From IMG/VR virus record IMGVR_UViG_3300047160_002226, positions 1 through 64,000 of that record: a stretch of DNA of 64,000 nucleotides, one strand, 5' to 3'. A program made the position numbers and the translations under genes. Shown piece by piece: positions 1 through 64,000 of this stretch (positions within the stretch are counted from its first letter, which is position 1; the number at the start of each line of letters is the position of its first letter). The notes beneath the pieces are model-generated. The model was not told where the DNA came from and did no database searches. It worked only from the letters and a program-made list of their open reading frames with translations. Source of the stretch: a virus.

Positions 1-220
1 CTGGAGCTGCTGTAACAAGCCTAGCAAAAGGAGCCAGAGAAGACTCTGCTACAGTATCAAGCGCTGCTGTAAGTGTCCTCCGCGCCGCACAGGAGGGCCT
101 GAATGCTGCTCAAGTGGCAGTTATTATCTTGGCAGTTTTCATATTTATCAATGCTGTCATAGCCTTCATTACACACAGGATGAGAACTGATCTCCACTAC
201 AAGAACCAGCAGAAGGAGAA

Positions 221-1051
221 GTGATGAAGCCTGTCATCCTGTTCCGCTCTGATAGGTCCCGTGAGGCCGACGAAGAGCGTGCTATCGCAGAGAAGTACTT
301 CTTTACCTGCGGGCTCAGGACAGATGTGCCACATGACAGCCTAGTCATTGCCCGCTATTCCTGTTTGCCCTACTACCGTGAGCTTGAGCTTGACCTCGCC
401 CACAAGGGTTCCCGCCTAATCAACGCATGGCCTCATCATCGGTGGATAGCGGACTTCGACTATTACGAGGAGTTGAAGGACTTCACCCCGCGAAGCTGGA
501 ACGACCGCAACTTCTACCAATGTGACTACCCTGGCCCGTTCGTCCTCAAGGGAGCTACGAACAGTAGGAAGCGCCAGTGGAAGACTCACATGTACGCCGA
601 GACGAAGCAGGACGCTGTCCGCGTAGCTTCTGAGCTAGCGAATGATCCCCTCATTGGGCCACAAGGAATCATCTACAGGGAGTTTGTAAAGCTCAAGACA
701 TTCGAGATAGATCCTATATGCGATCTACCAATCACAAACGAATGGCGCTTCTTCTTCATAGGCGACAAGCTCGTCAGCTACGGTTACTACTGGAGCACAG
801 CTACGGACCCTAGCCTTGGCATCATTTACCAGGAAGGTATTGACTTCGCCAAGTCCCTAGCTAAGATCGTCGCCAACCACACCACCTTCTTCGTCCTAGA
901 CATTGCGGAGAAGGAGGATGGCTCATGGGTGCTCATCGAGGTGAACGATGGGCAGATGTCTGGACTCTCTGAGACGGATCCCAACTTCTTCTACAATAGT
1001 CTGAGGACAGTTCTGAAAGCACATGGTCACAGCGACTACCACACCCATTGA
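221..1051 (+). CDS. ATP-grasp domain protein, R2K clade (DUF4343-like)
   Basis: Motifs GPFVLKG...SRK, EWRFFF and FFVLDIAEKEDGSWVLIEVNDGQMSG (ExN metal-binding motif) match R2K-type ATP-grasp ligases. Confidence 0.8.
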   Translation: MMKPVILFRSDRSREADEERAIAEKYFFTCGLRTDVPHDSLVIARYSCLPYYRELELDLAHKGSRLINAWPHHRWIADFDYYEELKDFTPRSWNDRNFYQCDYPGPFVLKGATNSRKRQWKTHMYAETKQDAVRVASELANDPLIGPQGIIYREFVKLKTFEIDPICDLPITNEWRFFFIGDKLVSYGYYWSTATDPSLGIIYQEGIDFAKSLAKIVANHTTFFVLDIAEKEDGSWVLIEVNDGQMSGLSETDPNFFYNSLRTVLKAHGHSDYHTH

Positions 1052-2096
1052 TGAGAACCTCCAGCGTAGACTCGACCTCGTGCGTAACTGCACCATTTAC
1101 GAGGTTGTGCATGGTAGTCACGCCTATGGGATGAACCTCCCCACAAGCGACGAGGACATCAAGGGCATTGCTATCATGCCAGATCCTCGCTATTACTTCG
1201 GTCTCCAGGTCTTTGAGCAGCAGGACGGCGGATGGGGTCAGGACAAGGTCATCTACCACCTCCCGAAGTTCATGAGGCTCGCTGGAGATTGCAACCCCAA
1301 TATCATCGAAGTTCTCTGCGTTGACGAGCAGAACATCCTCAAGATCACTCATGCTGGGCTCAAGCTCCGCGAGAACGCCAACCTCTTCCTCTCAAAGAAG
1401 GCCCGTCACACCTTCTCAGGCTATGCCGTGGCCCAGCTCAAGAGGATCGAGGCCCACAAGCGTTGGATCGACAATCCTCCAGAAAAGCCTATGGTGGAGG
1501 ATTTCACACATGAGAAGGAGGTCTACGTTGGGCCTCTTGGAACGACTCTCACAGAGGGGATGAAGGTCAAGAAGATCAGATCGGCTCCTCCTCCCGAAGC
1601 CTGGCGTTTCGACGCTTGGGCCTTGATCTCGTTTCCGTTTGCTCCCAAGCAGTTCTACGAGGACTACATCTACCCCCATCTTGGCAAGAAGTGGTACAAG
1701 CTCACTACCGAAGTCTTCGATAAGAGTGGATACGAGTCGAAGAAGAAGGATTGGGAGAACTATACCCGCTGGCGGAACGAACGGAATGAGAAGCGCGCTG
1801 AGCTTGAGAGACAGCACAGCTACGACACGAAACACGCGGCTCACCTCGTCCGTCTTATGAGGATGGGTTACGAGATCCTCACGGAAGGTGTCGTTCGCGT
1901 CAAGAGGCCCGATGCTGCAGAGCTTCTTGCCATCCGTGGCGGCGCTTGGCCCTACGAAAAGATTCTGGCGTATGCTGAGGAAATGGACGCTAAGCTAGCT
2001 GAGGCTGAGAAGACAAGTAGTCTTCCTTATGCCCCCCAATGGGATAAGATCGAACAACTCCAGATGGAGCTGATCGAAGAAGCTCTTGGCGCTTAA
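1023..2096 (+). CDS. Pol-beta superfamily nucleotidyltransferase (RlaP/YcgL/T4 NrdC.11-like)
   Basis: GSHAYGMNLPTSDEDIKG (GS...DxD), CNPNIIEVL, YDTKHAAHLVRL and LLAIRGG are hallmark motifs of this family. Confidence 0.9.
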   Translation: MVTATTTPIDENLQRRLDLVRNCTIYEVVHGSHAYGMNLPTSDEDIKGIAIMPDPRYYFGLQVFEQQDGGWGQDKVIYHLPKFMRLAGDCNPNIIEVLCVDEQNILKITHAGLKLRENANLFLSKKARHTFSGYAVAQLKRIEAHKRWIDNPPEKPMVEDFTHEKEVYVGPLGTTLTEGMKVKKIRSAPPPEAWRFDAWALISFPFAPKQFYEDYIYPHLGKKWYKLTTEVFDKSGYESKKKDWENYTRWRNERNEKRAELERQHSYDTKHAAHLVRLMRMGYEILTEGVVRVKRPDAAELLAIRGGAWPYEKILAYAEEMDAKLAEAEKTSSLPYAPQWDKIEQLQMELIEEALGA

Positions 2097-2149
2097 AACC
2101 CCGTCTCTCATATTGGCACGAGTGTGCCTTACGACAAGGAGAATTTAAC

Positions 2150-2335
2150 ATGACACACATGAACGGAAACGCAGGACACGATATGATGATGCGTAACGGC
2201 GTCATCGCATTGCTGGTCGTTGCGGCTCTCGTAATCGGCGCCCTGGTGTTTTTCAAGGGTTGCCCATACGGGAAGAAGATGATGGAGAAGGACAACAAGG
2301 CTGCGCCAGCGGCGCCTGCCGAACCCATGAAGTGA
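2150..2335 (+). CDS. small single-pass membrane protein
   Basis: AAGGAG ribosome-binding site upstream; one hydrophobic helix, GVIALLVVAALVIGALVFF. Confidence 0.65.
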   Translation: MTHMNGNAGHDMMMRNGVIALLVVAALVIGALVFFKGCPYGKKMMEKDNKAAPAAPAEPMK

Positions 2336-2389
2336 AAGAACCTCTGATTGCCATGTAATGGCAAATACTGTTTCCAAAAAGGCGGGTTA

Positions 2390-3229
2390 ATGGCAAGAAC
2401 TGTTTCCATCAAGGTCTACAACATCGGTCGTACGATGCTAGATCGAGGCGAGGTCCGTCAGTGGTTGACGGACCTCGCTGTTTCCGACGAGGCTATCACC
2501 AAGCTTCTCGACCCTGGCGTCACTGACTGTGCGAACCTCGTCAGGCTCGCTGGTAAGCGCTGCTACATGGCCTTCGAGGGTGATGGCAAGCTCAACCCGA
2601 ACGTCATGAAGGTTCGTGACGATATCGGGAAATACATTGACCATATCCTCGAATCGAAGCATGGTAGCGTCATTGAGCACATCTACTACAACTTCGCTAT
2701 CGAGGGTATCTCACGAGTTCTCACGGCTGAGCTAAACCGCCATCGAGCTGGTGTAGCTATCAGTGAGGGCTCGATGCGGTTCATCCGCTTCAAGGATCTG
2801 CCCTACTGGCTACCGACTTCTATCGAACACGACCAAGCTGATACGCCAGAGATCGCAGAGAAGAAGAAGCGCTCCCGTGCTGTCTTCCAGCGAGCTTTCT
2901 GGGAAGCGGAAGCTAACTACGCTGAGCTAGAGCAGATCTGGGGCGAAGATCTACTCCCTACCAGCAAGTTCCAGAAGAAGAAGCAAGTCACCTCCATGAT
3001 GCGCCGTATCGTCCCGATTGGGGTGTCTACAGGTGGCGTCTGGACCTTCAACTTCCGTGCTCTCCGTCACGTCTGCACCATGCGTGGTGATGTTGACTCT
3101 GCAGAGGAGGAGATCAATCTCCTAGCTCTCCTTCTCCTCAAGAAGATGATGTATTCTGAGATCCACTTCTTCTCGGACTTCTCGCAGAACGAGAAAGGAT
3201 CCTGGCAACCAAAGCACTGGAAGGTGTGA
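2390..3229 (+). CDS. thyX: FAD-dependent thymidylate synthase ThyX
   Basis: HGSVIEH, ISRVLTAELNRHR-x8-S (RHRx7-8S motif), NFRALRH and AEEEI. ATG 2390 preferred over the ORF-track TTG at 2348. Confidence 0.93.
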   Translation: MARTVSIKVYNIGRTMLDRGEVRQWLTDLAVSDEAITKLLDPGVTDCANLVRLAGKRCYMAFEGDGKLNPNVMKVRDDIGKYIDHILESKHGSVIEHIYYNFAIEGISRVLTAELNRHRAGVAISEGSMRFIRFKDLPYWLPTSIEHDQADTPEIAEKKKRSRAVFQRAFWEAEANYAELEQIWGEDLLPTSKFQKKKQVTSMMRRIVPIGVSTGGVWTFNFRALRHVCTMRGDVDSAEEEINLLALLLLKKMMYSEIHFFSDFSQNEKGSWQPKHWKV

Positions 3230-4156
3230 ATGGCTACCTACAGTCTTGTTACCCTCTGCTGCACAAAGGAAAGCCGTCTCTCCTGTCTACAGGCGCGCTC
3301 CATTGCGAAATACATGGAGCGCGGCCTTTTTAGGGAGATCGTTGTCATAGCCAACGAACCACCTAAGATGCCCGTAGGCTTCCATACAGAGCTTCGGACA
3401 AACTACGGTCACTACTTCAACCCCATCGTCAAGGTCATCAACGCTCATCAGTTGACCCCCGACTATCCAACAGAATCAAGCTGGTTCAGCCAGCAGGCTC
3501 TCAAGCTACTCGTTGCTAGGTTCGTCACGTCCGACTACTACATGGTCATTGACGCGAAGAACCACCTCGTCTTCCCTTTCAGTAGGAAAGATCTCGAAGC
3601 CAACGGGAAGCCAAGGAACTACTACCAAGGCTATGTTCCTCGTGTGGGCCATGTGCATTCGCTTCTGCCTTACCTTGAAGCATCAGCGAATTACTTCGGA
3701 CTGAATCCTAGAAAGTTCATACCTAAGTTCGTGCCTACAACGACACCATTCGTCATTCCGACTAGGATAGCTCGCGAGATGATGGAAAGAGTGGAATGGC
3801 AAGAGAACTGCTCTTTCGCAGAAGCATTCCTCAACATGAGGCCACGTCTGTCTGAGTTCTTTATGCTGGGCGCCTACATCGCTAGAGACCAGTTGCTCGA
3901 AGACGTGTATGATATGTCTGCTGACAAATACACAATCATCTGGAAAGAGGACCCATCGGATGAGCATGTAAGGCAGGAGATAGCCAGGACAGAAAAGGAA
4001 AAGCTCCCATTCTTCGCTATCCATCGGTCTGCTTTGCCGCTCCTCAAGCACGGTACACGCAACAGAATCGCTGATTTCTGGGTAAGGCGTGGTCTCTTTC
4101 ATACACGAAAAGCCGCCATCGCCAACCTAGAGCCTCAATACGAGATGGCAAGATGA
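3230..4156 (+). CDS. putative GT-A fold glycosyltransferase (DUF6492-like)
   Basis: WFSQQALKLLVA...YYMVIDAKN, TTTPF and SEFF motifs resemble DUF6492 proteins. Confidence 0.65.
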   Translation: MATYSLVTLCCTKESRLSCLQARSIAKYMERGLFREIVVIANEPPKMPVGFHTELRTNYGHYFNPIVKVINAHQLTPDYPTESSWFSQQALKLLVARFVTSDYYMVIDAKNHLVFPFSRKDLEANGKPRNYYQGYVPRVGHVHSLLPYLEASANYFGLNPRKFIPKFVPTTTPFVIPTRIAREMMERVEWQENCSFAEAFLNMRPRLSEFFMLGAYIARDQLLEDVYDMSADKYTIIWKEDPSDEHVRQEIARTEKEKLPFFAIHRSALPLLKHGTRNRIADFWVRRGLFHTRKAAIANLEPQYEMAR

Positions 4157-4371
4157 AAACGAAAGACAAGTACCTCGATGCCCTGGCAGAAGCGGTCTAC
4201 TGGCGTTGCCGTGTCACGGAGCTTCTGGAGACGGACCACGTTGAGTCCGCTAAGGTGCTCGATCTAATACTTGGTCAACTCAATCACGATATCACTGACG
4301 CTGAGACGGAAAGAGTGCTTAACCAAGTCTGTGAACTTGTACGAGCCTACGACGGGGCCGACCTTGACTAA
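4153..4371 (+). CDS. hypothetical protein
   Basis: ATGA overlap with the upstream gene; plausible helical composition. Confidence 0.6.
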   Translation: MKTKDKYLDALAEAVYWRCRVTELLETDHVESAKVLDLILGQLNHDITDAETERVLNQVCELVRAYDGADLD

Positions 4372-4723
4372 GGTAGCTATCGTCGGAAGCCGTGAATTTA
4401 AGCGGCTCGACTTGGTAATAGCTTACGTCAACGCATTACCACCAGATACGGTAGTTGTATCAGGCGGGGCGCGAGGCGTTGACAGGACGGCTGAGGAAGC
4501 CGCAGAGAAACGTGGCTTGACGACTCTGATCTTTCCCGCTGAATGGGACAAGTACGGGTTGCAAGCTGGCTTTCTTCGGAATCGCCTTCTCGTGAAGGCA
4601 TGTGATTACGTCTGCGCTTTTTACAACGGAACCTCAAGAGGAACGTGGGACACGATCCAGAAAGCCAAGAAGGCTGGTAAGAGGGTCGTCGTCGTCACTG
4701 ATACAGAACAGAGCGAAAAGTGA
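4364..4723 (+). CDS. SLOG family protein (DUF2493/YspA-related)
   Basis: VAIVGSR, VVSGGARGVD, AEWDKYG.AG.RN and SRGT.DTI motifs. Probable TTG start at 4364. Confidence 0.85.
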   Translation: MTKVAIVGSREFKRLDLVIAYVNALPPDTVVVSGGARGVDRTAEEAAEKRGLTTLIFPAEWDKYGLQAGFLRNRLLVKACDYVCAFYNGTSRGTWDTIQKAKKAGKRVVVVTDTEQSEK

Positions 4724-4790
4724 TTCGTTCTGCAAACGGAAAGGAGGGATACGATGACAGGTTCACTTCAACACTTCGGGGAGGACGAAG

Positions 4791-5165
4791 ATGTTCCTAT
4801 ACAGCCCCCAAGTATCGCTCCTGGCTATCTTCTTCGCTGCAGCAGCGCAGAACGCTCTGTGTGCTAAGTATCTGCGGATAGCTAGTCCAACGCGCAGGTT
4901 CTCAGCTACAGGCTTGAGCATGATCATCGCCTTCGTCGGGCTCTTCACTTGGAAGTACATCTTCAAGGACGATGCCTTTGACGGAGTCTGTTCGATCATC
5001 GCTTACGTTCTTGGTGACGGTCTAGGAACGTTCATTGGCCTGATACCAGAGCGTGCCAAGCCACCTGAGCCTCCTCTAGCAGCAGGTATTCCTGATGGCT
5101 TGAGCCACGCCGAAGCGACTTCACTCGTAGGCGAAGACGATGAAGTTGATGAAGTCCATTGTTAA
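4791..5165 (+). CDS. small multi-pass membrane protein
   Basis: Three hydrophobic segments, including AYVLGDGLGTFIG; GGAGG ribosome-binding site. Confidence 0.6.
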   Translation: MFLYSPQVSLLAIFFAAAAQNALCAKYLRIASPTRRFSATGLSMIIAFVGLFTWKYIFKDDAFDGVCSIIAYVLGDGLGTFIGLIPERAKPPEPPLAAGIPDGLSHAEATSLVGEDDEVDEVHC

Positions 5166-5170
5166 GGGAA

Positions 5171-5207
5171 GGCAGCGCGAAGCTTTGCGCTGCCCCCTTT
5201 CTTTTTT
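5171..5207 (+). terminator. Rho-independent terminator
   Basis: GGCAGCGC-loop-GCGCTGCC stem followed by CCCTTTCTTTTTT, immediately after a stop codon. Confidence 0.85.
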
Positions 5208-5219
5208 CACATTTCGCTA

Positions 5220-5249
5220 TTGACATCAAAGACCCATCCATTGCATACT
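5220..5249 (+). promoter_or_regulatory. sigma70-type promoter
   Basis: TTGACA (5220-5225), an 18-nt spacer and CATACT (5244-5249), just downstream of the terminator. Confidence 0.6.
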
Positions 5250-5344
5250 TCCTCTCGGCCTAAACGGGTGTAACGTAAGGGCTTGGTCGTTATCTCTACG
5301 ACAGTAACCGATAGGAATTCCTCTCAACGACGAAAGAAGACTGT

Positions 5345-5815
5345 ATGCCGACATCAGTGCAACGAAAGGGTGGAACCAGAGCAGAGGCACGTAAGCAGGG
5401 AATGACTCCTGGCGACATCCTTGCTTCGCTTCTACCGAACGCTCCCGACAAGTCCTCTTGGGACCAGTTCGATACCGACTTCGAGTCCCTGCGCGATTCG
5501 CAGGGATCGGTGCGGAGGGCGATGGAGGTAGAGCAGAAGTACCTCACGGCTATCACGGAATTTGTGCAGAAGCATGGTTCGCACGGCAATCCGTCGAAGC
5601 CGATGGAAGCCGTCCTCTACCGCCACAACTGGAAGTTCCACGTTGCTATTGATGCTGATGGCAAGGCACAGCTCTACATGCGTGACCTCAATACCTCAAA
5701 ATGCCCGCTTTGCAGGGTTGAGGTTGTCAACGGACAACGGTTCTGCGGGAGCTGCGGCGTGAAGCTGGAAACGTCTGCTATACTGCCCATGGAAGCGCAG
5801 CGTAGCGCGGCCTAG
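5345..5815 (+). CDS. hypothetical protein with C-terminal double zinc ribbon
   Basis: CPLC...FCGSCG. Confidence 0.7.
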   Translation: MPTSVQRKGGTRAEARKQGMTPGDILASLLPNAPDKSSWDQFDTDFESLRDSQGSVRRAMEVEQKYLTAITEFVQKHGSHGNPSKPMEAVLYRHNWKFHVAIDADGKAQLYMRDLNTSKCPLCRVEVVNGQRFCGSCGVKLETSAILPMEAQRSAA

Positions 5816-5828
5816 TCGCACACTCCTC

Positions 5829-5886
5829 GTAACGCTCCAGCCAGGACCCAGCTCCTCAGAACCTTGGCTGGGGCGTTACTTTGTAC
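5829..5886 (+). promoter_or_regulatory. hairpin followed by TGTAC (terminator or late-promoter candidate)
   Basis: GTAACGCTCCAGCCAGG pairs with CCTTGGCTGGGGCGTTAC; TGTAC at 5882-5886. Confidence 0.5.
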
Positions 5887-5914
5887 GTGGTAGGATCCCT
5901 TTTCCGAAAGGGGC

Positions 5915-6226
5915 TTGCCTATGTACATCGCTGGTGGAGAATCTCTCAACGCGGAAACCATCGCGGAGAACGCGATCCTGGTGCCCAAGGCTCTACCTGG
6001 ACGCTGCGCCTTCTGTCCAAGGAAGTTCGAGACAGGGGAGCGCATTGTGTTCTTCACAAGGAAGAAGCGCCAGATGCGGGTCATGAACAATGAGGAGGGT
6101 ATATCGGAGGTTGTTGAGCATCACACCATCCAGATCGAGAATGGTCATCTGGACTGTGTGACTCAGAACAAGGATTCGATTAGAGCTATCGTTCCAAAAC
6201 AAGCTATTACGAAGGGAAAATTCTGA
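5915..6226 (+). CDS. hypothetical Zn-binding protein
   Basis: CAFC...HLDC; fills the + strand gap between neighbouring genes. Confidence 0.6.
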   Translation: MPMYIAGGESLNAETIAENAILVPKALPGRCAFCPRKFETGERIVFFTRKKRQMRVMNNEEGISEVVEHHTIQIENGHLDCVTQNKDSIRAIVPKQAITKGKF

Positions 6227-6229
6227 ACA

Positions 6230-6769
6230 GTGAGCGAGCTGCCTAAGCACAGGTTGGCAAACAGGTTCATTGATACACGGGATGGGTGGTTCAACGTCCC
6301 TAAGAACCGACGCAAGAACGGTGTAACCCTCTGTAAGCTCTGTGGTGAGAAGACGTATAGCGACAAAGCGTACTGCCCTGCGCATGTTGAGCACATGCCG
6401 TACGCTGCGAGGTTGATGGCAGAGCTTGCACAGACCGATGACGAGATCAAGCAAGCGGAGCAGCTAGGCAGCTTCCACCACATTGACCCTTACGGCACGA
6501 TAGCTCAGGACGTTCTCAATTGGGTGGCTTGGGGCTCTCCTACGGAGCATCCTACCCACGTCTTTGGTCTCAGCTCGATTGCCCTGGGCAACTACATGCT
6601 AGCCCTCGTCAAAGCAGGACTCATTCATCTTCAAAAGCCACCACGAGCGCGGCACAAGGAAGTGCGCCGTATTTGCCTCACGCGACGAGGCGCACAGGTG
6701 ACAGGGCTTAACAGAACAAAACTCCTCCACGAAGAAGCAGTTATCTCTGTTACTGGCAGTAGTACGTGA
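6230..6769 (+). CDS. zinc-finger plus winged-helix-like DNA-binding protein
   Basis: CKLC...YCPAH at the N-terminus; the C-terminal LVKAGLI...RRICLTRRG resembles a MarR-type wing. Confidence 0.55.
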   Translation: MSELPKHRLANRFIDTRDGWFNVPKNRRKNGVTLCKLCGEKTYSDKAYCPAHVEHMPYAARLMAELAQTDDEIKQAEQLGSFHHIDPYGTIAQDVLNWVAWGSPTEHPTHVFGLSSIALGNYMLALVKAGLIHLQKPPRARHKEVRRICLTRRGAQVTGLNRTKLLHEEAVISVTGSST

Positions 6770-6841
6770 GCGCAACCGTCTCCTTCCTATGACTTGGCCC
6801 GCGTGCCCGCACTGTACTTTAGGGCAGATGGAGTCTCGACA

Positions 6842-9800
6842 ATGGAAGGCGACAATAAGCCTATCAACGAGCTTGAGGCGGTTCAGGCTAGTATCCGCGA
6901 CGTACTCAGTGAGGGCTCGAAGTCTATCCCTTCGGATCCTGATGTTACGTTCCACAAAGTAAAGCAGCTTGATGAACATGCGCTTGGCAAGCTCAAGGCG
7001 CTAGGACACCTTGGGCTTGCTGGTGCTGGGGCTTTGACAGCAGCGGGGGGTGCTCTAACAGCAGCGGGGGGTGCTCTAGGGGCAGGGATCTCTGGCTACC
7101 AGGCCATCGACAATAGTGCTAGAGAGAAGCCTTCCAAGAAGTCCGCAGCGATTGGGGTCGCTGGTTCAGCGGTCGTTGCTCATATGGGCGGAACCTACGC
7201 CCATTCTCAATGGCAGAAGGCCAAGAAGGCTTGGAAGGAATCACAAGAGGATCCTCAGCCTGATCCTAACGTCGTACCACGTCGTACTGGCCTTCGCGAA
7301 GCCATCAATGGCACGCTCACAGCAGAGCAGCTCGTAGAGTTCGCAGTGACGAGCATGGGCTATGACCAACAGGCAACAAACGCAATCTCGAATGCAGCTC
7401 GTATCGCAGCGCTTGAACCACCTGAGATCCACGATATCCAAGATCTAGCAGACACCATCGACTGGCGCTTGCTCAAGAAGGGCATCAGCACAGAGCACAT
7501 CGAGACGCAGATCCAGAACGACGGTAAGATCCTCGTTTTCCTCGATGATCGCGCCAAGCCGAAGATGGAGACGGTGAAGGAAATCCTCGCCAACTTCGGC
7601 ACAGTCAGCGTTCTCCAGAAAGCTTCTGATAGGAACGAAGAGACCAAGACAGTTGAAGGCTACTACGCCGTTCAGCTTGAACCTCTTGGTCTAGACGGCC
7701 TCCAGGCAGCTCACAACGCAACGACAGACCAGAAGGACGCGGATGACAAGATGGCCGATGTCCGTGGCCCCAATATCATGCCTGGTCCTGGGCTAGCTAC
7801 TCGTGGGGAATCTGTAGAAGATAACCAGATTGAAGGCGAGATCAAGAAGGAAGCACAAGCTCTCCTTTCTGACTTCGTTTTTAGCGCCTATGAGCCATTC
7901 TGTAGCTCATGTGGCTATCTCATCGAAGGTGCTCCCCCGAAGGACTTCCGTGCAGTGCAAGTTGATCGTGCCTCCCGTTTCGAGCGCATCGAGAAGCTCG
8001 TCGGAATGCCGCTCACAGAGCACGAGAGCATGGAAGAGACCTCGTCTGCCGATATGGCTTACATCCTTGGAGTGCAGGCTGGCCGACGCGGTGCTAAGCG
8101 GCACTACAGCGAAATGGTAGAGCGAAAGGCTGTAGGCGGGCCTCGTCCAGATACGATGGCGCGTATACAGGCGCTATCGAGGGATGTTGACGCTGTTAAG
8201 GCGAAGGCCACAGCAGAGCGCCAAAGGAAGCTCATGGCGCTACAACAGAAGCGCAATGAGAAGACAGCCAGCGCAGTAGCCAAGCTTTCTCAGATGAAGA
8301 AGCACGAGGAGCTTGGGCATCCATGGCTCCACGGCCACGGTTCACTGGCTGAGGCTTTCAGGTTCGGGTATCGCCTTGGATTTACAACATACCTCGAATC
8401 ACTCAAGCGCCGTAAGAAGAAGGCGATGGGTGCCGACTGTGAATCCGTTGAACCGATCTCAATCGTATGGCCTGCCCTCTCGCCTCTACAGGTCGCGTGC
8501 AAGCACTGCGCGACACCAGGGACGAAGCTCGATGAGCACAAGTTCAACGGGCTCTTCTGCGCTCGTCACGGCTCACACCTCGACAAGTACTCCCGCTCTT
8601 GCTACGAGTGTGAGAGCGAAGAACCAGAGTCCGCAAGCACCAAGACGCTTTGTCCAAGTTGCCTTTCAGAGACAACGGCTGAGGATGCAGCTTGCCCCGT
8701 TTGTGGTGTCGAGTTCGATGAAGGCACAGAGAGCTACGCAGAGCATATCGCATCTACAGAGTTTGCCGACATACCAGAAGCAGGGCATCCAGAGGGATGG
8801 GGCTTGAGCGTTGGAGGCAAGAAGAAGGAGCCCTCAAAGGACATCACCCAAGCTGTCTCACAAGCAGCAGCCAAGCATCACGAGGCTCCAAAGGTAGGCC
8901 CATCGAGGATCGTTCGGGGCCGAGAGAAATTCATGCACGGCTCAGAGTTCGAGCCGAAGAAGAAGAATGAAAGTGAGGACTCCGCAGGGGAAACAGATCC
9001 CTTTCGCGGACTCGCAGAATTCATAGCTGAACGTTACCCGCAGCTCTCGGAGCAAGCGCAACAGGGTCTCTTTGCAAAGGCAAAGGGCCTTCTAACGAAG
9101 TACGGCGGGCTCATCAAGAACGTCTGGGGCGCTTTCCGTGGCAAGGGTGGAGGAGCAGCGGCGCCAGCTCAAGGTGCAGCTCCCGCTCATGGTGCCGCTC
9201 CTGCTCCAGCCGCTCCTGCAGCAGTTCAAACTGCAGGCGCACCAGCAGCCCGTGCTGGAACGCCACCTCCCGTACAGCCACCTGCGGCTCCTGCTCCAGC
9301 GGCTCCAGGTCCAGCACCGCAGCCACAGGCCGTCGCACCGAGCGCGAAGGCAGCTTACAAGGCCAAGCGTGGTCAACAGAGGGCTCAAGCTGGTGTTCAG
9401 GCTGGTAAGTACACAGGAGCTTCGCAACAGGCCCAGGCTGGTGCTGCGCGCGCCGTCGTTGGACCAGGTAAACCTGGAGCTGTGTCTGGCTCTGTAGCTG
9501 GAAACGTGCAGCAAGCACGGGTCAACGTCGCACAGCAAGCGATTGCTCAAGGCAAGATGAGAACAGGCTTGCCTGGGCTGATCCAACGTGGGGGTGGTGC
9601 TGTTGCACAGGCTGGACGTTCTGTTGGTGGCGGCATTCAGAGAGCTGTGATGGGCCGCAACGTACTCCAGCGGGGTCCACAAGGCTTGCAGAAGGTTCGT
9701 CAAGGTGGCCTTGCAGGCGCCGCCAGGGGTGTCTTTGGAAGGGCTCAAGCAGCAAAGAAGTGGATGCTTGGGCAAAGTCTTGAAGACGTATCTGGCCTTC

Positions 9801-9904
9801 TCACGCTTGCTGAGGCAGAAGGTTTCGTCTTTGAGAGTGAAGAGGATGTTTACAACTTCCTTGAGTTTGTATACGACCTCTCAGAAAACTTCCTCACTGA
9901 GTAG
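6842..9904 (+). CDS. large modular putative internal head (cargo) polyprotein
   Basis: GGAG site before ATG 6842. Gly/Ala hairpin, Zn ribbons, cationic peptides, a Pro/Ala linker, many LxE sites and a C-terminal G-x-x-F module. Function inferred. Confidence 0.6.
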   Translation: MEGDNKPINELEAVQASIRDVLSEGSKSIPSDPDVTFHKVKQLDEHALGKLKALGHLGLAGAGALTAAGGALTAAGGALGAGISGYQAIDNSAREKPSKKSAAIGVAGSAVVAHMGGTYAHSQWQKAKKAWKESQEDPQPDPNVVPRRTGLREAINGTLTAEQLVEFAVTSMGYDQQATNAISNAARIAALEPPEIHDIQDLADTIDWRLLKKGISTEHIETQIQNDGKILVFLDDRAKPKMETVKEILANFGTVSVLQKASDRNEETKTVEGYYAVQLEPLGLDGLQAAHNATTDQKDADDKMADVRGPNIMPGPGLATRGESVEDNQIEGEIKKEAQALLSDFVFSAYEPFCSSCGYLIEGAPPKDFRAVQVDRASRFERIEKLVGMPLTEHESMEETSSADMAYILGVQAGRRGAKRHYSEMVERKAVGGPRPDTMARIQALSRDVDAVKAKATAERQRKLMALQQKRNEKTASAVAKLSQMKKHEELGHPWLHGHGSLAEAFRFGYRLGFTTYLESLKRRKKKAMGADCESVEPISIVWPALSPLQVACKHCATPGTKLDEHKFNGLFCARHGSHLDKYSRSCYECESEEPESASTKTLCPSCLSETTAEDAACPVCGVEFDEGTESYAEHIASTEFADIPEAGHPEGWGLSVGGKKKEPSKDITQAVSQAAAKHHEAPKVGPSRIVRGREKFMHGSEFEPKKKNESEDSAGETDPFRGLAEFIAERYPQLSEQAQQGLFAKAKGLLTKYGGLIKNVWGAFRGKGGGAAAPAQGAAPAHGAAPAPAAPAAVQTAGAPAARAGTPPPVQPPAAPAPAAPGPAPQPQAVAPSAKAAYKAKRGQQRAQAGVQAGKYTGASQQAQAGAARAVVGPGKPGAVSGSVAGNVQQARVNVAQQAIAQGKMRTGLPGLIQRGGGAVAQAGRSVGGGIQRAVMGRNVLQRGPQGLQKVRQGGLAGAARGVFGRAQAAKKWMLGQSLEDVSGLLTLAEAEGFVFESEEDVYNFLEFVYDLSENFLTE
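7037..7078 (+). repeat. 21-bp in-frame tandem duplication (TAAGGAL x2)
   Basis: ACAGCAGCGGGGGGTGCTCTA occurs twice, exactly. Confidence 0.9.
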
Positions 9905-9913
9905 GAGAAACAC

Positions 9914-10993
9914 ATGAGGCAAGAAGTCATCGACGCTATTGCAGAAGCTCTCTACTCCTACCGTGTAGGTGCTTCTACCCTTGCCGATCTACAGACTAGC
10001 GTATCTCGCTATGGCCTCATTATAGAGGATCACAATGAGGTCACAGCTATTCTCACAGAGCTTGAAGAAGAGGAAGGGGCAGAAGGCGAGGCCAAGCCAA
10101 AGAAGCCTTCCAAGCTCAAGAAGTTCCTCAAGGGCGCTGCTGTAGTCGGCGCTGGAGCTGGCGCTTTGGCTCTTGCTCATCATCTTGGCAAGAAGAAGTC
10201 TGACACAAGTGGAAGGCCAGCACCCGAAACATCTCACAAGCAATCTGATGTTCATGTTGGTCGATCCGCCTCCAAGCTCGCTGGGATGCGCGCTGCTGCC
10301 AAGCAGGAGAAAAAGGAAAAGAAGGGCGAAGAAAAGCCTGATTCAGCTAAGGAAGCAAAGCACGCTGTTGCAAGGGCTGGACAGAAGGCAAAGACACTAG
10401 AGATTAAGGGCGGTGCTCACGGTGGTCCTCGTGAATTCAGCTCTGCAATGTCGCATCTCGCTAACGTTGGCGGAAGCCACAAGCAGGTGAAACACGCGAC
10501 AGCCCTTCACCAGATGCACAAGGTTGGAAAGCTCAAGAGGCTCCGCGCAGAGAAGGAGCTACCTGCTCTAAAGCAGCATCCAATCCAGTTCGGCGGTGGG
10601 AAGAGGACTGGTGGGACTGAGCATAAGAGCAAAGCGAAAGTCAGTGGAGCCGCTGAAAAGCTCAAGGTCCACCGTGAGCATCCACTTTCTGCAGCTATGG
10701 CAGGACATCACGCTGGTAAGGCGGTCTCCCACGCGCAAGCGAAATCATCGGCTCACGCTCCTGACGAAGCGCTCACCGCGCAGGATACACGGCTTCTCAG
10801 CCTGCTTGAGACGTATATCAATGGGTTCATGACATTCTCTTCTCTTCGTGAATCGCTCCTTCCGCTAGGTATCGTTCTTCACGATCATGCGGAAGCTCTC
10901 TACCTTGCTAAGAATTTCCTTGCTGAGACGGTAGAAGCTGACGACGAAGAGGATGAGGAAAAGCAAGACGAAGAAGAGAAGAAGGGCAGCTAA
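9914..10993 (+). CDS. putative internal head protein: Lys/His-rich core flanked by two copies of an acidic helical module
   Basis: AGGAG site. The N- and C-terminal segments align with each other (Y..G..T...L..S....G..I.DH.E). Confidence 0.65.
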   Translation: MRQEVIDAIAEALYSYRVGASTLADLQTSVSRYGLIIEDHNEVTAILTELEEEEGAEGEAKPKKPSKLKKFLKGAAVVGAGAGALALAHHLGKKKSDTSGRPAPETSHKQSDVHVGRSASKLAGMRAAAKQEKKEKKGEEKPDSAKEAKHAVARAGQKAKTLEIKGGAHGGPREFSSAMSHLANVGGSHKQVKHATALHQMHKVGKLKRLRAEKELPALKQHPIQFGGGKRTGGTEHKSKAKVSGAAEKLKVHREHPLSAAMAGHHAGKAVSHAQAKSSAHAPDEALTAQDTRLLSLLETYINGFMTFSSLRESLLPLGIVLHDHAEALYLAKNFLAETVEADDEEDEEKQDEEEKKGS

Positions 10994-10996
10994 ACC

Positions 10997-13231
10997 ATGA
11001 CGCAGATCTGGTTGCCGCTTACGCCATCATTCGATCCAGTAGAATACGCACTCACAGAGGGCCTTGATGAGAGTTGCGTCAAGGATCTTGTTGAGGCAGG
11101 GGTGGCTGGTGGTCGTCATGCTCAGCTCCGCTATCTCTTCGCAAAGGGGCACCTCAGCAAGAAGAAGCGTGGCGGCGTTCACTACCGCAAGTATCGCAAG
11201 GGTTCACCTGAACACAGCAAACACGCAAGCCGCAAAGCACGCCAGCGCTACGGCCACGCCTATCGCTTCGGTTCTCCAGAACACCACGAGCACCTTCGGA
11301 AGATCTCCCCATTCGTCCATCGACACGAGAGTGTGATGGAGGATCATGGAATCACGTACTACGGTGTCTCGGCACCTTCAACAGAAGAAGTCGATCTCAC
11401 ATACCACACAACGAGCGGAAATCTCAAGTCACTTGTCAGCAATGGCGCCTTCCGTCGCCTAGTCAGAATGTACTACATGAAGTCTGGCGCCAACAAGGAG
11501 CGGGCTACAGTCATTCTGATGGCTCTTCTCGTTGAGCTTGTGAAGGGCCTTGGCATCCAGGCACGGCCACATCTGATTGACAACATCAAGTGGGCTATCG
11601 AAACAGAGCTGCAAAGCTTGTATCACATGGAGCTAGGATCTGATGCAGAGCTTCCAGCTAGCACTGGATCCCGTGGTTCTCGTGGTCTACGCCAACGCCT
11701 CTTCAAGACTCTCTATTCGCGCTATCGCGACCACTCAGAGGCCGCAGGAGAGCTTGTCGAGATCGCAAAGGCTCTACTCCACGCTCTTCGCGTGGATAGC
11801 CCAGCGAACATGCGCAATGTCCACAAAGCAGTGAATGATATCCTAACGTCGGCACATCTTGAGGGTCACATTGGAGAAGCTGTCCAGGGTGAACAAGAGC
11901 AAGTTGTCTTCGACACAGCCTGTGAAGCACTCGCCCCCTACGCAGACGCCAACCTCACGCTCGAAAACGTCGCCAGCATTCTCGACTCTGCTGGGCTTCT
12001 GTTCCGTAATCATGATGCTTTTGGGCTTCTGCTGGATCGGATTGTCGAGTCTGGTAAGGATCGTGATCGGGGCGATGGGCCTGGGGATGATGATGACGAT
12101 GATAGTGACGACGATGCTGACGGCGGTGATGACGGACCAGATGATGACGATTATGACGATGATGAAGACGAAGAGGATGAGGAAGGCGACGATGAGGATG
12201 ATGAGGATGAAGACGAAGAGGACGATGAGGAGGATGACGAAGACGACGACGGAGACGATGACGACGATGAAGAAGAGGATGAGAAGGATAGCAAAAAGGA
12301 TGAGTCGTTTTCCGCCAGGGAAGTAGAAGTATACGAACTCGCTGAATCAGTCCTCGAAGAGCGTAGTCTTGTGAAGGCAGCTTGGCACGCTGGCAAAGGA
12401 GCAGTACATGCTGGTATTGCTGGCCTTGGCCTTTATGGTGGCGTTAGCTCAGCCCACGCTCTAAAGCATCCTGAGAAGGAACATCCAGAGGCAGTTCGTT
12501 GGTATCAGGCCCGCGCTAAGCAGGCCATCGATGCTTCTCACCTACACCATGCCAAGCGCAGCAAGGAACTTTCAACTCCTAAAGATACCGATTGGGCAAA
12601 CAAGGCAGCAGCCAAGGTACACAACTTCCCAGGAGGCGACGTTGCCAATATTGGCCTAGCCATGGGTCGCGCCAAGTTCCATGACATCGTAGCTCGCAGC
12701 AAGGGCCACGCTGCAGCAGCCCTTGTCGGTTCACATGCACTCGCTCTTCACCAGGGCCTCGCGGCTGGCAAGTCCTTCCACACTGCCTGGAAGCATCTCA
12801 AGTCAGAGGCTAAGGCCGATGTTTCGGAGGATACGAAAGCTGCTTTGAAGCACGTTGGCAAAGGTCTCGGGCACACGGCAGCAGCCATTGGTGGAGCTTT
12901 CATCGGTAACAGAGCCTTCTCAGGCCATTCCGATGCAGAGAAACAAAAGGCCGCTGAGCGATGGGCAAAGCAAGGCTGGGAGCATGGAATCCCTGAACGG
13001 GATCATCCGCCTAAGACAGCAGCTCCTCACCACGGCATCGGAGCTGAGGGTAAGCCGATGCGTGAGCCAGAGGTCGAACAGCCTTGGCATGGACTAGGTC
13101 GTCATCCAGTTCCCGCTCATGCGGTAGCAGCGGGCGGATACGGTCTCTTCTTTCATCAGGGGCACAAGGCTGTAAAGAGCTTCAAGAAGGCATACAAAGC
13201 CTACAAGCAGCCTAAGAGAGTTGACGCTTGA
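10997..13231 (+). CDS. putative internal head polyprotein with a basic arm, a long D/E tract and two His-rich hairpins
   Basis: Seen directly in the translation; LxE/ES motifs lie at the segment boundaries. Confidence 0.65.
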   Translation: MTQIWLPLTPSFDPVEYALTEGLDESCVKDLVEAGVAGGRHAQLRYLFAKGHLSKKKRGGVHYRKYRKGSPEHSKHASRKARQRYGHAYRFGSPEHHEHLRKISPFVHRHESVMEDHGITYYGVSAPSTEEVDLTYHTTSGNLKSLVSNGAFRRLVRMYYMKSGANKERATVILMALLVELVKGLGIQARPHLIDNIKWAIETELQSLYHMELGSDAELPASTGSRGSRGLRQRLFKTLYSRYRDHSEAAGELVEIAKALLHALRVDSPANMRNVHKAVNDILTSAHLEGHIGEAVQGEQEQVVFDTACEALAPYADANLTLENVASILDSAGLLFRNHDAFGLLLDRIVESGKDRDRGDGPGDDDDDDSDDDADGGDDGPDDDDYDDDEDEEDEEGDDEDDEDEDEEDDEEDDEDDDGDDDDDEEEDEKDSKKDESFSAREVEVYELAESVLEERSLVKAAWHAGKGAVHAGIAGLGLYGGVSSAHALKHPEKEHPEAVRWYQARAKQAIDASHLHHAKRSKELSTPKDTDWANKAAAKVHNFPGGDVANIGLAMGRAKFHDIVARSKGHAAAALVGSHALALHQGLAAGKSFHTAWKHLKSEAKADVSEDTKAALKHVGKGLGHTAAAIGGAFIGNRAFSGHSDAEKQKAAERWAKQGWEHGIPERDHPPKTAAPHHGIGAEGKPMREPEVEQPWHGLGRHPVPAHAVAAGGYGLFFHQGHKAVKSFKKAYKAYKQPKRVDA
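12059..12307 (+). repeat. low-complexity GAY/GAR tract encoding poly-Asp/Glu
   Basis: Near-continuous Asp/Glu codons. Confidence 0.9.
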
Positions 13232-13521
13232 TCCCTATTGACGACGAAATGGAACTTGATGAAGTCCGTCGTCGGACAAGGGGTCGTGTCGTCTCTGTTG
13301 GTGGTATACGATTTCGCATTGGGCGTCGATATGTAGGCGCTAAGAACATGAAGCGCTCACGTGCCGCCAAGAGAGCAGCAAGGCGTTTCCGCTTCAAGCG
13401 CAGGATGGCGCGAAGGAAGTTCTTGCGCTCATCACGCGGACGAAGACTTATCAGGGCTCTACATCAACTCGCACAACGTCGTAGGCATTCGCCAGGGTCT
13501 CATCATCGTAGGCACCACTGA
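13228..13521 (+). CDS. Arg-rich protamine-like protein, possibly a T4 gp68-like prohead core protein
   Basis: A short acidic leader ending ELDE is followed by an extremely Arg-rich body; T4 gp68 has the same acidic-then-basic layout. Confidence 0.55.
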   Translation: MIPIDDEMELDEVRRRTRGRVVSVGGIRFRIGRRYVGAKNMKRSRAAKRAARRFRFKRRMARRKFLRSSRGRRLIRALHQLAQRRRHSPGSHHRRHH

Positions 13522-13522
13522 T

Positions 13523-13777
13523 ATGGACAGCAACACCCCCATTCATGATGCACTCCTAGATCCCTCTCTTATAGAGGAGATGAGGAAAGAATGTGAAGAA
13601 GCTGGTCTTATCTTTGATGACGACGAAGAACTGATCGAGTTTCTCAACGAGGTTTTGACTTACGGTTCCCCAGAAGGGGAGTTTAACGTCCCAGAACACG
13701 TTGATAGAGACGAAGATGAGTTTGATGATGAGTATGACGATGAAGACGAACTGGAACCAACAGAGCAAGAATCTTAG
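13523..13777 (+). CDS. small acidic protein with one G-x-x-F module (gp67-like composition)
   Basis: ATG 2 nt after the previous stop; CEEAGLIFDDDEELIEFLNE followed by an acidic tail. Confidence 0.6.
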   Translation: MDSNTPIHDALLDPSLIEEMRKECEEAGLIFDDDEELIEFLNEVLTYGSPEGEFNVPEHVDRDEDEFDDEYDDEDELEPTEQES

Positions 13778-13827
13778 ACGCTTCTTTGAAACAAGCCACA
13801 GGCGGCAAGCCTGGGAGATGAGTAGTT

Positions 13828-16437
13828 ATGGACCTTAACGGGCTAGGAATCGGTCTCAACACGGATGTAGCCGAAAACGAAGGATCGACTCATCTACCTG
13901 CTGCTGCAGCTCCTAACAGTCACCCAGAACACAGCGGCGCCAAGCACGCAGCGAAGGTCGCTGCTATGGCTGGCGGCGGTGTCGCTGCTCTTGCTGGCGC
14001 TGGCTATCTAGCCCATCGTGCCATCAAGAAGTGGTGGAAGAAGGGCAAGAAGGCGCACGAGTCCTTGTATTCGCGCGTTCTTGAGGCCACCGCTGGAGGC
14101 GATCTTTATCAAGAGGACTTCGATACCGTCAAGAGTCTAGCAGAGAATGACGGTTTTGAGTTCGACAATGACGATGCAGTTTGTCAGTTCATTCTCATGG
14201 GTGTCGAGGAAGCTGAGAAGCCTGAGCCCGCAGGTGTTCTCTCAGATATCTACGGCGCCGATAGCATCAAGTCCTGGTGGCTCGGCCAGGATGAGAATCT
14301 CCTTTACTCCGATCCTTCTCAGATCCGAAATCTAGCTGAGCAGGATGGAGTCGTATTCCCAACAGAAGATGAGCTTATTGAGTTCATTGAGCTTGGCTTC
14401 GACGCCATCGAGGAACACGGTGACGCCTGCCCAGAAACAGGTTCGATGGAAACAGGGCGTCTTGCTAAGCAGCAAAAGAAGGAGCCGCCCGAAACAGGCT
14501 CGATGGAAACAGGGCGTCTCTCCAAGCCCAAGAAGGAGTCGCTCGTGTCAGAAGCGCTTCTCACTAAGATTCGCGAGTTCTTCGCGGAGTGCCAGCTTCC
14601 TGCTGGTCAAGTCGTCAATGCCGATCAGATCCAGAAGCTCGCAGAAGAGAAGGGCTTCACTTTCACAGATCGTTCAGCTCTCGATGCCTTCATTCGTATC
14701 GGCCTCGATGAGACGTATGGAGTTGAGGACGCGGTCACGGCTGAGGAGCTTGAGGCAACGGAGCAGGCCATCGCTGCCATCCGTGAGAGCCTCTCGAAGA
14801 GCGTTGATGCTCTCGATCTAGGGACTATCCGCGAGGCTGTCCAAGCAGCGGTTCCTGGCTTCGAGTTCGAGAACCTCGCAGAGCTTCGTACCTTCGCATC
14901 CGATATCGTTCCTACGTTGACAGAGGAAGAGAAGAAGCCTGGTTTCGTACGCAAGTGGGCAGGTCGTATTGGCAAGGCTGCTGTAGCTGGCGCCGCTCTC
15001 TACGGTGCTCACAGGGCCGCGCAGGCAGGTCATCTTGGCGCGGGTGTTCAAGCGGCTCATGCGAAGCTTATGGGCAAGGCTGCTGGGCACGCAGCCACAG
15101 CTAAGAAGGCTGTCGGCGCCGCTCTCCAGAAGGGTGGCGAGAAGGCTGCTGAGGCGGGTGAGAAGCTCCAGCACAGGACGCAGCGGATGGAGGCAAAGAA
15201 GCCGTTCCCGCTTGGCGCGGGTCGTCCAATGAGCGAGGAAGATAACCAAGAGATCGCTCACCCTGGTCTCCTCCAGAACGTCGATATGCAGCCTCAGCAT
15301 CCAGGTGCAGACATCTTCCCTGGCGTCGAGAAGTCGCATGGCGAAGGTGAGGCTGGACAGCATGTTGGCCCCACAAGCGATACGCTTTCAGGCAACGCTT
15401 CGGGCTCACACGATGCGAAGGACAGTGGTGGCGAAGGCGCTATGGACGGCGGCAGCAAGGGCACAGAAGGCCCAAGCGATGCCACAACTGGTCAGAATGA
15501 CGAGATGTCGATGAAGGAGTGTCCTGTCTGCCACGATCCGAATGCAGCTACAGAAGCATTTTGCGGTCGTTGTGGAACGGTTCTCCCCGTCAATCCGAAC
15601 AACATGGACGGTGGCGTACCTGCAATGGGCCGCATGATGGGTGGCAAGGCGAACACGCAAGCCTACATGGGTCCAGGTGCCATGAACGTGACTGGTCCTC
15701 CAGAGGGAGTTGCTAGCCCCTATGGTGGCGCTCCCAATAAGAACGCCTATATCGGTGCTGGAGCAATGGCCGATAAGGGAATGCCTGGTCCGAACATGGG
15801 TGGAGCTTCCTTCTATGCTGGTCAGAATCCAGCGATGAAAGAATCACGCCGCATCGAGACTTCGCAGCTCGTTCTTGAGCGCCTCCTACGTGGTGTTCCA
15901 GCTCGGAAGGCTATCGAAGAGCAAGGCAAGGATCAGACTTCGCGGACACAGATTGCTGGTGCTCCGAAGGCTGGTGGTATGTCAGCCGCAGCGAAGGACT
16001 CAGTGGCTTCGCACGCTAGGGGTGCAGAAGGCAAGAGCCCAGAGAAGGAAGGCGCAGCACGGGCTGGCACGATGCACAAGGACGCAGAGGCACCGCATCC
16101 AGAGAACGTGACAACTCGTCGTGAGTCGGTTTCTCAGGACTCTAACGTAGCTGAGGCTGAGACGGACGATCCCGTTCCGCAGCAGGTTCCCGTTGGCACG
16201 GCGTCAACAAGCCAGCCTGCAGCACCGAGCGTCGATGCTGTGAATCGCGCGCTCGCACAGAACGGATTCCATCCAATCACTGAGCTAGAGGTTGAACACA
16301 TTGTTGGATTCCTCTCGCAGCTCGGAGAGAACGTCCGCAAGGCTGCTCAGTATACGGGGCATCCTCTGCCGCTTGTGCAGATCGTTGCTAACCTCGCAGG
16401 TTACGGTCCTCAGTACGGCTATCCCAACATTCGCTAA
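13828..16437 (+). CDS. modular putative prohead core/cargo polyprotein
   Basis: Five G-x-x-F modules, two cationic Gly/Ala helices, a Zn ribbon and a helix-G-P-helix tag. Confidence 0.65.
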   Translation: MDLNGLGIGLNTDVAENEGSTHLPAAAAPNSHPEHSGAKHAAKVAAMAGGGVAALAGAGYLAHRAIKKWWKKGKKAHESLYSRVLEATAGGDLYQEDFDTVKSLAENDGFEFDNDDAVCQFILMGVEEAEKPEPAGVLSDIYGADSIKSWWLGQDENLLYSDPSQIRNLAEQDGVVFPTEDELIEFIELGFDAIEEHGDACPETGSMETGRLAKQQKKEPPETGSMETGRLSKPKKESLVSEALLTKIREFFAECQLPAGQVVNADQIQKLAEEKGFTFTDRSALDAFIRIGLDETYGVEDAVTAEELEATEQAIAAIRESLSKSVDALDLGTIREAVQAAVPGFEFENLAELRTFASDIVPTLTEEEKKPGFVRKWAGRIGKAAVAGAALYGAHRAAQAGHLGAGVQAAHAKLMGKAAGHAATAKKAVGAALQKGGEKAAEAGEKLQHRTQRMEAKKPFPLGAGRPMSEEDNQEIAHPGLLQNVDMQPQHPGADIFPGVEKSHGEGEAGQHVGPTSDTLSGNASGSHDAKDSGGEGAMDGGSKGTEGPSDATTGQNDEMSMKECPVCHDPNAATEAFCGRCGTVLPVNPNNMDGGVPAMGRMMGGKANTQAYMGPGAMNVTGPPEGVASPYGGAPNKNAYIGAGAMADKGMPGPNMGGASFYAGQNPAMKESRRIETSQLVLERLLRGVPARKAIEEQGKDQTSRTQIAGAPKAGGMSAAAKDSVASHARGAEGKSPEKEGAARAGTMHKDAEAPHPENVTTRRESVSQDSNVAEAETDDPVPQQVPVGTASTSQPAAPSVDAVNRALAQNGFHPITELEVEHIVGFLSQLGENVRKAAQYTGHPLPLVQIVANLAGYGPQYGYPNIR
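14431..14540 (+). repeat. imperfect 57-bp tandem repeat (PETGSMETGRL x2)
   Basis: Units start at 14431 and 14488. Confidence 0.85.
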
Positions 16438-16492
16438 GTGGTAGTACCAACCTTTCCACTACTCCTCCTCGTCGTATTGCATCTCTTCCGCT

Positions 16493-16536
16493 AGCCCCGT
16501 TACCTGGCGCACCTCCCAGGTAACGGGGCTTTGTAT
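16493..16536 (+). terminator. 15-bp perfect hairpin followed by TTGTAT
   Basis: AGCCCCGTTACCTGG pairs with CCAGGTAACGGGGCT, downstream of the 13828 gene. Confidence 0.65.
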
Positions 16537-16546
16537 TGCTGAGCAT

Positions 16547-17554
16547 ATGGCTGATAATCTGGATGATAGCCTTCGTGAACTCGCTGAGGGAAGCCCCGTA
16601 GAGGAGGTCATCGGACGGCTTTTCGGTGGAAAGCTAGGACCTGAACCTTACTGCACACGATGTCAAAAGCGTAAAACAAGCGGATACGCCTACTGCGACG
16701 TATGCCGAAGTGAGCTTGCTGAGCGCCTGGCTGGATTGAAGCGTGCTGGTTGCTGCGTAAGCTGCAAGAAGCCTATTCAGGCTGGCGCATGGTGTGGTGA
16801 GTGCCTCAACAAATCCCGCGTGAAACGAGAGGATAGGAAGGCGAATGGCCGCTGCACTCGCTGCAATGGAGTGGCTATCCCAGGACAAACGCGCTGTGAG
16901 ACCTGCAAGGCTTTCGATGACTGGCGTATTCAGCAGTTGAAGAAAGATGGCTACTGCGTTGGATGCCATACTGCAAAGGCTAGGGAGGGTAAGGCTACCT
17001 GTGAGCCGTGCTCACGGAAGCGGCTAGAGAACGTCAGGAAGTGGCGCGAAGCTCAGAAGGCGTACAAGGCAACGCCTCTCGGGTTGCTTGAAGTGCAATG
17101 GAAGAAGAGTCCCGCTGATTGGACGCTTATAGGCCAGTACTACCGAGAGTTGCGCAAAACTGATTGTAAGAAAAAAGTAGATGAACTTCTTACATCATCA
17201 TTTGACCGCTCTGTTGATACAGCACTAGCAGAGTTTCTGAATGCTTTCTCATTCATTCCAGCGCTTGTTGAGGGGAAGAGCTATTCGTTCGCTCGGCCAG
17301 CGAGACGCAATCAGTATGTGCAACAGCTACAGCTTCGCCCAGGTTGGACAGCACTCGCAACGAAGCTCGGACAGCCGCTACCTGACGTTTCGGGCACGAT
17401 AGAATCTCTGTTCGTTCTCTTCCGAACACCGACTGGCTATGCTCTCAACATCTCGCACATACGCGGACTACCAGAATCGGATGGGAAGATCCGTAGGCAC
17501 GAGCTATCAGCCGACGTAGCTCAGTACGTCTCATATAGCGAGCCGTCTCTCTAA
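16547..17554 (+). CDS. Cys-rich repeat (CxxC...CxxC) zinc-binding protein with an N-terminal helical tag
   Basis: Four CxxC-x(8-10)-CxxC repeats; N-terminal LRELAEGSPVEEVIGRLF. Confidence 0.7.
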   Translation: MADNLDDSLRELAEGSPVEEVIGRLFGGKLGPEPYCTRCQKRKTSGYAYCDVCRSELAERLAGLKRAGCCVSCKKPIQAGAWCGECLNKSRVKREDRKANGRCTRCNGVAIPGQTRCETCKAFDDWRIQQLKKDGYCVGCHTAKAREGKATCEPCSRKRLENVRKWREAQKAYKATPLGLLEVQWKKSPADWTLIGQYYRELRKTDCKKKVDELLTSSFDRSVDTALAEFLNAFSFIPALVEGKSYSFARPARRNQYVQQLQLRPGWTALATKLGQPLPDVSGTIESLFVLFRTPTGYALNISHIRGLPESDGKIRRHELSADVAQYVSYSEPSL

Positions 17555-17566
17555 GATAGGTGAGAT

Positions 17567-18055
17567 ATGGAACAGTACCACGACCTTGTTCAGCAGATAG
17601 TACGTGGCCGTCCCGTTTCGTCTGCTGTTGAAGAGCTTCTAGGCGAAGACAAGCTATCTGGCGAGGAACGAGAAGAACTATCTGGTGGTGAGTTCGTCTT
17701 CCCGAAGGAACGCCGTTATCCGATTCATGATGAAGCGCACGCCCGCAATGCACTTGCTCGTGTAGCTCAACACGGATCACCAGACGAACAAGCAAAAGTC
17801 AAGGCGGCGGTTAGGAAGAAGTATCCAAGCATCGAAGTCGGGGAATCACTTGAAGACGACGATGAAGAGCCTGTCGAGGAAGCAGATAAGTGGATCCAAG
17901 GCGCTATCAAGCATCCTGGGGCACTTCACAGGCAGCTTGGTGTTCCCGAAGGCGAGAAGATTCCAAGGAAGAGACTCGAACAAGCGGCACAAGCTGGCGG
18001 AAAGCTAGGCAAGCGCGCTCGACTCGCAATGACGCTCGGCAGACTCCGCAAGTAA
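17567..18055 (+). CDS. tag + DUF6582-like domain + basic KHPGALH domain
   Basis: FVFPKERRYPIHDEAHARNALAR (DUF6582-like), an acidic spacer, then WIQGAIKHPGALH...RARLA. Confidence 0.7.
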   Translation: MEQYHDLVQQIVRGRPVSSAVEELLGEDKLSGEEREELSGGEFVFPKERRYPIHDEAHARNALARVAQHGSPDEQAKVKAAVRKKYPSIEVGESLEDDDEEPVEEADKWIQGAIKHPGALHRQLGVPEGEKIPRKRLEQAAQAGGKLGKRARLAMTLGRLRK

Positions 18056-18064
18056 GAGGGGCTC

Positions 18065-18433
18065 ATGTCTAACAAGAACTGGCAGGTAGTTGGTTCCGTC
18101 AATGTGACGGGGCTAGCACCTATCAAGCTCGATCAAACGACAGCGCAAGTCAACGATCAGAACGAGATCCGCACCTACAGAAACACACTGACTCCAAGTG
18201 AGTCTTTCACCCCAGATCTCACTGCGTTCGCTGCTGTGCGCTCAATCGTGTTTACGTCAGATCAGCCTGTGAGCGTGACGATCAACGGTGGACCACCGCG
18301 TCCGAATGTTCGTATGGTTATCGAATGGGCTTCTGCTAGCGGCTCATTGCTTTCTGGAATCACGGTACAGAATCCACCTACAGCGCTCGTCAATGCGGAA
18401 ATCACGTTGGTGCTCGGGGGAGACGGTGTGTAA
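18065..18433 (+). CDS. small beta-rich virion protein
   Basis: GAGG site; resembles the 18443 and 39435 proteins (SDQPVSVTING). Confidence 0.6.
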   Translation: MSNKNWQVVGSVNVTGLAPIKLDQTTAQVNDQNEIRTYRNTLTPSESFTPDLTAFAAVRSIVFTSDQPVSVTINGGPPRPNVRMVIEWASASGSLLSGITVQNPPTALVNAEITLVLGGDGV

Positions 18434-18442
18434 GGAGCAACG

Positions 18443-18694
18443 ATGGCTGCACCTAAGACCGTCAACGTCAACGCCGATTTCAAGGCGAACAACGACAGCT
18501 TCAAGTTGAATCAAACCGTCAATACGTCGGATATGGAGACGGTTCTCGCAAGTCTGTCTCCGACGACTGACAGTACCACTATGTCTTCTTCGAGCCTTTT
18601 GCTTGTTGCAAGTCAGCCTGTCAATACGAATTTGCTTGGCGGAACGCCGCAGACTAACGTAAGGCTCCTTATCCTACTCGCTGACCCTGCGTAA
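18443..18694 (+). CDS. small virion protein, paralogue of 18065
   Basis: AAGGAG site; shared KL.QT...SQPV...GG.P..NVR pattern. Confidence 0.6.
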   Translation: MAAPKTVNVNADFKANNDSFKLNQTVNTSDMETVLASLSPTTDSTTMSSSSLLLVASQPVNTNLLGGTPQTNVRLLILLADPA

Positions 18695-18699
18695 GTGCC

Positions 18700-19062
18700 A
18701 TGCCATTTGTAAACAAGGAAAAAGATCGCGAATACAGGCGTAACTATCGACTCAAGTACCATCATCGTCGCATGGAAGATGATGAGTATAGACAAAGATA
18801 TCGCGGTTATGCGATGGCTCGCTATGACCGTATGCGAAAGATTGTTCAAGATTTCAAATCTGGAAAAGCCTGTGTGAAGTGTGGTGAGAACCATCCTGCC
18901 TGTCTAGTCTTCCATCATCGTGACCCAAGCACAAAGCTCTTCAACATCGGCAACTACAACAAGGCGGCAAAGGCTATCCACGAAGAGATAGCAAAGTGTG
19001 ACTTGTTGTGTGCGAACTGCCACCTAAAGCTCCACGCAGAAGCTAGGACGGCTGTATCGTGA
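18700..19062 (+). mobile_element. free-standing HNH endonuclease
   Basis: CVKCG...FHHRDP...EEIAKCDLLCANCH. Confidence 0.85.
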
Positions 19063-22013
19063 ACATAATTTCGATCACACCACGAGGCGGTAGCCCTGGT
19101 ACGTCAATAACCATCGTTGGCACTGGTTTCGGTGCCACGCAGGGCACCATTACGATTGGTGGTCAGCCAGTCTCGACCTTCTCGAACTGGACAGATACGA
19201 ACATCGTCTTCCTAGTGCCCACTGGCACTCCAACAGACGGTAACTTCGTTCTCCACATCAACGATGCTCTTCTCGTCAACTCCGCAGAAGAGATGTTCTG
19301 GGTTCCATCGCCAACCCCGCTTTTCAATGACATAGATTACAAACTCCCTGGAACTGAAACTGGTCCTACGCAGAACGATGACCTAGCACGTCGTCTCGAT
19401 GCTGCGACGATCAACCGTATCTTCGACCGCGCAACAGCGATCAATCCACCAGGGCAGCAGGGTCCAGCAGGTCCCGCTGGACCTCCAGGTCCCGCTGGAC
19501 CTGCTGGCCCTGCAGGTCCACCAGGAGCTACTGGTCCTGCTGGTCCTACAGGTCAGCTTGGCCCACAAGGTCTCCCTGGTGCTACAGGCCCAAAGGGTGA
19601 CAAGGGCGACACAGGACTCACAGGCGCTCCTGGCCCGCCAGGTGTAGCAGGTGTTCAGGGTGCAACTGGCTCGATTGGACCGATGGGTCCACAAGGCACC
19701 GCTGGTCTTCCAGGTGCCACAGGTTCTCCTGGTGTCGCAGGTCCAAAGGGTGATACTGGTCCTATAGGCCCAGCAGGTCCAGCGGGTATAGAGGGCGCGT
19801 CAGGTCCGTCTGGTCCCGCAGGACCAATCGGACTCACAGGCGCAACAGGTGGGCCTGGCCCACAAGGAATCCAAGGTCCACAGGGTCTTCCTGGCCCAGC
19901 GGGTCCTGCAGGTCCAATCGGCCTAACAGGTCCAAAGGGTGACACAGGAGCCGCAGGTCCAGCAGGATCGCAAGGTTCCACAGGCGTAGCAGGTCCAGTA
20001 GGTCCAATAGGTCCAAAGGGAGATACTGGCCCACAGGGCGCTCTCGGGCCATCAGGCGCAGCGGGTGCCACAGGCTTGACGGGTCCAATCGGTCCTCAAG
20101 GTCCGAAAGGTGATAAAGGCGATACAGGTCCAATCGGCGCAACAGGAGCGTCTGGCGCTCCTGGTCCCGCTGGTATCGCAGGTCCAGCAGGAATACAAGG
20201 AACAACTGGTCCTCCAGGCCCGCAAGGTGTCGCTGGTCAGCCAGGTGTTCCTGGTGCTCCAGGTAATCAGGGTCCAAAGGGTGATACTGGTATCACTGGT
20301 GCTCAAGGAGCCGCAGGCCCAACTGGTGCTCCTGGTATTCAGGGTGTCAAAGGCGATAAAGGTGATATCGGTCTCACTGGTCCTATTGGATCAATCGGTC
20401 CACAAGGTCTTCAAGGCCCGTCTGGTCCCGCTGGTCCTAGCGGGACACAGGGTCCTTCGGGACCTCCAGGTCCCATTGGCCCTCCAGGTCCCAAGGGAGA
20501 TCCAGGTCCACAAGGCATCGAAGGTCCGCAAGGTGTCCAAGGTCCACTTGGTCCGATAGGCCCTTCTGGTGGTCCTCCAGGTCCACAAGGTAATCCAGGT
20601 ATTCCTGGTCCTCCTGGCGCACAGGGTCCTCCTGGTGCTACTGGTCCTCAAGGTCCAGCAGGCCCAACAGGTTCACAGGGCCTCACTGGTGCTGTAGGAC
20701 CAACAGGCCCTCCTGGTTCGGTTGGTCCCGCTGGTCCCGCTGGCGTTGCTGGCCCTCCTGGTGCAGCAGGTTCAACGGGTGCTCAAGGTCCACCAGGCGT
20801 TACTGGTCCTGCAGGACCGACAGGTCCCACAGGTCCGACAGGATTCAACTGGCGAGATAGCTGGACATCGTCCGCTACTTACCAGATAAACGATGGTGTC
20901 GAATCTGGTGGAACCAGCTACATTGCAATAGCTGTTAACACTAACTCACAGCCACCGAGCGTGAACTGGAACCTGTTCGCACAAGCAGGTTCGCAAGGCC
21001 CAACAGGTCCGACAGGTCCAACAGGAGCTACAGGTTCCACAGGTCCACAAGGACTTCAAGGTCCACCAGGCGTAACTGGAGCAACTGGTGCAACTGGACC
21101 TACAGGCCCCACAGGACCCCAAGGCCCACCAGGTCTCAACTGGCGTGATACTTGGTCAAGTCTTTCAATTTACCAGATAGGTGATGGCGTTGCCTGGCAA
21201 GGCAATAGCTATATTGCCGTCGCTGTTAGCACAGGCTCCCAACCTCCGAGCGTAGATTGGGACCTACTCGCACAAGAAGGTGCTCAGGGTATTCAGGGTA
21301 TCCAGGGTATCCAAGGCATTCCAGGTCCAACTGGTGCGACGGGACAGGGCTTCACTTGGCGTGGCAACTGGAGCAACGTCACTGCGTATCTTGCTTACGA
21401 CGTTGTAATGTATCTAGGCTCCACGTATGTTGCGATAGCAAGTAGCACTGGAGCTATACCAGAGAACAGCCCGTCTAAGTGGGGTCTTTCTGCTCAAGGA
21501 ATCAACAATACTGGTGCGTGGAACTCCGTCGAGACGTACAGTCCTGGCGATCTTGTAACGCTCAATGGGTCATCTTACCTTTGCGTAATCTCTAACACGA
21601 ATACCATACCTCCGAACCCGACATACTGGCTCCTCTTCGCCTCGAAGGGCGATCAGGGTATCCAGGGCTATCAGGGTGTTCAAGGTCCATCTGGTGGTCC
21701 GACAGGTCCGCAGGGTATCCAGGGCAACCAGGGCAACGCTGGTGTTACGGGCGCTACATCGAATGCTGGTATGCGTCAGCAGCAAGTCACGGCTGCGTTG
21801 CTAACGGGGCCTCAATCTTTCACAATTACGACAGCGAACACGCCGATTGCCACAGATCGCGTCTATATGATTGTCGATGGTAGGTACGAGCGGGCAAACG
21901 GAAACATCACGGTCGCTATCAGTGTTGGGAGCTTCCAAGTCAACTGGAATGGGGCATACGACCTTACACCCAACGACGACATCGTCGTTACTTGGTTCAC
22001 GACACCTCCGTGA
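19059..22013 (+). CDS. collagen-like fibre protein with an N-terminal IPT/TIG domain and CBM5/12-like repeats
   Basis: [20 protein letters not shown] (IPT); a long Gly-X-Y run at about 19450-20845; four W-x5-Y..GD.V...G.SY repeats. Confidence 0.9.
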
Positions 22014-22034
22014 GCGAATACAGGGAGCTATCAT

Positions 22035-24290
22035 ATGCGTCTTCTGCTAAGCGGTAATGAGTTGTACGACTACTTCGCTGAGGGATGGTTCATCCAGAGC
22101 GGGAGTTTCACTACCTCGACAAACCAGCCTGGTGGGCGTCGGTCTCCACAGGGTAACGGTGGCAAGTACTACTTTTACCTTGCTGCTAGCACAGCCACAA
22201 ACACTATCGCTCACAGAATCTTCAACCCTGCTGTTGGGCTCTGTACATCAGTAACGCAGGGTGGACTCCAAGAGATCTATGGACGTGTTGCCTTCAACAC
22301 CAACATAGCTAACACAACGCAGACGTTGCTGTCATTCTTTAACTCTTCCAATGGCGTATCTGTCGGCGCAATTGGCACAACGTCCCTTGGTTCAGGTGGA
22401 ACGAACGGTTTCGCTGCTTTCAACGGTGCTGGCACTCAGCAAGCTGGATCAGCTATCAACCTAATTACATCAGGTGTTTGGCTCCGTCTTGAATGGCACT
22501 TCAAGTGTTCGGCGTCTGGCGGTCTTTGGGAAGGATGGGTGAATGATGTCCCAGCTTTCTCTGTGTCAGGTCTCAATACATCTAACGGAACGACCGTATG
22601 CTTTGATTCTATAATCATCGGACCAGGTGGCAACTTTGGTAGCACCTGGCAGTACGACGACATAGCCATCAACGATACAACAGGTCCATCCAACGTGGGT
22701 CGTCCTGGTGAGGGCTACGTCATCGCTCTGTTCCCAACTCGCTCTGGCACCTTCTCGCAGCTCCAAAACGCCTTTGGCACAAGCGCCGAGAACTACGACC
22801 ACGTCAATAGGCCAATCACAGCCTATACCGATCCAACGAATGTGTCCTTGTATGTCGGGACTAACACACCATATCAGAAGGATAGCTACAAGATGACCTC
22901 ACTTCCGCAGGAGCTTGGCGGAATCTCAGCTTTGAAGGTCATCTCGAACGTTGCTAGAAACGGTTCTGGTATCACGAACGCTAAGCTCCTCATGGAGCCT
23001 GGTTCGCCACAGCCAATCGTGGCACCGACAGGCGTTGCCGCATCTGGTGGCTTCGGCACAGCGGGCGACCATCAATTCTGCGTTGTCAACAAGATCGGTG
23101 GCAGCTACGGCCTTCCGAGCCCGATGTCTCTTGTTGTCAACCTCACTGGTGGTAACGGCACGGTGAATCTGACGATCCCTACGGCACCGACTCTACAGCA
23201 AGATCCACAGAGCGTCGTTACGGCCCGTGAGATCTACGCAAGCAAGGCCAACACCGACACGACGGTTGATGCAGCATCTAATGCTCAGCAACTCCCAGGT
23301 ATGGGTGGTCCATCACAGATTTTCCTCGCTGGCAATATGTCGTACTTCTCAGTTCTGCCTAATACGACGATGACATTCCAGATGAGTGGAACAGCGCTAC
23401 CGTTTAACAATATCGGTTCACCGCCAGGTGTACCACCGATCCAAGTCCCTGTGGTCAATGTGGCGTCTACAGTTGGCTGGCCGACGCAGGGCACTTTCTT
23501 CGTTCAGACGAGCGCTGGCCTCTATAGCGTTCCCTATACTGGCGTCACGGCAACTAGCTTCCTCGGTTGCACATTCCCCGTCAGCACTGGAGCTACAGCA
23601 CCAAACCTCCTCGTGAACTCGATTGCTACGGGCTCAAACGGAGTCAACGTAAGCACATTCACTGGAACACAAACGCTCAACGTCAACTCGAACCCTGTGG
23701 CGCTCACCTTCCCTTCGAGCGGCCTCCTCATTGTTCCGACTTCTGGAGGCACAGCAGTTCTTTCGTATGGAAACATACAAGCGTCACCACCAGCTTTCTT
23801 GAACGTCACCACGGTCAGCGGCACAGGTACGCTCACAGGCTCGGCCACGGTGTCTGCAAGCAACTTCATCCAGTACACAGGGACCGCTACGCTTGGTTCC
23901 GTCAACTCTCAGCAAGGTATCGCCTACATTTCCAACGCTGCTGGATTCGTCCATCAGATCCTATACACAGGCACCACGACTTCACCGAATTCGCTTACAG
24001 GTTGCACGGGCGGCTTCGGCTCACTTGCCACGGGTGGTTTCGTTTCTGGCCCGCTCTTCCTAGTCGGTACTGTAAACGACAACACGACGACGGCCTTCGC
24101 CTTTTCGATAGCTGACTCGAATTTCGGCTCACTCATATTGACAACGGAGATAGCTTCTTCTCCAATCGCGATTGTGAACGGTGCCTTCAACTACTACGAG
24201 AACATATTCGACCACAATCCTACTACGGGACTACCGTGGGGTCGTGATGAGATAGAGCAGATCGAAGCTGGCATCCAGTTCCTCCCGTAA
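22035..24290 (+). CDS. beta-rich virion structural/receptor-binding protein
   Basis: Thr/Gly/Ser-rich; lectin-like N-terminus (W.RLEW.F...WVND, YDDIAIND); C-terminal NPTTGLPW...IEAG. Confidence 0.7.
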   Translation: MRLLLSGNELYDYFAEGWFIQSGSFTTSTNQPGGRRSPQGNGGKYYFYLAASTATNTIAHRIFNPAVGLCTSVTQGGLQEIYGRVAFNTNIANTTQTLLSFFNSSNGVSVGAIGTTSLGSGGTNGFAAFNGAGTQQAGSAINLITSGVWLRLEWHFKCSASGGLWEGWVNDVPAFSVSGLNTSNGTTVCFDSIIIGPGGNFGSTWQYDDIAINDTTGPSNVGRPGEGYVIALFPTRSGTFSQLQNAFGTSAENYDHVNRPITAYTDPTNVSLYVGTNTPYQKDSYKMTSLPQELGGISALKVISNVARNGSGITNAKLLMEPGSPQPIVAPTGVAASGGFGTAGDHQFCVVNKIGGSYGLPSPMSLVVNLTGGNGTVNLTIPTAPTLQQDPQSVVTAREIYASKANTDTTVDAASNAQQLPGMGGPSQIFLAGNMSYFSVLPNTTMTFQMSGTALPFNNIGSPPGVPPIQVPVVNVASTVGWPTQGTFFVQTSAGLYSVPYTGVTATSFLGCTFPVSTGATAPNLLVNSIATGSNGVNVSTFTGTQTLNVNSNPVALTFPSSGLLIVPTSGGTAVLSYGNIQASPPAFLNVTTVSGTGTLTGSATVSASNFIQYTGTATLGSVNSQQGIAYISNAAGFVHQILYTGTTTSPNSLTGCTGGFGSLATGGFVSGPLFLVGTVNDNTTTAFAFSIADSNFGSLILTTEIASSPIAIVNGAFNYYENIFDHNPTTGLPWGRDEIEQIEAGIQFLP

Positions 24291-24330
24291 TCTGCGCTGT
24301 CTTTGACGCTTACTTTGTGAGGCCAATCGG

Positions 24331-27300
24331 ATGGTTCAAGCCAAGCCCACTACGCCAGTTATCAATACGGGCGATTCGCTCTATCCTAACCTAATCTGCG
24401 CGCTACCGCTGCAGGACGGTACTGGTACGACGGCACATGATCTATCTGGGCTTGGCTACAACGCAACGCTCACAGGCGGCGCAACGTGGTTCAATGATCC
24501 CACGCTTGGAACCGTCCTGCAGCTCGATGGTACATCTGGATTTCTCACGCTAGCGTCGAATCTCAACGCAGCCCTTCTTGCTAGCCTAACTGGCGTCACA
24601 GTCTCTATGTGGCTCAAGTTGAGGAATAACCAACCGACCGTTGCCACGAAGACTGGTCTCATGACGATCCAGTCTTACAACACAGGAACGAAGGCATCTA
24701 AGTGGCCCGCTGGCGGCTCCGTCACTGGTGAAGTCAACGGTCTTGGCTACCTCTCGACGTTTCGTGATAACACCAACACCAGCGTTACAGGTATATCGCT
24801 CGGAGCGACAGATAAGAGTCAGTGGCACTTGCTTACTATTGCCTCCCAAGCTGGCGGTCAATGGACCGCATGGCTCAATGGAGTGCAACTCACTACTGTA
24901 ATAAGTGCTAATCCGATTGGTGCCACACTCACGGCGGTCATGGGTCAGAGTCCATCCGATACGAACGGTGGTCCATACTACCTCGACGGATGGGTTGGTG
25001 ACTTCCGCGCGTATAACCTTGCGCTCATCACTCCGCAAGTGCAATCGCTGTTCAATTCTCCGTGGAATCTCTACACGATCACAACACCGATATCGCAATC
25101 CCGCCTTGAAGCGCTTACCGTTGATGCTACGTACTACTTGCCTATGTCAGAGCGTATGGCTGCTATTGAACTCGATATGTATTTCAATCGTGGCAGCGTA
25201 GCATCGAGTCGCACGTCTATGCTCATGATAGACGGTACTCCATATCACGATGCTGGCGCATCTATCCCTCCAAACGATCCTGGGCTTATCCCACTCAATC
25301 AAACGAACGCCTTCAATCCATCACTCAAACCACTCAACAGTCCAGTTCCAACTCTAAATGCTGACGCTGTAAACACAAATTCTACCCTTGCTATGCCTCT
25401 ATCTGAGGGCTATACAGGGTCATCAACAGCGCCGACACTTACATTGGCCTCTGGTGGCACACTGGCGGTCGGAACGTTCTTCTATGCTTACAGCTTCGTG
25501 TCACCGCTCGGTGAATCGAGCTTGAGCACGGTAGCAAGTATCACAACAAATGCCTCGAACAAGACGGTCAACCTGACGACTATCGTCGCTGGACCTGCTG
25601 GTACGACCGCCCGTAACATCTACCGCGCAACGACGAACGCTAACGGATCATATCAGCTTATCGGAACGATTGCCGACAATACAACGACGGTCTTCTCAGA
25701 TGGTGGTTTGGCTGCTGGTGCTAATGGGCCATTCGAGGTCAACGACCGCAGCGGTAACGGTAACAACGGAACCTTTGTAAATACGGTCTCGTGGGATACG
25801 AGTATCTCAAGTTACTACTACATCAACCGCGTCAAGGCCCCATCCCTCAAGTTCTCGTCAGGTAGTGGAAGCTATGTCCGTGTGCCTCGGACGGCTTCGC
25901 TTGAACCTACAACGAATTACTCGATTGCTGCGTGGGTTCGTCCAGCAGCCTTCCCAAGTATCAATTTCGGAACAATCGTTGGAAAGGTTTCACACGCTGG
26001 TACGGACCATTCGTACTTCCTTGGAGCAACGACAAGCGGAGCGTTTGTTTTCTACCAGCGAGACATTACTGATGGTGGGGCAGGACAATCTGTTACTGGA
26101 GGATCGTATCCTAACTCGCTCTCAGGAGGTCCATACTTCATCGTTGGAACGTACGACGGTTCTCTGCAGAGGCTTTATGTCAATGGTGCTCTCGTAAATT
26201 CGATAGGTGACAGCGGTGCAATCGACTATACGACACCAGGCGACTTCTACATCGGTGGGACCATAGCAGGGAACGGAACATTCAACGGTGACATCGATGA
26301 AGTTCGGATGTGGAATCGTGTCCTTTCGGCTACTGAAATAGCGAATATGTGGAGCGTTTCTCATAGTGGTAGTGGTACTACTACTGCAGTTGTTCCTGTG
26401 CTAGATGCTGCCTCTGGTGCATACGGTGCCTTCTCAACAGGAGCAATGACAAACGTTCACACGCTTATCGTTGATGCCTCCTATCATAAGCAGGCAGCAT
26501 CTTCTCGTGTTCACATTTTGATGATTGATGGCTTCGTAAGAGGCAAGGGCACTGCGACAGATCGTATGATGGGAATCGAACTCGATTGGGTTCCTGTTGC
26601 TACGACCGTGTCATTCGCAGGAGTTTGGTCATCGGCAGTAACTTACAGCATAGGTCAAATCGTCATCTACAACGGCCAAGAATACGTCTCGCTCACAAAC
26701 AGTAACCTCAACAACGTTCCGTCTACCAGCACTGCCAACTGGAGCCCATACTCGCAGATCACGATGGGTATCGGCGTCTGCACGCCGAACCAGGGCACAT
26801 TCAACGGCGGAACCGTGGTTCAAGTATCGGGGCAGTACTTCCGAAACGTCACCGCCGTGTATATCGGTGGAATTTCGGTAGCATTTACGGTTCTAAGTGA
26901 TTCACTCATCCAGTTCACAACACCAGCACATGCCGCAGGCTTCGTGCAGGTTCGTGTAGACTCCTCAACGTATGGAACGGTCACGGCTGACCGCATCTTC
27001 CAGTACGTAGGAGGCCAAGTGGCTGGGCAAGCAACGCTCTTCCGTGGAAAGCTATGGACGACGAGCATGTGGCATCAGGATCCACCAGGCTCGTTCTACA
27101 CAGGCATGACCACTATCTCTGGGAGTGATGCCATCCTCCCATTCACGCTTACCGACAACCCGACGACAGCTCAAGCCGTTGAGGTCTATGTGCGTCATAC
27201 TGGCGAGACGGGCTATAGCCGTATGCGCTATCTCGTAGATTGGGACGTTGACCTCACGAACTTGAAGATCATCTGGAAGGCAACAGCACCGTTCAATCTC

Positions 27301-27345
27301 GTTTCGACTGACGAGATGATCGTCATCTACTTTGGACTACACTGA
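24331..27345 (+). CDS. LamG/ConA-like lectin domain virion protein with an IPT/TIG domain
   Basis: Two LamG domains (YSIAAWVRP...GTYDG...LYVNG...FNGDIDEVRMWNRVLS), a CBM-like repeat and an IPT domain. Confidence 0.85.
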   Translation: MVQAKPTTPVINTGDSLYPNLICALPLQDGTGTTAHDLSGLGYNATLTGGATWFNDPTLGTVLQLDGTSGFLTLASNLNAALLASLTGVTVSMWLKLRNNQPTVATKTGLMTIQSYNTGTKASKWPAGGSVTGEVNGLGYLSTFRDNTNTSVTGISLGATDKSQWHLLTIASQAGGQWTAWLNGVQLTTVISANPIGATLTAVMGQSPSDTNGGPYYLDGWVGDFRAYNLALITPQVQSLFNSPWNLYTITTPISQSRLEALTVDATYYLPMSERMAAIELDMYFNRGSVASSRTSMLMIDGTPYHDAGASIPPNDPGLIPLNQTNAFNPSLKPLNSPVPTLNADAVNTNSTLAMPLSEGYTGSSTAPTLTLASGGTLAVGTFFYAYSFVSPLGESSLSTVASITTNASNKTVNLTTIVAGPAGTTARNIYRATTNANGSYQLIGTIADNTTTVFSDGGLAAGANGPFEVNDRSGNGNNGTFVNTVSWDTSISSYYYINRVKAPSLKFSSGSGSYVRVPRTASLEPTTNYSIAAWVRPAAFPSINFGTIVGKVSHAGTDHSYFLGATTSGAFVFYQRDITDGGAGQSVTGGSYPNSLSGGPYFIVGTYDGSLQRLYVNGALVNSIGDSGAIDYTTPGDFYIGGTIAGNGTFNGDIDEVRMWNRVLSATEIANMWSVSHSGSGTTTAVVPVLDAASGAYGAFSTGAMTNVHTLIVDASYHKQAASSRVHILMIDGFVRGKGTATDRMMGIELDWVPVATTVSFAGVWSSAVTYSIGQIVIYNGQEYVSLTNSNLNNVPSTSTANWSPYSQITMGIGVCTPNQGTFNGGTVVQVSGQYFRNVTAVYIGGISVAFTVLSDSLIQFTTPAHAAGFVQVRVDSSTYGTVTADRIFQYVGGQVAGQATLFRGKLWTTSMWHQDPPGSFYTGMTTISGSDAILPFTLTDNPTTAQAVEVYVRHTGETGYSRMRYLVDWDVDLTNLKIIWKATAPFNLVSTDEMIVIYFGLH

Positions 27346-27347
27346 AC

Positions 27348-27662
27348 GTGGGCAATCCGACACTATTTCGCGGTGCTCAAATGCACCTTGGCTTCAAGCG
27401 TTCGATCACGTTGACCAACGTGTCAACGATACCTAACGTCGTGACTCAACTACCCGTGCTTCTTGGTGACAAGCCAGCGTCTCGGCAAGCTGTGAGAGTC
27501 TTCTTCGGCCCACCAGGGGGTCCACATAAGCTGGCCTGTCTTGGCGTTGACTACGATGTGGACGTTCAAGACAGATACGTCAACTGGCTTTCGACCGCAA
27601 GATGGAAGCTCACTCTGAGTGAAGTGGTCATCGACTACTATACGCAAGGATTCTACTCGTGA
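27348..27662 (+). CDS. small virion protein paralogous to the C-terminus of 24331
   Basis: TLFRG...L.D.P...QAV.V...VD.DVD.....W.....L is shared with the end of the preceding protein. Confidence 0.65.
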   Translation: MGNPTLFRGAQMHLGFKRSITLTNVSTIPNVVTQLPVLLGDKPASRQAVRVFFGPPGGPHKLACLGVDYDVDVQDRYVNWLSTARWKLTLSEVVIDYYTQGFYS

Positions 27663-27892
27663 CTCACACTCTGACTTCGCATCAGTGCCCTCTATGTCTA
27701 TCGACTTGTAACATCCTGTTCACTACGCAGCTCCAGATAGAGATCTCTGATAGGTGGGCTCAACTCAATGCTCAGCTATCGTCCTTGCCTCCTGTGACTG
27801 ATCCAGATCCGTATGCTGTGATTCGGAAACGACTCATGATAGCCGTGCGTGAGGCATTGACCAGGGCTAATGAGCTAGGCGGGCTCGCTTAG
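27659..27892 (+). CDS. hypothetical protein
   Basis: GTGA overlap with the upstream gene; CPLC motif. Confidence 0.45.
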   Translation: MTHTLTSHQCPLCLSTCNILFTTQLQIEISDRWAQLNAQLSSLPPVTDPDPYAVIRKRLMIAVREALTRANELGGLA

Positions 27893-27916
27893 GCGTCTCT
27901 AGTAACGAGGACCCAG

Positions 27917-30307
27917 ATGCTTTCAGCAGGAACAGTTCCCACCAGACCGCAGAAGAATGCGCTAGCAGGCACCGATGGGTCGCCTGACGTTGGGAATGAG
28001 TACGTCACACGCCAGCACCAGTTTTCAGGCGGGCATGGTGGTAACGGCGCGCTCGGGGATCTCACCGTCCAAAGCGCTACGGTAACTGTTGCTGGGGTCC
28101 AAAACTACAATAACGTCCTCATCGGCGCGAACTTCGCGAATGAACATCGTTTCCAGACATTCCCCATCTTCACTTGTACATTCGCGAGCACTACCTCGAT
28201 ATTCGTAGGCGACTCAGTCGCTTCGCCTGTAGTTTCGTCTACGGCTGGTGGAAACATCCTTGCTATTAACTATAGCACTAACGTAGTAACGATTCAAGTT
28301 ACCAGCGGAACATTCACTGCTGCCAACACGATTCACGATAACCAGGGGAGTATCAATACATCTTACACAAATGGAACAACGACAGATAGCACAACTAACT
28401 TCACCGTTGGCGATACGTTGCATTTCCTTTCATTCCCCCTTACGCTCGCGGTGCCAACATTCCACGCCACAACGGTTCATGCGGCATCGAATGGAAAAGT
28501 TCTAGGCCAGACAACAACAATCACAGCTATCCCTACATTGCCTCTTTCCAATGGGACAGTTAGTGTCGCAAATGCCTCGTTGTTCGCGTCAGGAACAGGT
28601 GCCTTCTACCTTGTATCAAGCAACGGACCACAACTGATTACTTACGGCAACATCTCTGGCAACAATTTCACTCAATGTAACGGTGGCACTGGCACTGTTT
28701 CCGCTGGAGCAACTGTCACGGCTGCTTCTATCACCACACAGTCACTTACAGGCTTCGCCTCTTCTGGAACGGTTTACGTCGAGAGTAGCACAGGAATCAA
28801 TACCATAACCTACACTGGAGTCAATGCCAGTGTTCTTATCGGCGTTTCTGGCGGATCAGGTACTATATCTCAGGGTAATCCAGTCTCCGACTTGTTCCAT
28901 CGTTATGGAACAGTGGATAATGGTGCTGGTGCTACAGGCAACATCAAAGGTAATCTAGTATCGGGTCAATTGACGATTTATCCGACATTTGGTGAGTGGG
29001 CTGCGACAGGGAACGTCCATGAAGCGGTAACTGGCAATACTGCTGCTTACACTGGAGGACCAGCGGGTCCTGTTGGTATTGGTAATCTGGTAGAGATAAC
29101 ACCTGGCATTCTTGGGTTCTCTCTTACATCTGGCAGCTTTGGTGGAGGCATCGCCCGTTCGACAAATAGCGGTGCCTATGCGTGGGGCAACACAACAAGC
29201 AGCATCGTTGGAGCCATACAAGGCACTGCTAACCGTGGTCTTCACCTAAAGATCAAGGGTAATCTTACACTCCATAACGGCTCTATTCTTGCTTCACCGT
29301 GGGGAACACCAGGCAACGGTGGAACCTGTGCTGGTAGCACGATCAACGTCAACAACTACAATAACGGTCAGAATGGAACAGTTGGTACTGCCGCTACAGC
29401 AAATGCACAAGCATTCACCGCAGGTGGTGGTGGCGGTGCTGGTGCTGGTGGTGGCAGCGCTGGTCAGTCTACCGCATCTGGCGCCCCTACAGGCACAGGC
29501 AACGGAGGCAACGGCGCTAATGGTGGTGCTGGCGCTGGCCGCACATTCCTTGATGGCCTTGGAGCTGGTGCAGGATGCACGGCTCCTGGCGCTGGAAAGA
29601 CTGGACTGAACGGTGGCACGCACCCTGGCATCCAAACGCCAGGTGGTGGCTCTGGAACGTTCCAAAACACGCAGAACGCTACTGCTTATCCAGGTCCATT
29701 CCCTCCTGCCTTCACAAGTGACTTCGATCCTCCTTATAGCCTTCCACCACAATTCCAACCAGGCGCACCTGGCGGTGGTGGTGGAGCAGGTGGAGGCCCA
29801 GGCACTCAGTACTCATTCCAAGGCACGAACGGCGACAACCTCTTTAACGGAACGTACCTTGGTGGCGGGGCGGGTGGACAAGGCGGCGCGGGCGGCGGTC
29901 CAATGATCGTTGAAGTAGGTGGAAACCTCTTCCTCGATGGATTTAGCAGCATCACAGCGCAAGGCTATTCTGGTCTCACAGGAGGGAGTAACTCAGGGTC
30001 TTCTTCCCTTGAAGGCTGTGGATCTGGTGGTGCTGGTGGAGGCGGTGGAGGTGGAGGTGGTGGTGGAGGTTCCCTCATCGTAAGTGTTGCTGGCACAATT
30101 ACTGGAGCCTCCTTTGGCGGAAACATACATGCCTTCGGTGGAGCAGGTGGAGGCGGTGGGTTCGGCAATAACGGTATGTTCAATTGCTATGAATCTGGCT
30201 CTGGTGGCAACCAAGCACCTGGTTCAAGTTGGGTCGGCCAAAATGGTGGTAACGGTTCTAGTGGCGGTAACGGTGAAAACGGTTACTCGCGACTTGGAAC
30301 ACCGTAA
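27917..30307 (+). CDS. glycine-rich virion fibre protein
   Basis: GG.G..GD N-terminus and a poly-Gly C-terminal domain (GGGGGGG.LIV). Confidence 0.8.
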   Translation: MLSAGTVPTRPQKNALAGTDGSPDVGNEYVTRQHQFSGGHGGNGALGDLTVQSATVTVAGVQNYNNVLIGANFANEHRFQTFPIFTCTFASTTSIFVGDSVASPVVSSTAGGNILAINYSTNVVTIQVTSGTFTAANTIHDNQGSINTSYTNGTTTDSTTNFTVGDTLHFLSFPLTLAVPTFHATTVHAASNGKVLGQTTTITAIPTLPLSNGTVSVANASLFASGTGAFYLVSSNGPQLITYGNISGNNFTQCNGGTGTVSAGATVTAASITTQSLTGFASSGTVYVESSTGINTITYTGVNASVLIGVSGGSGTISQGNPVSDLFHRYGTVDNGAGATGNIKGNLVSGQLTIYPTFGEWAATGNVHEAVTGNTAAYTGGPAGPVGIGNLVEITPGILGFSLTSGSFGGGIARSTNSGAYAWGNTTSSIVGAIQGTANRGLHLKIKGNLTLHNGSILASPWGTPGNGGTCAGSTINVNNYNNGQNGTVGTAATANAQAFTAGGGGGAGAGGGSAGQSTASGAPTGTGNGGNGANGGAGAGRTFLDGLGAGAGCTAPGAGKTGLNGGTHPGIQTPGGGSGTFQNTQNATAYPGPFPPAFTSDFDPPYSLPPQFQPGAPGGGGGAGGGPGTQYSFQGTNGDNLFNGTYLGGGAGGQGGAGGGPMIVEVGGNLFLDGFSSITAQGYSGLTGGSNSGSSSLEGCGSGGAGGGGGGGGGGGGSLIVSVAGTITGASFGGNIHAFGGAGGGGGFGNNGMFNCYESGSGGNQAPGSSWVGQNGGNGSSGGNGENGYSRLGTP

Positions 30308-30316
30308 GGAGCCAAT

Positions 30317-30802
30317 ATGACTGATTTCGCGTTTCCGTGTCATTGTGGCTGCTTCGATGGAGCCAATCTGATCTCCGTCGTCGGTGGAGATCTAGCCGCT
30401 TGGCAGGATCATATAGCTGCAGGTAAGTTCGATGTGTTCACTTGCTATGAGTGTGGTTGTGACCATGAGCTACAGGATGGTGACACACAGATCAATGCAG
30501 AACTATGCTGTAGCCCACGCATTGATTCGCTTGATGTGACCTCTGGTTTCGCCGCAGGTGGTGACACTATCACAATCACAGGGCACTGCTTGAACGTTGG
30601 CACGCTCATCGTCCGTTTTGGTGGCGTTGAAGGAGTCAACGTCAGAAACATCACGCATGAATCAGCCGTTGTAGACACGCCACCGAATCCGCCAGGCATC
30701 GTTGATGTCTCCGTTGAGAATGAGAACGGTGTTCGTCAGAGGAGCACCATCTTCCCAGATAATGCCTACGGCGTTCTACAGGGTGGATTCACTTACTCGT
30801 AA
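30317..30802 (+). CDS. IPT/TIG domain protein with Cys-rich N-terminus
   Basis: SG..AGGDTITITG...VRFGG...TPP..PG.VDVSV...FTY. Confidence 0.8.
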   Translation: MTDFAFPCHCGCFDGANLISVVGGDLAAWQDHIAAGKFDVFTCYECGCDHELQDGDTQINAELCCSPRIDSLDVTSGFAAGGDTITITGHCLNVGTLIVRFGGVEGVNVRNITHESAVVDTPPNPPGIVDVSVENENGVRQRSTIFPDNAYGVLQGGFTYS

Positions 30803-30811
30803 GGACGTAAC

Positions 30812-31303
30812 ATGGTAATTCCCGCAGGACAACTACCAACTCGAAGCCAGAAGAATGCTCTGGTCGGAACGAATGGAACGCCTGACACTGGCGATCCTTT
30901 CGTCACGAACTCAGATCCTCGCCTCGGGGGTGGCTCACAACCGTTCGGAAACTGGCTCTCGACTACGACTGGAATCAACGGGAAAACGGTAGCTTTTACA
31001 ACACTCTTCACGGTCCCTGCGCTCAAGTCCTGCTTCGTCTCGGCGCTCGTTATCAGGCCAACGGTAGCAACAGCTATCACGGTTGCTCCGACCATCGGTC
31101 TCCGTGATGCTACTGGACCAGTCACGATCTACACACCGCAGGCGCTCTTTGGCCTCACGACAGCAACGACTTCCTTCTCTTTTGTATCACAAGGCATCAT
31201 CCCGATAGCTGCGGCAGCGGACCTTATCCAGCTCAACATCACGGTTGGAGCAACAGGCACTACGCTCACGCTCACCGTCGATCTCTTCGGCTACACCTAC
31301 TGA
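30812..31303 (+). CDS. virion protein sharing its N-terminal anchor with 27917
   Basis: AGQLPTRSQKNALVGTNGTPD matches AGTVPTRPQKNALAGTDGSPD. Confidence 0.7.
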   Translation: MVIPAGQLPTRSQKNALVGTNGTPDTGDPFVTNSDPRLGGGSQPFGNWLSTTTGINGKTVAFTTLFTVPALKSCFVSALVIRPTVATAITVAPTIGLRDATGPVTIYTPQALFGLTTATTSFSFVSQGIIPIAAAADLIQLNITVGATGTTLTLTVDLFGYTY

Positions 31304-31311
31304 GGTGACGA

Positions 31312-31758
31312 ATGGCTAACATCGAACCCGCTGGCTACGATAGAACCACTGGTCTGTTCCGCGTCGTCGCTTCTGGTGACACGCTGGTCAACAGCAGCGG
31401 CTCAAACCTTATCCCTGCCCCTTCCAGCGCATCGATGCAGAACGTACGTGGCTACTTCGGCGGTGGACAGGGCCTCTCTTCTGGCTCGGGAACAGTTACA
31501 AGCATCAGCGGTCTCAACGGAAACTGCTTCCTCATCGCGACTGGCTACGTGACTAACTCAAGCGGAAGTTCCATCTCAGTCAGCCTGTCGCTCACGGGTA
31601 GCCTATCTTCAACTACCAACAACATCAGTCTTCCAGCGAACTCAAGCCTACCCTTCGCTGTGTGCGATCTCTGCTTCTCATCATCCGCAGGGCTTAACTA
31701 CAACGTATCGGCGGGCGTCACGATCTTCGGTTCGCTCTTCGCGGTCTGGTGGTCATAA
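31312..31758 (+). CDS. Ser-rich virion protein
   Basis: GAGG site; beta-rich composition. Confidence 0.6.
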   Translation: MANIEPAGYDRTTGLFRVVASGDTLVNSSGSNLIPAPSSASMQNVRGYFGGGQGLSSGSGTVTSISGLNGNCFLIATGYVTNSSGSSISVSLSLTGSLSSTTNNISLPANSSLPFAVCDLCFSSSAGLNYNVSAGVTIFGSLFAVWWS

Positions 31759-31788
31759 GCCATGGTATTCCACGAAAGGCCATGAAAC

Positions 31789-32148
31789 GTGTCATTCGGC
31801 TATCCGCCAGCGATTCCAACAGGAGGCCCGCCTCCTGCACCGATCATCACGTCGCTCTCCCCCAACGCGGCGAGCCCAGGCACCGTCATCGTCGTAGCAG
31901 GCCAGAACTTCTTCCCAGGAACGACCTTTCGGCTTGAACCTGGGAACATACCTCTTGGTATTGTCGTTCCTACTCAGCCTACGACGTTCATCTTCACGCT
32001 TCCACTTGGACTAGCTGGGTTCCCTCTCAGAGTCTACGCCAACAACGGGCAAGATTCCAACGGAGTTGTCCTTGGAGTCCTCGTTGCTGCTTACGTGCAA
32101 GGCGCAAGCAGCACGAGCGGAAGTCTCACTCTAGGGACATACCGATGA
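31789..32148 (+). CDS. IPT/TIG domain protein
   Basis: PIITSLSPNAASPGTVIVVAGQNF. Confidence 0.7.
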   Translation: MSFGYPPAIPTGGPPPAPIITSLSPNAASPGTVIVVAGQNFFPGTTFRLEPGNIPLGIVVPTQPTTFIFTLPLGLAGFPLRVYANNGQDSNGVVLGVLVAAYVQGASSTSGSLTLGTYR

Positions 32149-32657
32149 CCTATCTCTGGGAAGATCGTAAAAGTACATGGGCTCGGATGATAGCGGATGC
32201 TTTCTTCCGTGGCCGCGAAGGTGGCGAGCACCTCAAGCCCGCTGACCAGTTCCGTGCTGCCTATCGGTCCTATGCAAAGGAGATGAGCAGGCTCTCTAGT
32301 GAGGAACAAAGAGTAATACTCATAATGGCCGAGAAGGAGATCGAGTCAAAAGGCGTCGATATGCTTAGCGGCTATTCTCCAGAGCAGTGGATCGAGGATG
32401 AAGAGGAGCAAAAGGCTAACGCTCTTGAAGTCGTCTCTATCTTCAAGGACCTTGTGAAAGGCAAGAAGAACAATGTTCGCAGGCAGTTCGATCTTGCTGT
32501 CGCCTATTTTCTAGGACTTACCGACGATATGGACAAAAACAGTCAAGAGTTCAAACGAATCCTCTATTTGCTTGCGCATGACGAAGATGTCCGAGAACTT
32601 ATTGCAACCGCAAGACCGTATCTGCTGATTGAAGGCTACAAGGTGGATGATTTCTGA
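32145..32657 (+). CDS. hypothetical helical protein
   Basis: ATGA overlap; ends LLIEG, an LxE motif. Confidence 0.6.
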   Translation: MTYLWEDRKSTWARMIADAFFRGREGGEHLKPADQFRAAYRSYAKEMSRLSSEEQRVILIMAEKEIESKGVDMLSGYSPEQWIEDEEEQKANALEVVSIFKDLVKGKKNNVRRQFDLAVAYFLGLTDDMDKNSQEFKRILYLLAHDEDVRELIATARPYLLIEGYKVDDF

Positions 32658-33754
32658 TGTCTAAGCGAAGTCACAGGAAGAAGAGGCGTAGTCACATGGC
32701 GAAGAAGTTGGCAAGCGAGAGTCGAGAACTCGACCTCACGGCCAAGTCGGCTCATGCCTCGACCGTCAAGACGGGACAAAAGATCAAGCTAAAGCCTGGA
32801 GCTGGCAAGATCCGTACGCCAGAGGAGCAGGAGCACTGCTTGAGGCACGGGCCAGATGCATTGGAGAGCGTGGAGCCTGAGAAGATGACGGTTGGACAGT
32901 TCTTCGATCTTCTGGAGAAGAAGAAAAAGAAGCGCGGCCCGACGAATGTGCTCAACAAGGACCCTGCGACGGATCCGACGATTCGTCAGGTGAACCCAGA
33001 GCTTGTTGATCCAGCTCAGCAAGCAGCGCAGAACGCGGCTGCGGGGCCTCAGACAGCGCCGCAGCAGGGCGCACAGCTCGACCCTACCCAGATCGCTCAG
33101 CAGGCTGCTGTAGGCGGTCCTGCGGCCCTTCCTGACACTGCCCAGCTAGACCCTGAGATGAAGCAGCTTGTAGCGCAAGCCATCGCTGCGCAGCTCACAC
33201 AAGGGCAGGGACCAGCTCCAGTCGGTGCAGGTGGTGAAGCTCCACCTCCACAGGACCAGGAGGGCCAGGGACAGGCTCAGGTAGCGCCACAGCAGGGAGG
33301 GGAACAGCCTCCTCAGCAAGAACCATCCGCTCCAGGTCAACCAGGACAGGATCAAGGTCAGCCTGGGATGGAACAGCCAGGGCAAGAGGGACAGCCACAG
33401 CTTGTGGGGCCAGAGATGGTGGGAGAGCTACCACCAACCATGCCGATCAAGTACGACCAGGCTGGAGCCCCTGACAAGTACACGCTGGACGGACATACGG
33501 TCAGGTGGGACGGACGGGAGTACATCCTTTCCTGGGAACCTGAGAAGTATGTCTACCGTCTAGTGGATCCGATGACGATGATCGTCAGGCTTCGTGTGAA
33601 GCCTGAGCAGATCTCTGTGATTCAGCCAGATAAGAGCTTGGCTTCACTATCGAATGAATCGGTAGCAGATTCGATCCCAGGGCTCGCTCATGGCGATAGT
33701 TTGGCGGATCATCTTCGTCTTCTACTGTGGGACGCACCTATTCTGGTTGCTTGA
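32657..33754 (+). CDS. modular protein: basic arm, Gln/Pro-rich linker, small beta domain, C-terminal helical tag
   Basis: TGATG overlap; C-terminal ESVADSIPGLAHGDSLADHLRLLL. Confidence 0.65.
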   Translation: MSKRSHRKKRRSHMAKKLASESRELDLTAKSAHASTVKTGQKIKLKPGAGKIRTPEEQEHCLRHGPDALESVEPEKMTVGQFFDLLEKKKKKRGPTNVLNKDPATDPTIRQVNPELVDPAQQAAQNAAAGPQTAPQQGAQLDPTQIAQQAAVGGPAALPDTAQLDPEMKQLVAQAIAAQLTQGQGPAPVGAGGEAPPPQDQEGQGQAQVAPQQGGEQPPQQEPSAPGQPGQDQGQPGMEQPGQEGQPQLVGPEMVGELPPTMPIKYDQAGAPDKYTLDGHTVRWDGREYILSWEPEKYVYRLVDPMTMIVRLRVKPEQISVIQPDKSLASLSNESVADSIPGLAHGDSLADHLRLLLWDAPILVA

Positions 33755-33772
33755 GGAACAAACAGCCACGCG

Positions 33773-33832
33773 GTACGGATTCTAGGGTACAATTAGAACA
33801 AGTACTAAGTACTTAGGTACAACAACGGGTAC
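33773..33832. promoter_or_regulatory. AT-rich intergenic cluster of six GTAC sites with a 12-bp palindrome
   Basis: GTAC at 33773, 33787, 33802, 33809, 33817 and 33829; CTAAGTACTTAG at 33805-33816. Confidence 0.55.
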
Positions 33833-33837
33833 TAGAC

Positions 33838-34470
33838 ATGACAGAACGTAGAGATATACAAGAGTTTCTGCATGTACTAGCTCGTGAGGGCTGGGAACAC
33901 TACGGGCGGAAGGCTGTCGATCCGTACACCCTGCAGGGCACTGAGACTCAGCGCCAAGCTAGGGGCAGAGTTCTTGCCACAGGTAAGGAAGCACTCAAGA
34001 TAGCTTCTCAACGAGCAGCTAAGGGTCAACACGTTGACTATCACGATGTCCTTGGGCTAGCATCTCAGCGTGTATACGGGCACGGGATAGGCTACCATTC
34101 GGATCTCCATGGAGATCCTCACGACCATTTCTCTCATGCTGGGTACGAGCCTCACGCTCTAACTGGAGTAGGTGCTGGTCCTAAGATCCCACGTTCAGCT
34201 ACATCTCTCCTTCCATCTGAGAAAGATGCAGCTATCAAAGGACTAAGTGGACTTGCAGCTAATCTAGCTATGCACGATGAGTTCCATTCGCATGACCTCA
34301 TGGTACAGCTAGGGCACGCGCTCGAACGGTATTCGACTTTCAACCCGAAGCCAGGGCTAGATCCAGAGAAGAGGTTGGAAGACGAGATCGGTCATCTTCC
34401 TACTTCTGTCATGCTGGACTTCTATCACAAGTTCAATGACAAATACGGACATCTACGTCCGCACTTTTGA
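33838..34470 (+). CDS. His-rich hypothetical protein (possible head cargo)
   Basis: N-terminal IQEFLHVLARE loosely resembles T4-type capsid-targeting leaders. Confidence 0.6.
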   Translation: MTERRDIQEFLHVLAREGWEHYGRKAVDPYTLQGTETQRQARGRVLATGKEALKIASQRAAKGQHVDYHDVLGLASQRVYGHGIGYHSDLHGDPHDHFSHAGYEPHALTGVGAGPKIPRSATSLLPSEKDAAIKGLSGLAANLAMHDEFHSHDLMVQLGHALERYSTFNPKPGLDPEKRLEDEIGHLPTSVMLDFYHKFNDKYGHLRPHF

Positions 34471-34473
34471 ATC

Positions 34474-34941
34474 ATGTCCGTATCTCGTCAAGCCTATTTC
34501 GAGAAGGTGGCTCGAAAGAGGCGCGCAGAACAGAGGATCGTACGACCTCGTAAGAAGCCACCCCCTGATCTGCCTCAGATCCCAGGTCTTCCACCTCGCT
34601 CCACAATAGCTCAGTTCAGTCAACGTTTGCTCTGGCTGAACGAACGAACCCGTACTCGTATCATTAGAGAAGCTGCCGTTCGCCGTCTTAGAATATGGAT
34701 CCTCTATACAAAGATCACTGGAGCAAAGGATACGAAGGCATGGCGCATCGAGCCGTATTCCTATCGAATCAGAAGGATGAAGGCTGGCGGTAGGTACAAG
34801 GTCGGAATTCCGAAGACCTTTTTGTTTGGATACGACCAATTCGGAGAGGGCACGATCAAGATGTTCCTCAAGCAAAACATCCTTGACGTGCTTATGACAC
34901 GATCCACCTACACACCACGATGGCGAGTAGAGATACGCTAA
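34474..34941 (+). CDS. basic WYL-like domain protein
   Basis: IREA....I.I.Y......WRIEPYSY...LFGYD.....KMF....I.DV..T...Y follows the WYL (SH3-like) pattern. Confidence 0.6.
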   Translation: MSVSRQAYFEKVARKRRAEQRIVRPRKKPPPDLPQIPGLPPRSTIAQFSQRLLWLNERTRTRIIREAAVRRLRIWILYTKITGAKDTKAWRIEPYSYRIRRMKAGGRYKVGIPKTFLFGYDQFGEGTIKMFLKQNILDVLMTRSTYTPRWRVEIR

Positions 34942-36116
34942 TGTGTCAAAACAAAGAAGTATGGTTCGTAGACGACCAACCAGACACACCAAGTCTTCTC
35001 GAAGAGCTTTTCAGAGATGAGGGGTACCCTCATTCCTATTACGTTGGGGATGCTACAGCCGCTATTCGTGAACTAGGCAAGGGTCGCCGTCCGTGTATGA
35101 TCGTCGTAGATTGGTACATGCCGCATATGGACGGCCCCGCATTCATCAAGTGGGTCCGTTCTCAGCCTGATGTAGCGCTTGCAGATACTCCTCTTGTTCT
35201 GTTCACGGGGCGAGATGAAGCACATGGCGTTGACGCTGATGTTGTTTTGCGGAAAGGTATGCCATCTGTTGATCGCTTCTTTGATGTTGCTAAGCAACAA
35301 ATCGCTCACCACTATCTAGAACCACCGAAGGGTCAGCGGGCTCTTCCTTTTACTGGCTTTCTCTCTCCTCGTGACTTCCGACGCTGGGAGCATGTCCTTG
35401 TGTCTAGGCCACCTGAGAGGCGCAGAACGCCTCGTGTAGATCCAGAAGATCCCAGACATTGGCCTCAACATCCAGGGCAGATGGATCTCCCATTCAAAGA
35501 TGACCCCAAGCAGATGCACTTTCCAGGTTTCGGAGAGAACATGGATCCTTACGACTACGCAAGAGGACGCTATCTCTTCCTTCTAGAAACAAAGAAAAAG
35601 CCGAAGAAGCCGAAGGTTGGAGTCGGAACGATTGCGTACCATGCTGGTCGTGGTGTCTACCACTCAGCGCAAGCGGCTATCGGCGCTGGCATCTCAGGGG
35701 CCTCTATTGCGTCACTTAATCCAGATACACGTGGGGTATTGCACAAGTTCGCAAGCCGCGTAGCGAACCCAGATGTCAAGGAGCCCGAAGATCCGTCTGC
35801 GTACGGAGCTGAGCACAAGATCCAACATAATACACAGCAGGCTGCGAAGCGCGAGAAGTTCCAGCATGACGTTGAGAAGGTATCAGGCCATCCAGCTATG
35901 GTTCCTGTCCACGTCGCTGCGGCTGGCCTTGGCGCAGAGCACGCACACAAGCACGGCGTTCAGGCTTACGATGCTTTCAAAACAGCCTATCAGGCTGCAA
36001 GGCACCGTTTCGGCAGTGGCCCGCCTCCCGCTGCACCGAAAGCGAAGGTCTCACACCCAACCAAGCCACTCAGCCAGAAGGCCATCTCAGCAGCAGCCAA
36101 GGCAGTTAAGGAGTAA
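34941..36116 (+). CDS. CheY-like receiver domain fused to a His-rich helical hairpin module
   Basis: FVDD, VVDWYMPHMDG, LFTG and LRK give intact receiver residues. TAATG overlap gives the start at 34941. Confidence 0.8.
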   Translation: MCQNKEVWFVDDQPDTPSLLEELFRDEGYPHSYYVGDATAAIRELGKGRRPCMIVVDWYMPHMDGPAFIKWVRSQPDVALADTPLVLFTGRDEAHGVDADVVLRKGMPSVDRFFDVAKQQIAHHYLEPPKGQRALPFTGFLSPRDFRRWEHVLVSRPPERRRTPRVDPEDPRHWPQHPGQMDLPFKDDPKQMHFPGFGENMDPYDYARGRYLFLLETKKKPKKPKVGVGTIAYHAGRGVYHSAQAAIGAGISGASIASLNPDTRGVLHKFASRVANPDVKEPEDPSAYGAEHKIQHNTQQAAKREKFQHDVEKVSGHPAMVPVHVAAAGLGAEHAHKHGVQAYDAFKTAYQAARHRFGSGPPPAAPKAKVSHPTKPLSQKAISAAAKAVKE

Positions 36117-36118
36117 CC

Positions 36119-36460
36119 ATGACATTCGCGTCCGATCAGAAAATTGGGCAAGCGCTTTTGACAATCGTAGAGAAGGTCACAGGCAATAACTTTACGCTCA
36201 ATCTCGATCTCAACTTTGATGTACCGCTCGATCAGCTTACCGATTGGGTCGCGATGAATTTCGCTGCAGGTGAAGGCTTTACGAGGCACTTCACAGATCC
36301 AGTCACAGGCGATGACATTGGTAGCTTCACGTGGGACCAATCTGCTCGCCGTATCTACACGTTCTGGAAGAGCGGAGCGGCTGGAGCAATGGATATGGGG
36401 CTCACCTTGTTCGAGAATGGTGTGCATAGCGGCGATACCATCGAACTACATCACAGGTAA
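36119..36460 (+). CDS. hypothetical virion protein
   Basis: AAGGAG site; tightly packed with its neighbours. Confidence 0.6.
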   Translation: MTFASDQKIGQALLTIVEKVTGNNFTLNLDLNFDVPLDQLTDWVAMNFAAGEGFTRHFTDPVTGDDIGSFTWDQSARRIYTFWKSGAAGAMDMGLTLFENGVHSGDTIELHHR

Positions 36461-36463
36461 ACC

Positions 36464-37057
36464 ATGCCGACGATGACTTTTGACGCGCTGATGGGGATGG
36501 CGCTCAAGTGCTGCACTGACAATCGTGGGTGTCTTAGCCTTGACAAGCTCTTTCCACCAGGAGCATCAGTCCAGGTGAGTGCTACAGCGCCGAAGTTGTC
36601 GGCAAGCGCCTCACTGTCGGCCAAGATCGACCCTTGCATGATCGCTGCTCTTGCCTCGGAGATGGCAGCACAGAGTCTTCCGCCAGCAGATCCAGCGACG
36701 ATGGGCGAGCTTGTGCAGAAGATTCTCGGCGTCAATCTTCCAGCAGGCATAACGGTCCCTTCTGTGATTGATGACATCAAGAAGGCTGGCTCAGTACCTA
36801 TCGTCAACAACCTAGAAGAACAAGCCGCAGCTATCGCTGGTGGGAAGAACGTCGTTGTCCTTCAAACAGGACAGATTCCTGTTCCCCCGAATGGGGTCCA
36901 AATCCCAGATGGCTTCATTCCAGTTCCCATTCCAGCAGGCCACATAGCCGTTCAGCTTGCTGCGAATGAGTTTCCCGTAGATGGAGGCGTTCGTACAGGC
37001 CCCCCTATCGCCGTTACACATGATGCTAACGGCAACCCAACGAGTATTACCTACTAA
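36464..37057 (+). CDS. hypothetical protein, paralogue of 37060
   Basis: ALKCCTD...CL, A..LPPADP.T and VPPNGVQIPDG. Confidence 0.65.
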   Translation: MPTMTFDALMGMALKCCTDNRGCLSLDKLFPPGASVQVSATAPKLSASASLSAKIDPCMIAALASEMAAQSLPPADPATMGELVQKILGVNLPAGITVPSVIDDIKKAGSVPIVNNLEEQAAAIAGGKNVVVLQTGQIPVPPNGVQIPDGFIPVPIPAGHIAVQLAANEFPVDGGVRTGPPIAVTHDANGNPTSITY

Positions 37058-37059
37058 CT

Positions 37060-37578
37060 ATGGCTGCTACAAACACCCTTATCGTGAGTCCTCTTCTAAA
37101 TGCGGCTCTGTCCTGCTGCTCTGATATCGTAAACAAGTGCCTCGATGTCAGTAAGCCAGCTCTCAACGCGCAGCTCAATGCGTCACTCGATCTTGGCTCT
37201 GCTAGCGCTGGAGCAAAGACAGATAGCAATTCGTGTTTTCAGTTCACGTTGGATATAGCAGCGTCAGCAAACGCTCTTCCTCCTCTCGATCCAAACACTC
37301 TACAGCAGACAGTTCGTGCGCTTGCTGCTGAGGCTGAACCTACCGTCCCAGCAGGCAAGGTCCAGAAGGTCATGGGGCTCAATGAAGTGGCTGTGCCTGT
37401 AAACGGCATCCCCGTTCCAGAAGGAATGGTTGCCGTCACTATTCCGACTGGCAGTACGGCTGTAGTGCTAGGCGCTAATGATGTTCTGGCATCTCAGGTT
37501 GGTGGCTTCCGAACTGCTGCGCAAGGCTCAACAACGGTAACATCCGTTGGTGGGCAGATTACGCAGATCCAATACTGA
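37060..37578 (+). CDS. hypothetical protein, paralogue of 36464
   Basis: ALSCCSD...CL, A..LPPLDP.T and VPVNGIPVPEG. Confidence 0.65.
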   Translation: MAATNTLIVSPLLNAALSCCSDIVNKCLDVSKPALNAQLNASLDLGSASAGAKTDSNSCFQFTLDIAASANALPPLDPNTLQQTVRALAAEAEPTVPAGKVQKVMGLNEVAVPVNGIPVPEGMVAVTIPTGSTAVVLGANDVLASQVGGFRTAAQGSTTVTSVGGQITQIQY

Positions 37579-37589
37579 AAGGGCTGACA

Positions 37590-38321
37590 ATGGATGAATC
37601 GTACGGCGCTCAGACTACAGAAGGCAAGTCGATGAAGGATGCGGTCAAGAACGCTATTGCTGCCCGTATCTCCAAAGGCGACTTCAAGCTTACAGAGTCA
37701 CGTGAACCACAGTGGGGGCCACCTGCTGGGTTCCCAGGTTTTAATCAAGGAACACGTGCGGCACGTGCCCCACAACACGAAACAACGCTATCTGCTGGTG
37801 TTGGCGACTTCATGAAGAGCCAACTAGGCGAACAACCAATATACGCACGTAGACCGATTGAGCAATTGCAGCTCAGATCCTCTATCACTCAGCTCGAAGT
37901 TGCCATTTCCAACGTTCGTCGTCTTTTGGCTATGGCTAATACTAGGCTAGATACAGGAGAAGTATCGAGGCTGCAATCGGCAATAGCAGAACTCTCCGAA
38001 CGTATGATCGCGGGAACGTCGAATACTTTGCGTCCCGCGATTATCCAAGCGGGGATCCTAGAGTCTCGGTTTATAGCTGCGGCTGATCCAGAAACGGGCG
38101 AGGTTCTTTCGCCTGAGAATGATCTTGGCGCACGCTGGCGCCAGTGGATTGGAGAGGCTGGAGATCCAGAGACAGTGGACAACGTTGCAAACCAGCTTAG
38201 TTCTATTCCAGCGAATGTCGTATTCAATAACGTCGTAGCCGCTTGTGGTATGACGCATGATAGAGCCAAGCTCGAAACTCTAAATAAGGCTCATACATTC
38301 ATTCGGAGCTTGTTGACGTGA
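37590..38321 (+). CDS. hypothetical helical protein with LxE motifs
   Basis: KLTES, QLGE and ILES motifs. Confidence 0.6.
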   Translation: MDESYGAQTTEGKSMKDAVKNAIAARISKGDFKLTESREPQWGPPAGFPGFNQGTRAARAPQHETTLSAGVGDFMKSQLGEQPIYARRPIEQLQLRSSITQLEVAISNVRRLLAMANTRLDTGEVSRLQSAIAELSERMIAGTSNTLRPAIIQAGILESRFIAAADPETGEVLSPENDLGARWRQWIGEAGDPETVDNVANQLSSIPANVVFNNVVAACGMTHDRAKLETLNKAHTFIRSLLT

Positions 38322-38686
38322 AGACGTGTCGCGTCTGCCTCAAGGAGAAATCAGAAAGTTATTTCTCTAAAGGCGGAAGAACAGATAGTGGTAAACAACG
38401 TTATCAAACTATCTGTAGCTCTTGTTTTCAAGAGGCTTATGACGGACCTAGACATAAGCATCTCGACGCGCTAAGGGCTATTTGGAAGAATGTCCCATGT
38501 GCGGATTGTGGTGGATGGTTTCCGCCTGAGTGCATGGATTTTGACCATAGAGACCCATCGACTAAGCGATGCGCTGTGAGTCAGGCTAAGAGTGAGCGGG
38601 CACTTATGCACGAAATGGCGAAGTGCGAAGTCGTTTGTGCGAACTGCCATCGGATTAGGTCAAAGAAACAACTTCAAGAGAAATAA
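38318..38686 (+). mobile_element. free-standing HNH endonuclease
   Basis: CADCG...MDFDHRDP...EMAKCEVVCANCHRIR. Confidence 0.85.
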
Positions 38687-38701
38687 TAAGGAGAGATTAA
38701 C

Positions 38702-39022
38702 ATGGGATTGCCTCTTAGCGGTTTTGACTCCTTTGGTCAGGCCCTCCCCACCCATCCAGAAGATAACACAATCTTCCCGCAGGGTAACGCCCTTGGAATC
38801 CTTGGATTCTACGGAGTCCAGATCAAGCGTGGCGTGACCCTCGCGGCCACACTTGCAGCACTCGAAACGCTTGCTCCACCTGTCGGCACGCTTGTCTACG
38901 TGGTCGATGGTCGCAAGACAGACGAGGCTGCTGGTATGGGCACGGGTCTCCATGGATTCGTCGCTTCAAGCGGTCCAACGGTCATCAAGAACCTCGCGAC
39001 AGACCAGGTCATCCTGGCCTAA
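38702..39022 (+). CDS. small virion protein (possible capsid decoration)
   Basis: AAGGAG site; GTLVYVVDGRK..E.AG.GTG motif. Confidence 0.6.
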   Translation: MGLPLSGFDSFGQALPTHPEDNTIFPQGNALGILGFYGVQIKRGVTLAATLAALETLAPPVGTLVYVVDGRKTDEAAGMGTGLHGFVASSGPTVIKNLATDQVILA

Positions 39023-39042
39023 ATCGTTCTTGCTGGAACAAG

Positions 39043-39083
39043 CACCCTGGCACGGGCAACCGCGCCAGGGTGTCTCCATGTAC
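39043..39083 (+). promoter_or_regulatory. hairpin followed by TGTAC
   Basis: CACCCTGGC pairs with GCCAGGGTG around a GCAA loop; TGTAC at 39079-39083. Confidence 0.5.
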
Positions 39084-39422
39084 ATGAACGAGCCCAAACC
39101 GCTCAACGAAGAGCTTCCGCCTGGCTACTCTACTGACGGTCTTCGTCTTGAAGAAGGCCAACAGCTCTCTTCACTTGAACCTCTGTTCATTGCACCACCT
39201 CCTGACAAGTCAGAAGAAGCGGTGCTGAACCTAGATCAAGCCATAGACAGAGCCGTCTCATCGTTTGAGGAAATCGAGCGTTCGGTTGCCTACTTGAAGA
39301 CGAAGCTGGAGCATCCTGACCAACTTACGGCGCTCAATGAAATGCAAGCTCTCATCGATGAGGCACTTGCTCCGTATCTCGATGAGCTAGCCGAACAGTA
39401 TCGTCGGATAACTGACGCATAG
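39078..39422 (+). CDS. acidic coiled-coil protein
   Basis: Start at ATG 39078 or 39084 is more plausible than the ORF-track TTG at 38853; PLNEE and RLEE motifs. Confidence 0.6.
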   Translation: MYMNEPKPLNEELPPGYSTDGLRLEEGQQLSSLEPLFIAPPPDKSEEAVLNLDQAIDRAVSSFEEIERSVAYLKTKLEHPDQLTALNEMQALIDEALAPYLDELAEQYRRITDA

Positions 39423-39434
39423 AGAGTGTGAGCC

Positions 39435-39812
39435 ATGTCCGCACCCATCATCAACGTAGGCGTCGATAGCAGAGGTCGCTTGATTTACCAGGAAGAGAAC
39501 CTGGAGCCTATCGTCATCAAGCCTCTTGCCGATCTCTTTCTCCAGAACCTTAGCTCCATCACTTCCTTCCGTTTCACGCTGCCGTCAGGCGCGACTGACC
39601 AGGAAGTCGTTTTTGCTCCTGCTATCACATCAGCACGAGCACTTATCATTTTCACTGCAGCAGACATCACGTTCAAGGTGAACTCGATTGGATCTTCTCC
39701 GATCCCGTGTAATCCATACGCGATCATGCTTGGAGATAATTGCGGTATCACGAACCTGTATCTCACCAATCTTGGAACACCAGTTGACGTTATGGTCTGG
39801 GTTGGAGCCTAA
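39435..39812 (+). CDS. small beta-rich virion protein
   Basis: Jelly-roll-like composition; ITNLYLTN. Confidence 0.6.
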   Translation: MSAPIINVGVDSRGRLIYQEENLEPIVIKPLADLFLQNLSSITSFRFTLPSGATDQEVVFAPAITSARALIIFTAADITFKVNSIGSSPIPCNPYAIMLGDNCGITNLYLTNLGTPVDVMVWVGA

Positions 39813-39814
39813 CG

Positions 39815-40273
39815 ATGGATCATGAGATGACACAACAGGAGTGGAACTCCTACCAGGTCTTCGCTCCAGAGCTTCTTCAACACATCCAGCGTGTGATGCA
39901 CGGCACGCCTGTAGAGGTCGTCGTTGGCGATATGCTCCACGAGGATGAGGAAGAAGAAAAGAAGAAGAAGGGCGAAGAGCACGGTGAAGACGATCCATCT
40001 CATCGTTATCGCTACAAAACCCACCTTGGTCGATTCCTTGGCGGCGAATATCACAGGACTGGACGTATCGCGAAGGTCAAGAAGAACATCCAGCACGACA
40101 TAGGGCACGTTGCTGGACAGAAGTTCGCTAAGACAAGGGAGAGGTGGCGCGAGGTTTCTACGCATCGCAAGCAACTTGCTGCAGCGTTCGTCAAGCACCC
40201 GTTGACACACGTTCTAGCCAAGAAGGTCGGAAAGGCTAGTATCGAGGTCATCAAGGGCCTCAAAGGCAAGTAA
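39815..40273 (+). CDS. tag + acidic spacer + cationic cargo protein
   Basis: IQRVMHGTPVEVVVGDMLHE, then EDEEEE, then a Lys/Arg/His-rich C-terminus. Confidence 0.65.
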   Translation: MDHEMTQQEWNSYQVFAPELLQHIQRVMHGTPVEVVVGDMLHEDEEEEKKKKGEEHGEDDPSHRYRYKTHLGRFLGGEYHRTGRIAKVKKNIQHDIGHVAGQKFAKTRERWREVSTHRKQLAAAFVKHPLTHVLAKKVGKASIEVIKGLKGK

Positions 40274-40275
40274 CT

Positions 40276-40683
40276 ATGGGCAAGAACCTCGATGAAGGCT
40301 TCGGAGCGGTCTATGCCCACTACTACGCTAACCAAGATGATTGGGTAGGTGGTCCTGTGTGGCGAGAGAATCCACTTCTTGAGAAACACATTCGTGCGTT
40401 CGCCAAGGGCGGTATCCCGACGCTCACAGCAGTTGGCCTCCTCATGAACCCAGAACAGCCGCTCCAAGAGCAGCAGCTTGATGAGCAAGGTCAACATCAC
40501 TTCGCAGCTATCTACGACAACTACTTCGTTGCTCCCGCGCGCCGTTACCACGGCGTTCAGAATCCGCTCGGAGCCCTTGATGGCGACCATGATCCACTCG
40601 AACCCTCACCAGTGAAGCGAGCTATTGAGACATACCTACGAGGTCGCAGTGCTGGCGAGGTCGTAGGGTCGATGCTTTCGTAA
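40276..40683 (+). CDS. small protein with LxE motifs and a C-terminal tag
   Basis: NLDE, PLLE and QLDE; ends AIETYLRGRSAGEVVGSMLS. Confidence 0.65.
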   Translation: MGKNLDEGFGAVYAHYYANQDDWVGGPVWRENPLLEKHIRAFAKGGIPTLTAVGLLMNPEQPLQEQQLDEQGQHHFAAIYDNYFVAPARRYHGVQNPLGALDGDHDPLEPSPVKRAIETYLRGRSAGEVVGSMLS

Positions 40684-40698
40684 GGATGGGCCACTGAT

Positions 40699-42072
40699 AT
40701 GCCTCTGACCGCAACGCCGACTGTATTTCAGATACCTTTCCATCCTGACCTTAGTACGAAGGTCGAGACAACGTCTCCACGTCAAGCCTACGATGGATCG
40801 AACTTCGCAAACAATGGCGATATGGTCCATCTTGGTGTCGGTACGACGATCTACGACAATCCAACGATTGTCACACTAGCCCGCACAGGAAATACAGCCT
40901 CGATCAACCCAACGACAGGGCAGCTTTCCCTGTCAGCCGCTAATATCGCGGCTTTCGGTGATGTTGGTCTCCAAGTTTCTCAGTCTCGAACGAACCTGCT
41001 GTCCACGTCCAACATGGATATCGACGGTGGCGGCGGTGTTCCTATCAGTTTCCTACAAAGCGTTACGCCTGGCCCTGCCACGATCATCACAACACAGGCA
41101 ATTGTTCCTGGTGCTGGACCTGGGTACAGCAATAGTGCTATCCATTATGTCGTCAACAATACGACTGGCTCAACTCAGACGATTACACTTTTCCAAGGGC
41201 CATTCTCAGGCACCCTCAACCAGTGGTTCTCAGCTCAAGCACGGGTCAAGATCGTCTCTCAGACAAACGTGACAGGTGTGTATCTGACCGTGCATGACGT
41301 TCAGAACGCCATATCACAGAATACTCCGTCCAATCTCTCTAACCTCGGCAATTGGCAGCTTGTGAACAGCTCTCTCCAGCTCACGGTTGGCGCATCAACG
41401 AACCTCCGCTGGGAAATGAATGCTGTTATTTTGGCTGGCGGAACGCTTGAGTTCTACATCACGAACAGTCAGCTTGCTTCCGATGTACCGTGGACGACTC
41501 ACTACGTTCCGTCCGCTGCTGGTCCAACTCTTCGAGGTGCGGACGTAGTCAACGTGACCAACAGTTGGTATACGCCAGCGAACGTGTGGACCATTGATTT
41601 CCGCGCCCTTGCTCCTCTCAACGCTACTGTTCCGAATGCTTCGCAGCTTATGTACTTGTTCTCGTCTTACAACGGCACACAAGGATCATCTATCTTTATG
41701 AATACTGTCAATACGCTTACATGGCGTATCGACAACAGCGGTGTTTTCACTGATCTGACGCTTACCTCTACCGCTGGCGGGCCTCTAGGACTCACTCCAT
41801 GGCGTGTATGGTTCATTTCACGGCCTGATCCGCTTCCAGCAGTAACGTTCAATCGTATGCTGGCTCTTGAACGACTTGACTCTGGAGTTCTCGTGACTCC
41901 TGTGACCAGCTCAGGTGAAGCCGCTGTGCCGTTCACTGGAACGACGCTCAAGCTTGGACGCGACAACACGGACGCGAACAACTTCGAGGGCTTCATTGGT
42001 CGGTTCACGTATTGGGGAGCCAGGTCAAATGTTTCGCTGTCCCGCACGGTCAATGGCTGGCCGTTCCCGTAA
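40699..42072 (+). CDS. head spike/fibre-like protein with a lectin-like C-terminus
   Basis: ARTG.....NP.TG....A..N.A.F...GL.V..SRTNLL..S and T.Y.P......TR.AD motifs. Confidence 0.65.
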   Translation: MPLTATPTVFQIPFHPDLSTKVETTSPRQAYDGSNFANNGDMVHLGVGTTIYDNPTIVTLARTGNTASINPTTGQLSLSAANIAAFGDVGLQVSQSRTNLLSTSNMDIDGGGGVPISFLQSVTPGPATIITTQAIVPGAGPGYSNSAIHYVVNNTTGSTQTITLFQGPFSGTLNQWFSAQARVKIVSQTNVTGVYLTVHDVQNAISQNTPSNLSNLGNWQLVNSSLQLTVGASTNLRWEMNAVILAGGTLEFYITNSQLASDVPWTTHYVPSAAGPTLRGADVVNVTNSWYTPANVWTIDFRALAPLNATVPNASQLMYLFSSYNGTQGSSIFMNTVNTLTWRIDNSGVFTDLTLTSTAGGPLGLTPWRVWFISRPDPLPAVTFNRMLALERLDSGVLVTPVTSSGEAAVPFTGTTLKLGRDNTDANNFEGFIGRFTYWGARSNVSLSRTVNGWPFP

Positions 42073-42085
42073 GAGGTTGTAAGCG

Positions 42086-43624
42086 ATGCCTATTTCAATT
42101 CCAGCATACGGCGGTGAAGACCTTGTCAGCTTGCCGACAACGCTCGACAAGCACATCTTCCTGTTCTCGGATCTCCAATCCCGCGTCAGGACGGCAGGGG
42201 TACTGCTACGTTCTGTGTCTGGCACGATCACCACTGTTGGAACCGCCGTTACTGGTACTGGCACCAGCTTCCAGTCTCAGTTGCAGGTCGGGGATTACAT
42301 AGGAAACGCAACTGTAGGATTCCGTAAGATAACACTCATCACGAGCAACGTCGCACTTACGATCTTGAGTGCGTTCCTCCCAGACCTCACATCTTCCACA
42401 ACCGTGCAGGCTACAGCGTTTTCACTTGCTACGGCTTACAGTGCAAAGGTCATTGGTCCTGACAACCAAGCTGTTACCAGAACGAGTAACAACTTGACCT
42501 ATGTTGATCCTGGGACGAAACTTATCACGCTGGCCCAGAACAATATCCCTCGTTTCGAGGCTGCAGGGCTTAATCTAGAACCAGAGTCAATATCACAGCT
42601 TTGTCAGAGCACAGCAGCTTTCTCGTCAGCTCCGTGGGTCACGCAAGGTGGTCTGACAGTTACAGCACCGCCAGGAACGATCTTCGCTCCAGATGGAACG
42701 AGTACTGCTTGGCAACTAAATAATCCATCCGCTGGGTCAAAGCAGCTTTTCCAGCAGATACAGAGTTTCCCTGGAAACGATACCTTCTCGTTTTCAGTTT
42801 ATCTCATGCCAGTTCCAGGCGATCTTAGCCCACCGAAGATAAACCTGTATGGCATCTTCCAGCAGGGTATCGGTTCGCCACAAACTTTTCCAAACCCTCT
42901 AATCGACATCACATTGCTTCCGAATTCAGGATGGCGTCGATATGACGTGATCATCCCCGTAGGCATTTTCAATTCTTGCAAGGCTTACATCCAGGTTCAG
43001 AATCCAGGGGCAGGAGCGAAGGCTGTATATGCCTGGGGAGCACAGTTCACGGAAAGCACAGCTACATTCTCGTATCGCCCTCGTGGAACAAATGCAGCCG
43101 CTATTGATGGACAGGAGCGACTTACATATCCTATCGAAGCTTTCGGACTACAGCCGAATTCTCAGGATGTCACGTTCATCTGGGAATTCATTCCAATCGG
43201 AGATCCTGGTTTTCATTATCCTCTTTGCGCAATCGGTGGCGGTGCTAGTGATCCGCTGCTGACCAATATGTTCACACTAGGCACGAAGTTTATCGGCTTC
43301 GGTGGAACCGATCTTCCAAGCAACAACGGTCTTGCTCTCTACGACGAAGTTTCAGCCGTTCCAGTAACATACGTGAGTCCTACAACCTACACTTGGAGCA
43401 GATACAGCTTGCAAAGGTGGGCCTGGAAGATCTTCAACGCAGGGCAGGCTGTCTCCTTCTTTGCGAACGGTCTGTTTCTCGGGACTCAGACTTTTCCTCC
43501 GTTGCCTACTGATGGTGGTTACACGAAGTTCGCCTTCGTCAACGGGGCTATCCAGAGGAAGCTAGAGATGTATCCGTATCTCTTCACGGATGCGAATCTC
43601 CAAGACATCACGACGGTGAGTTAG
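42086..43624 (+). CDS. head spike/fibre-like protein
   Basis: TRTS...TYVD.....LA..N.PRFE..GL.LEP and YAWGAQF.E motifs. Confidence 0.65.
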   Translation: MPISIPAYGGEDLVSLPTTLDKHIFLFSDLQSRVRTAGVLLRSVSGTITTVGTAVTGTGTSFQSQLQVGDYIGNATVGFRKITLITSNVALTILSAFLPDLTSSTTVQATAFSLATAYSAKVIGPDNQAVTRTSNNLTYVDPGTKLITLAQNNIPRFEAAGLNLEPESISQLCQSTAAFSSAPWVTQGGLTVTAPPGTIFAPDGTSTAWQLNNPSAGSKQLFQQIQSFPGNDTFSFSVYLMPVPGDLSPPKINLYGIFQQGIGSPQTFPNPLIDITLLPNSGWRRYDVIIPVGIFNSCKAYIQVQNPGAGAKAVYAWGAQFTESTATFSYRPRGTNAAAIDGQERLTYPIEAFGLQPNSQDVTFIWEFIPIGDPGFHYPLCAIGGGASDPLLTNMFTLGTKFIGFGGTDLPSNNGLALYDEVSAVPVTYVSPTTYTWSRYSLQRWAWKIFNAGQAVSFFANGLFLGTQTFPPLPTDGGYTKFAFVNGAIQRKLEMYPYLFTDANLQDITTVS

Positions 43625-43627
43625 CCC

Positions 43628-44059
43628 ATGCAATATCTCGATGGAAGTCTCTCGAAGACGTATACTCCGATTCCTGCCGCATACACAGGAGCTAACGATC
43701 TTCTTTCGATGCGTACACGTGGGCAGGTTATCGTTCTCGTCAACTACACGAAAGGCTCAGAGCCAGGACTTGAACTCATAGTAGAGATCTCTCCAGATCC
43801 GACTGGAGCTACTTCGTTTTACCAAACGGTCGAGATGACATCATCAGGACTGTCATTCGATGTAGGGCCTGTATCCTACGTCTTTGCTGTAACTGGCCTG
43901 TATCAGCTCCCGATTCCCACGGTGATGCGCGCCCAGCGGATGAGGCTCCAGGTTCGTGGAACAGGCGGCGTTGCTGGTAATGGAACCGCAATCATGCGGG
44001 TAATTGACGATTCTGCTTTCGGAACAGATCCACTACTCAATCCTCCGCTTGGACCATAA
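43628..44059 (+). CDS. hypothetical virion protein
   Basis: Tightly packed; beta-rich. Confidence 0.6.
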   Translation: MQYLDGSLSKTYTPIPAAYTGANDLLSMRTRGQVIVLVNYTKGSEPGLELIVEISPDPTGATSFYQTVEMTSSGLSFDVGPVSYVFAVTGLYQLPIPTVMRAQRMRLQVRGTGGVAGNGTAIMRVIDDSAFGTDPLLNPPLGP

Positions 44060-44071
44060 AGGATGTGAACC

Positions 44072-45037
44072 ATGGGTCGCCCGTTCTCGCTGCGTGGGCG
44101 GTTCAATGCGGTTCGGACGGGCGATGGATCTGGAAGCGTCACTGTCACCTCCATTGGGGATCCTGTCCAAGATCTCCCAGCTCTTGCAGCAATCCCTCCT
44201 ACAGATCGTTCCAATGGTCAGCTCCGCGTTGTGCTCACACCTGGCGGCGGGATCTACGGGGCTCTTTACGTCTTCTCAGAAGATGCTCCGAGCGGCGACG
44301 TTATCCCAAACGTCGGTACTGGCTTCTGGCTCGCTGTTCAGTCAGGTGGAGGCGGTGGTCCGTCCACGCCAGTCTCTCAGATCGTGACCTTCCAGACGCC
44401 GTTCGCTTACACGTCTGCGAATCCGCTAGATTTTGGCAGCTTGATCGCTCAAGATGAGATTTTCGTATCGGAAATTGTTATAGACACAGCATTCGATGAT
44501 CCTGGTTCTATGTTGTCTCTCGGGCTTGTTAGCAGCCCTGGAAACATTTTGCCTATTGATGCTAATGACCCTACGGTTCTCGGCACATACACGAGTCCAG
44601 AGAATATCTTGGTCTCTGGTTTCGATGCATTTCGGCTACAGATTCTTCCAGGGGCTTCCACTCAAGGTCAAGGTCGTTCGCTCGCCCTAGCTCGCAGGCT
44701 CACCCCCGTTCCAAGTACGCTGATGACCTTCGAGACGCAGTTTGTTTACTCGACACCAAGTCCATTTGATTTCAGCATCCTCAATCCCAACGACGAGATC
44801 ATCTCGGCTGAGATCATCATCTCCACGCCATTCAATGATGCGTCTGCCACTATCTCACTTGGGCAGACTTCTAATCCTGGCAACCTTCTGTCTCTAATTG
44901 ATGCGAGCGTAGCTGGAACTGTGCGTAGCGCTGAAAACGTTCTCGTTACAGCTTCGGATTCGCTCAGGGTCCAGATTTTCCCTGGAACGGCGACTCAAGG
45001 TACAGGCCGTATTTTTGTCATAGTTCGGAGGCTATAA
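44072..45037 (+). CDS. virion protein with two tandem beta-sandwich repeats
   Basis: TF.T.F.Y.....DF..L...DEI...EI.I.T.F.D occurs twice. Confidence 0.7.
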   Translation: MGRPFSLRGRFNAVRTGDGSGSVTVTSIGDPVQDLPALAAIPPTDRSNGQLRVVLTPGGGIYGALYVFSEDAPSGDVIPNVGTGFWLAVQSGGGGGPSTPVSQIVTFQTPFAYTSANPLDFGSLIAQDEIFVSEIVIDTAFDDPGSMLSLGLVSSPGNILPIDANDPTVLGTYTSPENILVSGFDAFRLQILPGASTQGQGRSLALARRLTPVPSTLMTFETQFVYSTPSPFDFSILNPNDEIISAEIIISTPFNDASATISLGQTSNPGNLLSLIDASVAGTVRSAENVLVTASDSLRVQIFPGTATQGTGRIFVIVRRL

Positions 45038-45041
45038 GGTT

Positions 45042-45584
45042 ATGTCTTACTTCGAGAAGCTACGTGGCACCTTTGAGACGATCTTCCAGATCGGCAAGGC
45101 TGGCCCAAATATCAAGAACAACTCAGGAGTCATTGAGAATCGAAACAATGCCGACAGTGGGTTCGTTGTTGTTCGTGGTGCCGATCCCGTCGCCGCCAAC
45201 GACCTCCTCACTCTCCAGTACTTCAACGCTCATAACGCTGGTGCTGCGGGTTGGGAAGCTGTAGCACTTACGCTTGGCACGAGTAGCGTTGTGTCTACTG
45301 CGGCACTTCCTGATAGCTCAACAATCTTCAAGGCTATCTTGGACGTTACGACCGCATATGACCCTGGAACAACGTGGACCTTCAAGCGTACAGGCGATGC
45401 AACGAAGGTTCTCCAGGCCGTAAGCGATAATGATCCTACGGTCATCGGCACATACGAAGTTCCCCAGGTGTTGAATTGGGGTACTACGGGTGCTGGAACC
45501 GTGACGGCCACAATCGGTGGAACTCCTGCGGCTGGCGTTGCTACACTCTACATCATCTACTCAACGCCAATCAGCATCAACTAA
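45042..45584 (+). CDS. virion protein related to the 44072 repeat
   Basis: LDVTTAYD...NDPTVIGTY matches the 44072 repeat. Confidence 0.65.
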   Translation: MSYFEKLRGTFETIFQIGKAGPNIKNNSGVIENRNNADSGFVVVRGADPVAANDLLTLQYFNAHNAGAAGWEAVALTLGTSSVVSTAALPDSSTIFKAILDVTTAYDPGTTWTFKRTGDATKVLQAVSDNDPTVIGTYEVPQVLNWGTTGAGTVTATIGGTPAAGVATLYIIYSTPISIN

Positions 45585-45609
45585 GCTGTGAAGGTGCTAA
45601 GGTGAACCT

Positions 45610-46131
45610 GTGGCGCTCAGGGCCTACACCGAAAATCGCCATTCTAACTCTGTTAGCCATACCTCCGACCCGACATCAGCAAACGATAGCTCACAAGGCT
45701 ACGCTGTCGGGTCGGAGTGGGTTAACAAGACACTAGGGACCGTCTGGTTTTGCGTTAGCGCAGCGGTCGGCGCCGCCGTCTGGAAGCCAAGTCCAGCGAC
45801 CTACCAGTTGAACCTGGGAGGACGACTTGACATCCCTACTCTTCCTCTCTCGGGTGTAGGGATAGAGCTTTCTGATGGAGCCTATGTCCTCACGTACTTC
45901 CAAGCTCGGCGCGGTACTGCAGGAACCTCTGGAACTACGACGATACAGCTAGAACTCAATGGAGCAGTGGTGGGTGGAGCAACTCTATCGTGGACTGGAG
46001 GCACAGACGCGAATAACGCGCTCAAAAACGTGGCGATAAGCCAGGTCATAGCTCTTGGCGATAGAATCTCTTTTCGCCTTACTGCGATTGAAGCTGGTTC
46101 CCCCCAAGACATCTATGCGCAGGTCTGGTAA
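45610..46131 (+). CDS. virion protein
   Basis: DPT.ANDS.QGY.VGS.W.N......W.C..A..GAAVW, a common phage fibre repeat. Confidence 0.7.
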   Translation: MALRAYTENRHSNSVSHTSDPTSANDSSQGYAVGSEWVNKTLGTVWFCVSAAVGAAVWKPSPATYQLNLGGRLDIPTLPLSGVGIELSDGAYVLTYFQARRGTAGTSGTTTIQLELNGAVVGGATLSWTGGTDANNALKNVAISQVIALGDRISFRLTAIEAGSPQDIYAQVW

Positions 46132-47438
46132 TGAGCACAACCATCATTGATACGCTCTACGCCATAGGTGACACCCTCAGCGGCAAGTTCATGCGCATCA
46201 TGGGTGGCAGGCAGGATACTGGAACTGCCACGGCGATGCGCGTTGATCCGCTTGGTCAATTTTACGCTCTACCAGGACGTGGGAACGCTACTACTTATAG
46301 TAGATTTAATGTTACCCAACCTCAAATCATAGTTGACGCGAAACAGATTCTCGATAATGCGCCACTTGTGCTTGATACACAGCTCGTAGGCGCTGGAACA
46401 GCAACATACTCACTAGCCACCGCTTCGACAACGATGTCCCTTACTACAGCAAGTGGCGACAGCGTCGTTCGTCAGACGAAGCAATATGCCATCTATGACC
46501 CTGGTAAGGGCGTTCGCTGCATGATGACTGGTGTGATGCCACCAGCTAAGGCGAACGTAATAGGTCGTATCGGCTATTTTGACGCAAACAATGGCTTCTA
46601 CTTCCAGATGGATAGCACGGGGGCGTCCGTTGGCGTCCGTACAGATACTTCTGGTGCTGCTGTTGATACTCTTGTTGCACAAGCTAGCTGGAATCTTGAC
46701 CCGCTGAATGGTACTGGTTCATCTGGGATAACGGTAGATTTCACGAAAATCCAGGTGTTCGTCTTTGACTTCGGTTGGCTAGGCGGCGCAGGGGTCAAAT
46801 TCGGCTTTCTTCTTGGTGACAGAATTATTTTCTGTCATCGTTACGATTCTGCAAACACACTAGCTCTTCCTTACATCGGCCAGCCACAACTTCCCATGAG
46901 ATGGGAGATCACGAATACTGCTGCTGCTGCATCTGCTACTACGATGCTCCAGGTCAGTGGTGTGGTTCAGACTACTGCTGACATCGCTACTCGCGGATAT
47001 CTCGGTTCTGCTGCTAATACGACAGCGAGAACTGTCGCCGCCGTTCCTTTCCCGATACTATCTATACGCTTGAAACCAGCATATATCCGTGCAACGGTCT
47101 ATCCACTCGAATGGGGCGCAGCCACGGGTAACATCGGTATGCTTGGGCAATTGGTTCTCAATGGTACGTTGACAGGAGCGACGTTCGCCGTTACTGGATC
47201 AACGGCTGTTGATGTTGATATAGCTGCCACAGCTATCTCTGGCGGTCAAGCTATAGATGCAGCGGTCTGCACAAATAACGGCGACCGAACGATATCAGAA
47301 GTTCTTCCAGCTTACGGTGGTCCAGTGTTGGCTTCAAACATCGCTGGAACATCTGACATCTTGTCAGTTGTTCTCACGAATACTGGTGGTGGTAATGCCC
47401 TGACCAATGCCTTTCTTACTTGGCGGGAGATGTACTGA
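46131..47438 (+). CDS. conserved large-phage virion structural protein
   Basis: VRQT..Y..Y.PGK, R.GYFD..NG.YF, QASWN.D.L.G.G.SG and W.G.G.V motifs. Confidence 0.75.
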   Translation: MSTTIIDTLYAIGDTLSGKFMRIMGGRQDTGTATAMRVDPLGQFYALPGRGNATTYSRFNVTQPQIIVDAKQILDNAPLVLDTQLVGAGTATYSLATASTTMSLTTASGDSVVRQTKQYAIYDPGKGVRCMMTGVMPPAKANVIGRIGYFDANNGFYFQMDSTGASVGVRTDTSGAAVDTLVAQASWNLDPLNGTGSSGITVDFTKIQVFVFDFGWLGGAGVKFGFLLGDRIIFCHRYDSANTLALPYIGQPQLPMRWEITNTAAAASATTMLQVSGVVQTTADIATRGYLGSAANTTARTVAAVPFPILSIRLKPAYIRATVYPLEWGAATGNIGMLGQLVLNGTLTGATFAVTGSTAVDVDIAATAISGGQAIDAAVCTNNGDRTISEVLPAYGGPVLASNIAGTSDILSVVLTNTGGGNALTNAFLTWREMY

Positions 47439-48211
47439 TGCCTTTTAACTTCATAACAGATCCCAGCATCGGAGGGACTTGTCGGCTAACGCTTACAGAA
47501 GCGATTATGGTTGGCCTCATCCCAGGAACAGGGTCGGGTGTTCCTGTTGGTTATACTGCCACGTCAGCTACGGGTCCAACTCCTATCCGTGCGACCGTTT
47601 ACACAGCGCCAGGTGCAGCAGCACAGCGCAGCATCAAGAGTGCTAGTGCTAACGACGCAGCAGCGGGAACGGGCGCCCAGACTGTCAGAATCACCTACTA
47701 CGATGCTTCGATGAACGGCCCATTCACAGAGGTCGTCACACTCAACGGACTAACAGGCGTAAACACCGTTGGTACAAACATAGCCAATATCGAGAGGATG
47801 GATGTCGTCAAAGTAGGGTCAGGTGGGGCAAATGCTGGCGTTATCTCATTGATGACCCAAACTGGTGGTAACGGAACGGCAATCGGATCAATCAACACAA
47901 ATGATAACAGAACATTCTGGGCTCATCATCACGTTCCTCCTGGCTTTACGACGTTTATCACAAATATTACATCGTCTTGTTCTGCAGGAGGCGCAGGTGC
48001 CGTTACTCTGAACGTCCTCAACCCAATAGATTCGACAGTACCTTCGGTTATTCCTACTGGCATCCTTCGTCATGGTACTACAGCAGCCGCGCTGACCTTC
48101 TCAGTACCTGTCGGTATACCTGGACCAGCTCTTGTATTCTTGATCGAGCGACCTGACTCAGCAACAGCTCAGACGAATTTCGCTTCGTTCGGTTACATAG
48201 ACCTATCCTAG
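47438..48211 (+). CDS. virion structural protein
   Basis: SASANDAAAGTGAQTV.I.Y.D.......EVVTLNG.T.V motif; TGATG overlap. Confidence 0.7.
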   Translation: MPFNFITDPSIGGTCRLTLTEAIMVGLIPGTGSGVPVGYTATSATGPTPIRATVYTAPGAAAQRSIKSASANDAAAGTGAQTVRITYYDASMNGPFTEVVTLNGLTGVNTVGTNIANIERMDVVKVGSGGANAGVISLMTQTGGNGTAIGSINTNDNRTFWAHHHVPPGFTTFITNITSSCSAGGAGAVTLNVLNPIDSTVPSVIPTGILRHGTTAAALTFSVPVGIPGPALVFLIERPDSATAQTNFASFGYIDLS

Positions 48212-48239
48212 AAATCACCAATCGGGCGTCATAGGGTGG

Positions 48240-48276
48240 AGCGGAGCAGGCAAAGTCCTGCTCCGCTTTGCTGTAC
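48240..48276 (+). promoter_or_regulatory. hairpin followed by TGTAC
   Basis: 11-bp stem AGCGGAGCAGG/CCTGCTCCGCT; TGTAC at 48272-48276. Confidence 0.55.
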
Positions 48277-48318
48277 GCACATCGTAGCCTGTCTACAGTG
48301 ACAGATACGGAGTTCGAT

Positions 48319-48732
48319 ATGCCAGTTCCAGCCATAAAAGCTGCAGCGAAGCATAGCAGTATCACCACTGCCCGCGCCGAACATCTCTGGCAGCGTGCAA
48401 AAGAGCACGCCAAGGCCCAAGGGATGGAAGGTCGCTGGGGATACGTCATGAATATTTTTAAGAGCAGCATGGGCAAGAAGCGCATGAGGCCCCTCCACAA
48501 GAAGCGTGAATGGACCAAGCCTGAGCAGTGGGACACCCTCAAGGGAGGCGGTTCAGTAAAGGGTGACACGTCAAAGAAAGAGTCTCTCGTGGATGAGGCA
48601 GTTACGGCAGCTCTTCTAGGAGTGCCCATTGCTGACCTTATCGGAGTGCTCCTAGACGATGGCCCAGAAGCTCTTCCTGCCGACGAAGGACTTTCGACAG
48701 GTGGTTCTCTATCGGGAACCAATGGAGAGTGA
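48319..48732 (+). CDS. basic small domain plus C-terminal helical tag
   Basis: GGAG site; MPVP...AEHLW..AK...WGYVM..FK, then KKESLVDEAVTAALLGVPIADLIGVLL. Confidence 0.65.
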   Translation: MPVPAIKAAAKHSSITTARAEHLWQRAKEHAKAQGMEGRWGYVMNIFKSSMGKKRMRPLHKKREWTKPEQWDTLKGGGSVKGDTSKKESLVDEAVTAALLGVPIADLIGVLLDDGPEALPADEGLSTGGSLSGTNGE

Positions 48733-49000
48733 TGTCTGGGTCATCTTCCCAGAGCATGAGAACGCCTCATATCGTGCTGACCTTGAAGTTGTAAGACGTT
48801 GGATGCTGTTGATGTGGAAGGGCGAATGGCACTTTGTTGATCTCGCCCTTGACCAACTCTGGAATCTCTACCACGTCGGATTGAGGATCGGTTCAACCAG
48901 AACCGATGTACGTCCGCTGAGTGCTGCTAAGAAGTACTTCGCGGCCCACGAGGGTCTAGAGACAGTCATCGATGCAACGCACAGAAGGCCGTTGTTTTGA
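48722..49000 (+). CDS. hypothetical protein
   Basis: Overlaps both neighbours by a few bases. Confidence 0.55.
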   Translation: MESDVWVIFPEHENASYRADLEVVRRWMLLMWKGEWHFVDLALDQLWNLYHVGLRIGSTRTDVRPLSAAKKYFAAHEGLETVIDATHRRPLF

Positions 49001-49416
49001 GCCATAGAAATACAAGAGTCTGCTGCAAGTGTGGTCGGAGGCGGCACGCCTCATTCTTTAGACTTTTTATCAAGTGCATTGATTGCGAAGAGGGACGAGT
49101 CGAACCAGAAAACTTGCAAGTTGATGAGGCTTTCTTTGAACGGCGAACGTTCAACAACTATTTGAAGTGCGTGTATGGCACTAATGTTGAGACTTACGAA
49201 CGATTGCTAGAAGAACAGAACGGTCTTTGCGCTATCTGTAGAAAGCCTGAGCTTGCAAAGAGTCGATTGGCTGTGGACCACGACCATGATACTGGTGAGG
49301 TGCGTGGCCTTCTTTGCGGTAGATGCAATACAGCTATCGGTCTTCTTCGAGAGGACCCAGAAATCATAGATCGCGCCAAATCCTACATTATGGAGCACAA
49401 AGCATGGGCGAGATGA
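48997..49416 (+). mobile_element. endonuclease VII-type homing endonuclease
   Basis: QNGLCAIC...LAVDHDH.TG.VRGLLC..CN..IG. Confidence 0.9.
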
Positions 49417-51206
49417 AGCTGCTTATGGAAGGTGCTGGTGGGGCACAGTACTTTTCGCTCCAAGATCTACGAAAGTCGCCTGACGGTGGGCGCACCCTTC
49501 TCCAGCTCACAGAGTCGGAGTTGTCAGCGTTTCTAAATGAGCGCCTGAGCCCGATGGCACCCCCCGTATCGAGTACCAGTACAAACAAAGTGCTGGATGA
49601 AAAAGCGCGTTTTTTGCTCGAAGCACGAGATAGCGACGGCTATCTCTACGTTGAAGGCCCATTCCAAGAAGCTGACAAGAAGAACGGGAATGGACGAATA
49701 TATGAGCGCGGGTTGTGGGAAGCAATTAGCACGAACCGCAAGCTCTTTGAACGTTGTCTCAACGGTGGCGCGATGGGCCACATGGAGCACCCGAAGGACG
49801 GGCGCACCGATCTCTCGCTGGTTTCTCACTTGATCGTTCCTATCAAGGAGAACGCAATCTTCGATATTGATGCAGGTGGCAGAGTTCTCGGGCGTGCCAA
49901 GATCCTCAATACAACTGCGGGAAAGAATCTGCAGGAACTTTTCCGTGGTGGTGCTCGGGTCGGAATCTCATCGCGCGGCAAGGGCTCGACATTCCGTCGA
50001 GGTGGCCTGGAGTACGTCGCACGCGACTACCAGTGGGACACCTTTGACACGGTTTCGACCCCTAGCGTCGAGATAGCAGTTCCTACTCCAGTTGCAAGCG
50101 CTGCTCCCGCTGCCCAGCCGTCTATATCAGCGGAACCTGTCCTTGCAGGAGTTGCCGATTCAGCAGCCCGTAACGGTTACGGCGAGTCGCTGGAGGGGAA
50201 CAAGAAGAACACCAAAGCTACGGAGGCTACAAGAAACATGAGTGGGCTCGATACGCTCAAGAAGCAGGAAGCCCGCGTTCGCGAGATTGCAGAGAGCCTT
50301 GACGGTTCCGACGCAATCAAGCTAGCGGGTGTCCGTGATGAGCTTCTAGAGATGCAAATGGAAGCTCGTCGTCAGGTGGAGCAGGACCCTACCCTCCGCG
50401 ACTACGCAGATGATCTTGCTGGCGCAGCGAAGGAAGTCCGCACAAAGGCAACGGCTCAGCTAGAGAGCCTTACCGACAAGTCACTCACAGAGTCCGTCAA
50501 GAAGGCTGTTGCAGGCAATCTTGATGAGGCCGCAGGCGAGGACGTGAAGTCACTGCTTGCCAAGACTCACGAGCGCATGGAGCACTATCGCTCGCAGTGC
50601 CAGGAACTCGCTGAGAGCGAGAACACTGTCACACGCAGAGAGTACGAGGCATCCGTCGCCATCGCTGATGGTCTTCTCAAGGAATGCAAGAAGTTCCAGG
50701 CTGAGAACGCCGATCTCAAGGAATCCCTCATCGTCAAGGAGAAGGAACTTGAGGAACTTGGCGAGGCTATTACCGCCGAAGGTGGCGTTGTAGATCCTGC
50801 TGAGTTCGGAGTCCTCAAGGAGCGCTACGAGAAGTCGCTACTCATCATCGAAGAGCTTGCTCAGCGTATCCGCAGTGCTCAGGTCCACGACCGTGTCGAG
50901 GAGTGCATCCGTCAAGAGCCGACGCTTGGTCGGGTCCGCGATGTTCTTCTTGAGTCGAAGACCGTCGAAGAGGTCAATACGAAGGTCGGGCAGATGCTCA
51001 AGTTGCTTGAGGGACAGATGGTCTATGTGCCTGTCAAGCCCGCTGTCCCAGCTCCGAAGGCGCAGAGCAATGTTGCAGCTACCGCAGCATCGCTCCTAGA
51101 GTCGCGCGCACAGCCTCCGAAGCCCCGTCCAACGTCGCCTGTGCTTGCTCACAGGATCGGTCTCATCGAGTCCATCGTCAAGAAGAACGGTGCATTCCGC
51201 AAGTGA
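49413..51206 (+). CDS. gp21: prohead protease (T4 gp21-like) fused to a coiled-coil scaffold-like region
   Basis: EGPFQEAD.KNGNGRIY, GHMEHP, VSHLI, GRAKILNT..G, GISSRG.GS and D.VS.PS. MKLLME start overlaps the EndoVII stop (ATGA). About 330 aa of acidic coil follow. Confidence 0.9.
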   Translation: MKLLMEGAGGAQYFSLQDLRKSPDGGRTLLQLTESELSAFLNERLSPMAPPVSSTSTNKVLDEKARFLLEARDSDGYLYVEGPFQEADKKNGNGRIYERGLWEAISTNRKLFERCLNGGAMGHMEHPKDGRTDLSLVSHLIVPIKENAIFDIDAGGRVLGRAKILNTTAGKNLQELFRGGARVGISSRGKGSTFRRGGLEYVARDYQWDTFDTVSTPSVEIAVPTPVASAAPAAQPSISAEPVLAGVADSAARNGYGESLEGNKKNTKATEATRNMSGLDTLKKQEARVREIAESLDGSDAIKLAGVRDELLEMQMEARRQVEQDPTLRDYADDLAGAAKEVRTKATAQLESLTDKSLTESVKKAVAGNLDEAAGEDVKSLLAKTHERMEHYRSQCQELAESENTVTRREYEASVAIADGLLKECKKFQAENADLKESLIVKEKELEELGEAITAEGGVVDPAEFGVLKERYEKSLLIIEELAQRIRSAQVHDRVEECIRQEPTLGRVRDVLLESKTVEEVNTKVGQMLKLLEGQMVYVPVKPAVPAPKAQSNVAATAASLLESRAQPPKPRPTSPVLAHRIGLIESIVKKNGAFRK

Positions 51207-51249
51207 GCGGAGTGAGTAAGCACCAGGTAAACAAGAAGGAGAAATTACA

Positions 51250-52650
51250 GTGATTAGCGCACCCGATGTGCCCGCGCTCATGGATACTCGCGAGCGTTCG
51301 AGCCTTCTAGAGCAGAACATCTCCTGGGGTCGGCAGCTTGCCGAATCCAAGTGGGGTGCTGAATGCCAGGGTCTCCAGGGGTTTGACGCGGCTTGCTGCG
51401 CCATCCTTCTTGAGAACATGGAGAAGTACTTCCACAGCCTTACGGAGACAACCAAGGCCATCTCGATTGGCGACTTCGAGAAGTTTGCGTTCCCGATTGT
51501 TCGGGCAGTGTTCCCGAACCTCATTGCGAACGAGATCGTCTCGGTTCAGCCAATGTCTGGCCCAATCTCGCTTGTCTTCTACCTCGATTTCACATACGGG
51601 AACTCGAAGGGCTCGATCAACAAGGGCGACCTTGCGTTCAGCAGCCTAACGGGTCCTGCGTCGAATGCATCTTACACCAGTGAGACCATCGATGTCGAGG
51701 CAGTAGCAACGACAGACGGCGTCAACACGCACTTCGAGACCAACCTTGCTTGGCTCCCGATTCGTGCTGGCACGGTTGTCATGACAGACGGCACGCTCAC
51801 CCTCACGGACAACGGCGCAGGCGTTCTTGTGTCGTCTCCTGCAGGTGCGTCGGGCACTGTTGACTACAACAGTGGCCGCGTGACGATTGACTACGTCGCT
51901 CTTCCTGCGGCTGGTCTGCCGATCACGGTGACGTACGAGTTCGATATGGAGGCCAACCAGAACCTCCCGCAGATCGACCTCCGCTTGACCTCAACGCCCG
52001 TTACAGCGCGTCCGCGTAAGCTGCGCGCTCGGTGGTCGCTTGAGGCTTCCCAGAACCTCCAGGCTCTCCACGGCCTAGACGCTGAGGCTGAGCTTGTGGC
52101 GGTCATCGCTGAGGAGATCAAGCGTGAGATCGACCGTACGATTCTCAACGACCTCTTCAACGGTGCAATCGGCGGCTCTGGCGCCTTCGACCGCAAGGTG
52201 CCTGATGGCATCTCGTTCACGGAGCACAAGCTCTCGTTCATCGACACCATCGTTGAGATGTCGAACGAGATCTTCCGTGTAACGCAGCGTGCGCACGCCA
52301 ACTGGCTTGTCACTGGAATGCAGGGCGCGTCGATCATCGAAACGCTTCCCACATTCAAGGCTGAGCCTGTTCCTGCTGGCGTCACGGGTCCTGTCCGTAT
52401 CGGCGTCCTCAACGGTCGCTGGGCGGTCTACAAGGATCCGCAGATGGCCGTCGAGCGGTTCCTCGTCGGTTACAAGGGCGGAACGTTCCTTGACGCGGGC
52501 TACGTCTATGCCCCGTTCATCCCGCTCTACGCAACGCCTACGGTCCTGCTTGACGACTTCCTCGGTCGTAAGGGCCTGGCAACGCGCTTCGGCAAGAAGT
52601 TCATCAACGGTCGTTACTACTCAAAGGGCACGATCATCACGAGCGCGTAA
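51250..52650 (+). CDS. gp23: major capsid protein (T4 gp23-like)
   Basis: ILLEN, FPIVRAVFPNLIA.EIVSVQPMSGP, RKLRARWS.E..Q.L.A.HG.DAE.EL, EIDR.I and AGYVYAPFIPL. Confidence 0.97.
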   Translation: MISAPDVPALMDTRERSSLLEQNISWGRQLAESKWGAECQGLQGFDAACCAILLENMEKYFHSLTETTKAISIGDFEKFAFPIVRAVFPNLIANEIVSVQPMSGPISLVFYLDFTYGNSKGSINKGDLAFSSLTGPASNASYTSETIDVEAVATTDGVNTHFETNLAWLPIRAGTVVMTDGTLTLTDNGAGVLVSSPAGASGTVDYNSGRVTIDYVALPAAGLPITVTYEFDMEANQNLPQIDLRLTSTPVTARPRKLRARWSLEASQNLQALHGLDAEAELVAVIAEEIKREIDRTILNDLFNGAIGGSGAFDRKVPDGISFTEHKLSFIDTIVEMSNEIFRVTQRAHANWLVTGMQGASIIETLPTFKAEPVPAGVTGPVRIGVLNGRWAVYKDPQMAVERFLVGYKGGTFLDAGYVYAPFIPLYATPTVLLDDFLGRKGLATRFGKKFINGRYYSKGTIITSA

Positions 52651-52695
52651 AGCAGCGTGAAGAAGTCTCAGCAGTAGTAGTGGGTCTAGGTGGGA

Positions 52696-52738
52696 ACACC
52701 CAAGGGATCGTCAAGGTCCCTTGGGTGTCTCTCTGTAC
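52696..52738 (+). terminator. 12-bp hairpin after the capsid gene, followed by TGTAC
   Basis: ACACCCAAGGGA pairs with TCCCTTGGGTGT; TGTAC at 52734-52738 abuts ATG 52739. Confidence 0.6.
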
Positions 52739-53290
52739 ATGGGAAATCGGCTAGAGCGCTACTTCTCGAATCTCCCTGAGCGCGGCATGAAGCTGAATAA
52801 GCTTCTTATCGCTGGGAAGACGTTGTTGGATGACGAGATCTGGCTCTTGGTCAAGGACTTTGAGTGCGAGCTAAGCGAAGTCTTCGTCAACCAAGAGACT
52901 ATCCTTGAGAGAATAGGCTATAGGACGTTCTATTACTCTCAAAGTGATACATGGCTCAATGCAGATGACAGAACTGCTCTCATGGAGTTCATCGCTGACA
53001 AGGAGAAGGATTGGATCGGTTGTGCTGTAACTGGCTCATGTGACAAGTTCGATAGACTTTTTACAGAGTCCGTTCTTGGTAGAGCCCACAACGGCTACTT
53101 CGTGCGTCACGTCATCGTTACTCTTGCACGAGCTGTTGTACATCCAGAGAGCTTCGACTATCTCAGAGCCCAACCATCTCTTGTAAAGCACGTCAAGCGA
53201 GTCGAATACTACCGTCTTCCTTGTGAGGAGATAGCGCATAGGTGGCTCCAGGGCCAGACCCTCGATCCAAGGCGCCTCTGCTGGAGATAG
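52739..53290 (+). CDS. hypothetical protein
   Basis: Long + strand ORF; start uncertain (52739 or 52788). Confidence 0.6.
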   Translation: MGNRLERYFSNLPERGMKLNKLLIAGKTLLDDEIWLLVKDFECELSEVFVNQETILERIGYRTFYYSQSDTWLNADDRTALMEFIADKEKDWIGCAVTGSCDKFDRLFTESVLGRAHNGYFVRHVIVTLARAVVHPESFDYLRAQPSLVKHVKRVEYYRLPCEEIAHRWLQGQTLDPRRLCWR

Positions 53291-53293
53291 CCC

Positions 53294-54733
53294 ATGTCAA
53301 ACGTGATCCACCAGATGATCCAGGGCGTGCTCTCAGAGATGGCAGCTCGCAATAAGGATAAGGACATTGCCCTCGTTGCCAAGTGGTTCCTCCACAAGCA
53401 CCAGAAGGGCGAAGATGCTATGTCACAAGCGGCTTTCGCTAAGAAAGCTGGCATAGATCAAGCTTCATTCAATCGTCTAGCGAAGATTCATCGTGACGAT
53501 GCGCTTGCTTCGCTCCAAGGTAAGGGTCACGATGCACAAAAGGTTAAGGCGTCGATTACTCCAAAGTACCGCACAGGGCGCCCAAGCAGCAAATCAGATG
53601 AAGAATGGCACGATATCGTCGCAGACTTTAACCAGATGCGCGAGAAGGATCCTGACTGGTCCTACTACGCGCACGCGAAAAGGCACAGTATCAGCTCTAT
53701 CGACACGCTCAAAGCAAAGGTTGGCGAGCTGCTAGGTAAGATCAAAAAAGCTGGCGAAACGAAGCGCGCCAGGGTAGCAGGGCTCGCTAAGGCTCGCGAC
53801 GTTCTAGCAACGAAGCGCGCCGCCAAGAAGAAGAAGCCAGATCCAGAGGTCTCCCTACCTCCTCCTAAGCATGAGATTCCTGAGCCTATTGTCATGGCGC
53901 CGCCACCAATTAGAGCGCCTATGTCACCTCATCCTTCGTTGCCACCTACACCGCATGTTGCGATGCCGCCAGAAACGCACATTGGAGCTGAATACGGTCT
54001 ACTTGGCTTCGCTCCAACGGTAGGCACAAGTCTCAGGGGGCAGATCCATCCACCAATCCACATGCAGCCACCAGCTCCCGTTCCAACGGTAGGAATGGCT
54101 CATCATCCTCCGCTTGAGGTCACGCATAAGGTTGATCCTCTTGCAACACTTGATCTTTGGACGCGCCCATATAGCCACACTACGATAGAGGAGCCACGCG
54201 CACCAGAAGATGTCATAAGAGCCCATCTCCAGCAACCAGGACCAGAGCTTCCCCACCACGAGCCTTTGCGCAAGCAGCTTGCTAAGGTAACAGGTGAGAA
54301 AGCTCCTCTCCGTGGCTGGAAGTTTCCTGAGAGAAAGCCTCGTGTCCTTCTCATCGGTGGCACATCCAGTGTGCCTGAGTGGGCAAAGGATCGTTTTGAA
54401 CTCCTTGTCATCGATGGTACAGCTTCGGGCCGTATGGAATCTTCGGCTTACAACAAGATCTTGAAGTTCCATCCAGACCTCATTCTTAGTAACAAGCAGA
54501 TACGTCCGACGCTAAGAGAGCCAGTCAAGACCGCCGCCGATTACATCGACAAGCCTTACGTTCACTCGTTCCAAGGAAGCTGGTCACAGGCGTTTCACAC
54601 GGCGGCTGATCGTTACCGCCTTGAGTGGGTCACTGCAGCATCAGAAGAGAACGAAAGTCTGAAAGACGCGATTTACGATGTCATCAAGAATGGCTCGATA
54701 CACGGAGCTATCTCTGATATACTTCGATCATAG
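53294..54733 (+). CDS. HTH + Pro-rich linker + DUF2325-like domain + C-terminal tag
   Basis: MSQAAFAKKAGIDQASFNRL (HTH); RVLLIGG...PDLIL...KPYVH (DUF2325-like); ESLKDAIYDVIKNGSIHGAISDIL. Confidence 0.6.
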   Translation: MSNVIHQMIQGVLSEMAARNKDKDIALVAKWFLHKHQKGEDAMSQAAFAKKAGIDQASFNRLAKIHRDDALASLQGKGHDAQKVKASITPKYRTGRPSSKSDEEWHDIVADFNQMREKDPDWSYYAHAKRHSISSIDTLKAKVGELLGKIKKAGETKRARVAGLAKARDVLATKRAAKKKKPDPEVSLPPPKHEIPEPIVMAPPPIRAPMSPHPSLPPTPHVAMPPETHIGAEYGLLGFAPTVGTSLRGQIHPPIHMQPPAPVPTVGMAHHPPLEVTHKVDPLATLDLWTRPYSHTTIEEPRAPEDVIRAHLQQPGPELPHHEPLRKQLAKVTGEKAPLRGWKFPERKPRVLLIGGTSSVPEWAKDRFELLVIDGTASGRMESSAYNKILKFHPDLILSNKQIRPTLREPVKTAADYIDKPYVHSFQGSWSQAFHTAADRYRLEWVTAASEENESLKDAIYDVIKNGSIHGAISDILRS

Positions 54734-54738
54734 AACCA

Positions 54739-54826
54739 AGTTCGGAGCAACGTCTTCTTCTATGGCTGGTGAAGAGGGGAGTTCGCTCCGAACTGTAGAT
54801 AACACCTACACCCCTCTTCCCCAGCC
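54739..54826 (+). promoter_or_regulatory. structured leader with two mutually exclusive helices
   Basis: 54739-54748 pairs with 54785-54794 (10/10); 54764-54779 pairs with 54811-54826 (15/16). Confidence 0.5.
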
Positions 54827-54848
54827 CTACGGAATGGAGTTTTGATTT

Positions 54849-55322
54849 GTGATGACTGAAAAGACTGATACGGCGGCTGAACCTGAGTTCATCAATGCCA
54901 CCAACACGAGGCTCATGCTTTCCACTGAGGGGAGAGCGACGTTCTGGCTGGATCCTGGCAAGACGGTGAAGGGTAAGCGCTACCGCGCTTTCATTCCGAT
55001 AGGGCTCAAGGAGGTCAAGAGCGAGCCTTTTCCAGCAGCTCCAAAGCCGCCTCAAGCTGCGGCTAAGCCATCTCTGGAAGCTCTTTTGGCGAAGACAGCG
55101 GCAAAGGTGGAAGCCGTAAAGCCAGTGCAAAAGACTTCGCAGCAGAAGCGTGATGGAGAGCCAACGATCTCGAAGGCTTTGCCATCTGACGATGAGATTT
55201 CAACTCCAATCGTCTCTGACCCAACTAACTTCCCGTTTGCGTGTGATGCAGAAGGTTGCACCGAACGGTTTGGCTCTGCGAGTGGCCTCAAGAACCACAA
55301 GAGGCGACACGCGAGCAGCTAA
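54849..55322 (+). CDS. protein with a C-terminal classical C2H2 zinc finger
   Basis: F-x-C-x4-C-x3-F-x5-L-x2-H-x3-H at 55236-55310. Confidence 0.75.
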   Translation: MMTEKTDTAAEPEFINATNTRLMLSTEGRATFWLDPGKTVKGKRYRAFIPIGLKEVKSEPFPAAPKPPQAAAKPSLEALLAKTAAKVEAVKPVQKTSQQKRDGEPTISKALPSDDEISTPIVSDPTNFPFACDAEGCTERFGSASGLKNHKRRHASS

Positions 55323-55334
55323 GGAAGCGTAGCG

Positions 55335-56063
55335 TTGTCACTCCAGTACGAGGATGTAAGGAACTATGTGCGCCTCCGTCTCGGTTCTGGCTTCGTCCGA
55401 ATCGAGCTGGAGGATAAGCACATTGACCTCGCTACCGACGAGGCGGTGAAGGTCTATGGGCGCTTCATCCCGCTCCTGCGCTTCAAGAAGATCCAACTTG
55501 TAGATGCCGATGAACCTTCGACTGATAACCCGACTGGTCGGGCCTATCCACTCGATTCAGATATCACTGGCATCTACAAGATGGACTTCGTCTTCCGCCA
55601 GACCTCTCTGGCGGTAGTCGAAGACATCTTCCATCGCCGTTACTATGAGCCTATCCATGATATGGACTCGTATGCACGGTATCTTCACTACATAGATATG
55701 CTCAAGCGGGTTCTTTCAATTGAACCTGATTGGAGCTTCGACCGTACTGATCCGCATAACCCAAAGGTATGGATCTGGGCACCTCGCCAGGCTCAGACTA
55801 TCCTCGCTTGTGCTGTTTGTTACGTGAAACGTGGATTGCACCAGATACAACCACTGCATGAGGACTGGATCGAGCGATACTCTCTGATGCAGTGCAAGGA
55901 AACACTGGCTCGTCCTCGTAGTAAGTGGCAGAACATCCCAGCTCCATCAGGTGGTCAACAGCTCGACGGCCAGATGCTCCTCTCAGAGTCGAAAGAGGAG
56001 AAGGCCGAACTCATGGCAGAGATCAAGTCGTGGCAAACGACTCTCCCGCCGATCTGGGGGTAA
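55335..56063 (+). CDS. gp13: neck/head adaptor protein (T4 gp13-like)
   Basis: Y...RLG...V.IEL...HI...  and WI.RY.L...KE.L...RSK...IP.P.G...LDG..L..E...E. Confidence 0.85.
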   Translation: MSLQYEDVRNYVRLRLGSGFVRIELEDKHIDLATDEAVKVYGRFIPLLRFKKIQLVDADEPSTDNPTGRAYPLDSDITGIYKMDFVFRQTSLAVVEDIFHRRYYEPIHDMDSYARYLHYIDMLKRVLSIEPDWSFDRTDPHNPKVWIWAPRQAQTILACAVCYVKRGLHQIQPLHEDWIERYSLMQCKETLARPRSKWQNIPAPSGGQQLDGQMLLSESKEEKAELMAEIKSWQTTLPPIWG

Positions 56064-56066
56064 GCC

Positions 56067-56642
56067 ATGAACGAACCTTCTTTCGTCATCCCGCCCAATC
56101 CAGATGTGCCTTCGCCTCCTTGGGCGCAAGGTCTGTGGACTGGCGAAGGTCTGGAGACCACAGATCTAGAACAAGCGAAGCAGTTCCAAAGGGAACAGTT
56201 CGACCTGTTCTTCCCAAGACTCCCTATCAAGCGGCTCGACCGTAAGCGCACACCTTTCGACCCTATCCGTGGCGAACCTCAGCTTAGGTACGGTCCCACA
56301 GGACGTGTGCTTCCGCCTGATCGGCAGAAGCGTTTCCTAGCTCCTATCTACTATCCGACCTATCCTGACCACCATCCTCGTGAGAATACGCTCATAAAGT
56401 ACGGGATGGATCACCCTCGCGATGCAGCGTTCACTTACCTCGACTTCGTTCTCAGGGCCAACAACGTGATCCTTGTGCCTGGTGATTTGATCGAGTGGGA
56501 GGGCCAAGACTTCGAGATCAAGGCGATACAAGCTCCTACGATGGCATATTGGGTCAATACGCCATTTCATTTCTACTTCATTGCCTTCTGTGACCTCTAC
56601 AGGACAGAGGGTAATCGTGTGGAGTCGTGGCGTGATCCGTGA
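56067..56642 (+). CDS. gp14: neck/head closure protein (T4 gp14-like)
   Basis: Follows gp13; DP..GE, L.KYG......A.F and PGDLI.W.G..FEI. Confidence 0.65.
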   Translation: MNEPSFVIPPNPDVPSPPWAQGLWTGEGLETTDLEQAKQFQREQFDLFFPRLPIKRLDRKRTPFDPIRGEPQLRYGPTGRVLPPDRQKRFLAPIYYPTYPDHHPRENTLIKYGMDHPRDAAFTYLDFVLRANNVILVPGDLIEWEGQDFEIKAIQAPTMAYWVNTPFHFYFIAFCDLYRTEGNRVESWRDP

Positions 56643-57072
56643 GACTAGAGAAAAAGGAACGACTCCTGCCCAGGCCAAGCGCATGGCTGCTGGCGCTAAG
56701 AAGGGAATTGACAAGGAGTTCGAGAAAACCAAGAAGGGCGCTGAGCACGCTGCTCAGCGTCGGGCTGAAACATTCAAGAATGCGGTCATACAGAAGCTCC
56801 AGGCAGCGTCTACTTCTACAGGAACCTCAACGTCTCTTGGAGATGGGATACCTGCACTTATCGAGGCGCTAGAGGTTAAGCCGCAGCGTGTCCGAGGTAT
56901 GACAGGCTTTGTAATTGGACTCAAGAACCCAAAGGCTATCGACAAGGAAACAGGCAAGAGTCTTGAGACTATTGCTAAATCAATCGAATATGGAACCTCT
57001 GGGCAAAAACCCCTGTCACCGTGGCGGTGGGTCGCCCGTAGGATCGGAACCATCAAAGACACAGGACGCTAA
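56632..57072 (+). CDS. putative tail completion/neck protein
   Basis: GGAG site before GTG 56632; IAKSIEYGT....P..PWR is HK97 gp10/Mu gpG-like. Confidence 0.6.
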   Translation: MIRETREKGTTPAQAKRMAAGAKKGIDKEFEKTKKGAEHAAQRRAETFKNAVIQKLQAASTSTGTSTSLGDGIPALIEALEVKPQRVRGMTGFVIGLKNPKAIDKETGKSLETIAKSIEYGTSGQKPLSPWRWVARRIGTIKDTGR

Positions 57073-57104
57073 GAAGCCTGTCTTCTAGGTTGAAGGAGCT
57101 ACTC

Positions 57105-57494
57105 ATGGCAAATCTCGTTGGAAACCCAAGCGCACCGCTCAGTGGCGTCCGTAAGCTCTCGTTGGGCTCGGAAGTTGCCGAAGACCAGATCCATGGCGAG
57201 GTCGATAGCACCAATCAGGCTCTTCTGAACATGATTGTTGCCGCCAATCCTGGCCTGGCTGGTTCAGGTGGCGCTGTGGCAATGGAGGCGTTCACTCTCG
57301 TCGCTGCTCAGACGGATGTCATCCTCTCCAGGGATGCCACAGCTCTCATTGGCGTGATCGGCTTCTCGCCAGAACCAGGGGCCATCGTCGCCGCGCTCGG
57401 TATCACTGGAGCCACGATTGACGGCACGAACCATGCGAAGGTTGACCTTGCTGGTACTGTTACCGCAGGTCAGCTCCTAGTTCTCTACAAGTAA
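57105..57494 (+). CDS. hypothetical virion protein
   Basis: AAGGAG site before ATG 57105. Confidence 0.65.
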   Translation: MANLVGNPSAPLSGVRKLSLGSEVAEDQIHGEVDSTNQALLNMIVAANPGLAGSGGAVAMEAFTLVAAQTDVILSRDATALIGVIGFSPEPGAIVAALGITGATIDGTNHAKVDLAGTVTAGQLLVLYK

Positions 57495-57530
57495 GCGCAG
57501 AGAGCAAGCGCTTAGTGTCAAAGGTATCCT

Positions 57531-58373
57531 GTGGTCTTCGACGGAACGTGGTCAAATGACCCGACAATGCCTGGCGTACGCGCTGATCGGTATCTACCGA
57601 ACACGCCAGATCAACTGGCAGCGTACGACCAGGCTTTGTTCTGTTGGCTTCGCAGGATGACTTTTGATTATGGTTCGGAAGGCCATCCAGTTATTGAGCC
57701 TCTTCGTGTAGTGAAGGCTACTCCTGAGCGGGCATTCGCTGAGCTTGCTTACAAGGAGAAGCTAGAGGACTACGAGACAAAGCAGGATCAACTACCTCTT
57801 CCATTGTGCTCATTTGTTCGCACGGATCTAACTCCAGATAAGTCGCGTTTCAGAGTTAGCAAGTTCCATGCGTCGTATACGAATCCGCCGAACATGCTTT
57901 ATCCTCGTGCGTCTACAAAGGATGAGATTTACAGGGGATGCTATCCCCAGCCTTACAACCTCACATATCAGCTTGACTTTTGGGCTAGATACGAAGCCAC
58001 AATTGACCAGATACGAGTGTGGCTAGCTCTTGCAGTTCGGTATCTGACTTATTTCTATCTGCCTGTGAACTTCTCTTCACTCCCAGGATTCGGTCGGTTC
58101 TTTCAGAACCAGAATGTGTATGTGACGTTTAGTGGTTTGCAAGACGCTTCTGACCTGGAACCTGGAGCAGAGCAGCGTATCGAGCGGGTGACATCGACTC
58201 TTGACGTTCAGGGCTGGTTCTTCTTCCCAGAAGAAACGCAGAAGACGGTTCTCGACGGAATTGTGGATGTCTCCATTACTACCGAGGTTGGTGTCGATCT
58301 CGATACGGTAGACCCTGCAACGCTTATCACAGAGCGCGTCGAGGTGAAGGCAGACGTAGCAGAAGGCAAATGA
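57531..58373 (+). CDS. gp15: tail terminator/sheath stabiliser (T4 gp15-like)
   Basis: ATPERAF, LPL.SF.R, PQPYNLTYQL.FW and R....L.V.GW. Confidence 0.8.
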   Translation: MVFDGTWSNDPTMPGVRADRYLPNTPDQLAAYDQALFCWLRRMTFDYGSEGHPVIEPLRVVKATPERAFAELAYKEKLEDYETKQDQLPLPLCSFVRTDLTPDKSRFRVSKFHASYTNPPNMLYPRASTKDEIYRGCYPQPYNLTYQLDFWARYEATIDQIRVWLALAVRYLTYFYLPVNFSSLPGFGRFFQNQNVYVTFSGLQDASDLEPGAEQRIERVTSTLDVQGWFFFPEETQKTVLDGIVDVSITTEVGVDLDTVDPATLITERVEVKADVAEGK

Positions 58374-58376
58374 GAA

Positions 58377-58565
58377 GTGAGTAACGCAGAGTACCATATT
58401 GATAAGGGGATCACTGTTATCGCCAAGCGGCTATATGAAGACGACTTCCCCGCTAACTTCACGATACTTTGCTTCAACTGTAACTGCGGAAAAGCTCGAA
58501 ATAACGGCATAGGTCCGCGTCAAGTTGAAGCATTTTGCTCCTCTCACGAGGAAAACGGAGCCTAA
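58377..58565 (+). pseudogene. remnant C-terminus of an HNH-type endonuclease
   Basis: FPANFTILCFNCNCGK is present, but the upstream CxxC/DH half is missing. Confidence 0.55.
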
Positions 58566-58567
58566 CT

Positions 58568-61219
58568 ATGGGTGGTGTCTTCGTTAGTCCAGGCGTATAT
58601 GTTCTGGAACAAGATCTCTCGGATTACGTTCCCGCTCTAGCAAGCTCGATCTTCGGAGTAGTTGGTGCTGCTTCGTGGGGTCCGATAAACGTACTCACCG
58701 ATACCACGAATGAGAACTCGTTGGTCAATACCTTCGGTGCGCCAGCTCTTGGTGCTCTCGTAGATACGCAGCGTCTCATCTACAAGCCGCTCTATCCTGC
58801 GATCATCGCCATGATCCAGTATCTCCGTCAGGGACAACAGGGCAAGTTCGTCCGTGTCTCCGATGGAACGGATGCTCCTGCAACGGCGCAGCTCCCAGAC
58901 AATGGAACGCCTGCCGTGGCAACAGGCACCATCGACGTTTCAGGTACGAAAGATCTCAGCGTCGATCACTTGGTCAACGTTTCGGTCAACGGTGGACCTC
59001 CAGTCCTGGTCGATCTTCGTCAAGGCGCCGTAGACGATACACAAGTCACTGCAGCCGAGATGCTCACCGCTCTCCAGAACCAGCTCATCTCTCAGCCTGT
59101 GCTAGCTTCTCTCCAGACGGTCGGCGCAGCGAAGTACCTCGCTCTCACGACAACGACTGGTGGCTCAACAAAGAGCATCGTCTTCACAGCACCTCCAGGT
59201 GGTGGTGCAACTCCAGCATCGCTAGATTCGGCTGCTGGTCCGTTCAACCTACAGTTCATCCCATCACCACAGCTCAGTCTCAAGATCGACGGTGGAGCCC
59301 AGCAGGACTTCGCGTTCACTGGTGTTAGCGCGAAAGCAACGACAAGTGTTGCTCCGTTCAATCTTGCACCGATTGGCGCTGTCAACCAGTCGTTCGCGGT
59401 TCAGGTGAAGTTGCCTGGTCAAACGGGCTTCTTCACGCAGCAGACGATCACCTTCGATCCTCTGGCGACGAATTATACCTTTGCCAGCATGGCTGCAGCA
59501 ACGAACCTTGAAACCGCTGCAGCTATCAATGCTCAAGCGGTTGGCTTCTACGCAGAAGCTCCAACTTCTGGTCCAGACGCAGGCAAGGTCGTCATCGCCA
59601 CGGATAAAGAGGGCTCTGGTGCGCAGCTCAATCTCATCAGCGGTTCTGCGCTCACCTCTCTCGGTCTCACGCCTGGTATCACGAATGGCACAGGCACCGT
59701 AGCGGACCTCTCTGCAGTGTCAACTGCAGATGTCGTAACTGTCGTTTCTGCCACGATCCTGAATGCGACATGCACGCTCGTCAGCAACCTCGCTGTTCTC
59801 ACGACGGCGTCTGTCGGTGCGACCTCAGAGATCCAGATCCTCAACGGCTCTGGCATGTTCGCTGGGACGGTCTTCGGATCTGCTGCTTCCGCAACAGCGG
59901 ATGCTACAGGTATCGTCTTCTTCTCTCCGCTTCCTCCGTATCCGATCACTTACACAGGATCGGGTCCTCTTGGAACGGTTCTTGTCACAGCGCTCTACAG
60001 CGGCACACGTGGTAACACGATTGCCGTCAAGGTCGGGCCTGGCAAGCTGGTAGGTAACAAGTATACGGTCAACGTCAACGGTCTCGATGCTGAGGTCTTT
60101 GACAACGTCGTGCGTCTGCCAACTACGGGTCAGACTGACATCACGATGGTCGTCTCGTCGTGGATCACGTTGGCTGGACTCACGGGTCCTGGTACATCAA
60201 CGAACAATCCAGCAACGGGCACCTATCCGCTTACGGGTGGCTCTGACGGTATGGCAGGGCTCAATGCAGGGTCCTACATCGGCTCGATCCAGGGCAACAA
60301 GATCACAGGGCTCCAGCTCTTCAAGGACGGCGATGCTGTTGACGTGAACATCCTCGCGGTTCCTGGCGACCTTGACAACGGAATCTATCCTGGTCAAGTC
60401 GGGTTCGTAGACGTTCTCGGCCCTGTCGAGGCAGCTCTAGACGAGATCTGCTCTGGACGCGGTGACTGTATGTTCGTCATCGACCCTCCGCTTGGTCTCC
60501 AGGTGGATAGTGGTGGCCTGACACCATCGGTCGTTGACTGGCATAACGGGCAGGCTGGCTACAACCATGCCGCCTTCAACACGAGCTACGGCGCAACCTA
60601 CTGGTCGCACGTCGAGTGGTACGACAACTACTCGCAGGCGAACATCTGGGCATCGCCCTCTGGCTTCGCTGCGCAGGCGTATGCCTTCACGGACTTCAAC
60701 GCAGACCCGTGGTTTGCACCCGCTGGCTACGTGCGCGGTGTCATCAAGGAAGGTCTGGCTGTCGAGCATTCGCCTGACCAGGGCCAGCGCGACAATATGT
60801 ATAGCGGTGGCAACTCTGTCAACCCGATAGTCAATTTCCACTCTGCTGGCATCATCATCTTCGGTCAGCGCACGCTGCAGCGTCAGCCAACGGCGCTCGA
60901 CCGTATCAATGTCCGTCGTCTGATGCTGTATCTGCGCAAGGTCATTGCAACGTCTGTCAAGCGTCTTCTCTTCGAGCCGAATGATAAGGGAACATGGACG
61001 CGGTTCATCAACCTCGTTGAGCCGTTCATGCGGTCTGTTCAGGCGCGTCGTGGTGTCACGGACTTCAAGGTCATCATGGACGAGACAACGAACACGCCTG
61101 ACGTTATCAATCGGAACGAGATGCACGGTCGAATCCTTCTCATCCCAACCAAGGCTGCGGAGGTTCTCGTCATCGAGTTCACGCTGCTCCCAACAGGAGC
61201 AACGTTCGCTCAGGTGTAA
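58568..61219 (+). CDS. gp18: contractile tail sheath protein (T4 gp18-like) with inserted domains
   Basis: FVSPGVYV.E.D.S, G.A.WGP, PWFAPAG..RG, NP.V.F...G..I.GQRTL, LDRINVRRL, LFEPND and DETTNTP.VI.RNE. Confidence 0.97.
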   Translation: MGGVFVSPGVYVLEQDLSDYVPALASSIFGVVGAASWGPINVLTDTTNENSLVNTFGAPALGALVDTQRLIYKPLYPAIIAMIQYLRQGQQGKFVRVSDGTDAPATAQLPDNGTPAVATGTIDVSGTKDLSVDHLVNVSVNGGPPVLVDLRQGAVDDTQVTAAEMLTALQNQLISQPVLASLQTVGAAKYLALTTTTGGSTKSIVFTAPPGGGATPASLDSAAGPFNLQFIPSPQLSLKIDGGAQQDFAFTGVSAKATTSVAPFNLAPIGAVNQSFAVQVKLPGQTGFFTQQTITFDPLATNYTFASMAAATNLETAAAINAQAVGFYAEAPTSGPDAGKVVIATDKEGSGAQLNLISGSALTSLGLTPGITNGTGTVADLSAVSTADVVTVVSATILNATCTLVSNLAVLTTASVGATSEIQILNGSGMFAGTVFGSAASATADATGIVFFSPLPPYPITYTGSGPLGTVLVTALYSGTRGNTIAVKVGPGKLVGNKYTVNVNGLDAEVFDNVVRLPTTGQTDITMVVSSWITLAGLTGPGTSTNNPATGTYPLTGGSDGMAGLNAGSYIGSIQGNKITGLQLFKDGDAVDVNILAVPGDLDNGIYPGQVGFVDVLGPVEAALDEICSGRGDCMFVIDPPLGLQVDSGGLTPSVVDWHNGQAGYNHAAFNTSYGATYWSHVEWYDNYSQANIWASPSGFAAQAYAFTDFNADPWFAPAGYVRGVIKEGLAVEHSPDQGQRDNMYSGGNSVNPIVNFHSAGIIIFGQRTLQRQPTALDRINVRRLMLYLRKVIATSVKRLLFEPNDKGTWTRFINLVEPFMRSVQARRGVTDFKVIMDETTNTPDVINRNEMHGRILLIPTKAAEVLVIEFTLLPTGATFAQV

Positions 61220-61261
61220 TCAATCTATCGCCTCTACTAAGAGCGATAAGGGAGCATCACT

Positions 61262-61816
61262 ATGCCGCTTACTGGTGATATGTCAGCGGGTGTCTACGAC
61301 ACCTTGGAACCGCAGCGCCAGGATAATTGGATCCTAGATATAGCTCCACCTGGTTCTGGGTCTACGTCTATCGGTGACGCCATCAAGCTGGCAATCCAGG
61401 TGATGGCGCTTCCGAACGAAACGACCGATCTGGTCGAACTGCATTACCTCAATGAGCGTCGGCACTATGCTGGCAAGACGCTCTATGAGGGCGGTACGAT
61501 CCAGTGCGTTGATTTCATCGATCAACACATCGCTACGCAGATCAATGCTTGGCGTCGGCTCGTTTACAATCCACTGAACGGTAAGGTCGGCTGGAAGGCC
61601 AACTATGCTGGGCAGGGGAACATCTGGCTCTACGCGCCGAACGGTCAAGGCGAGCGTATGTGGGAGCTTCGTGGTCTATGGCCCTCATCTGTCAATTGGG
61701 GCGGCTTGGACTACAACTCAGGCGATAAGGTTCTGATCGACATCACGCTTGTCTACGACAAGGCTGTCTTCAAGAACACTGAGCCAGCTTCTACCACGCC
61801 GATTGACACGAACTGA
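61262..61816 (+). CDS. gp19: tail tube protein (T4 gp19-like)
   Basis: EPQRQ.NW, Y.N....YAGK, W.L.GLWP....G.LDY and L.YD; follows the sheath gene. Confidence 0.9.
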   Translation: MPLTGDMSAGVYDTLEPQRQDNWILDIAPPGSGSTSIGDAIKLAIQVMALPNETTDLVELHYLNERRHYAGKTLYEGGTIQCVDFIDQHIATQINAWRRLVYNPLNGKVGWKANYAGQGNIWLYAPNGQGERMWELRGLWPSSVNWGGLDYNSGDKVLIDITLVYDKAVFKNTEPASTTPIDTN

Positions 61817-61871
61817 TATAACGTAACCGTCTGCTTCTGGTATTTTGCACCTGGACCTCTGGAGGTCTGTT

Positions 61872-62717
61872 ATGGAAAACGTCAATACAAGCCCCGTCCA
61901 GGCTCAGCCTGGCGGGGCTCCTGCCGTTACACCGCAGCAGCCACGTGATGCCTTTGATATCAAGGATCTAATCACCGATATCACTTTCCCTTCAAAGGGA
62001 CAGTTCTATGGTGACAAGCTTCCCGATGGGAAGGCCAAGATTCGTGGTTGGCGCACTTCTGAGATCAAGCTCATTGCCAACGCACGTAGGGGCTCTCCAA
62101 ACCAGCTAGAGCAAGCTCTGGATCGCGTCGTAGATAACTGTCTTATCCTCCCTAGCACCATGAAGTCTGGTGATCTTCTCTATACTGATGGCTTCTACGC
62201 CATGCTGATGCAACGTATCCTCACCTACAACGAGACATACAAGACAGAGATCAAGTGTGACTCGTGTGGTTTCAAGGATCCGTCAGTGTCGATTGATCTC
62301 ATGAAGGATCTCGACGTGATCTGGATAAAGCCAGAGATCCGTGAGCCAATCATAGTCGCTCTTCCGCATCAGGGAGCTGATATCGGTTTGCGCCTTCTCA
62401 GGCGCAGTGACACCATCAAGATCTCAAAGTACGCTGACCAGAAGATGCAGCAGAGTCCTGACCTTGGCGATCCAGCTTTTACCTATCGCCTCGCTCTCCA
62501 GATCGACACCATTGACAACGAAAAGGTCGATCTTGGTAAGAAGGTGGCATGGGTTGATAATCTTCTCGCCAAAGACCTCGTTGTCCTCAGCGATGCACTT
62601 GAAGGCGCTGTATCTGGCGTTGATCCGAAGATTCGCCACGAGTGCAGGAAGTGTGGTGAGACTGATGAGATTCTTCTTCCACTCTCGCTAGACTTTTTTC
62701 GTCCAAGGTCTGCCTGA
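61872..62717 (+). CDS. tail assembly chaperone / T4 gp26-like baseplate hub protein
   Basis: FPSKG.FY, DLL..D...., two CxxC pairs and a terminal L.L.LDFF; lies between tube and tape measure genes. Confidence 0.75.
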   Translation: MENVNTSPVQAQPGGAPAVTPQQPRDAFDIKDLITDITFPSKGQFYGDKLPDGKAKIRGWRTSEIKLIANARRGSPNQLEQALDRVVDNCLILPSTMKSGDLLYTDGFYAMLMQRILTYNETYKTEIKCDSCGFKDPSVSIDLMKDLDVIWIKPEIREPIIVALPHQGADIGLRLLRRSDTIKISKYADQKMQQSPDLGDPAFTYRLALQIDTIDNEKVDLGKKVAWVDNLLAKDLVVLSDALEGAVSGVDPKIRHECRKCGETDEILLPLSLDFFRPRSA

Positions 62718-63012
62718 AACTACTCAACTTCTCGACCAGTTTTTCGAGTTGGTGTATTACGGTCGATTTGCAGAAACTTCCTATCTAGAAGATTTGCCCT
62801 GGCGCGACTTCCTCTATCTGCATCGCAAGCTAGTGCAAACGAAGAAAGATGAGAAGGAGGCACATGAACGTGCCTCTGCATCGGGTGGAAAAGCCACTCG
62901 TACTGCAGGCCCACCTTCTACCAATCTGCCAAAACCGCCTTCACCAACGTCTCCTCTACCGAAGCCACCTCGCAGCATGATGCTGCCCCGTGGGAAACCG
63001 CCTCGTAGGTAA
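62692..63012 (+). CDS. gp51-like/gpT-like chaperone extension, probably reached by frameshift
   Basis: The frame opens at 62692 just after TAG and overlaps GAC TTT TTT CGT. It reads ...QFFELVYYGRF....LEDLPW.D...L...L...K..E and has no clear ribosome-binding site. Confidence 0.65.
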   Translation, partial: TFFVQGLPETTQLLDQFFELVYYGRFAETSYLEDLPWRDFLYLHRKLVQTKKDEKEAHERASASGGKATRTAGPPSTNLPKPPSPTSPLPKPPRSMMLPRGKPPRR

Positions 63013-63026
63013 AAAGGTCGAGAACC

Positions 63027-64000
63027 GTGCCTGATCCGTCGAACACCTTTCTCTTTACCATCGCGGTCAAGAACCTTGCGACGGAAGTGCTCAAGGACAG
63101 CGAAAAGCTATTTACTAGCTTGGGCGATGTCACAAGCAATGTCGCGAAGGGTCTCGGTCTAGTCAACGACGCCCAGCTCGAAATGATAAAGACTGGCGCC
63201 AAGGAGATGGCAGCGACCTTCGGCCAGGGCCTTCTCCCTACATTCCTGCTAGGCAAGCTTGACAAGATCGGCTTCGGTAAGGAGTCGAAGCTCGCTTTGG
63301 ACTTCATGAAGGACTTGAACACCACGCTCAAGCAAGATTTCGGGAAGAGTCTCAAAGACATTCTCGGAATGATGAAGAACATGGATGCCAAGGGCATCGT
63401 TAAGTCCTTGCTGGCTGGGTTCGCGAAGCAAAAGGTCATGCAAGCGTTCGTCACTGTCATGCAGATGGCAACTGATGAAGCCTTTAAGCTCAACGATGCT
63501 GTCATAGCGATACGCCAAAACTTCCGTATGACAACCAAGGAAGCCTCTGACCTTGGTGATTCCATGGTCAATGCAGCGATAAATACTGGTTCCTCTCTCG
63601 ATGAAGCTGCAGACGCGGCTGGTGCTCTAGCGAAGGTAAACCTTCGTGGAGCTAAGAATATGGATGAATACGGCGAACTAACGCTCAAGATGTCCCAGGC
63701 GTGGGGCATGAGTGCTCTCGAAGCCGCCGAATTCGAGAAGACGGCCAATAAGATCTACGGTGTTGGAGCCGCAGGGCTTACTGGCATCGCCTCAGCCTTT
63801 GACCGCATTGGCCGTACATCGATGATGAGTCGCAAGGAGCTTGTCGAATTCAGTAAATCACTTACGCCACTTTTGCTTCGGATTCCTAAGACTCTTCGTT
63901 CACAAGTTGCCCCACAAGTCATCGCAACAATCGGTGCTATATCCGCAGAATTCAAAGATATGGGCATTGATCCACAATTCGTTGTCGAAAAACTCCAAGC
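63027..64000 (+). CDS. tape measure protein, 5' part (runs off the window)
   Basis: GTG 63027 opens a frame with no stop to the window end (MPDPSNTFLFTIAVKN...). It is Ala/Leu/Lys-rich and helical, and sits after the chaperones. Absent from the ORF track because it is incomplete. Confidence 0.8.
   Translation, partial: MPDPSNTFLFTIAVKNLATEVLKDSEKLFTSLGDVTSNVAKGLGLVNDAQLEMIKTGAKEMAATFGQGLLPTFLLGKLDKIGFGKESKLALDFMKDLNTTLKQDFGKSLKDILGMMKNMDAKGIVKSLLAGFAKQKVMQAFVTVMQMATDEAFKLNDAVIAIRQNFRMTTKEASDLGDSMVNAAINTGSSLDEAADAAGALAKVNLRGAKNMDEYGELTLKMSQAWGMSALEAAEFEKTANKIYGVGAAGLTGIASAFDRIGRTSMMSRKELVEFSKSLTPLLLRIPKTLRSQVAPQVIATIGAISAEFKDMGIDPQFVVEKLQ

Follow-up and report, generated by a model that had tools for sequence, protein, structure and literature searches.

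Background

The internal proteins of bacteriophage T4 (IPI, IPII, IPIII and Alt) are hypervariable and carry a capsid-targeting sequence that is cut off by the protease gp21 (PMC3012670, PMC5694885). In the giant phages phiKZ, 201phi2-1 and SPN3US, ejection or inner-body proteins are processed by proteases of the gp175/gp245 type, and SPN3US provides a precedent for cleaved propeptides (PMC10052503, PMC5694885). Polyvalent proteins of phages and conjugative elements are multi-module chains with predicted delivery alongside the DNA (Iyer et al. 2017, PMC5512222).

We analyzed a window of 64,000 nucleotides (positions 1 to 64,000 of IMG/VR record IMGVR_UViG_3300047160_002226), in which an earlier note had proposed that eight consecutive genes and six outlying ones encode precursors that are loaded into the prohead through shared tags and cut after L/I/V-x-E into many small peptides. 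These 14 focal proteins are named here by the first position of their genes. With the T4 internal proteins the system shares a T4-type S77 protease, a scaffold core and a Gp23 capsid protein, cuts (here predicted from sequence) after Glu with a hydrophobic P3 residue, and hypervariable cargo with conserved short address-like segments and predicted basic products. Unlike the 10-residue T4 leader, the candidate tags are helix hairpins of 22-45 residues with no similarity to it, and they occur at N-terminal, C-terminal and internal positions in at most five copies. The putatively packaged proteins also differ from those of T4 in size, which is up to tenfold greater, and in a prominent E-S-hydrophobic junction.

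Likeness to the giant-phage ejection proteins lies in large, here putatively packaged, head-internal proteins, in long propeptides with several cut sites, in cutting after Glu with Ser favored at P1', and in a protease related to T4 gp21. The giant-phage motif is S/A/G-x-E, as against the [LIVM]-x-E predicted here, the two sets of proteins are unrelated in sequence, and the genome, at ~150 kb by CheckV estimate, is not that of a jumbo phage. As in polyvalent proteins, several unrelated small modules occur per chain and are reshuffled between phages, and the domain DUF6582 occurs in such multidomain proteins (NUDIX, methyltransferase, PG-binding, protease). MuF, portal and enzymatic effector domains were not found in the eight consecutive proteins, which hold only weak zinc ribbons and DUF6582 (one outlier has a receiver domain), and which consist for the most part of charged, low-complexity sequence, not of globular domains as in polyvalent proteins. 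None of the eight combines two or more effector or enzymatic domains of unrelated kinds, as polyvalent proteins do, but DUF6582 is a module shared with virion-linked multidomain phage proteins. The eight genes, and with them part of the six outliers, encode fast-evolving, mosaic, largely disordered proteins. Our leading but tentative reading is that these are proteins of the head interior, ejected with the DNA, of an uncultured phage of the T4 type.

Results

By homology, the head machinery is of the T4 type, with Pfam matches to S77 and Gp23 and an alignment to the gp21 structure. The product of the gene at 49413..51206 (+ strand), a fusion of an S77 prohead protease with a coiled-coil scaffold that was assigned from Pfam, phrog, 5JBL and conservation, was taken as the reference substrate from which to define the cleavage motif. 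It matches Peptidase_S77 (PF03420) at 38.3 bits (cut-off 27), phrog_207 at 2e-33 and the T4 gp21 structure 5JBL (phmmer E 3e-4). The blocks G-H-x-E-H-P and S-S-R-G-K-G-S are invariant in five relatives and align with the matching 5JBL blocks; the exact catalytic His and Ser are putatively assigned by correspondence to gp21. In the scaffold, [LI]xE occurs 26 times versus 9.9 expected and is directional (ExL 17 versus 14.5), and [LIVM]xES occurs eight times versus 1.0 expected (z 7.5). An unbiased scan returned ES as the leading dipeptide after [LIVM]-x, both here and in the scaffolds of relatives (16 versus 2.7 expected), and the cut-motif sites and start of the 49413 gene are kept in four relatives. 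Together these counts support [LIVM]-x-E↓S (the arrow marks the cut) as the predicted site of the protease. The gene at 51250..52650 (+ strand) encodes a Gp23-type major capsid protein (Pfam Gp23 3e-69) with a propeptide of ~66 aa predicted to end L-T-E↓T-T, and this L-x-E↓TTKA site is kept in four relatives. The claim that the phage's own gp21-type protease-scaffold and gp23 carry L/I-x-E sites was thus borne out.

The eight consecutive genes lie on the + strand at 6842-18055 (~11 kb). They are genuine long ORFs, the largest open for 744-1036 codons, tightly abutted on a single coding strand, and every LxE and xES string quoted in the earlier note was found in its place. The head genes lie ~31 kb downstream of this block, which directly follows nucleotide-metabolism genes (thymidylate synthase, nucleotidyltransferase) and whose genes are mostly low-complexity orphans with no family match. 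The block proteins of 744-1020 aa are very large for internal proteins.

Two kinds of short acidic hairpin, both built of helices and here called modules 1 and 2, recur in the translations, from which the following features were read. In the 6842 protein (6842..9904, 1020 aa; ORF and translation), weakly hydrophobic segments rich in Gly/Ala are combined with a double zinc ribbon (weak DZR_2 match), a basic region rich in Pro/Ala/Gln and, at the C-terminal end, module 1. The 9914 protein (9914..10993, 359 aa) has a basic His-rich and Lys-rich middle between a module 1 at each end. A basic N-terminal part, which holds L-V-E-A-G-V-A-G-G close to the N-terminus, opens the 10997 protein (10997..13231, 744 aa) and is followed by module 1, a run of ~75 Asp/Glu residues and His/Gly/Ala-rich basic hairpins. 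Next come an Arg-rich, protamine-like protein (13249..13521, 90 aa), whose short acidic N-terminus ends in the located LDE site and whose net charge is +28 (calculated for the 97-aa ORF starting at 13228), and an acidic protein (13523..13777, 84 aa; P0242 in the representative library) made of a single module 1 and an Asp/Glu tail. In the 13828 protein (13828..16437, 869 aa), a Gly-zipper segment, four to five copies of module 1 and a zinc ribbon are accompanied by a module-2-like helix after a K-E-S junction and by a C-terminal domain. An apparent terminator, a GC-rich hairpin and then a T-rich run read by eye, follows this gene at 16438..16546 (+ strand). The 16547 protein (16547..17554, 335 aa) has an N-terminal module 2, a CxxC zinc-ribbon cluster (weak DZR match; structural neighbors in the Atlas are viral double-zinc-ribbon proteins) and a C-terminal domain. 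Last is a three-bead protein of 162 aa (17567..18055), in which a module 2 hairpin ending LGE is followed by a DUF6582 core ending at a candidate VGE↓S site and, beyond an acidic linker, by a basic helical domain at the C-terminal end.

The outlying focal genes are also on the + strand. From translation and ES context, the 32657 protein (32657..33754) is basic at its N-terminus and rich in Gln/Pro in the middle, and N-E-S precedes a module-2-like helix at its C-terminal end. At 34920..36116, a CheY-like receiver domain (NCBIfam receiver hits, best 4.5e-8) is fused to a Lys-rich and His/Gly/Ala-rich tail. Two small proteins of 152 and 135 aa are encoded at 39815..40683, one with module 2 near its N-terminus (ending LHE) and the other with a C-terminal copy. 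The small 48319 protein (48319..48732), assigned from translation and ES context, has a basic N-terminal half, K-K-E-S and a module-2-like hydrophobic helix; its gene is directly upstream of the protease, which we take to be the position where T4 puts its small prohead core proteins (genes 67 and 68). The 53294 protein (53294..54733), in a hypervariable slot after the capsid gene, begins with a helix ending LSE and ends with module 2 after N-E-S.

Charge blockiness, the variance of windowed net charge relative to shuffles, was ranked over 117 proteins. Focal proteins hold ranks 1, 2, 5, 6, 7, 9, 10, 13, 17 and 19 (six of the top nine), led by the 10997 protein (z 18.7), with the 6842 protein at rank 7. 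The single pattern of acidic and basic alternation claimed for all of them therefore applies to most, but the 16547, 53294 and 34920 proteins are ordinary in this respect.

Module 1 is a true shared helix-loop-helix. Residues 125-195 of the 13828 protein match residues 964-1031 of ORF 6794 (the 6842 gene; blastp E 4e-5), each copy within residues 76-370 of the 13828 protein is modeled by AF2 as helix-loop-helix (pLDDT 70-79), and a profile search of 1.84 billion proteins found genuine homologues. Leave-one-protein-out HMMs scored above decoys for only two of five proteins, among them the 13523 protein (11 bits versus a decoy maximum of 5.7), and many copies lie inside the chain or at its C-terminal end. 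Module 2, a low-information pattern, has weak statistical support. Its leave-one-out HMM found the correct place in six of eight cases and beat decoys in only two, with the best score for the 39815 copy (8.5 bits versus a decoy maximum of 4.9), and missed the C-terminal copies of the 32657 and 53294 proteins. In 238 DUF6582 homologues it gave no excess and also fired on the G-T-P-E-E turn of DUF6582 itself. Three proteins (16547, 17567 and 39815) carry module 2 at the N-terminal end, in two of them ending LGE or LHE; elsewhere it is C-terminal or internal. Of the two putative tags, module 1 is supported as a shared module, while module 2 does not rise clearly above decoys.

Homologues with conserved segments were found for three block proteins. 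In P0241, a homologue of the 9914 protein, the terminal modules are ~75-80% identical and the basic middle has diverged with large indels; in P0254, a homologue of the 13828 protein (blastp E 3e-22), identity is ~30%, and K-x-E-S plus helix junctions are kept. As far as these alignments go, the conservation pattern of the 9914 and 13828 proteins resembles that of T4 internal proteins. The post-capsid slot that holds the 53294 gene is non-homologous among relatives: where capsid proteins are 80-92% identical, non-homologous Gly-zipper/basic proteins adjoin the capsid gene. Their N-terminal helices end LVE, LLE or LTE, with one LxE there, and across these slot proteins LxE and ES are not enriched, nor are internal sites.

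The core of the 17567 protein (R-Y-P-I-x-D...H-A-R-N-A-L-A-R) matches phrog_16160 (1e-16) and DUF6582 (PF20223; 26.2 bits in Pfam, just under the 27.3 cut-off). We found 213 homologues of near length (E at most 1e-3) and 236 longer ones (E at most 1e-5), protease fusions among them, and hundreds of DUF6582 homologues are 40-80% identical across the core. The family thus shares this core, which in the 17567 protein has the module 2 hairpin on one side and another small basic domain on the other. AF2 models the protein with a mean pLDDT of 83.8 and a pTM of 0.38, and its modules are found as stand-alone small proteins (BFVD). In other phages, DUF6582/phrog_16160 lies inside or adjoining head maturation proteases (Mu gpI-type, XkdF-type and a protease-capsid fusion) or scaffolds, and also in large multidomain proteins (up to ~1660 aa) with NUDIX, methyltransferase, PG-binding and BRCT domains. 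These fusions to prohead proteases and scaffolds link one of the focal proteins, that at 17567, to the capsid interior. The combined evidence supports the view that the focal proteins are mosaics built from short modules, some of which occur elsewhere as stand-alone small proteins.

In the eight block proteins, [LIV]xE occurs 80 times versus 56 expected (z 3.9), but the reverse Ex[LIV] is as enriched (77 versus 54.5) and LxxE is depleted; the excess of LxE, matched by ExL, therefore points to amphipathic helices. It is not directional in the focal proteins, and the proposed rule of cuts after LxE is not borne out by the statistics. Within acidic segments of the eight, LxE reaches 39 versus 26.7 expected and ExL 28 versus 26.1, which speaks for internal head proteins. 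At objectively defined acid-to-base switches, [LIV]xE stands exactly at four of 17, against ~2.4 expected by chance, so that its proposed enrichment at charge-switch or cargo boundaries was not found. The tripeptide ES[LIVM] behaves differently: the 14 focal proteins contain 17 versus 5.1 expected (z 5.4), making it the top of 289 tripeptide classes, and none of 2000 shuffles reached 17. It is also the leading class in the scaffold and is enriched in P0254 and P0241 (5 versus 0.9 expected, p 0.002), but not in the remaining 105 proteins (19 versus 20.5) or in 238 DUF6582 proteins of other phages (82 versus 81.9). A hydrophobic P3 residue precedes ES at eight of ten scaffold sites and at only eight of 31 focal sites, so E-S-hydrophobic could be a helix N-cap and not a cut site. 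The proposed xES at cargo ends is therefore real as a recurrent junction beyond chance, but most focal copies lack the P3 residue of the scaffold sites.

Discussion

If the focal proteins are internal head proteins, the acidic hairpins (modules 1 and 2) would dock the precursors on the protease-scaffold core during prohead assembly and would also neutralize adjacent cationic stretches. The S77 protease, whose own substrates read [LIVM]-x-E↓S/A/T, may then trim at least some junctions, namely the LxE that ends N-terminal hairpins and possibly the E-S junctions, and the basic Gly/Ala/His-rich segments, zinc ribbons and DUF6582 module would remain with the DNA. What the sequence shows is a mosaic architecture, a protease with its motif, a pattern of conservation and fusions between domains, whereas packaging, cleavage and any activity of the peptides are proposed. 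Against the reading count the distance of the block from the head genes, the symmetry of LxE with ExL, the near-chance number of LxE at charge switches, the missing P3 residue at most focal ES sites, the weakness of module 2, the internal and C-terminal copies of module 1, the lack of LxE or ES enrichment in the slot proteins of relatives, and the large size of the proteins. Its least supported part is the breakdown of the focal proteins into many small peptides, and nothing was found in support of the membrane-active, DNA-binding or signaling activity that had been claimed for such peptides.

It is almost as likely that the focal proteins are intracellular and do not enter the virion, being disordered, charge-segregated host-takeover, nucleoid-binding or membrane-associated proteins that undergo no proteolysis. 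The acidic hairpins would then be interaction or auto-inhibitory modules, LxE a property of amphipathic helices and E-S-hydrophobic a helix N-cap. Such a role agrees with the equal enrichment of LxE and ExL and depletion of LxxE, the lack of a significant LxE excess at charge switches, and the missing scaffold-type P3 at most focal ES sites. It also fits the position of the block after thymidylate synthase/nucleotidyltransferase genes and distant from the head genes, the CheY-like receiver, a cytoplasmic signaling fold, in the 34920 outlier, and the Gly/Ala-rich segments, which resemble glycine zippers though their hydropathy of 1.0-1.5 is under the usual transmembrane threshold. It does not account for the enrichment of ES[LIVM] in the scaffold and focal proteins and not the other 105, the fusion of DUF6582 to prohead proteases in other phages, the proteins of the same architecture that adjoin the capsid gene in relatives, or the tagged 48319 protein directly upstream of the protease. 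These four observations favor head-internal proteins.

Packaging of essentially whole proteins is unlikely in our estimate. Here the focal proteins would be head-internal DNA-condensing or ejection proteins, not polyproteins, and cleavage would remove no more than a short hairpin at one end. Their basic regions evolve fast and look like spacers or DNA-binding disorder and not defined peptides, in the slot proteins of relatives one LxE follows the N-terminal helix and internal sites are not enriched, and in SPN3US 42 head proteins are reported uncleaved (PMC10052503). However, ES[LIVM] junctions recur between modules inside the large proteins and are kept in P0254, and the 17567 modules exist elsewhere as separate small proteins; both observations speak against whole proteins.

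We consider it very improbable that the focal proteins are RiPP or bacteriocin-like precursors, with module 1 as a Nif11-type leader and the V-A-G-G of the L-V-E-A-G-V-A-G-G stretch in the 10997 protein as a double-glycine export/cleavage site. A relaxed Pfam scan did place Nif11 on one module 1 copy (19.3 bits, E 1.4e-3), but this is below the 23.8 cut-off, falls to 12 bits there in a scan of the phage's whole 116-kb record, and comes from a model that fires in 11 of 14 control genomes, which brings the idea close to refuted. NCBIfam leader families gave no match, neither a maturation enzyme nor a C39 transporter was noticed, and the focal proteins are 10 to 20 times the length of RiPP precursors. 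That the ORFs are not genes and their patterns are low-complexity artefacts, as strong low complexity and the absence of family matches for most proteins might suggest, is scarcely credible and is contradicted by homologues with conserved segments for three proteins, by frames of 744-1036 codons tightly abutted on one coding strand, and by the confident local structure given by AF2.

Protease and cleavage motif

The T4-type head genes in the window include a Gp23-family major capsid protein (51250-52650; Pfam 3e-69) and a protease whose start was placed at 49413 by alignment with four relatives. This protease consists of a Peptidase_S77 domain (38.3 bits against a cut-off of 27; phrog_207, 2e-33) fused to a long coiled-coil scaffold, and matches the T4 gp21 structure 5JBL (E 3e-4). 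The cleavage motif was derived from the phage's own expected substrates and was not assumed. In the protease-scaffold, [LI]xE was observed 26 times against 9.9 expected (z ~6), and the reverse motif Ex[LIV] was not enriched (17 vs 14.5). Among dipeptides following [LIVM]-x, ES was far ahead in the scaffold (8 vs 1.0, z 7.5) and likewise first in the relatives' scaffolds (16 vs 2.7), with EA next. Many scaffold sites are conserved in relatives at 45% overall identity, where the same enrichment was seen, and the capsid propeptide ends in L-T-E before T-T (L-N-E before T-T in four relatives). Scaffold enrichment and the conserved propeptide end thus point to a site of [LIVM]-x-E followed by S, A or T, which is consistent with the published T4 motif (PMC3012670, PMC5694885) and with the preference for Ser at P1' in SPN3US (PMC10052503, PMC5694885).

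An endonuclease VII gene (48997-49416; phrog_2914, 2e-31) lies directly before the protease and shares a 4-base overlap with its start. It is not at this position in the related contigs L002, L011, L012 and L013, and may be a mobile insertion.

Layout and composition of the focal genes

The window takes in the opening 64 kb of a 116-kb IMG/VR virus record, put at 79% complete by CheckV, and almost every gene in it is on the + strand. A DNA similarity search of 50,697 deposited phages gave no match to the head genes or to the focal block. The block comprises eight + strand genes at 6842-9904, 9914-10993, 10997-13231, 13249-13521, 13523-13777, 13828-16437, 16547-17554 and 17567-18055; six outlying genes (32657, 34920, 39815, 40276, 48319 and 53294) bring the focal proteins, named by gene start, to 14. 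Genes for a nucleotidyltransferase and thymidylate synthase (nucleotide metabolism) lie upstream of the block; downstream of it are an HNH gene and one for a fibre protein with collagen repeats. GC-rich hairpins followed by C-T-T-T-G-T-A occur at 5816-5914 and 16438-16546, and are likely intrinsic terminators bracketing a transcription unit with most of the focal genes. The T4 late-promoter consensus TATAAATA has no occurrence in the window.

The sequence strings quoted in the earlier note were all found where it had placed them. Alternation of acidic and basic segments is objectively unusual: when windowed net charge was compared with shuffles by its variance, ranks 1, 2, 5, 6, 7 and 9 among 117 proteins fell to focal proteins, and 10 of the 14 came within the top 19. 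The 16547, 53294 and 34920 proteins are ordinary by this score. The strongest charge segregation in the proteome (z 18.7) is that of the 10997 protein, in which aa ~355-430 (12060-12290) form an unbroken run of ~75 Asp/Glu residues with a conceivable DNA-mimic role. Neighbouring genes in 13249-13777 encode an Arg-rich protein of ~+28 and an acidic protein of ~-34 (net charges computed on the longest ORFs, 13228-13521 and 13361-13777), a pair that resembles a protamine-like protein and its neutralising partner. The Gly/Ala-rich segments reach a Kyte-Doolittle value of only 1.0-1.5 over 19 residues, under the usual transmembrane level. Composition apart, nothing supported the proposal that the segments, once released, act as membrane-active, DNA-binding or signalling peptides.

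Family searches of the focal proteins were nearly empty, returning weak zinc ribbons and, in the 17567 protein, DUF6582/phrog_16160. The 34920 protein (34920-36116) is oddly built for a phage protein, joining a CheY-like receiver domain at aa 12-102 (best E 4.5e-8) to a tail that is Lys-rich and His/Gly/Ala-rich. In the ESM Atlas, the 16547 protein had viral double-zinc-ribbon neighbours only and the 9914 protein had none.

Site signature in the focal proteins

The focal proteins carry the scaffold-derived site signature only partly. The LxE motif that the earlier note took as the cut site is enriched as [LIV]xE in the eight proteins of the block (80 vs 56, z 3.9), but Ex[LIV] is equally enriched (77 vs 54.5) and LxxE is depleted, as expected of amphipathic helices whose polar face carries Glu. 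[LIV]xE falls exactly at 4 of 17 objective acid-to-base switches against ~2.4 estimated by chance, so the enrichment at charge switches on which the earlier note had staked its proposal was not found. These counts sit easily with focal proteins that are intracellular and uncleaved, a reading nearly as likely as the head-internal one that we tentatively prefer. On the other side, the acidic segments have a modest directional excess (LxE 39 vs 26.7; ExL 28 vs 26.1), and the ES counts are specific to the focal proteins and the scaffold.

ES[LIVM] tops the 289 testable X-Y-[LIVM] classes in the 14 focal proteins (17 vs 5.1, z 5.4, 0 of 2000 shuffles) and is also first of these classes in the scaffold (6 vs 1.0). 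Reversed and substituted control motifs were flat, and the other 105 proteins had no enrichment of ES[LIVM] (19 vs 20.5). The enrichment was replicated in P0254 and P0241, homologues of the 13828 and 9914 proteins (5 vs 0.9, p 0.002), and was not seen in DUF6582 proteins of other phages (82 vs 81.9). These statistics started from a by-eye pattern, a concern that the all-pattern scan and the homologue replication lessen, though not fully. A caveat on the proposed xES junctions is that P3 is hydrophobic in just 8 of 31 focal ES sites as against 8 of 10 in the scaffold. Many focal sites have the form K-x-E-S-h-x-[DE], for which a Ser capping the N-terminus of a helix is an equally good reading.

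Candidate address modules

Module 1, an acidic helix-loop-helix, is real. An unbiased all-against-all blastp search paired aa 125-195 of the 13828 protein with aa 964-1031 of the 6794 protein, the longest-ORF form of the 6842-9904 product (E 4e-5), and AF2 gave a helix, a seven-residue loop and a helix for its copies (pLDDT 70-79). A profile built from ten copies (alignment A1) matched 14 proteins in 1.84 billion, of which two are true homologues, P0241 (of the 9914 protein) and P0254 (of the 13828 protein; blastp 3e-22), and the remaining hits are generic helix-loop-helix repeats. In leave-one-protein-out HMMs, scores above decoys were limited to copies from the 13523 and 6794 proteins; those from the 9914 and 10997 proteins are thus distant members. 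A Foldseek search of the PDB with the module 1 array returned nothing significant, the best matches being calmodulin-like helix-loop-helix proteins (E 0.4). A Nif11-type RiPP leader was considered and rejected, as the weak Nif11 match fails controls; the sub-threshold match (PF07862) lies on one module 1 copy at 14611-14670 and is at noise level per control genomes.

Module 2, 22 residues forming a helix, G-x-P/S and a second helix, is weaker than module 1. Leave-one-out searches found the correct site in 6 of 8 cases but scored above 20 shuffled proteomes in only 2 of 8, and the module 2 HMM gave no excess over decoys among 238 DUF6582 homologues. Module-2-like helices seen by eye in the homologous proteins P0125, P0202, P0008 and P0019 are anecdotal. 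In the AF2 model of the 17567 protein, module 2 is a confident hairpin (pLDDT 87-91), and seven of its eight copies lie within ~25 residues of a terminus. By-eye comparison with the scaffold tail, which is conserved in relatives, gave no convincing likeness.

The 17567 protein and DUF6582

The 17567 protein is the best-anchored case. Its AF2 model (38 sequences; mean pLDDT 83.8, pTM 0.38) has three independent units, the module 2 hairpin, the DUF6582 core and a basic helical domain, with low-confidence acidic linkers between them. Its modules also occur alone as proteins of 58-100 aa. The three proposed junctions would follow L-G-E (aa 27), V-G-E (aa 93) and V-E-E (aa 105), where P0002, an 85% identical relative, reads L-A-E, V-G-E-S and V-E-E-A. 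The DUF6582 core has hundreds of homologues. It occurs within or beside head maturation proteases (Mu gpI-type P0131, XkdF-type P0164 and others, and in P0231 the N-terminus of a protease-capsid fusion), and in large proteins with NUDIX, methyltransferase, BRCT, peptidoglycan-binding or endolysin domains. These large multidomain proteins resemble the polyvalent proteins for which Iyer et al. predicted packaging and injection (PMC5512222). Foldseek of the 17567 model found no match in the PDB and only uncharacterised phage proteins in BFVD.

Homologues and relatives

P0241 is 75-80% identical to the 9914 protein at the termini, with a scrambled and shorter basic middle. P0254 has two module 1 copies instead of the five in the 13828 protein, and retains its zinc ribbon, C-terminal domain and K-x-E-S plus helix junctions. 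The 13828 protein had no homologue by word-indexed search or in IMG/VR, P0254 surfacing only via the module 1 profile, and IMG/VR scans with P0241 and P0254 gave no match. These homologues exclude spurious ORFs as an explanation. The two comparisons follow the pattern of T4 internal-protein loci, in which short modules are conserved and payloads change fast (PMC3012670), and are also compatible with a disordered linker joining two functional end domains.

In related contigs (L002, L003/L016, L011, L012 and L013; capsid proteins 80-92% identical), the protease and capsid genes are retained, as are the neck and tail genes downstream. The stretch from the capsid gene to the next conserved gene, here called the slot, instead contains non-homologous proteins. 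Several slot proteins begin with a helix pair that ends in L-V-E, L-L-E or L-T-E; Gly-zipper and Lys/Arg-rich segments come next, and one of these proteins scores 9.3 bits with the module 2 HMM. The hypervariable slot proteins have no general enrichment of LxE or ES[LIVM].

Possible roles of the focal proteins

Our leading but tentative reading, with which the data are compatible, is that the focal proteins would form a hypervariable group inside the head, bearing address-like hairpins and undergoing some trimming by the protease. After the intracellular reading comes packaging without polyprotein breakdown, which we consider unlikely.

A greatly enlarged, modular counterpart of the T4 internal-protein system, taken whole, is rated lower still. 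Two portable helix-hairpin modules would serve as addresses under a simple grammar in which an N-terminal tag ends in L-x-E and E-S precedes internal or C-terminal tags. Through the modules, charge-neutralised pro-proteins from an 11-kb arsenal that evolves fast would be loaded onto the protease-scaffold core, and the protease would then cut off the acidic modules. What stays in the DNA-filled head and is co-injected would be cationic peptides rich in Gly/Ala/His, zinc ribbons and DUF6582 modules.

If the focal proteins are head cargo, natural T4-like phages carry injected arsenals far larger and more modular than T4's three internal proteins and Alt, and short address modules with a protease grammar would permit rapid payload swapping. 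Injected proteins of uncultured phages could then be predicted from sequence, the modules could provide new tags to load foreign proteins into capsids, and the widespread DUF6582 family would gain its first context, that of a module inside the capsid. If the proteins are something other than cargo, the block remains unusual for its orphan proteins with extreme charge segregation, but would be of much narrower interest.

Additional features

Two small paralogues of 122 and 83 aa (blastp E 0.007) lie after the focal block at 18065-18694; family searches with them gave no match. The HNH endonuclease gene that directly follows the block (18700-19062) has a paralogue at 38318-38686 (mutual blastp E 7e-12). 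Next to it, 19059-22013 encodes a fibre-like protein of 984 aa, in which a TIG domain at the N-terminus accompanies ~7 stretches of collagen triple-helix repeats (Pfam 1e-81) and a carbohydrate-binding module (CBM_5_12).

In the relatives, a slot protein beside the capsid gene (L002 10045-11052; L003 3338-4336) has an N-terminal helix ending LxE, two Gly-zipper segments and an H-E-x-x-H domain that may be a zinc peptidase; its C-terminus is hydrophobic. Two other slot proteins (L012 3774-4952; L003 2053-3393) start M-P-F-K-S-x-x-Q-x-R, reminiscent of the DUF3008-type start that P0008 has joined to DUF6582 (precomputed Pfam PF11450).

What the first reader, a model, noticed from the sequence alone, without database searches (positions are those of the whole stretch)
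15862..54733. Tag module 2: a helix-G-x-P/S-helix motif shared by eight otherwise unrelated proteins
Seen: LVLERLLRGVPARKAIEE (15862), LDDSLRELAEGSPVEEVIGRLF (16559), DLVQQIVRGRPVSSAVEELL (17576), VADSIPGLAHGDSLADHLRLLL (33656), LLQHIQRVMHGTPVEVVVGDML (39869), VKRAIETYLRGRSAGEVVGSML (40612), LVDEAVTAALLGVPIADLIGVLL (48580) and LKDAIYDVIKNGSIHGAISDIL (54653). Seven are at or near a terminus, and several follow ES. The attached cargoes differ completely. Inference: a portable capsid-targeting signal usable at either end, unlike the N-terminal-only T4 leader, and possibly useful for loading proteins into capsids.
Basis: partly seen in the sequence, partly recalled or inferred. Interest (0 to 1): 0.8.

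Follow-up and report, generated by a model that had tools for sequence, protein, structure and literature searches.

The report
Shared terminal tag on phage proteins
Six otherwise unrelated proteins of an uncultured phage with a T4-type head carry the same 25-residue two-helix tag at one end, and because related phages carry it as an N-terminal leader ending in a T4-type protease cut site, it is most likely a signal that loads proteins into the capsid.

Summary
All eight peptides exist in plus-strand ORFs, within 0-6 nt of the stated coordinates. Six are a real module: 16547, 17567, 39815 (N-terminal) and 40276, 48268, 53294 (C-terminal). The copies at 15868 and 33662 are no better than random peptides.

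A position-blind search of the proteome recovered five copies. A profile built only from other phages' proteins matched the window profile (hhalign P 5e-7; 200 permuted controls scored far lower). It also placed six peptides above 498-500 of 500 random 22-mers.

In relatives the module is an N-terminal leader on basic Gly-zipper and HExxH proteins encoded beside the major capsid gene. It always ends in L/I-x-E. The genome encodes a gp21-type (S77) prohead protease and a gp23-type capsid protein with four conserved L-x-E sites in its first 66 residues.

The best reading is a T4 CTS-like capsid-targeting propeptide that is longer, folds as helix-turn-helix, and occurs at either end. Packaging and cleavage are inferred, not shown. 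It is a new variant of a known kind. Another window of this scan (e1-5956963) had already noted the motif on this same genome.

The parts
16550..16624 (+). Tag copy at the N-terminus (aa 2-26) of a 335-aa basic multi-Zn-ribbon protein (ORF 16547-17554). No L-x-E directly after the tag.
   Evidence: De novo set. Score 15.6 against the external leader profile, beaten by 0 of 500 random peptides. The protein has no homolog among 5.8e9 proteins.
17567..17647 (+). Tag copy at the N-terminus (aa 1-25) of a 162-aa DUF6582 protein (ORF 17567-18055), followed directly by L-G-E (aa 25-27).
   Evidence: score 16.7, 0/500. AF2 model with pLDDT 81: helix 2-12, turn 13-16, helix 17-24, then a linker. An 85%-identical ortholog, P0002, keeps the tag, while other DUF6582 homologs lack it.
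39863..39943 (+). Tag copy near the N-terminus (aa 17-41) of a 152-aa basic ORFan (ORF 39815-40273), followed directly by L-H-E (aa 41-43) and an acidic/lysine-rich linker.
   Evidence: score 13.4, 2/500. A low-confidence AF2 model gives helix 18-28, turn, helix 33-41. No homolog found.
40606..40680 (+). Tag copy forming the last 25 residues of a 135-aa acidic protein (ORF 40276-40683). This is the only basic copy of the tag.
   Evidence: score 17.4, 0/500; charge.
48580..48660 (+). Tag copy near the C-terminus (aa 105-131 of 154) of a small basic protein (ORF 48268-48732; the start is probably the ATG at 48319), two genes upstream of the prohead protease. It is preceded by ES, and a 24-residue tail overlaps the next gene (48659-49000).
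   Evidence: Top hit of the independent leader HMM in the proteome, E 0.028. Score 18.7, 0/500. Coding score.
54650..54727 (+). Tag copy at the C-terminus (aa 453-478 of 479) of a basic protein (ORF 53294-54733), two genes downstream of the capsid gene and preceded by ES.
   Evidence: Score 14.0, 0/500. Alignment. The gene occupies the slot that holds the leader-bearing HExxH gene in L001 and L002.
15868..15921 (+). Not supported as a member.
   Evidence: Best non-seed hit of the five-copy HMM, but only E 0.18. Scores 7.8-8.8 against the external profile, beaten by 70 of 500 random peptides. Score -1.1 bits with the 14-sequence HMM.
33662..33727 (+). Not supported as a member.
   Evidence: Not recovered by the leave-one-out HMM. 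Scores 6.5-7.6, beaten by 146 of 500 random peptides.
11810..11851 (+). Possible half copy (first helix only), internal in the 744-aa protein 10997-13231 (aa 272-285).
   Evidence: Next-best hit of the 14-sequence HMM, E 0.42. hhalign score 17.9, but over 15 columns only. Unconfirmed.
49323..51206 (+). Prohead protease of the T4 gp21 type, with a C-terminal extension of about 400 residues. It is the inferred enzyme that removes the tags.
   Evidence: Pfam Peptidase_S77, E 1.3e-9. PHROG head maturation protease, E 1.9e-33. Homologs lie next to the capsid gene in relatives.
51250..52650 (+). Major capsid protein of the T4 gp23 type. Its first 66 residues hold four L-x-E sites that are conserved in four relatives.
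   Evidence: Pfam Gp23, E 3.4e-69. L-x-E sites at aa 19-21, 30-32, 53-55 and 64-66.

Best explanation
The module is about 25 residues long and usually acidic. It is an amphipathic helix-turn-helix: helix, then a G-x-P/S turn, then a helix ending in a hydrophobic pair. It acts as a detachable address label on proteins that are otherwise unrelated. By analogy with the capsid targeting sequences (CTS) of T4 internal proteins, I infer three steps. First, the tag binds a component of the assembling prohead core or the inner face of the gp23-type shell. Second, it brings its mostly basic cargo into the prohead. Third, at least in N-terminal copies, the gp21-type protease cuts it off after the Glu of the L/I-x-E that follows the second helix. 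Shown here: the module is real, it is conserved in other phages on different cargo, and it occurs at N-terminal, C-terminal and junction positions. Also shown: external copies end in L/I-x-E, and the genome has S77 protease and gp23-type capsid genes. Inferred: binding, packaging and cleavage.
For: Reality of the module: de novo set, with shuffles. hhalign of the window profile against 8 external leaders gives Prob 93.8, P 1.8e-7, over 24 ungapped columns. Against 6 leaders that were chosen without reference to the motif it gives P 4.8e-7. The best of 200 column-permuted controls scores 13.1 against 28.1 for the real pair, and the reversed profile scores 10.0. An HMM built from external leaders only puts all five core copies in the top 10 of 131 proteins, each at the motif position. 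Structure: AF2 gives helix, four-residue turn, helix at pLDDT about 80. Link to heads: in L001 and L002/L011 the leader-bearing HExxH gene lies between the capsid gene and the head-tail adaptor homolog. The window's 53294 gene fills the same slot, and 48268 lies two genes before the protease. Several DUF6582 homologs of the 17567 cargo are fused to an XkdF-type prohead protease domain, PF14550. Link to processing: all 8 external leaders and the internal copy in L002 end in L/I-x-E. The window's 17567 and 39815 copies are followed at once by L-x-E. S77 protease and Gp23 domains are present, and the capsid protein's first 66 residues hold four conserved L-x-E sites. This matches T4, where gp21 removes 65 residues from gp23 and short N-terminal peptides from the internal proteins (PMC9958956). 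Charge pattern: acidic tag and basic cargo, pI 9.5-11.3, in 4 of 6 window proteins and all 6 external ones, as with the basic T4 internal proteins described in PMC9026906.
Against: No proteomic, structural or genetic data exist for this uncultured phage, and every cargo is of unknown function. The three C-terminal copies have no canonical L/I-x-E upstream, and the N-terminal copy at 16547 has none downstream. The genes at 16547 and 17567 lie next to tail-fibre genes, not head genes. The portal gene is about 50 kb from the capsid gene, so gene position is a weak guide. No similarity to the T4 CTS itself was tested.
Confidence: 0.5

Rival explanations
1. The tag is a general docking or oligomerisation hairpin. 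It binds some shared partner unrelated to capsid loading, for example an assembly chaperone, a tail or fibre component, or another copy of itself.
For: It is a short amphipathic helix-turn-helix at either end. Copies at 16547 and 17567 lie just upstream of the collagen-like fibre gene. C-terminal copies lack a canonical cut site. All cargo functions are unknown.
Against: It does not explain the invariant L/I-x-E at the end of external leaders. It does not explain the placement next to the capsid gene in relatives, or the basic cargo.
Confidence: 0.2
2. The tag is an intramolecular pro-region. An acidic leader masks a basic or membrane-active cargo (Gly-zipper segments) until a protease removes it, with no targeting role.
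For: The pairing of acidic tag and basic cargo. Gly-zipper segments follow directly after the external leaders. The L/I-x-E end suggests removal.
Against: A masking role does not need a conserved sequence shared across unrelated cargo. One copy (40276) is a basic tag on an acidic cargo. Several cargos (Zn-ribbon protein, DUF6582) have no Gly zipper. Masking and targeting are not mutually exclusive.
Confidence: 0.12
3. The resemblance is chance similarity between amphipathic helices picked out by eye.
For: Pairwise scores are low: the best pair ranks 128th among all window pairs. Leave-one-out E-values are only 0.015-0.08. One of 35 shuffled proteomes gave an equally good set of five. This rival is correct for the copies at 15868 and 33662.
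Against: The external profile matches at P about 5e-7, with permutation and reversal controls far below. Six of eight peptides exceed nearly all random peptides. All the real copies are terminal. The tag is kept in an 85%-identical ortholog.
Confidence: 0.05

Closest known systems
T4 capsid targeting sequences (CTS) of internal proteins IPI-III and Alt (Mullaney and Black 1996; reviewed in PMC9026906, PMC9958956, PMC3012670)
   Same: A short conserved terminal propeptide on a diverse set of mostly basic proteins. It sits in a phage with a gp23-type capsid protein and a gp21-type protease, and it ends at a Glu in an L/I-x-E context. T4 also has C-terminal propeptides, on Alt and gp21.
   Different: This module is about 25 residues against about 10. 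It is predicted to be helix-turn-helix with a conserved G-x-P/S turn. The same sequence module is used at N-terminal, C-terminal and internal junction positions. No sequence relation to the T4 CTS was tested, and its function is unproven.
Long N-terminal propeptides of giant-phage head and ejection proteins (phiKZ, 201phi2-1, SPN3US; PMC5694885)
   Same: They are removed by a gp21-related protease after Glu and are proposed to target proteins into the prohead. Paralogs there share conserved N-termini.
   Different: Those propeptides are 80-160 residues long and the cut motif is A/S/G-x-E. They are not described as one portable module shared by unrelated proteins at either end.
C-terminal helix-turn-helix coat-binding domain of the P22 scaffolding protein (PMC9962691)
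   Same: An amphipathic helix-turn-helix of similar size that binds the inside of an HK97-fold shell and works as a fusion tag for cargo loading.
   Different: The truncated P22 scaffold fragments used as loading tags, which carry this domain, are described as cationic at neutral pH and binding a negatively charged capsid interior. That domain belongs to one scaffolding protein. The tag here is mostly acidic and sits on many proteins.
Encapsulin cargo-loading peptides
   Same: A short terminal peptide on diverse cargo that docks to the interior of an HK97-fold shell. This comparison rests on my own knowledge.
   Different: They are cellular compartments without a protease step. No sequence or structure comparison was made here, so this is a lead only.

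Membership tests
T4-type capsid targeting sequence (CTS) propeptide | The genome encodes a gp21-type (S77) prohead protease and a gp23-type major capsid protein | tested here: met
   Pfam Peptidase_S77 (E 1.3e-9) and Gp23 (E 3.4e-69). Homologs are adjacent in relatives.
T4-type capsid targeting sequence (CTS) propeptide | A short conserved peptide shared by otherwise unrelated proteins | tested here: met
   Six window copies and nine external copies on unrelated cargo. The profile match has P about 5e-7.
T4-type capsid targeting sequence (CTS) propeptide | N-terminal position and a length of about 10-20 residues | tested here: not met
   The length is about 25 residues. Three of six window copies are C-terminal, and one copy in L002 is internal. 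The eight external leaders are N-terminal.
T4-type capsid targeting sequence (CTS) propeptide | The peptide ends at a protease site (cleavage after Glu, L/I-x-E) | tested here: inconclusive
   The motif is present after 8 of 8 external leaders, the L002 internal copy, and the window copies at 17567 and 39815. It is absent at 16547, and no canonical site precedes the C-terminal copies. Actual cleavage cannot be tested here.
T4-type capsid targeting sequence (CTS) propeptide | Sequence similarity to the T4 IPII/IPIII CTS | not tested
T4-type capsid targeting sequence (CTS) propeptide | The tag is necessary and sufficient for incorporation into the prohead | not testable with these tools
   This needs packaging assays or virion proteomics.
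P22-type scaffolding helix-turn-helix coat-binding domain | Amphipathic helix-turn-helix | tested here: met
   AF2 gives helix 2-12, turn 13-16, helix 17-24 at pLDDT about 80. The same pattern appears at low confidence.
P22-type scaffolding helix-turn-helix coat-binding domain | A basic domain at the C-terminus of a dedicated scaffolding protein | tested here: not met
   The tags have pI 4.1-5.8 in five of six copies and sit on six different proteins.
Tag module 1 of the same genome (helix-G-F-x-F-helix repeats, 9788-16329) | Profile similarity to module 1 | tested here: not met
   The module 1 HMM hits no module 2 copy. hhalign gives Prob 0.6%.

The most novel reading that the evidence does not exclude
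One conserved helix-turn-helix tag, usable at the N-terminus, the C-terminus or a polyprotein junction, defines the whole set of proteins that this uncultured lineage of T4-type-head phages loads into its capsids. It would then serve both as a sequence marker for packaged or ejected proteins in metagenomes and as a natural bidirectional loading tag.
Probability: 0.35. Interest if true: 0.7.

Novelty: new variant of a known kind. Interest (0 to 1): 0.6.

Why it matters
How phages choose which proteins to pack with their DNA is understood for very few systems, mainly T4 and partly the phiKZ-like giant phages. A tag that can be recognised from sequence would let packaged proteins be predicted directly from metagenomic genomes. 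These proteins are often anti-defence or host-takeover factors. If the tag really works at either end, it would also be a more flexible handle than the T4 CTS for loading proteins into capsids. The cargoes found here are all uncharacterised: a Zn-ribbon protein, a DUF6582 protein, small basic proteins, and HExxH and Gly-zipper proteins in relatives.

Tried and rejected
1. The profile built from all eight peptides is circular. I replaced it with leave-one-out tests, a de novo set search and an external profile.
2. Pairwise window comparison alone shows nothing: the best pair ranks 128th.
3. A relation to Tag module 1 was rejected.
4. A classical DNA-binding helix-turn-helix was considered and dropped on my own reading of the sequences, without a formal test: the small and hydrophobic residues do not sit at the spacings usual for such motifs, there is no third helix, and Pfam gives no hit there.
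5. Megablast against named phages found nothing. The closest named capsid proteins are only 39-42% identical: Bacillus SP-15 and HSE3, and Listeria LIS04.
6. The proteins at 39815 and 16547 have no homologs.
7. The search for related loci found nothing for 40699-42072, 16547-17554, P0197, P0123 or P0124.
8. tblastn of the HExxH protein against named phages found nothing.
10. Leader-like N-termini of L001 8833-9186 and 9189-10100 and the C-terminus of P0019 looked similar by eye, but scored only 10-12, within the random range.
Full report
**Setting.** The window is the first 64 kb of a 116,149-bp IMG/VR virus record. The record is linear and CheckV rates it 79% complete. Nearly all genes are on the + strand.

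It is a myovirus with a T4-type head:
- prohead protease 49323-51206 (Pfam Peptidase_S77)
- major capsid protein 51250-52650 (Pfam Gp23)
- head-tail adaptor homolog 55335-56063
- tail sheath 58535-61219
- collagen-like fibre 19059-22013
- T4-type portal far away, at genome 103893-105095

No named phage is close. Megablast finds nothing, and the best named capsid proteins are 39-42% identical. Most proteins in the region match no PHROG or Pfam family.

**Check of the observation.** All eight peptides exist in + strand ORFs, 0-6 nt from the stated coordinates.
- Three are N-terminal: ORFs 16547, 17567, 39815.
- Four are C-terminal or nearly so: ORFs 32657, 40276, 48268, 53294.
- One is internal: aa 681-698 of the 869-aa ORF 13828-16437.

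Codon usage supports these ORFs and rejects the overlapping minus-strand ORFs. Outside the peptide the proteins share nothing significant.

**Is it more than chance? Internal evidence.**
- A profile built from the eight peptides is circular.
- Leave-one-out profiles recover four copies as the top hit, at E 0.015-0.08. They recover one more weakly, and miss 33662 and 54659.
- Pairwise scores are unremarkable.
- I then searched the whole proteome, without regard to position, for five windows of 22 residues in five proteins that are all mutually similar. The real proteome gives exactly two such sets. One is a CxxC...CxxC zinc ribbon. The other is the copies at 16559, 17582, 39872, 40612 and 48586.
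- Of 35 shuffled proteomes, three give any such set and one gives a score as high.
- All five real windows are terminal. Only 17% of proteome windows are terminal (0.17^5 = 1.6e-4), and the two chance sets I checked each had one terminal window.
- The thresholds were chosen after the fact, so this evidence is suggestive rather than conclusive.

**External evidence.** This is the decisive part.
- The five-copy profile's best hit in related contigs was the N-terminus of an HExxH protein. That protein is encoded two to three genes after the capsid gene in L002/L011, with an ortholog in L001.
- A full-length phmmer search with that protein against 1.84 billion representatives returned homologs found through their Gly-zipper and peptidase parts.
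- Six of these hits cover the query's N-terminus. Two are HExxH proteins and four are small Gly-zipper proteins of 140-167 aa. All six start with the same kind of leader.
- A profile of these leaders contains no sequence from this genome. It aligns to the window profile over 24-27 ungapped columns. With eight leaders hhalign gives Prob 93.8 and P 1.8e-7. With the six chosen without reference to the motif it gives Prob 92.5 and P 4.8e-7.
- Two hundred column-permuted controls reach at most 13.1 against 28.1 for the real pair. The reversed profile gives 10.0.
- An HMM of the external leaders places all five core copies in the top 10 of 131 proteins, each at the motif position.

| Peptide start | Score | Random peptides scoring at least as high (of 500) |
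|---|---|---|
| 48586 | 18.7 | 0 |
| 40612 | 17.4 | 0 |
| 17582 | 16.7 | 0 |
| 16559 | 15.6 | 0 |
| 54659 | 14.0 | 0 |
| 39872 | 13.4 | 2 |
| 15868 | 7.8 | 70 |
| 33662 | 6.5 | 146 |

That shift explains its negative pairwise scores.
- A 14-sequence profile finds no further full copy anywhere in the 116-kb genome. The next best is a possible half copy in ORF 10997-13231.

Verdict on the observation: six real copies and two false ones.

**Anatomy.**
- The consensus is a first helix with a conserved acidic-x-Ala-hydrophobic start, a turn G-x-P/S, and a second helix with an acidic pair followed by two hydrophobic residues. It ends in a hydrophobic pair.
- AlphaFold2 on the DUF6582 protein, with an alignment, reaches mean pLDDT 81. 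It gives helix 2-12, turn 13-16 and helix 17-24 at pLDDT about 80, followed by a weaker linker and the DUF6582 domain.
- The single-sequence model of ORF 39815 shows the same pattern, but at low confidence.
- Linker-like low-complexity segments flank the tags.
- Tags are acidic (pI 4.1-5.8), except the copy at 40276.
- Cargo is basic (pI 9.5-11.3) in four of six window proteins and in all six external ones.

**Portability.**
- The 17567 cargo is a widespread DUF6582 domain. An 85%-identical ortholog keeps the tag, but more distant homologs have other N-termini. Several of those are fused to an XkdF-type prohead protease domain.
- In L002/L011 a 446-aa protein carries a strong internal copy (score 22.5, P 1.3e-5). 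The copy sits at the junction of two parts that are separate genes in L001.
- So the module occurs at N-terminal, C-terminal and junction positions.

**Mechanism.**
- All eight external leaders, and the internal L002 copy, end in L/I-x-E directly after the second helix.
- In the window, the copies at 17567 and 39815 are followed at once by L-G-E and L-H-E. The copy at 16547 is not.
- T4 gp21 cuts after Glu at such sites. It removes short N-terminal targeting peptides from the internal proteins and 65 residues from gp23 (PMC9958956; PMC9026906; PMC5694885).
- This phage's capsid protein has four L-x-E sites in its first 66 residues, the last at 64-66. All four are conserved in four relatives.
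- The leader-bearing genes of relatives lie between the capsid gene and the adaptor gene. The window gene 53294 fills that slot, and 48268 lies two genes before the protease.
- Taken together, the best explanation is a CTS-like capsid-targeting propeptide.
- Binding, packaging and cleavage are all inferred.
- The C-terminal copies lack a canonical upstream site. Two of them are preceded by ES.
- The pattern ES-[LVI]-x-[DE] is enriched in this proteome, 10 observed against 2.9 expected. It could mark a second type of site, but this is untested.

**Comparison with known systems and novelty.**
- The concept matches the T4 CTS: diverse internal proteins that share only a conserved targeting peptide (PMC3012670).
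- T4 is not strictly N-terminal either, because Alt and gp21 have C-terminal propeptides.
- The differences here are length, the helix-turn-helix form, and the use of one sequence module at either end and at junctions.
- It is unlike the P22 scaffolding helix-turn-helix in charge and in its distribution over many proteins.
- It is unrelated to Tag module 1 of the same genome.
- I rate it a new variant of a known kind, with moderate to high interest.

**Limits.**
- The external leader proteins are singletons from Logan assemblies.
- No locus for them was found in IMG/VR or among named phages.
- Their co-occurrence with the T4-type head genes therefore rests on L001, L002 and L011 only.

Noticed in passing
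window 5345-5815, 6230-6769, 6794-9904, 13828-16437, 16547-17554: Five proteins share a CxxC...CxxC zinc-ribbon segment. It was the only other five-member motif set found by the de novo search.
   Followed up: partly
L002 3338-4336 (= L011 8470-9468), L001 10045-11052: Relatives encode, just downstream of the capsid gene, a protein built of the leader, a Gly-zipper segment and an HExxH metallopeptidase-like domain. The family has 96 representatives at E <= 1e-3 in 1.84e9 proteins, and none in named phages.
   Followed up: partly
L002 2053-3393 versus L001 8833-9186 and 9189-10100: One 446-aa gene in L002 corresponds to two adjacent genes in L001, and a tag copy ending in L-x-E sits at the junction. 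This looks like a polyprotein made of tagged units.
   Followed up: partly
whole proteome; for example window 32657-33754 aa 334, 48268-48732 aa 105, 53294-54733 aa 454, 49323-51206 aa 381, 10997-13231 aa 111 and 450: The pattern ES-[LVI]-x-[DE] occurs 10 times against 2.9 expected from shuffles, and ES-[LVI] occurs 40 times against 24.6. It may be a second processing-site motif.
   Followed up: partly
window 49323-51206 and 52721-53290: The S77 protease has a C-terminal extension of about 400 residues. The part around aa 412-431 resembles aa 154-173 of the 189-aa protein encoded just after the capsid gene (score 49). These may be scaffold-like segments.
   Followed up: no
window 18700-19062 and 38318-38686: Two small paralogous proteins share a Cys/His-rich segment ending in C-A-N-C-H, which looks like an HNH-type endonuclease.
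   Followed up: no
window 27917-30307 aa 700-720; genome 76206-77837 aa 53-67: Two large proteins contain runs of 12-14 consecutive glycines.
   Followed up: no
genome 74644-75042, 75046-76185, 76206-77837 (outside the window): Three consecutive genes share a conserved N-terminal segment of about 20 residues (scores 60-65).
   Followed up: no
window 48659-48732: The last 24 codons of ORF 48268-48732 overlap the start of the next gene, 48659-49000. Homologs in L001 and other relatives support that start.
   Followed up: partly
window 9788-16329: Tag module 1 (helix-G-F-x-F-helix) is clearly real. Five copies in ORF 13828-16437 score 45-66 bits, though those five were used to build the profile. 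Independent copies lie in 6794-9904 (E 5e-4) and 13361-13777 (E 0.01).
   Followed up: partly
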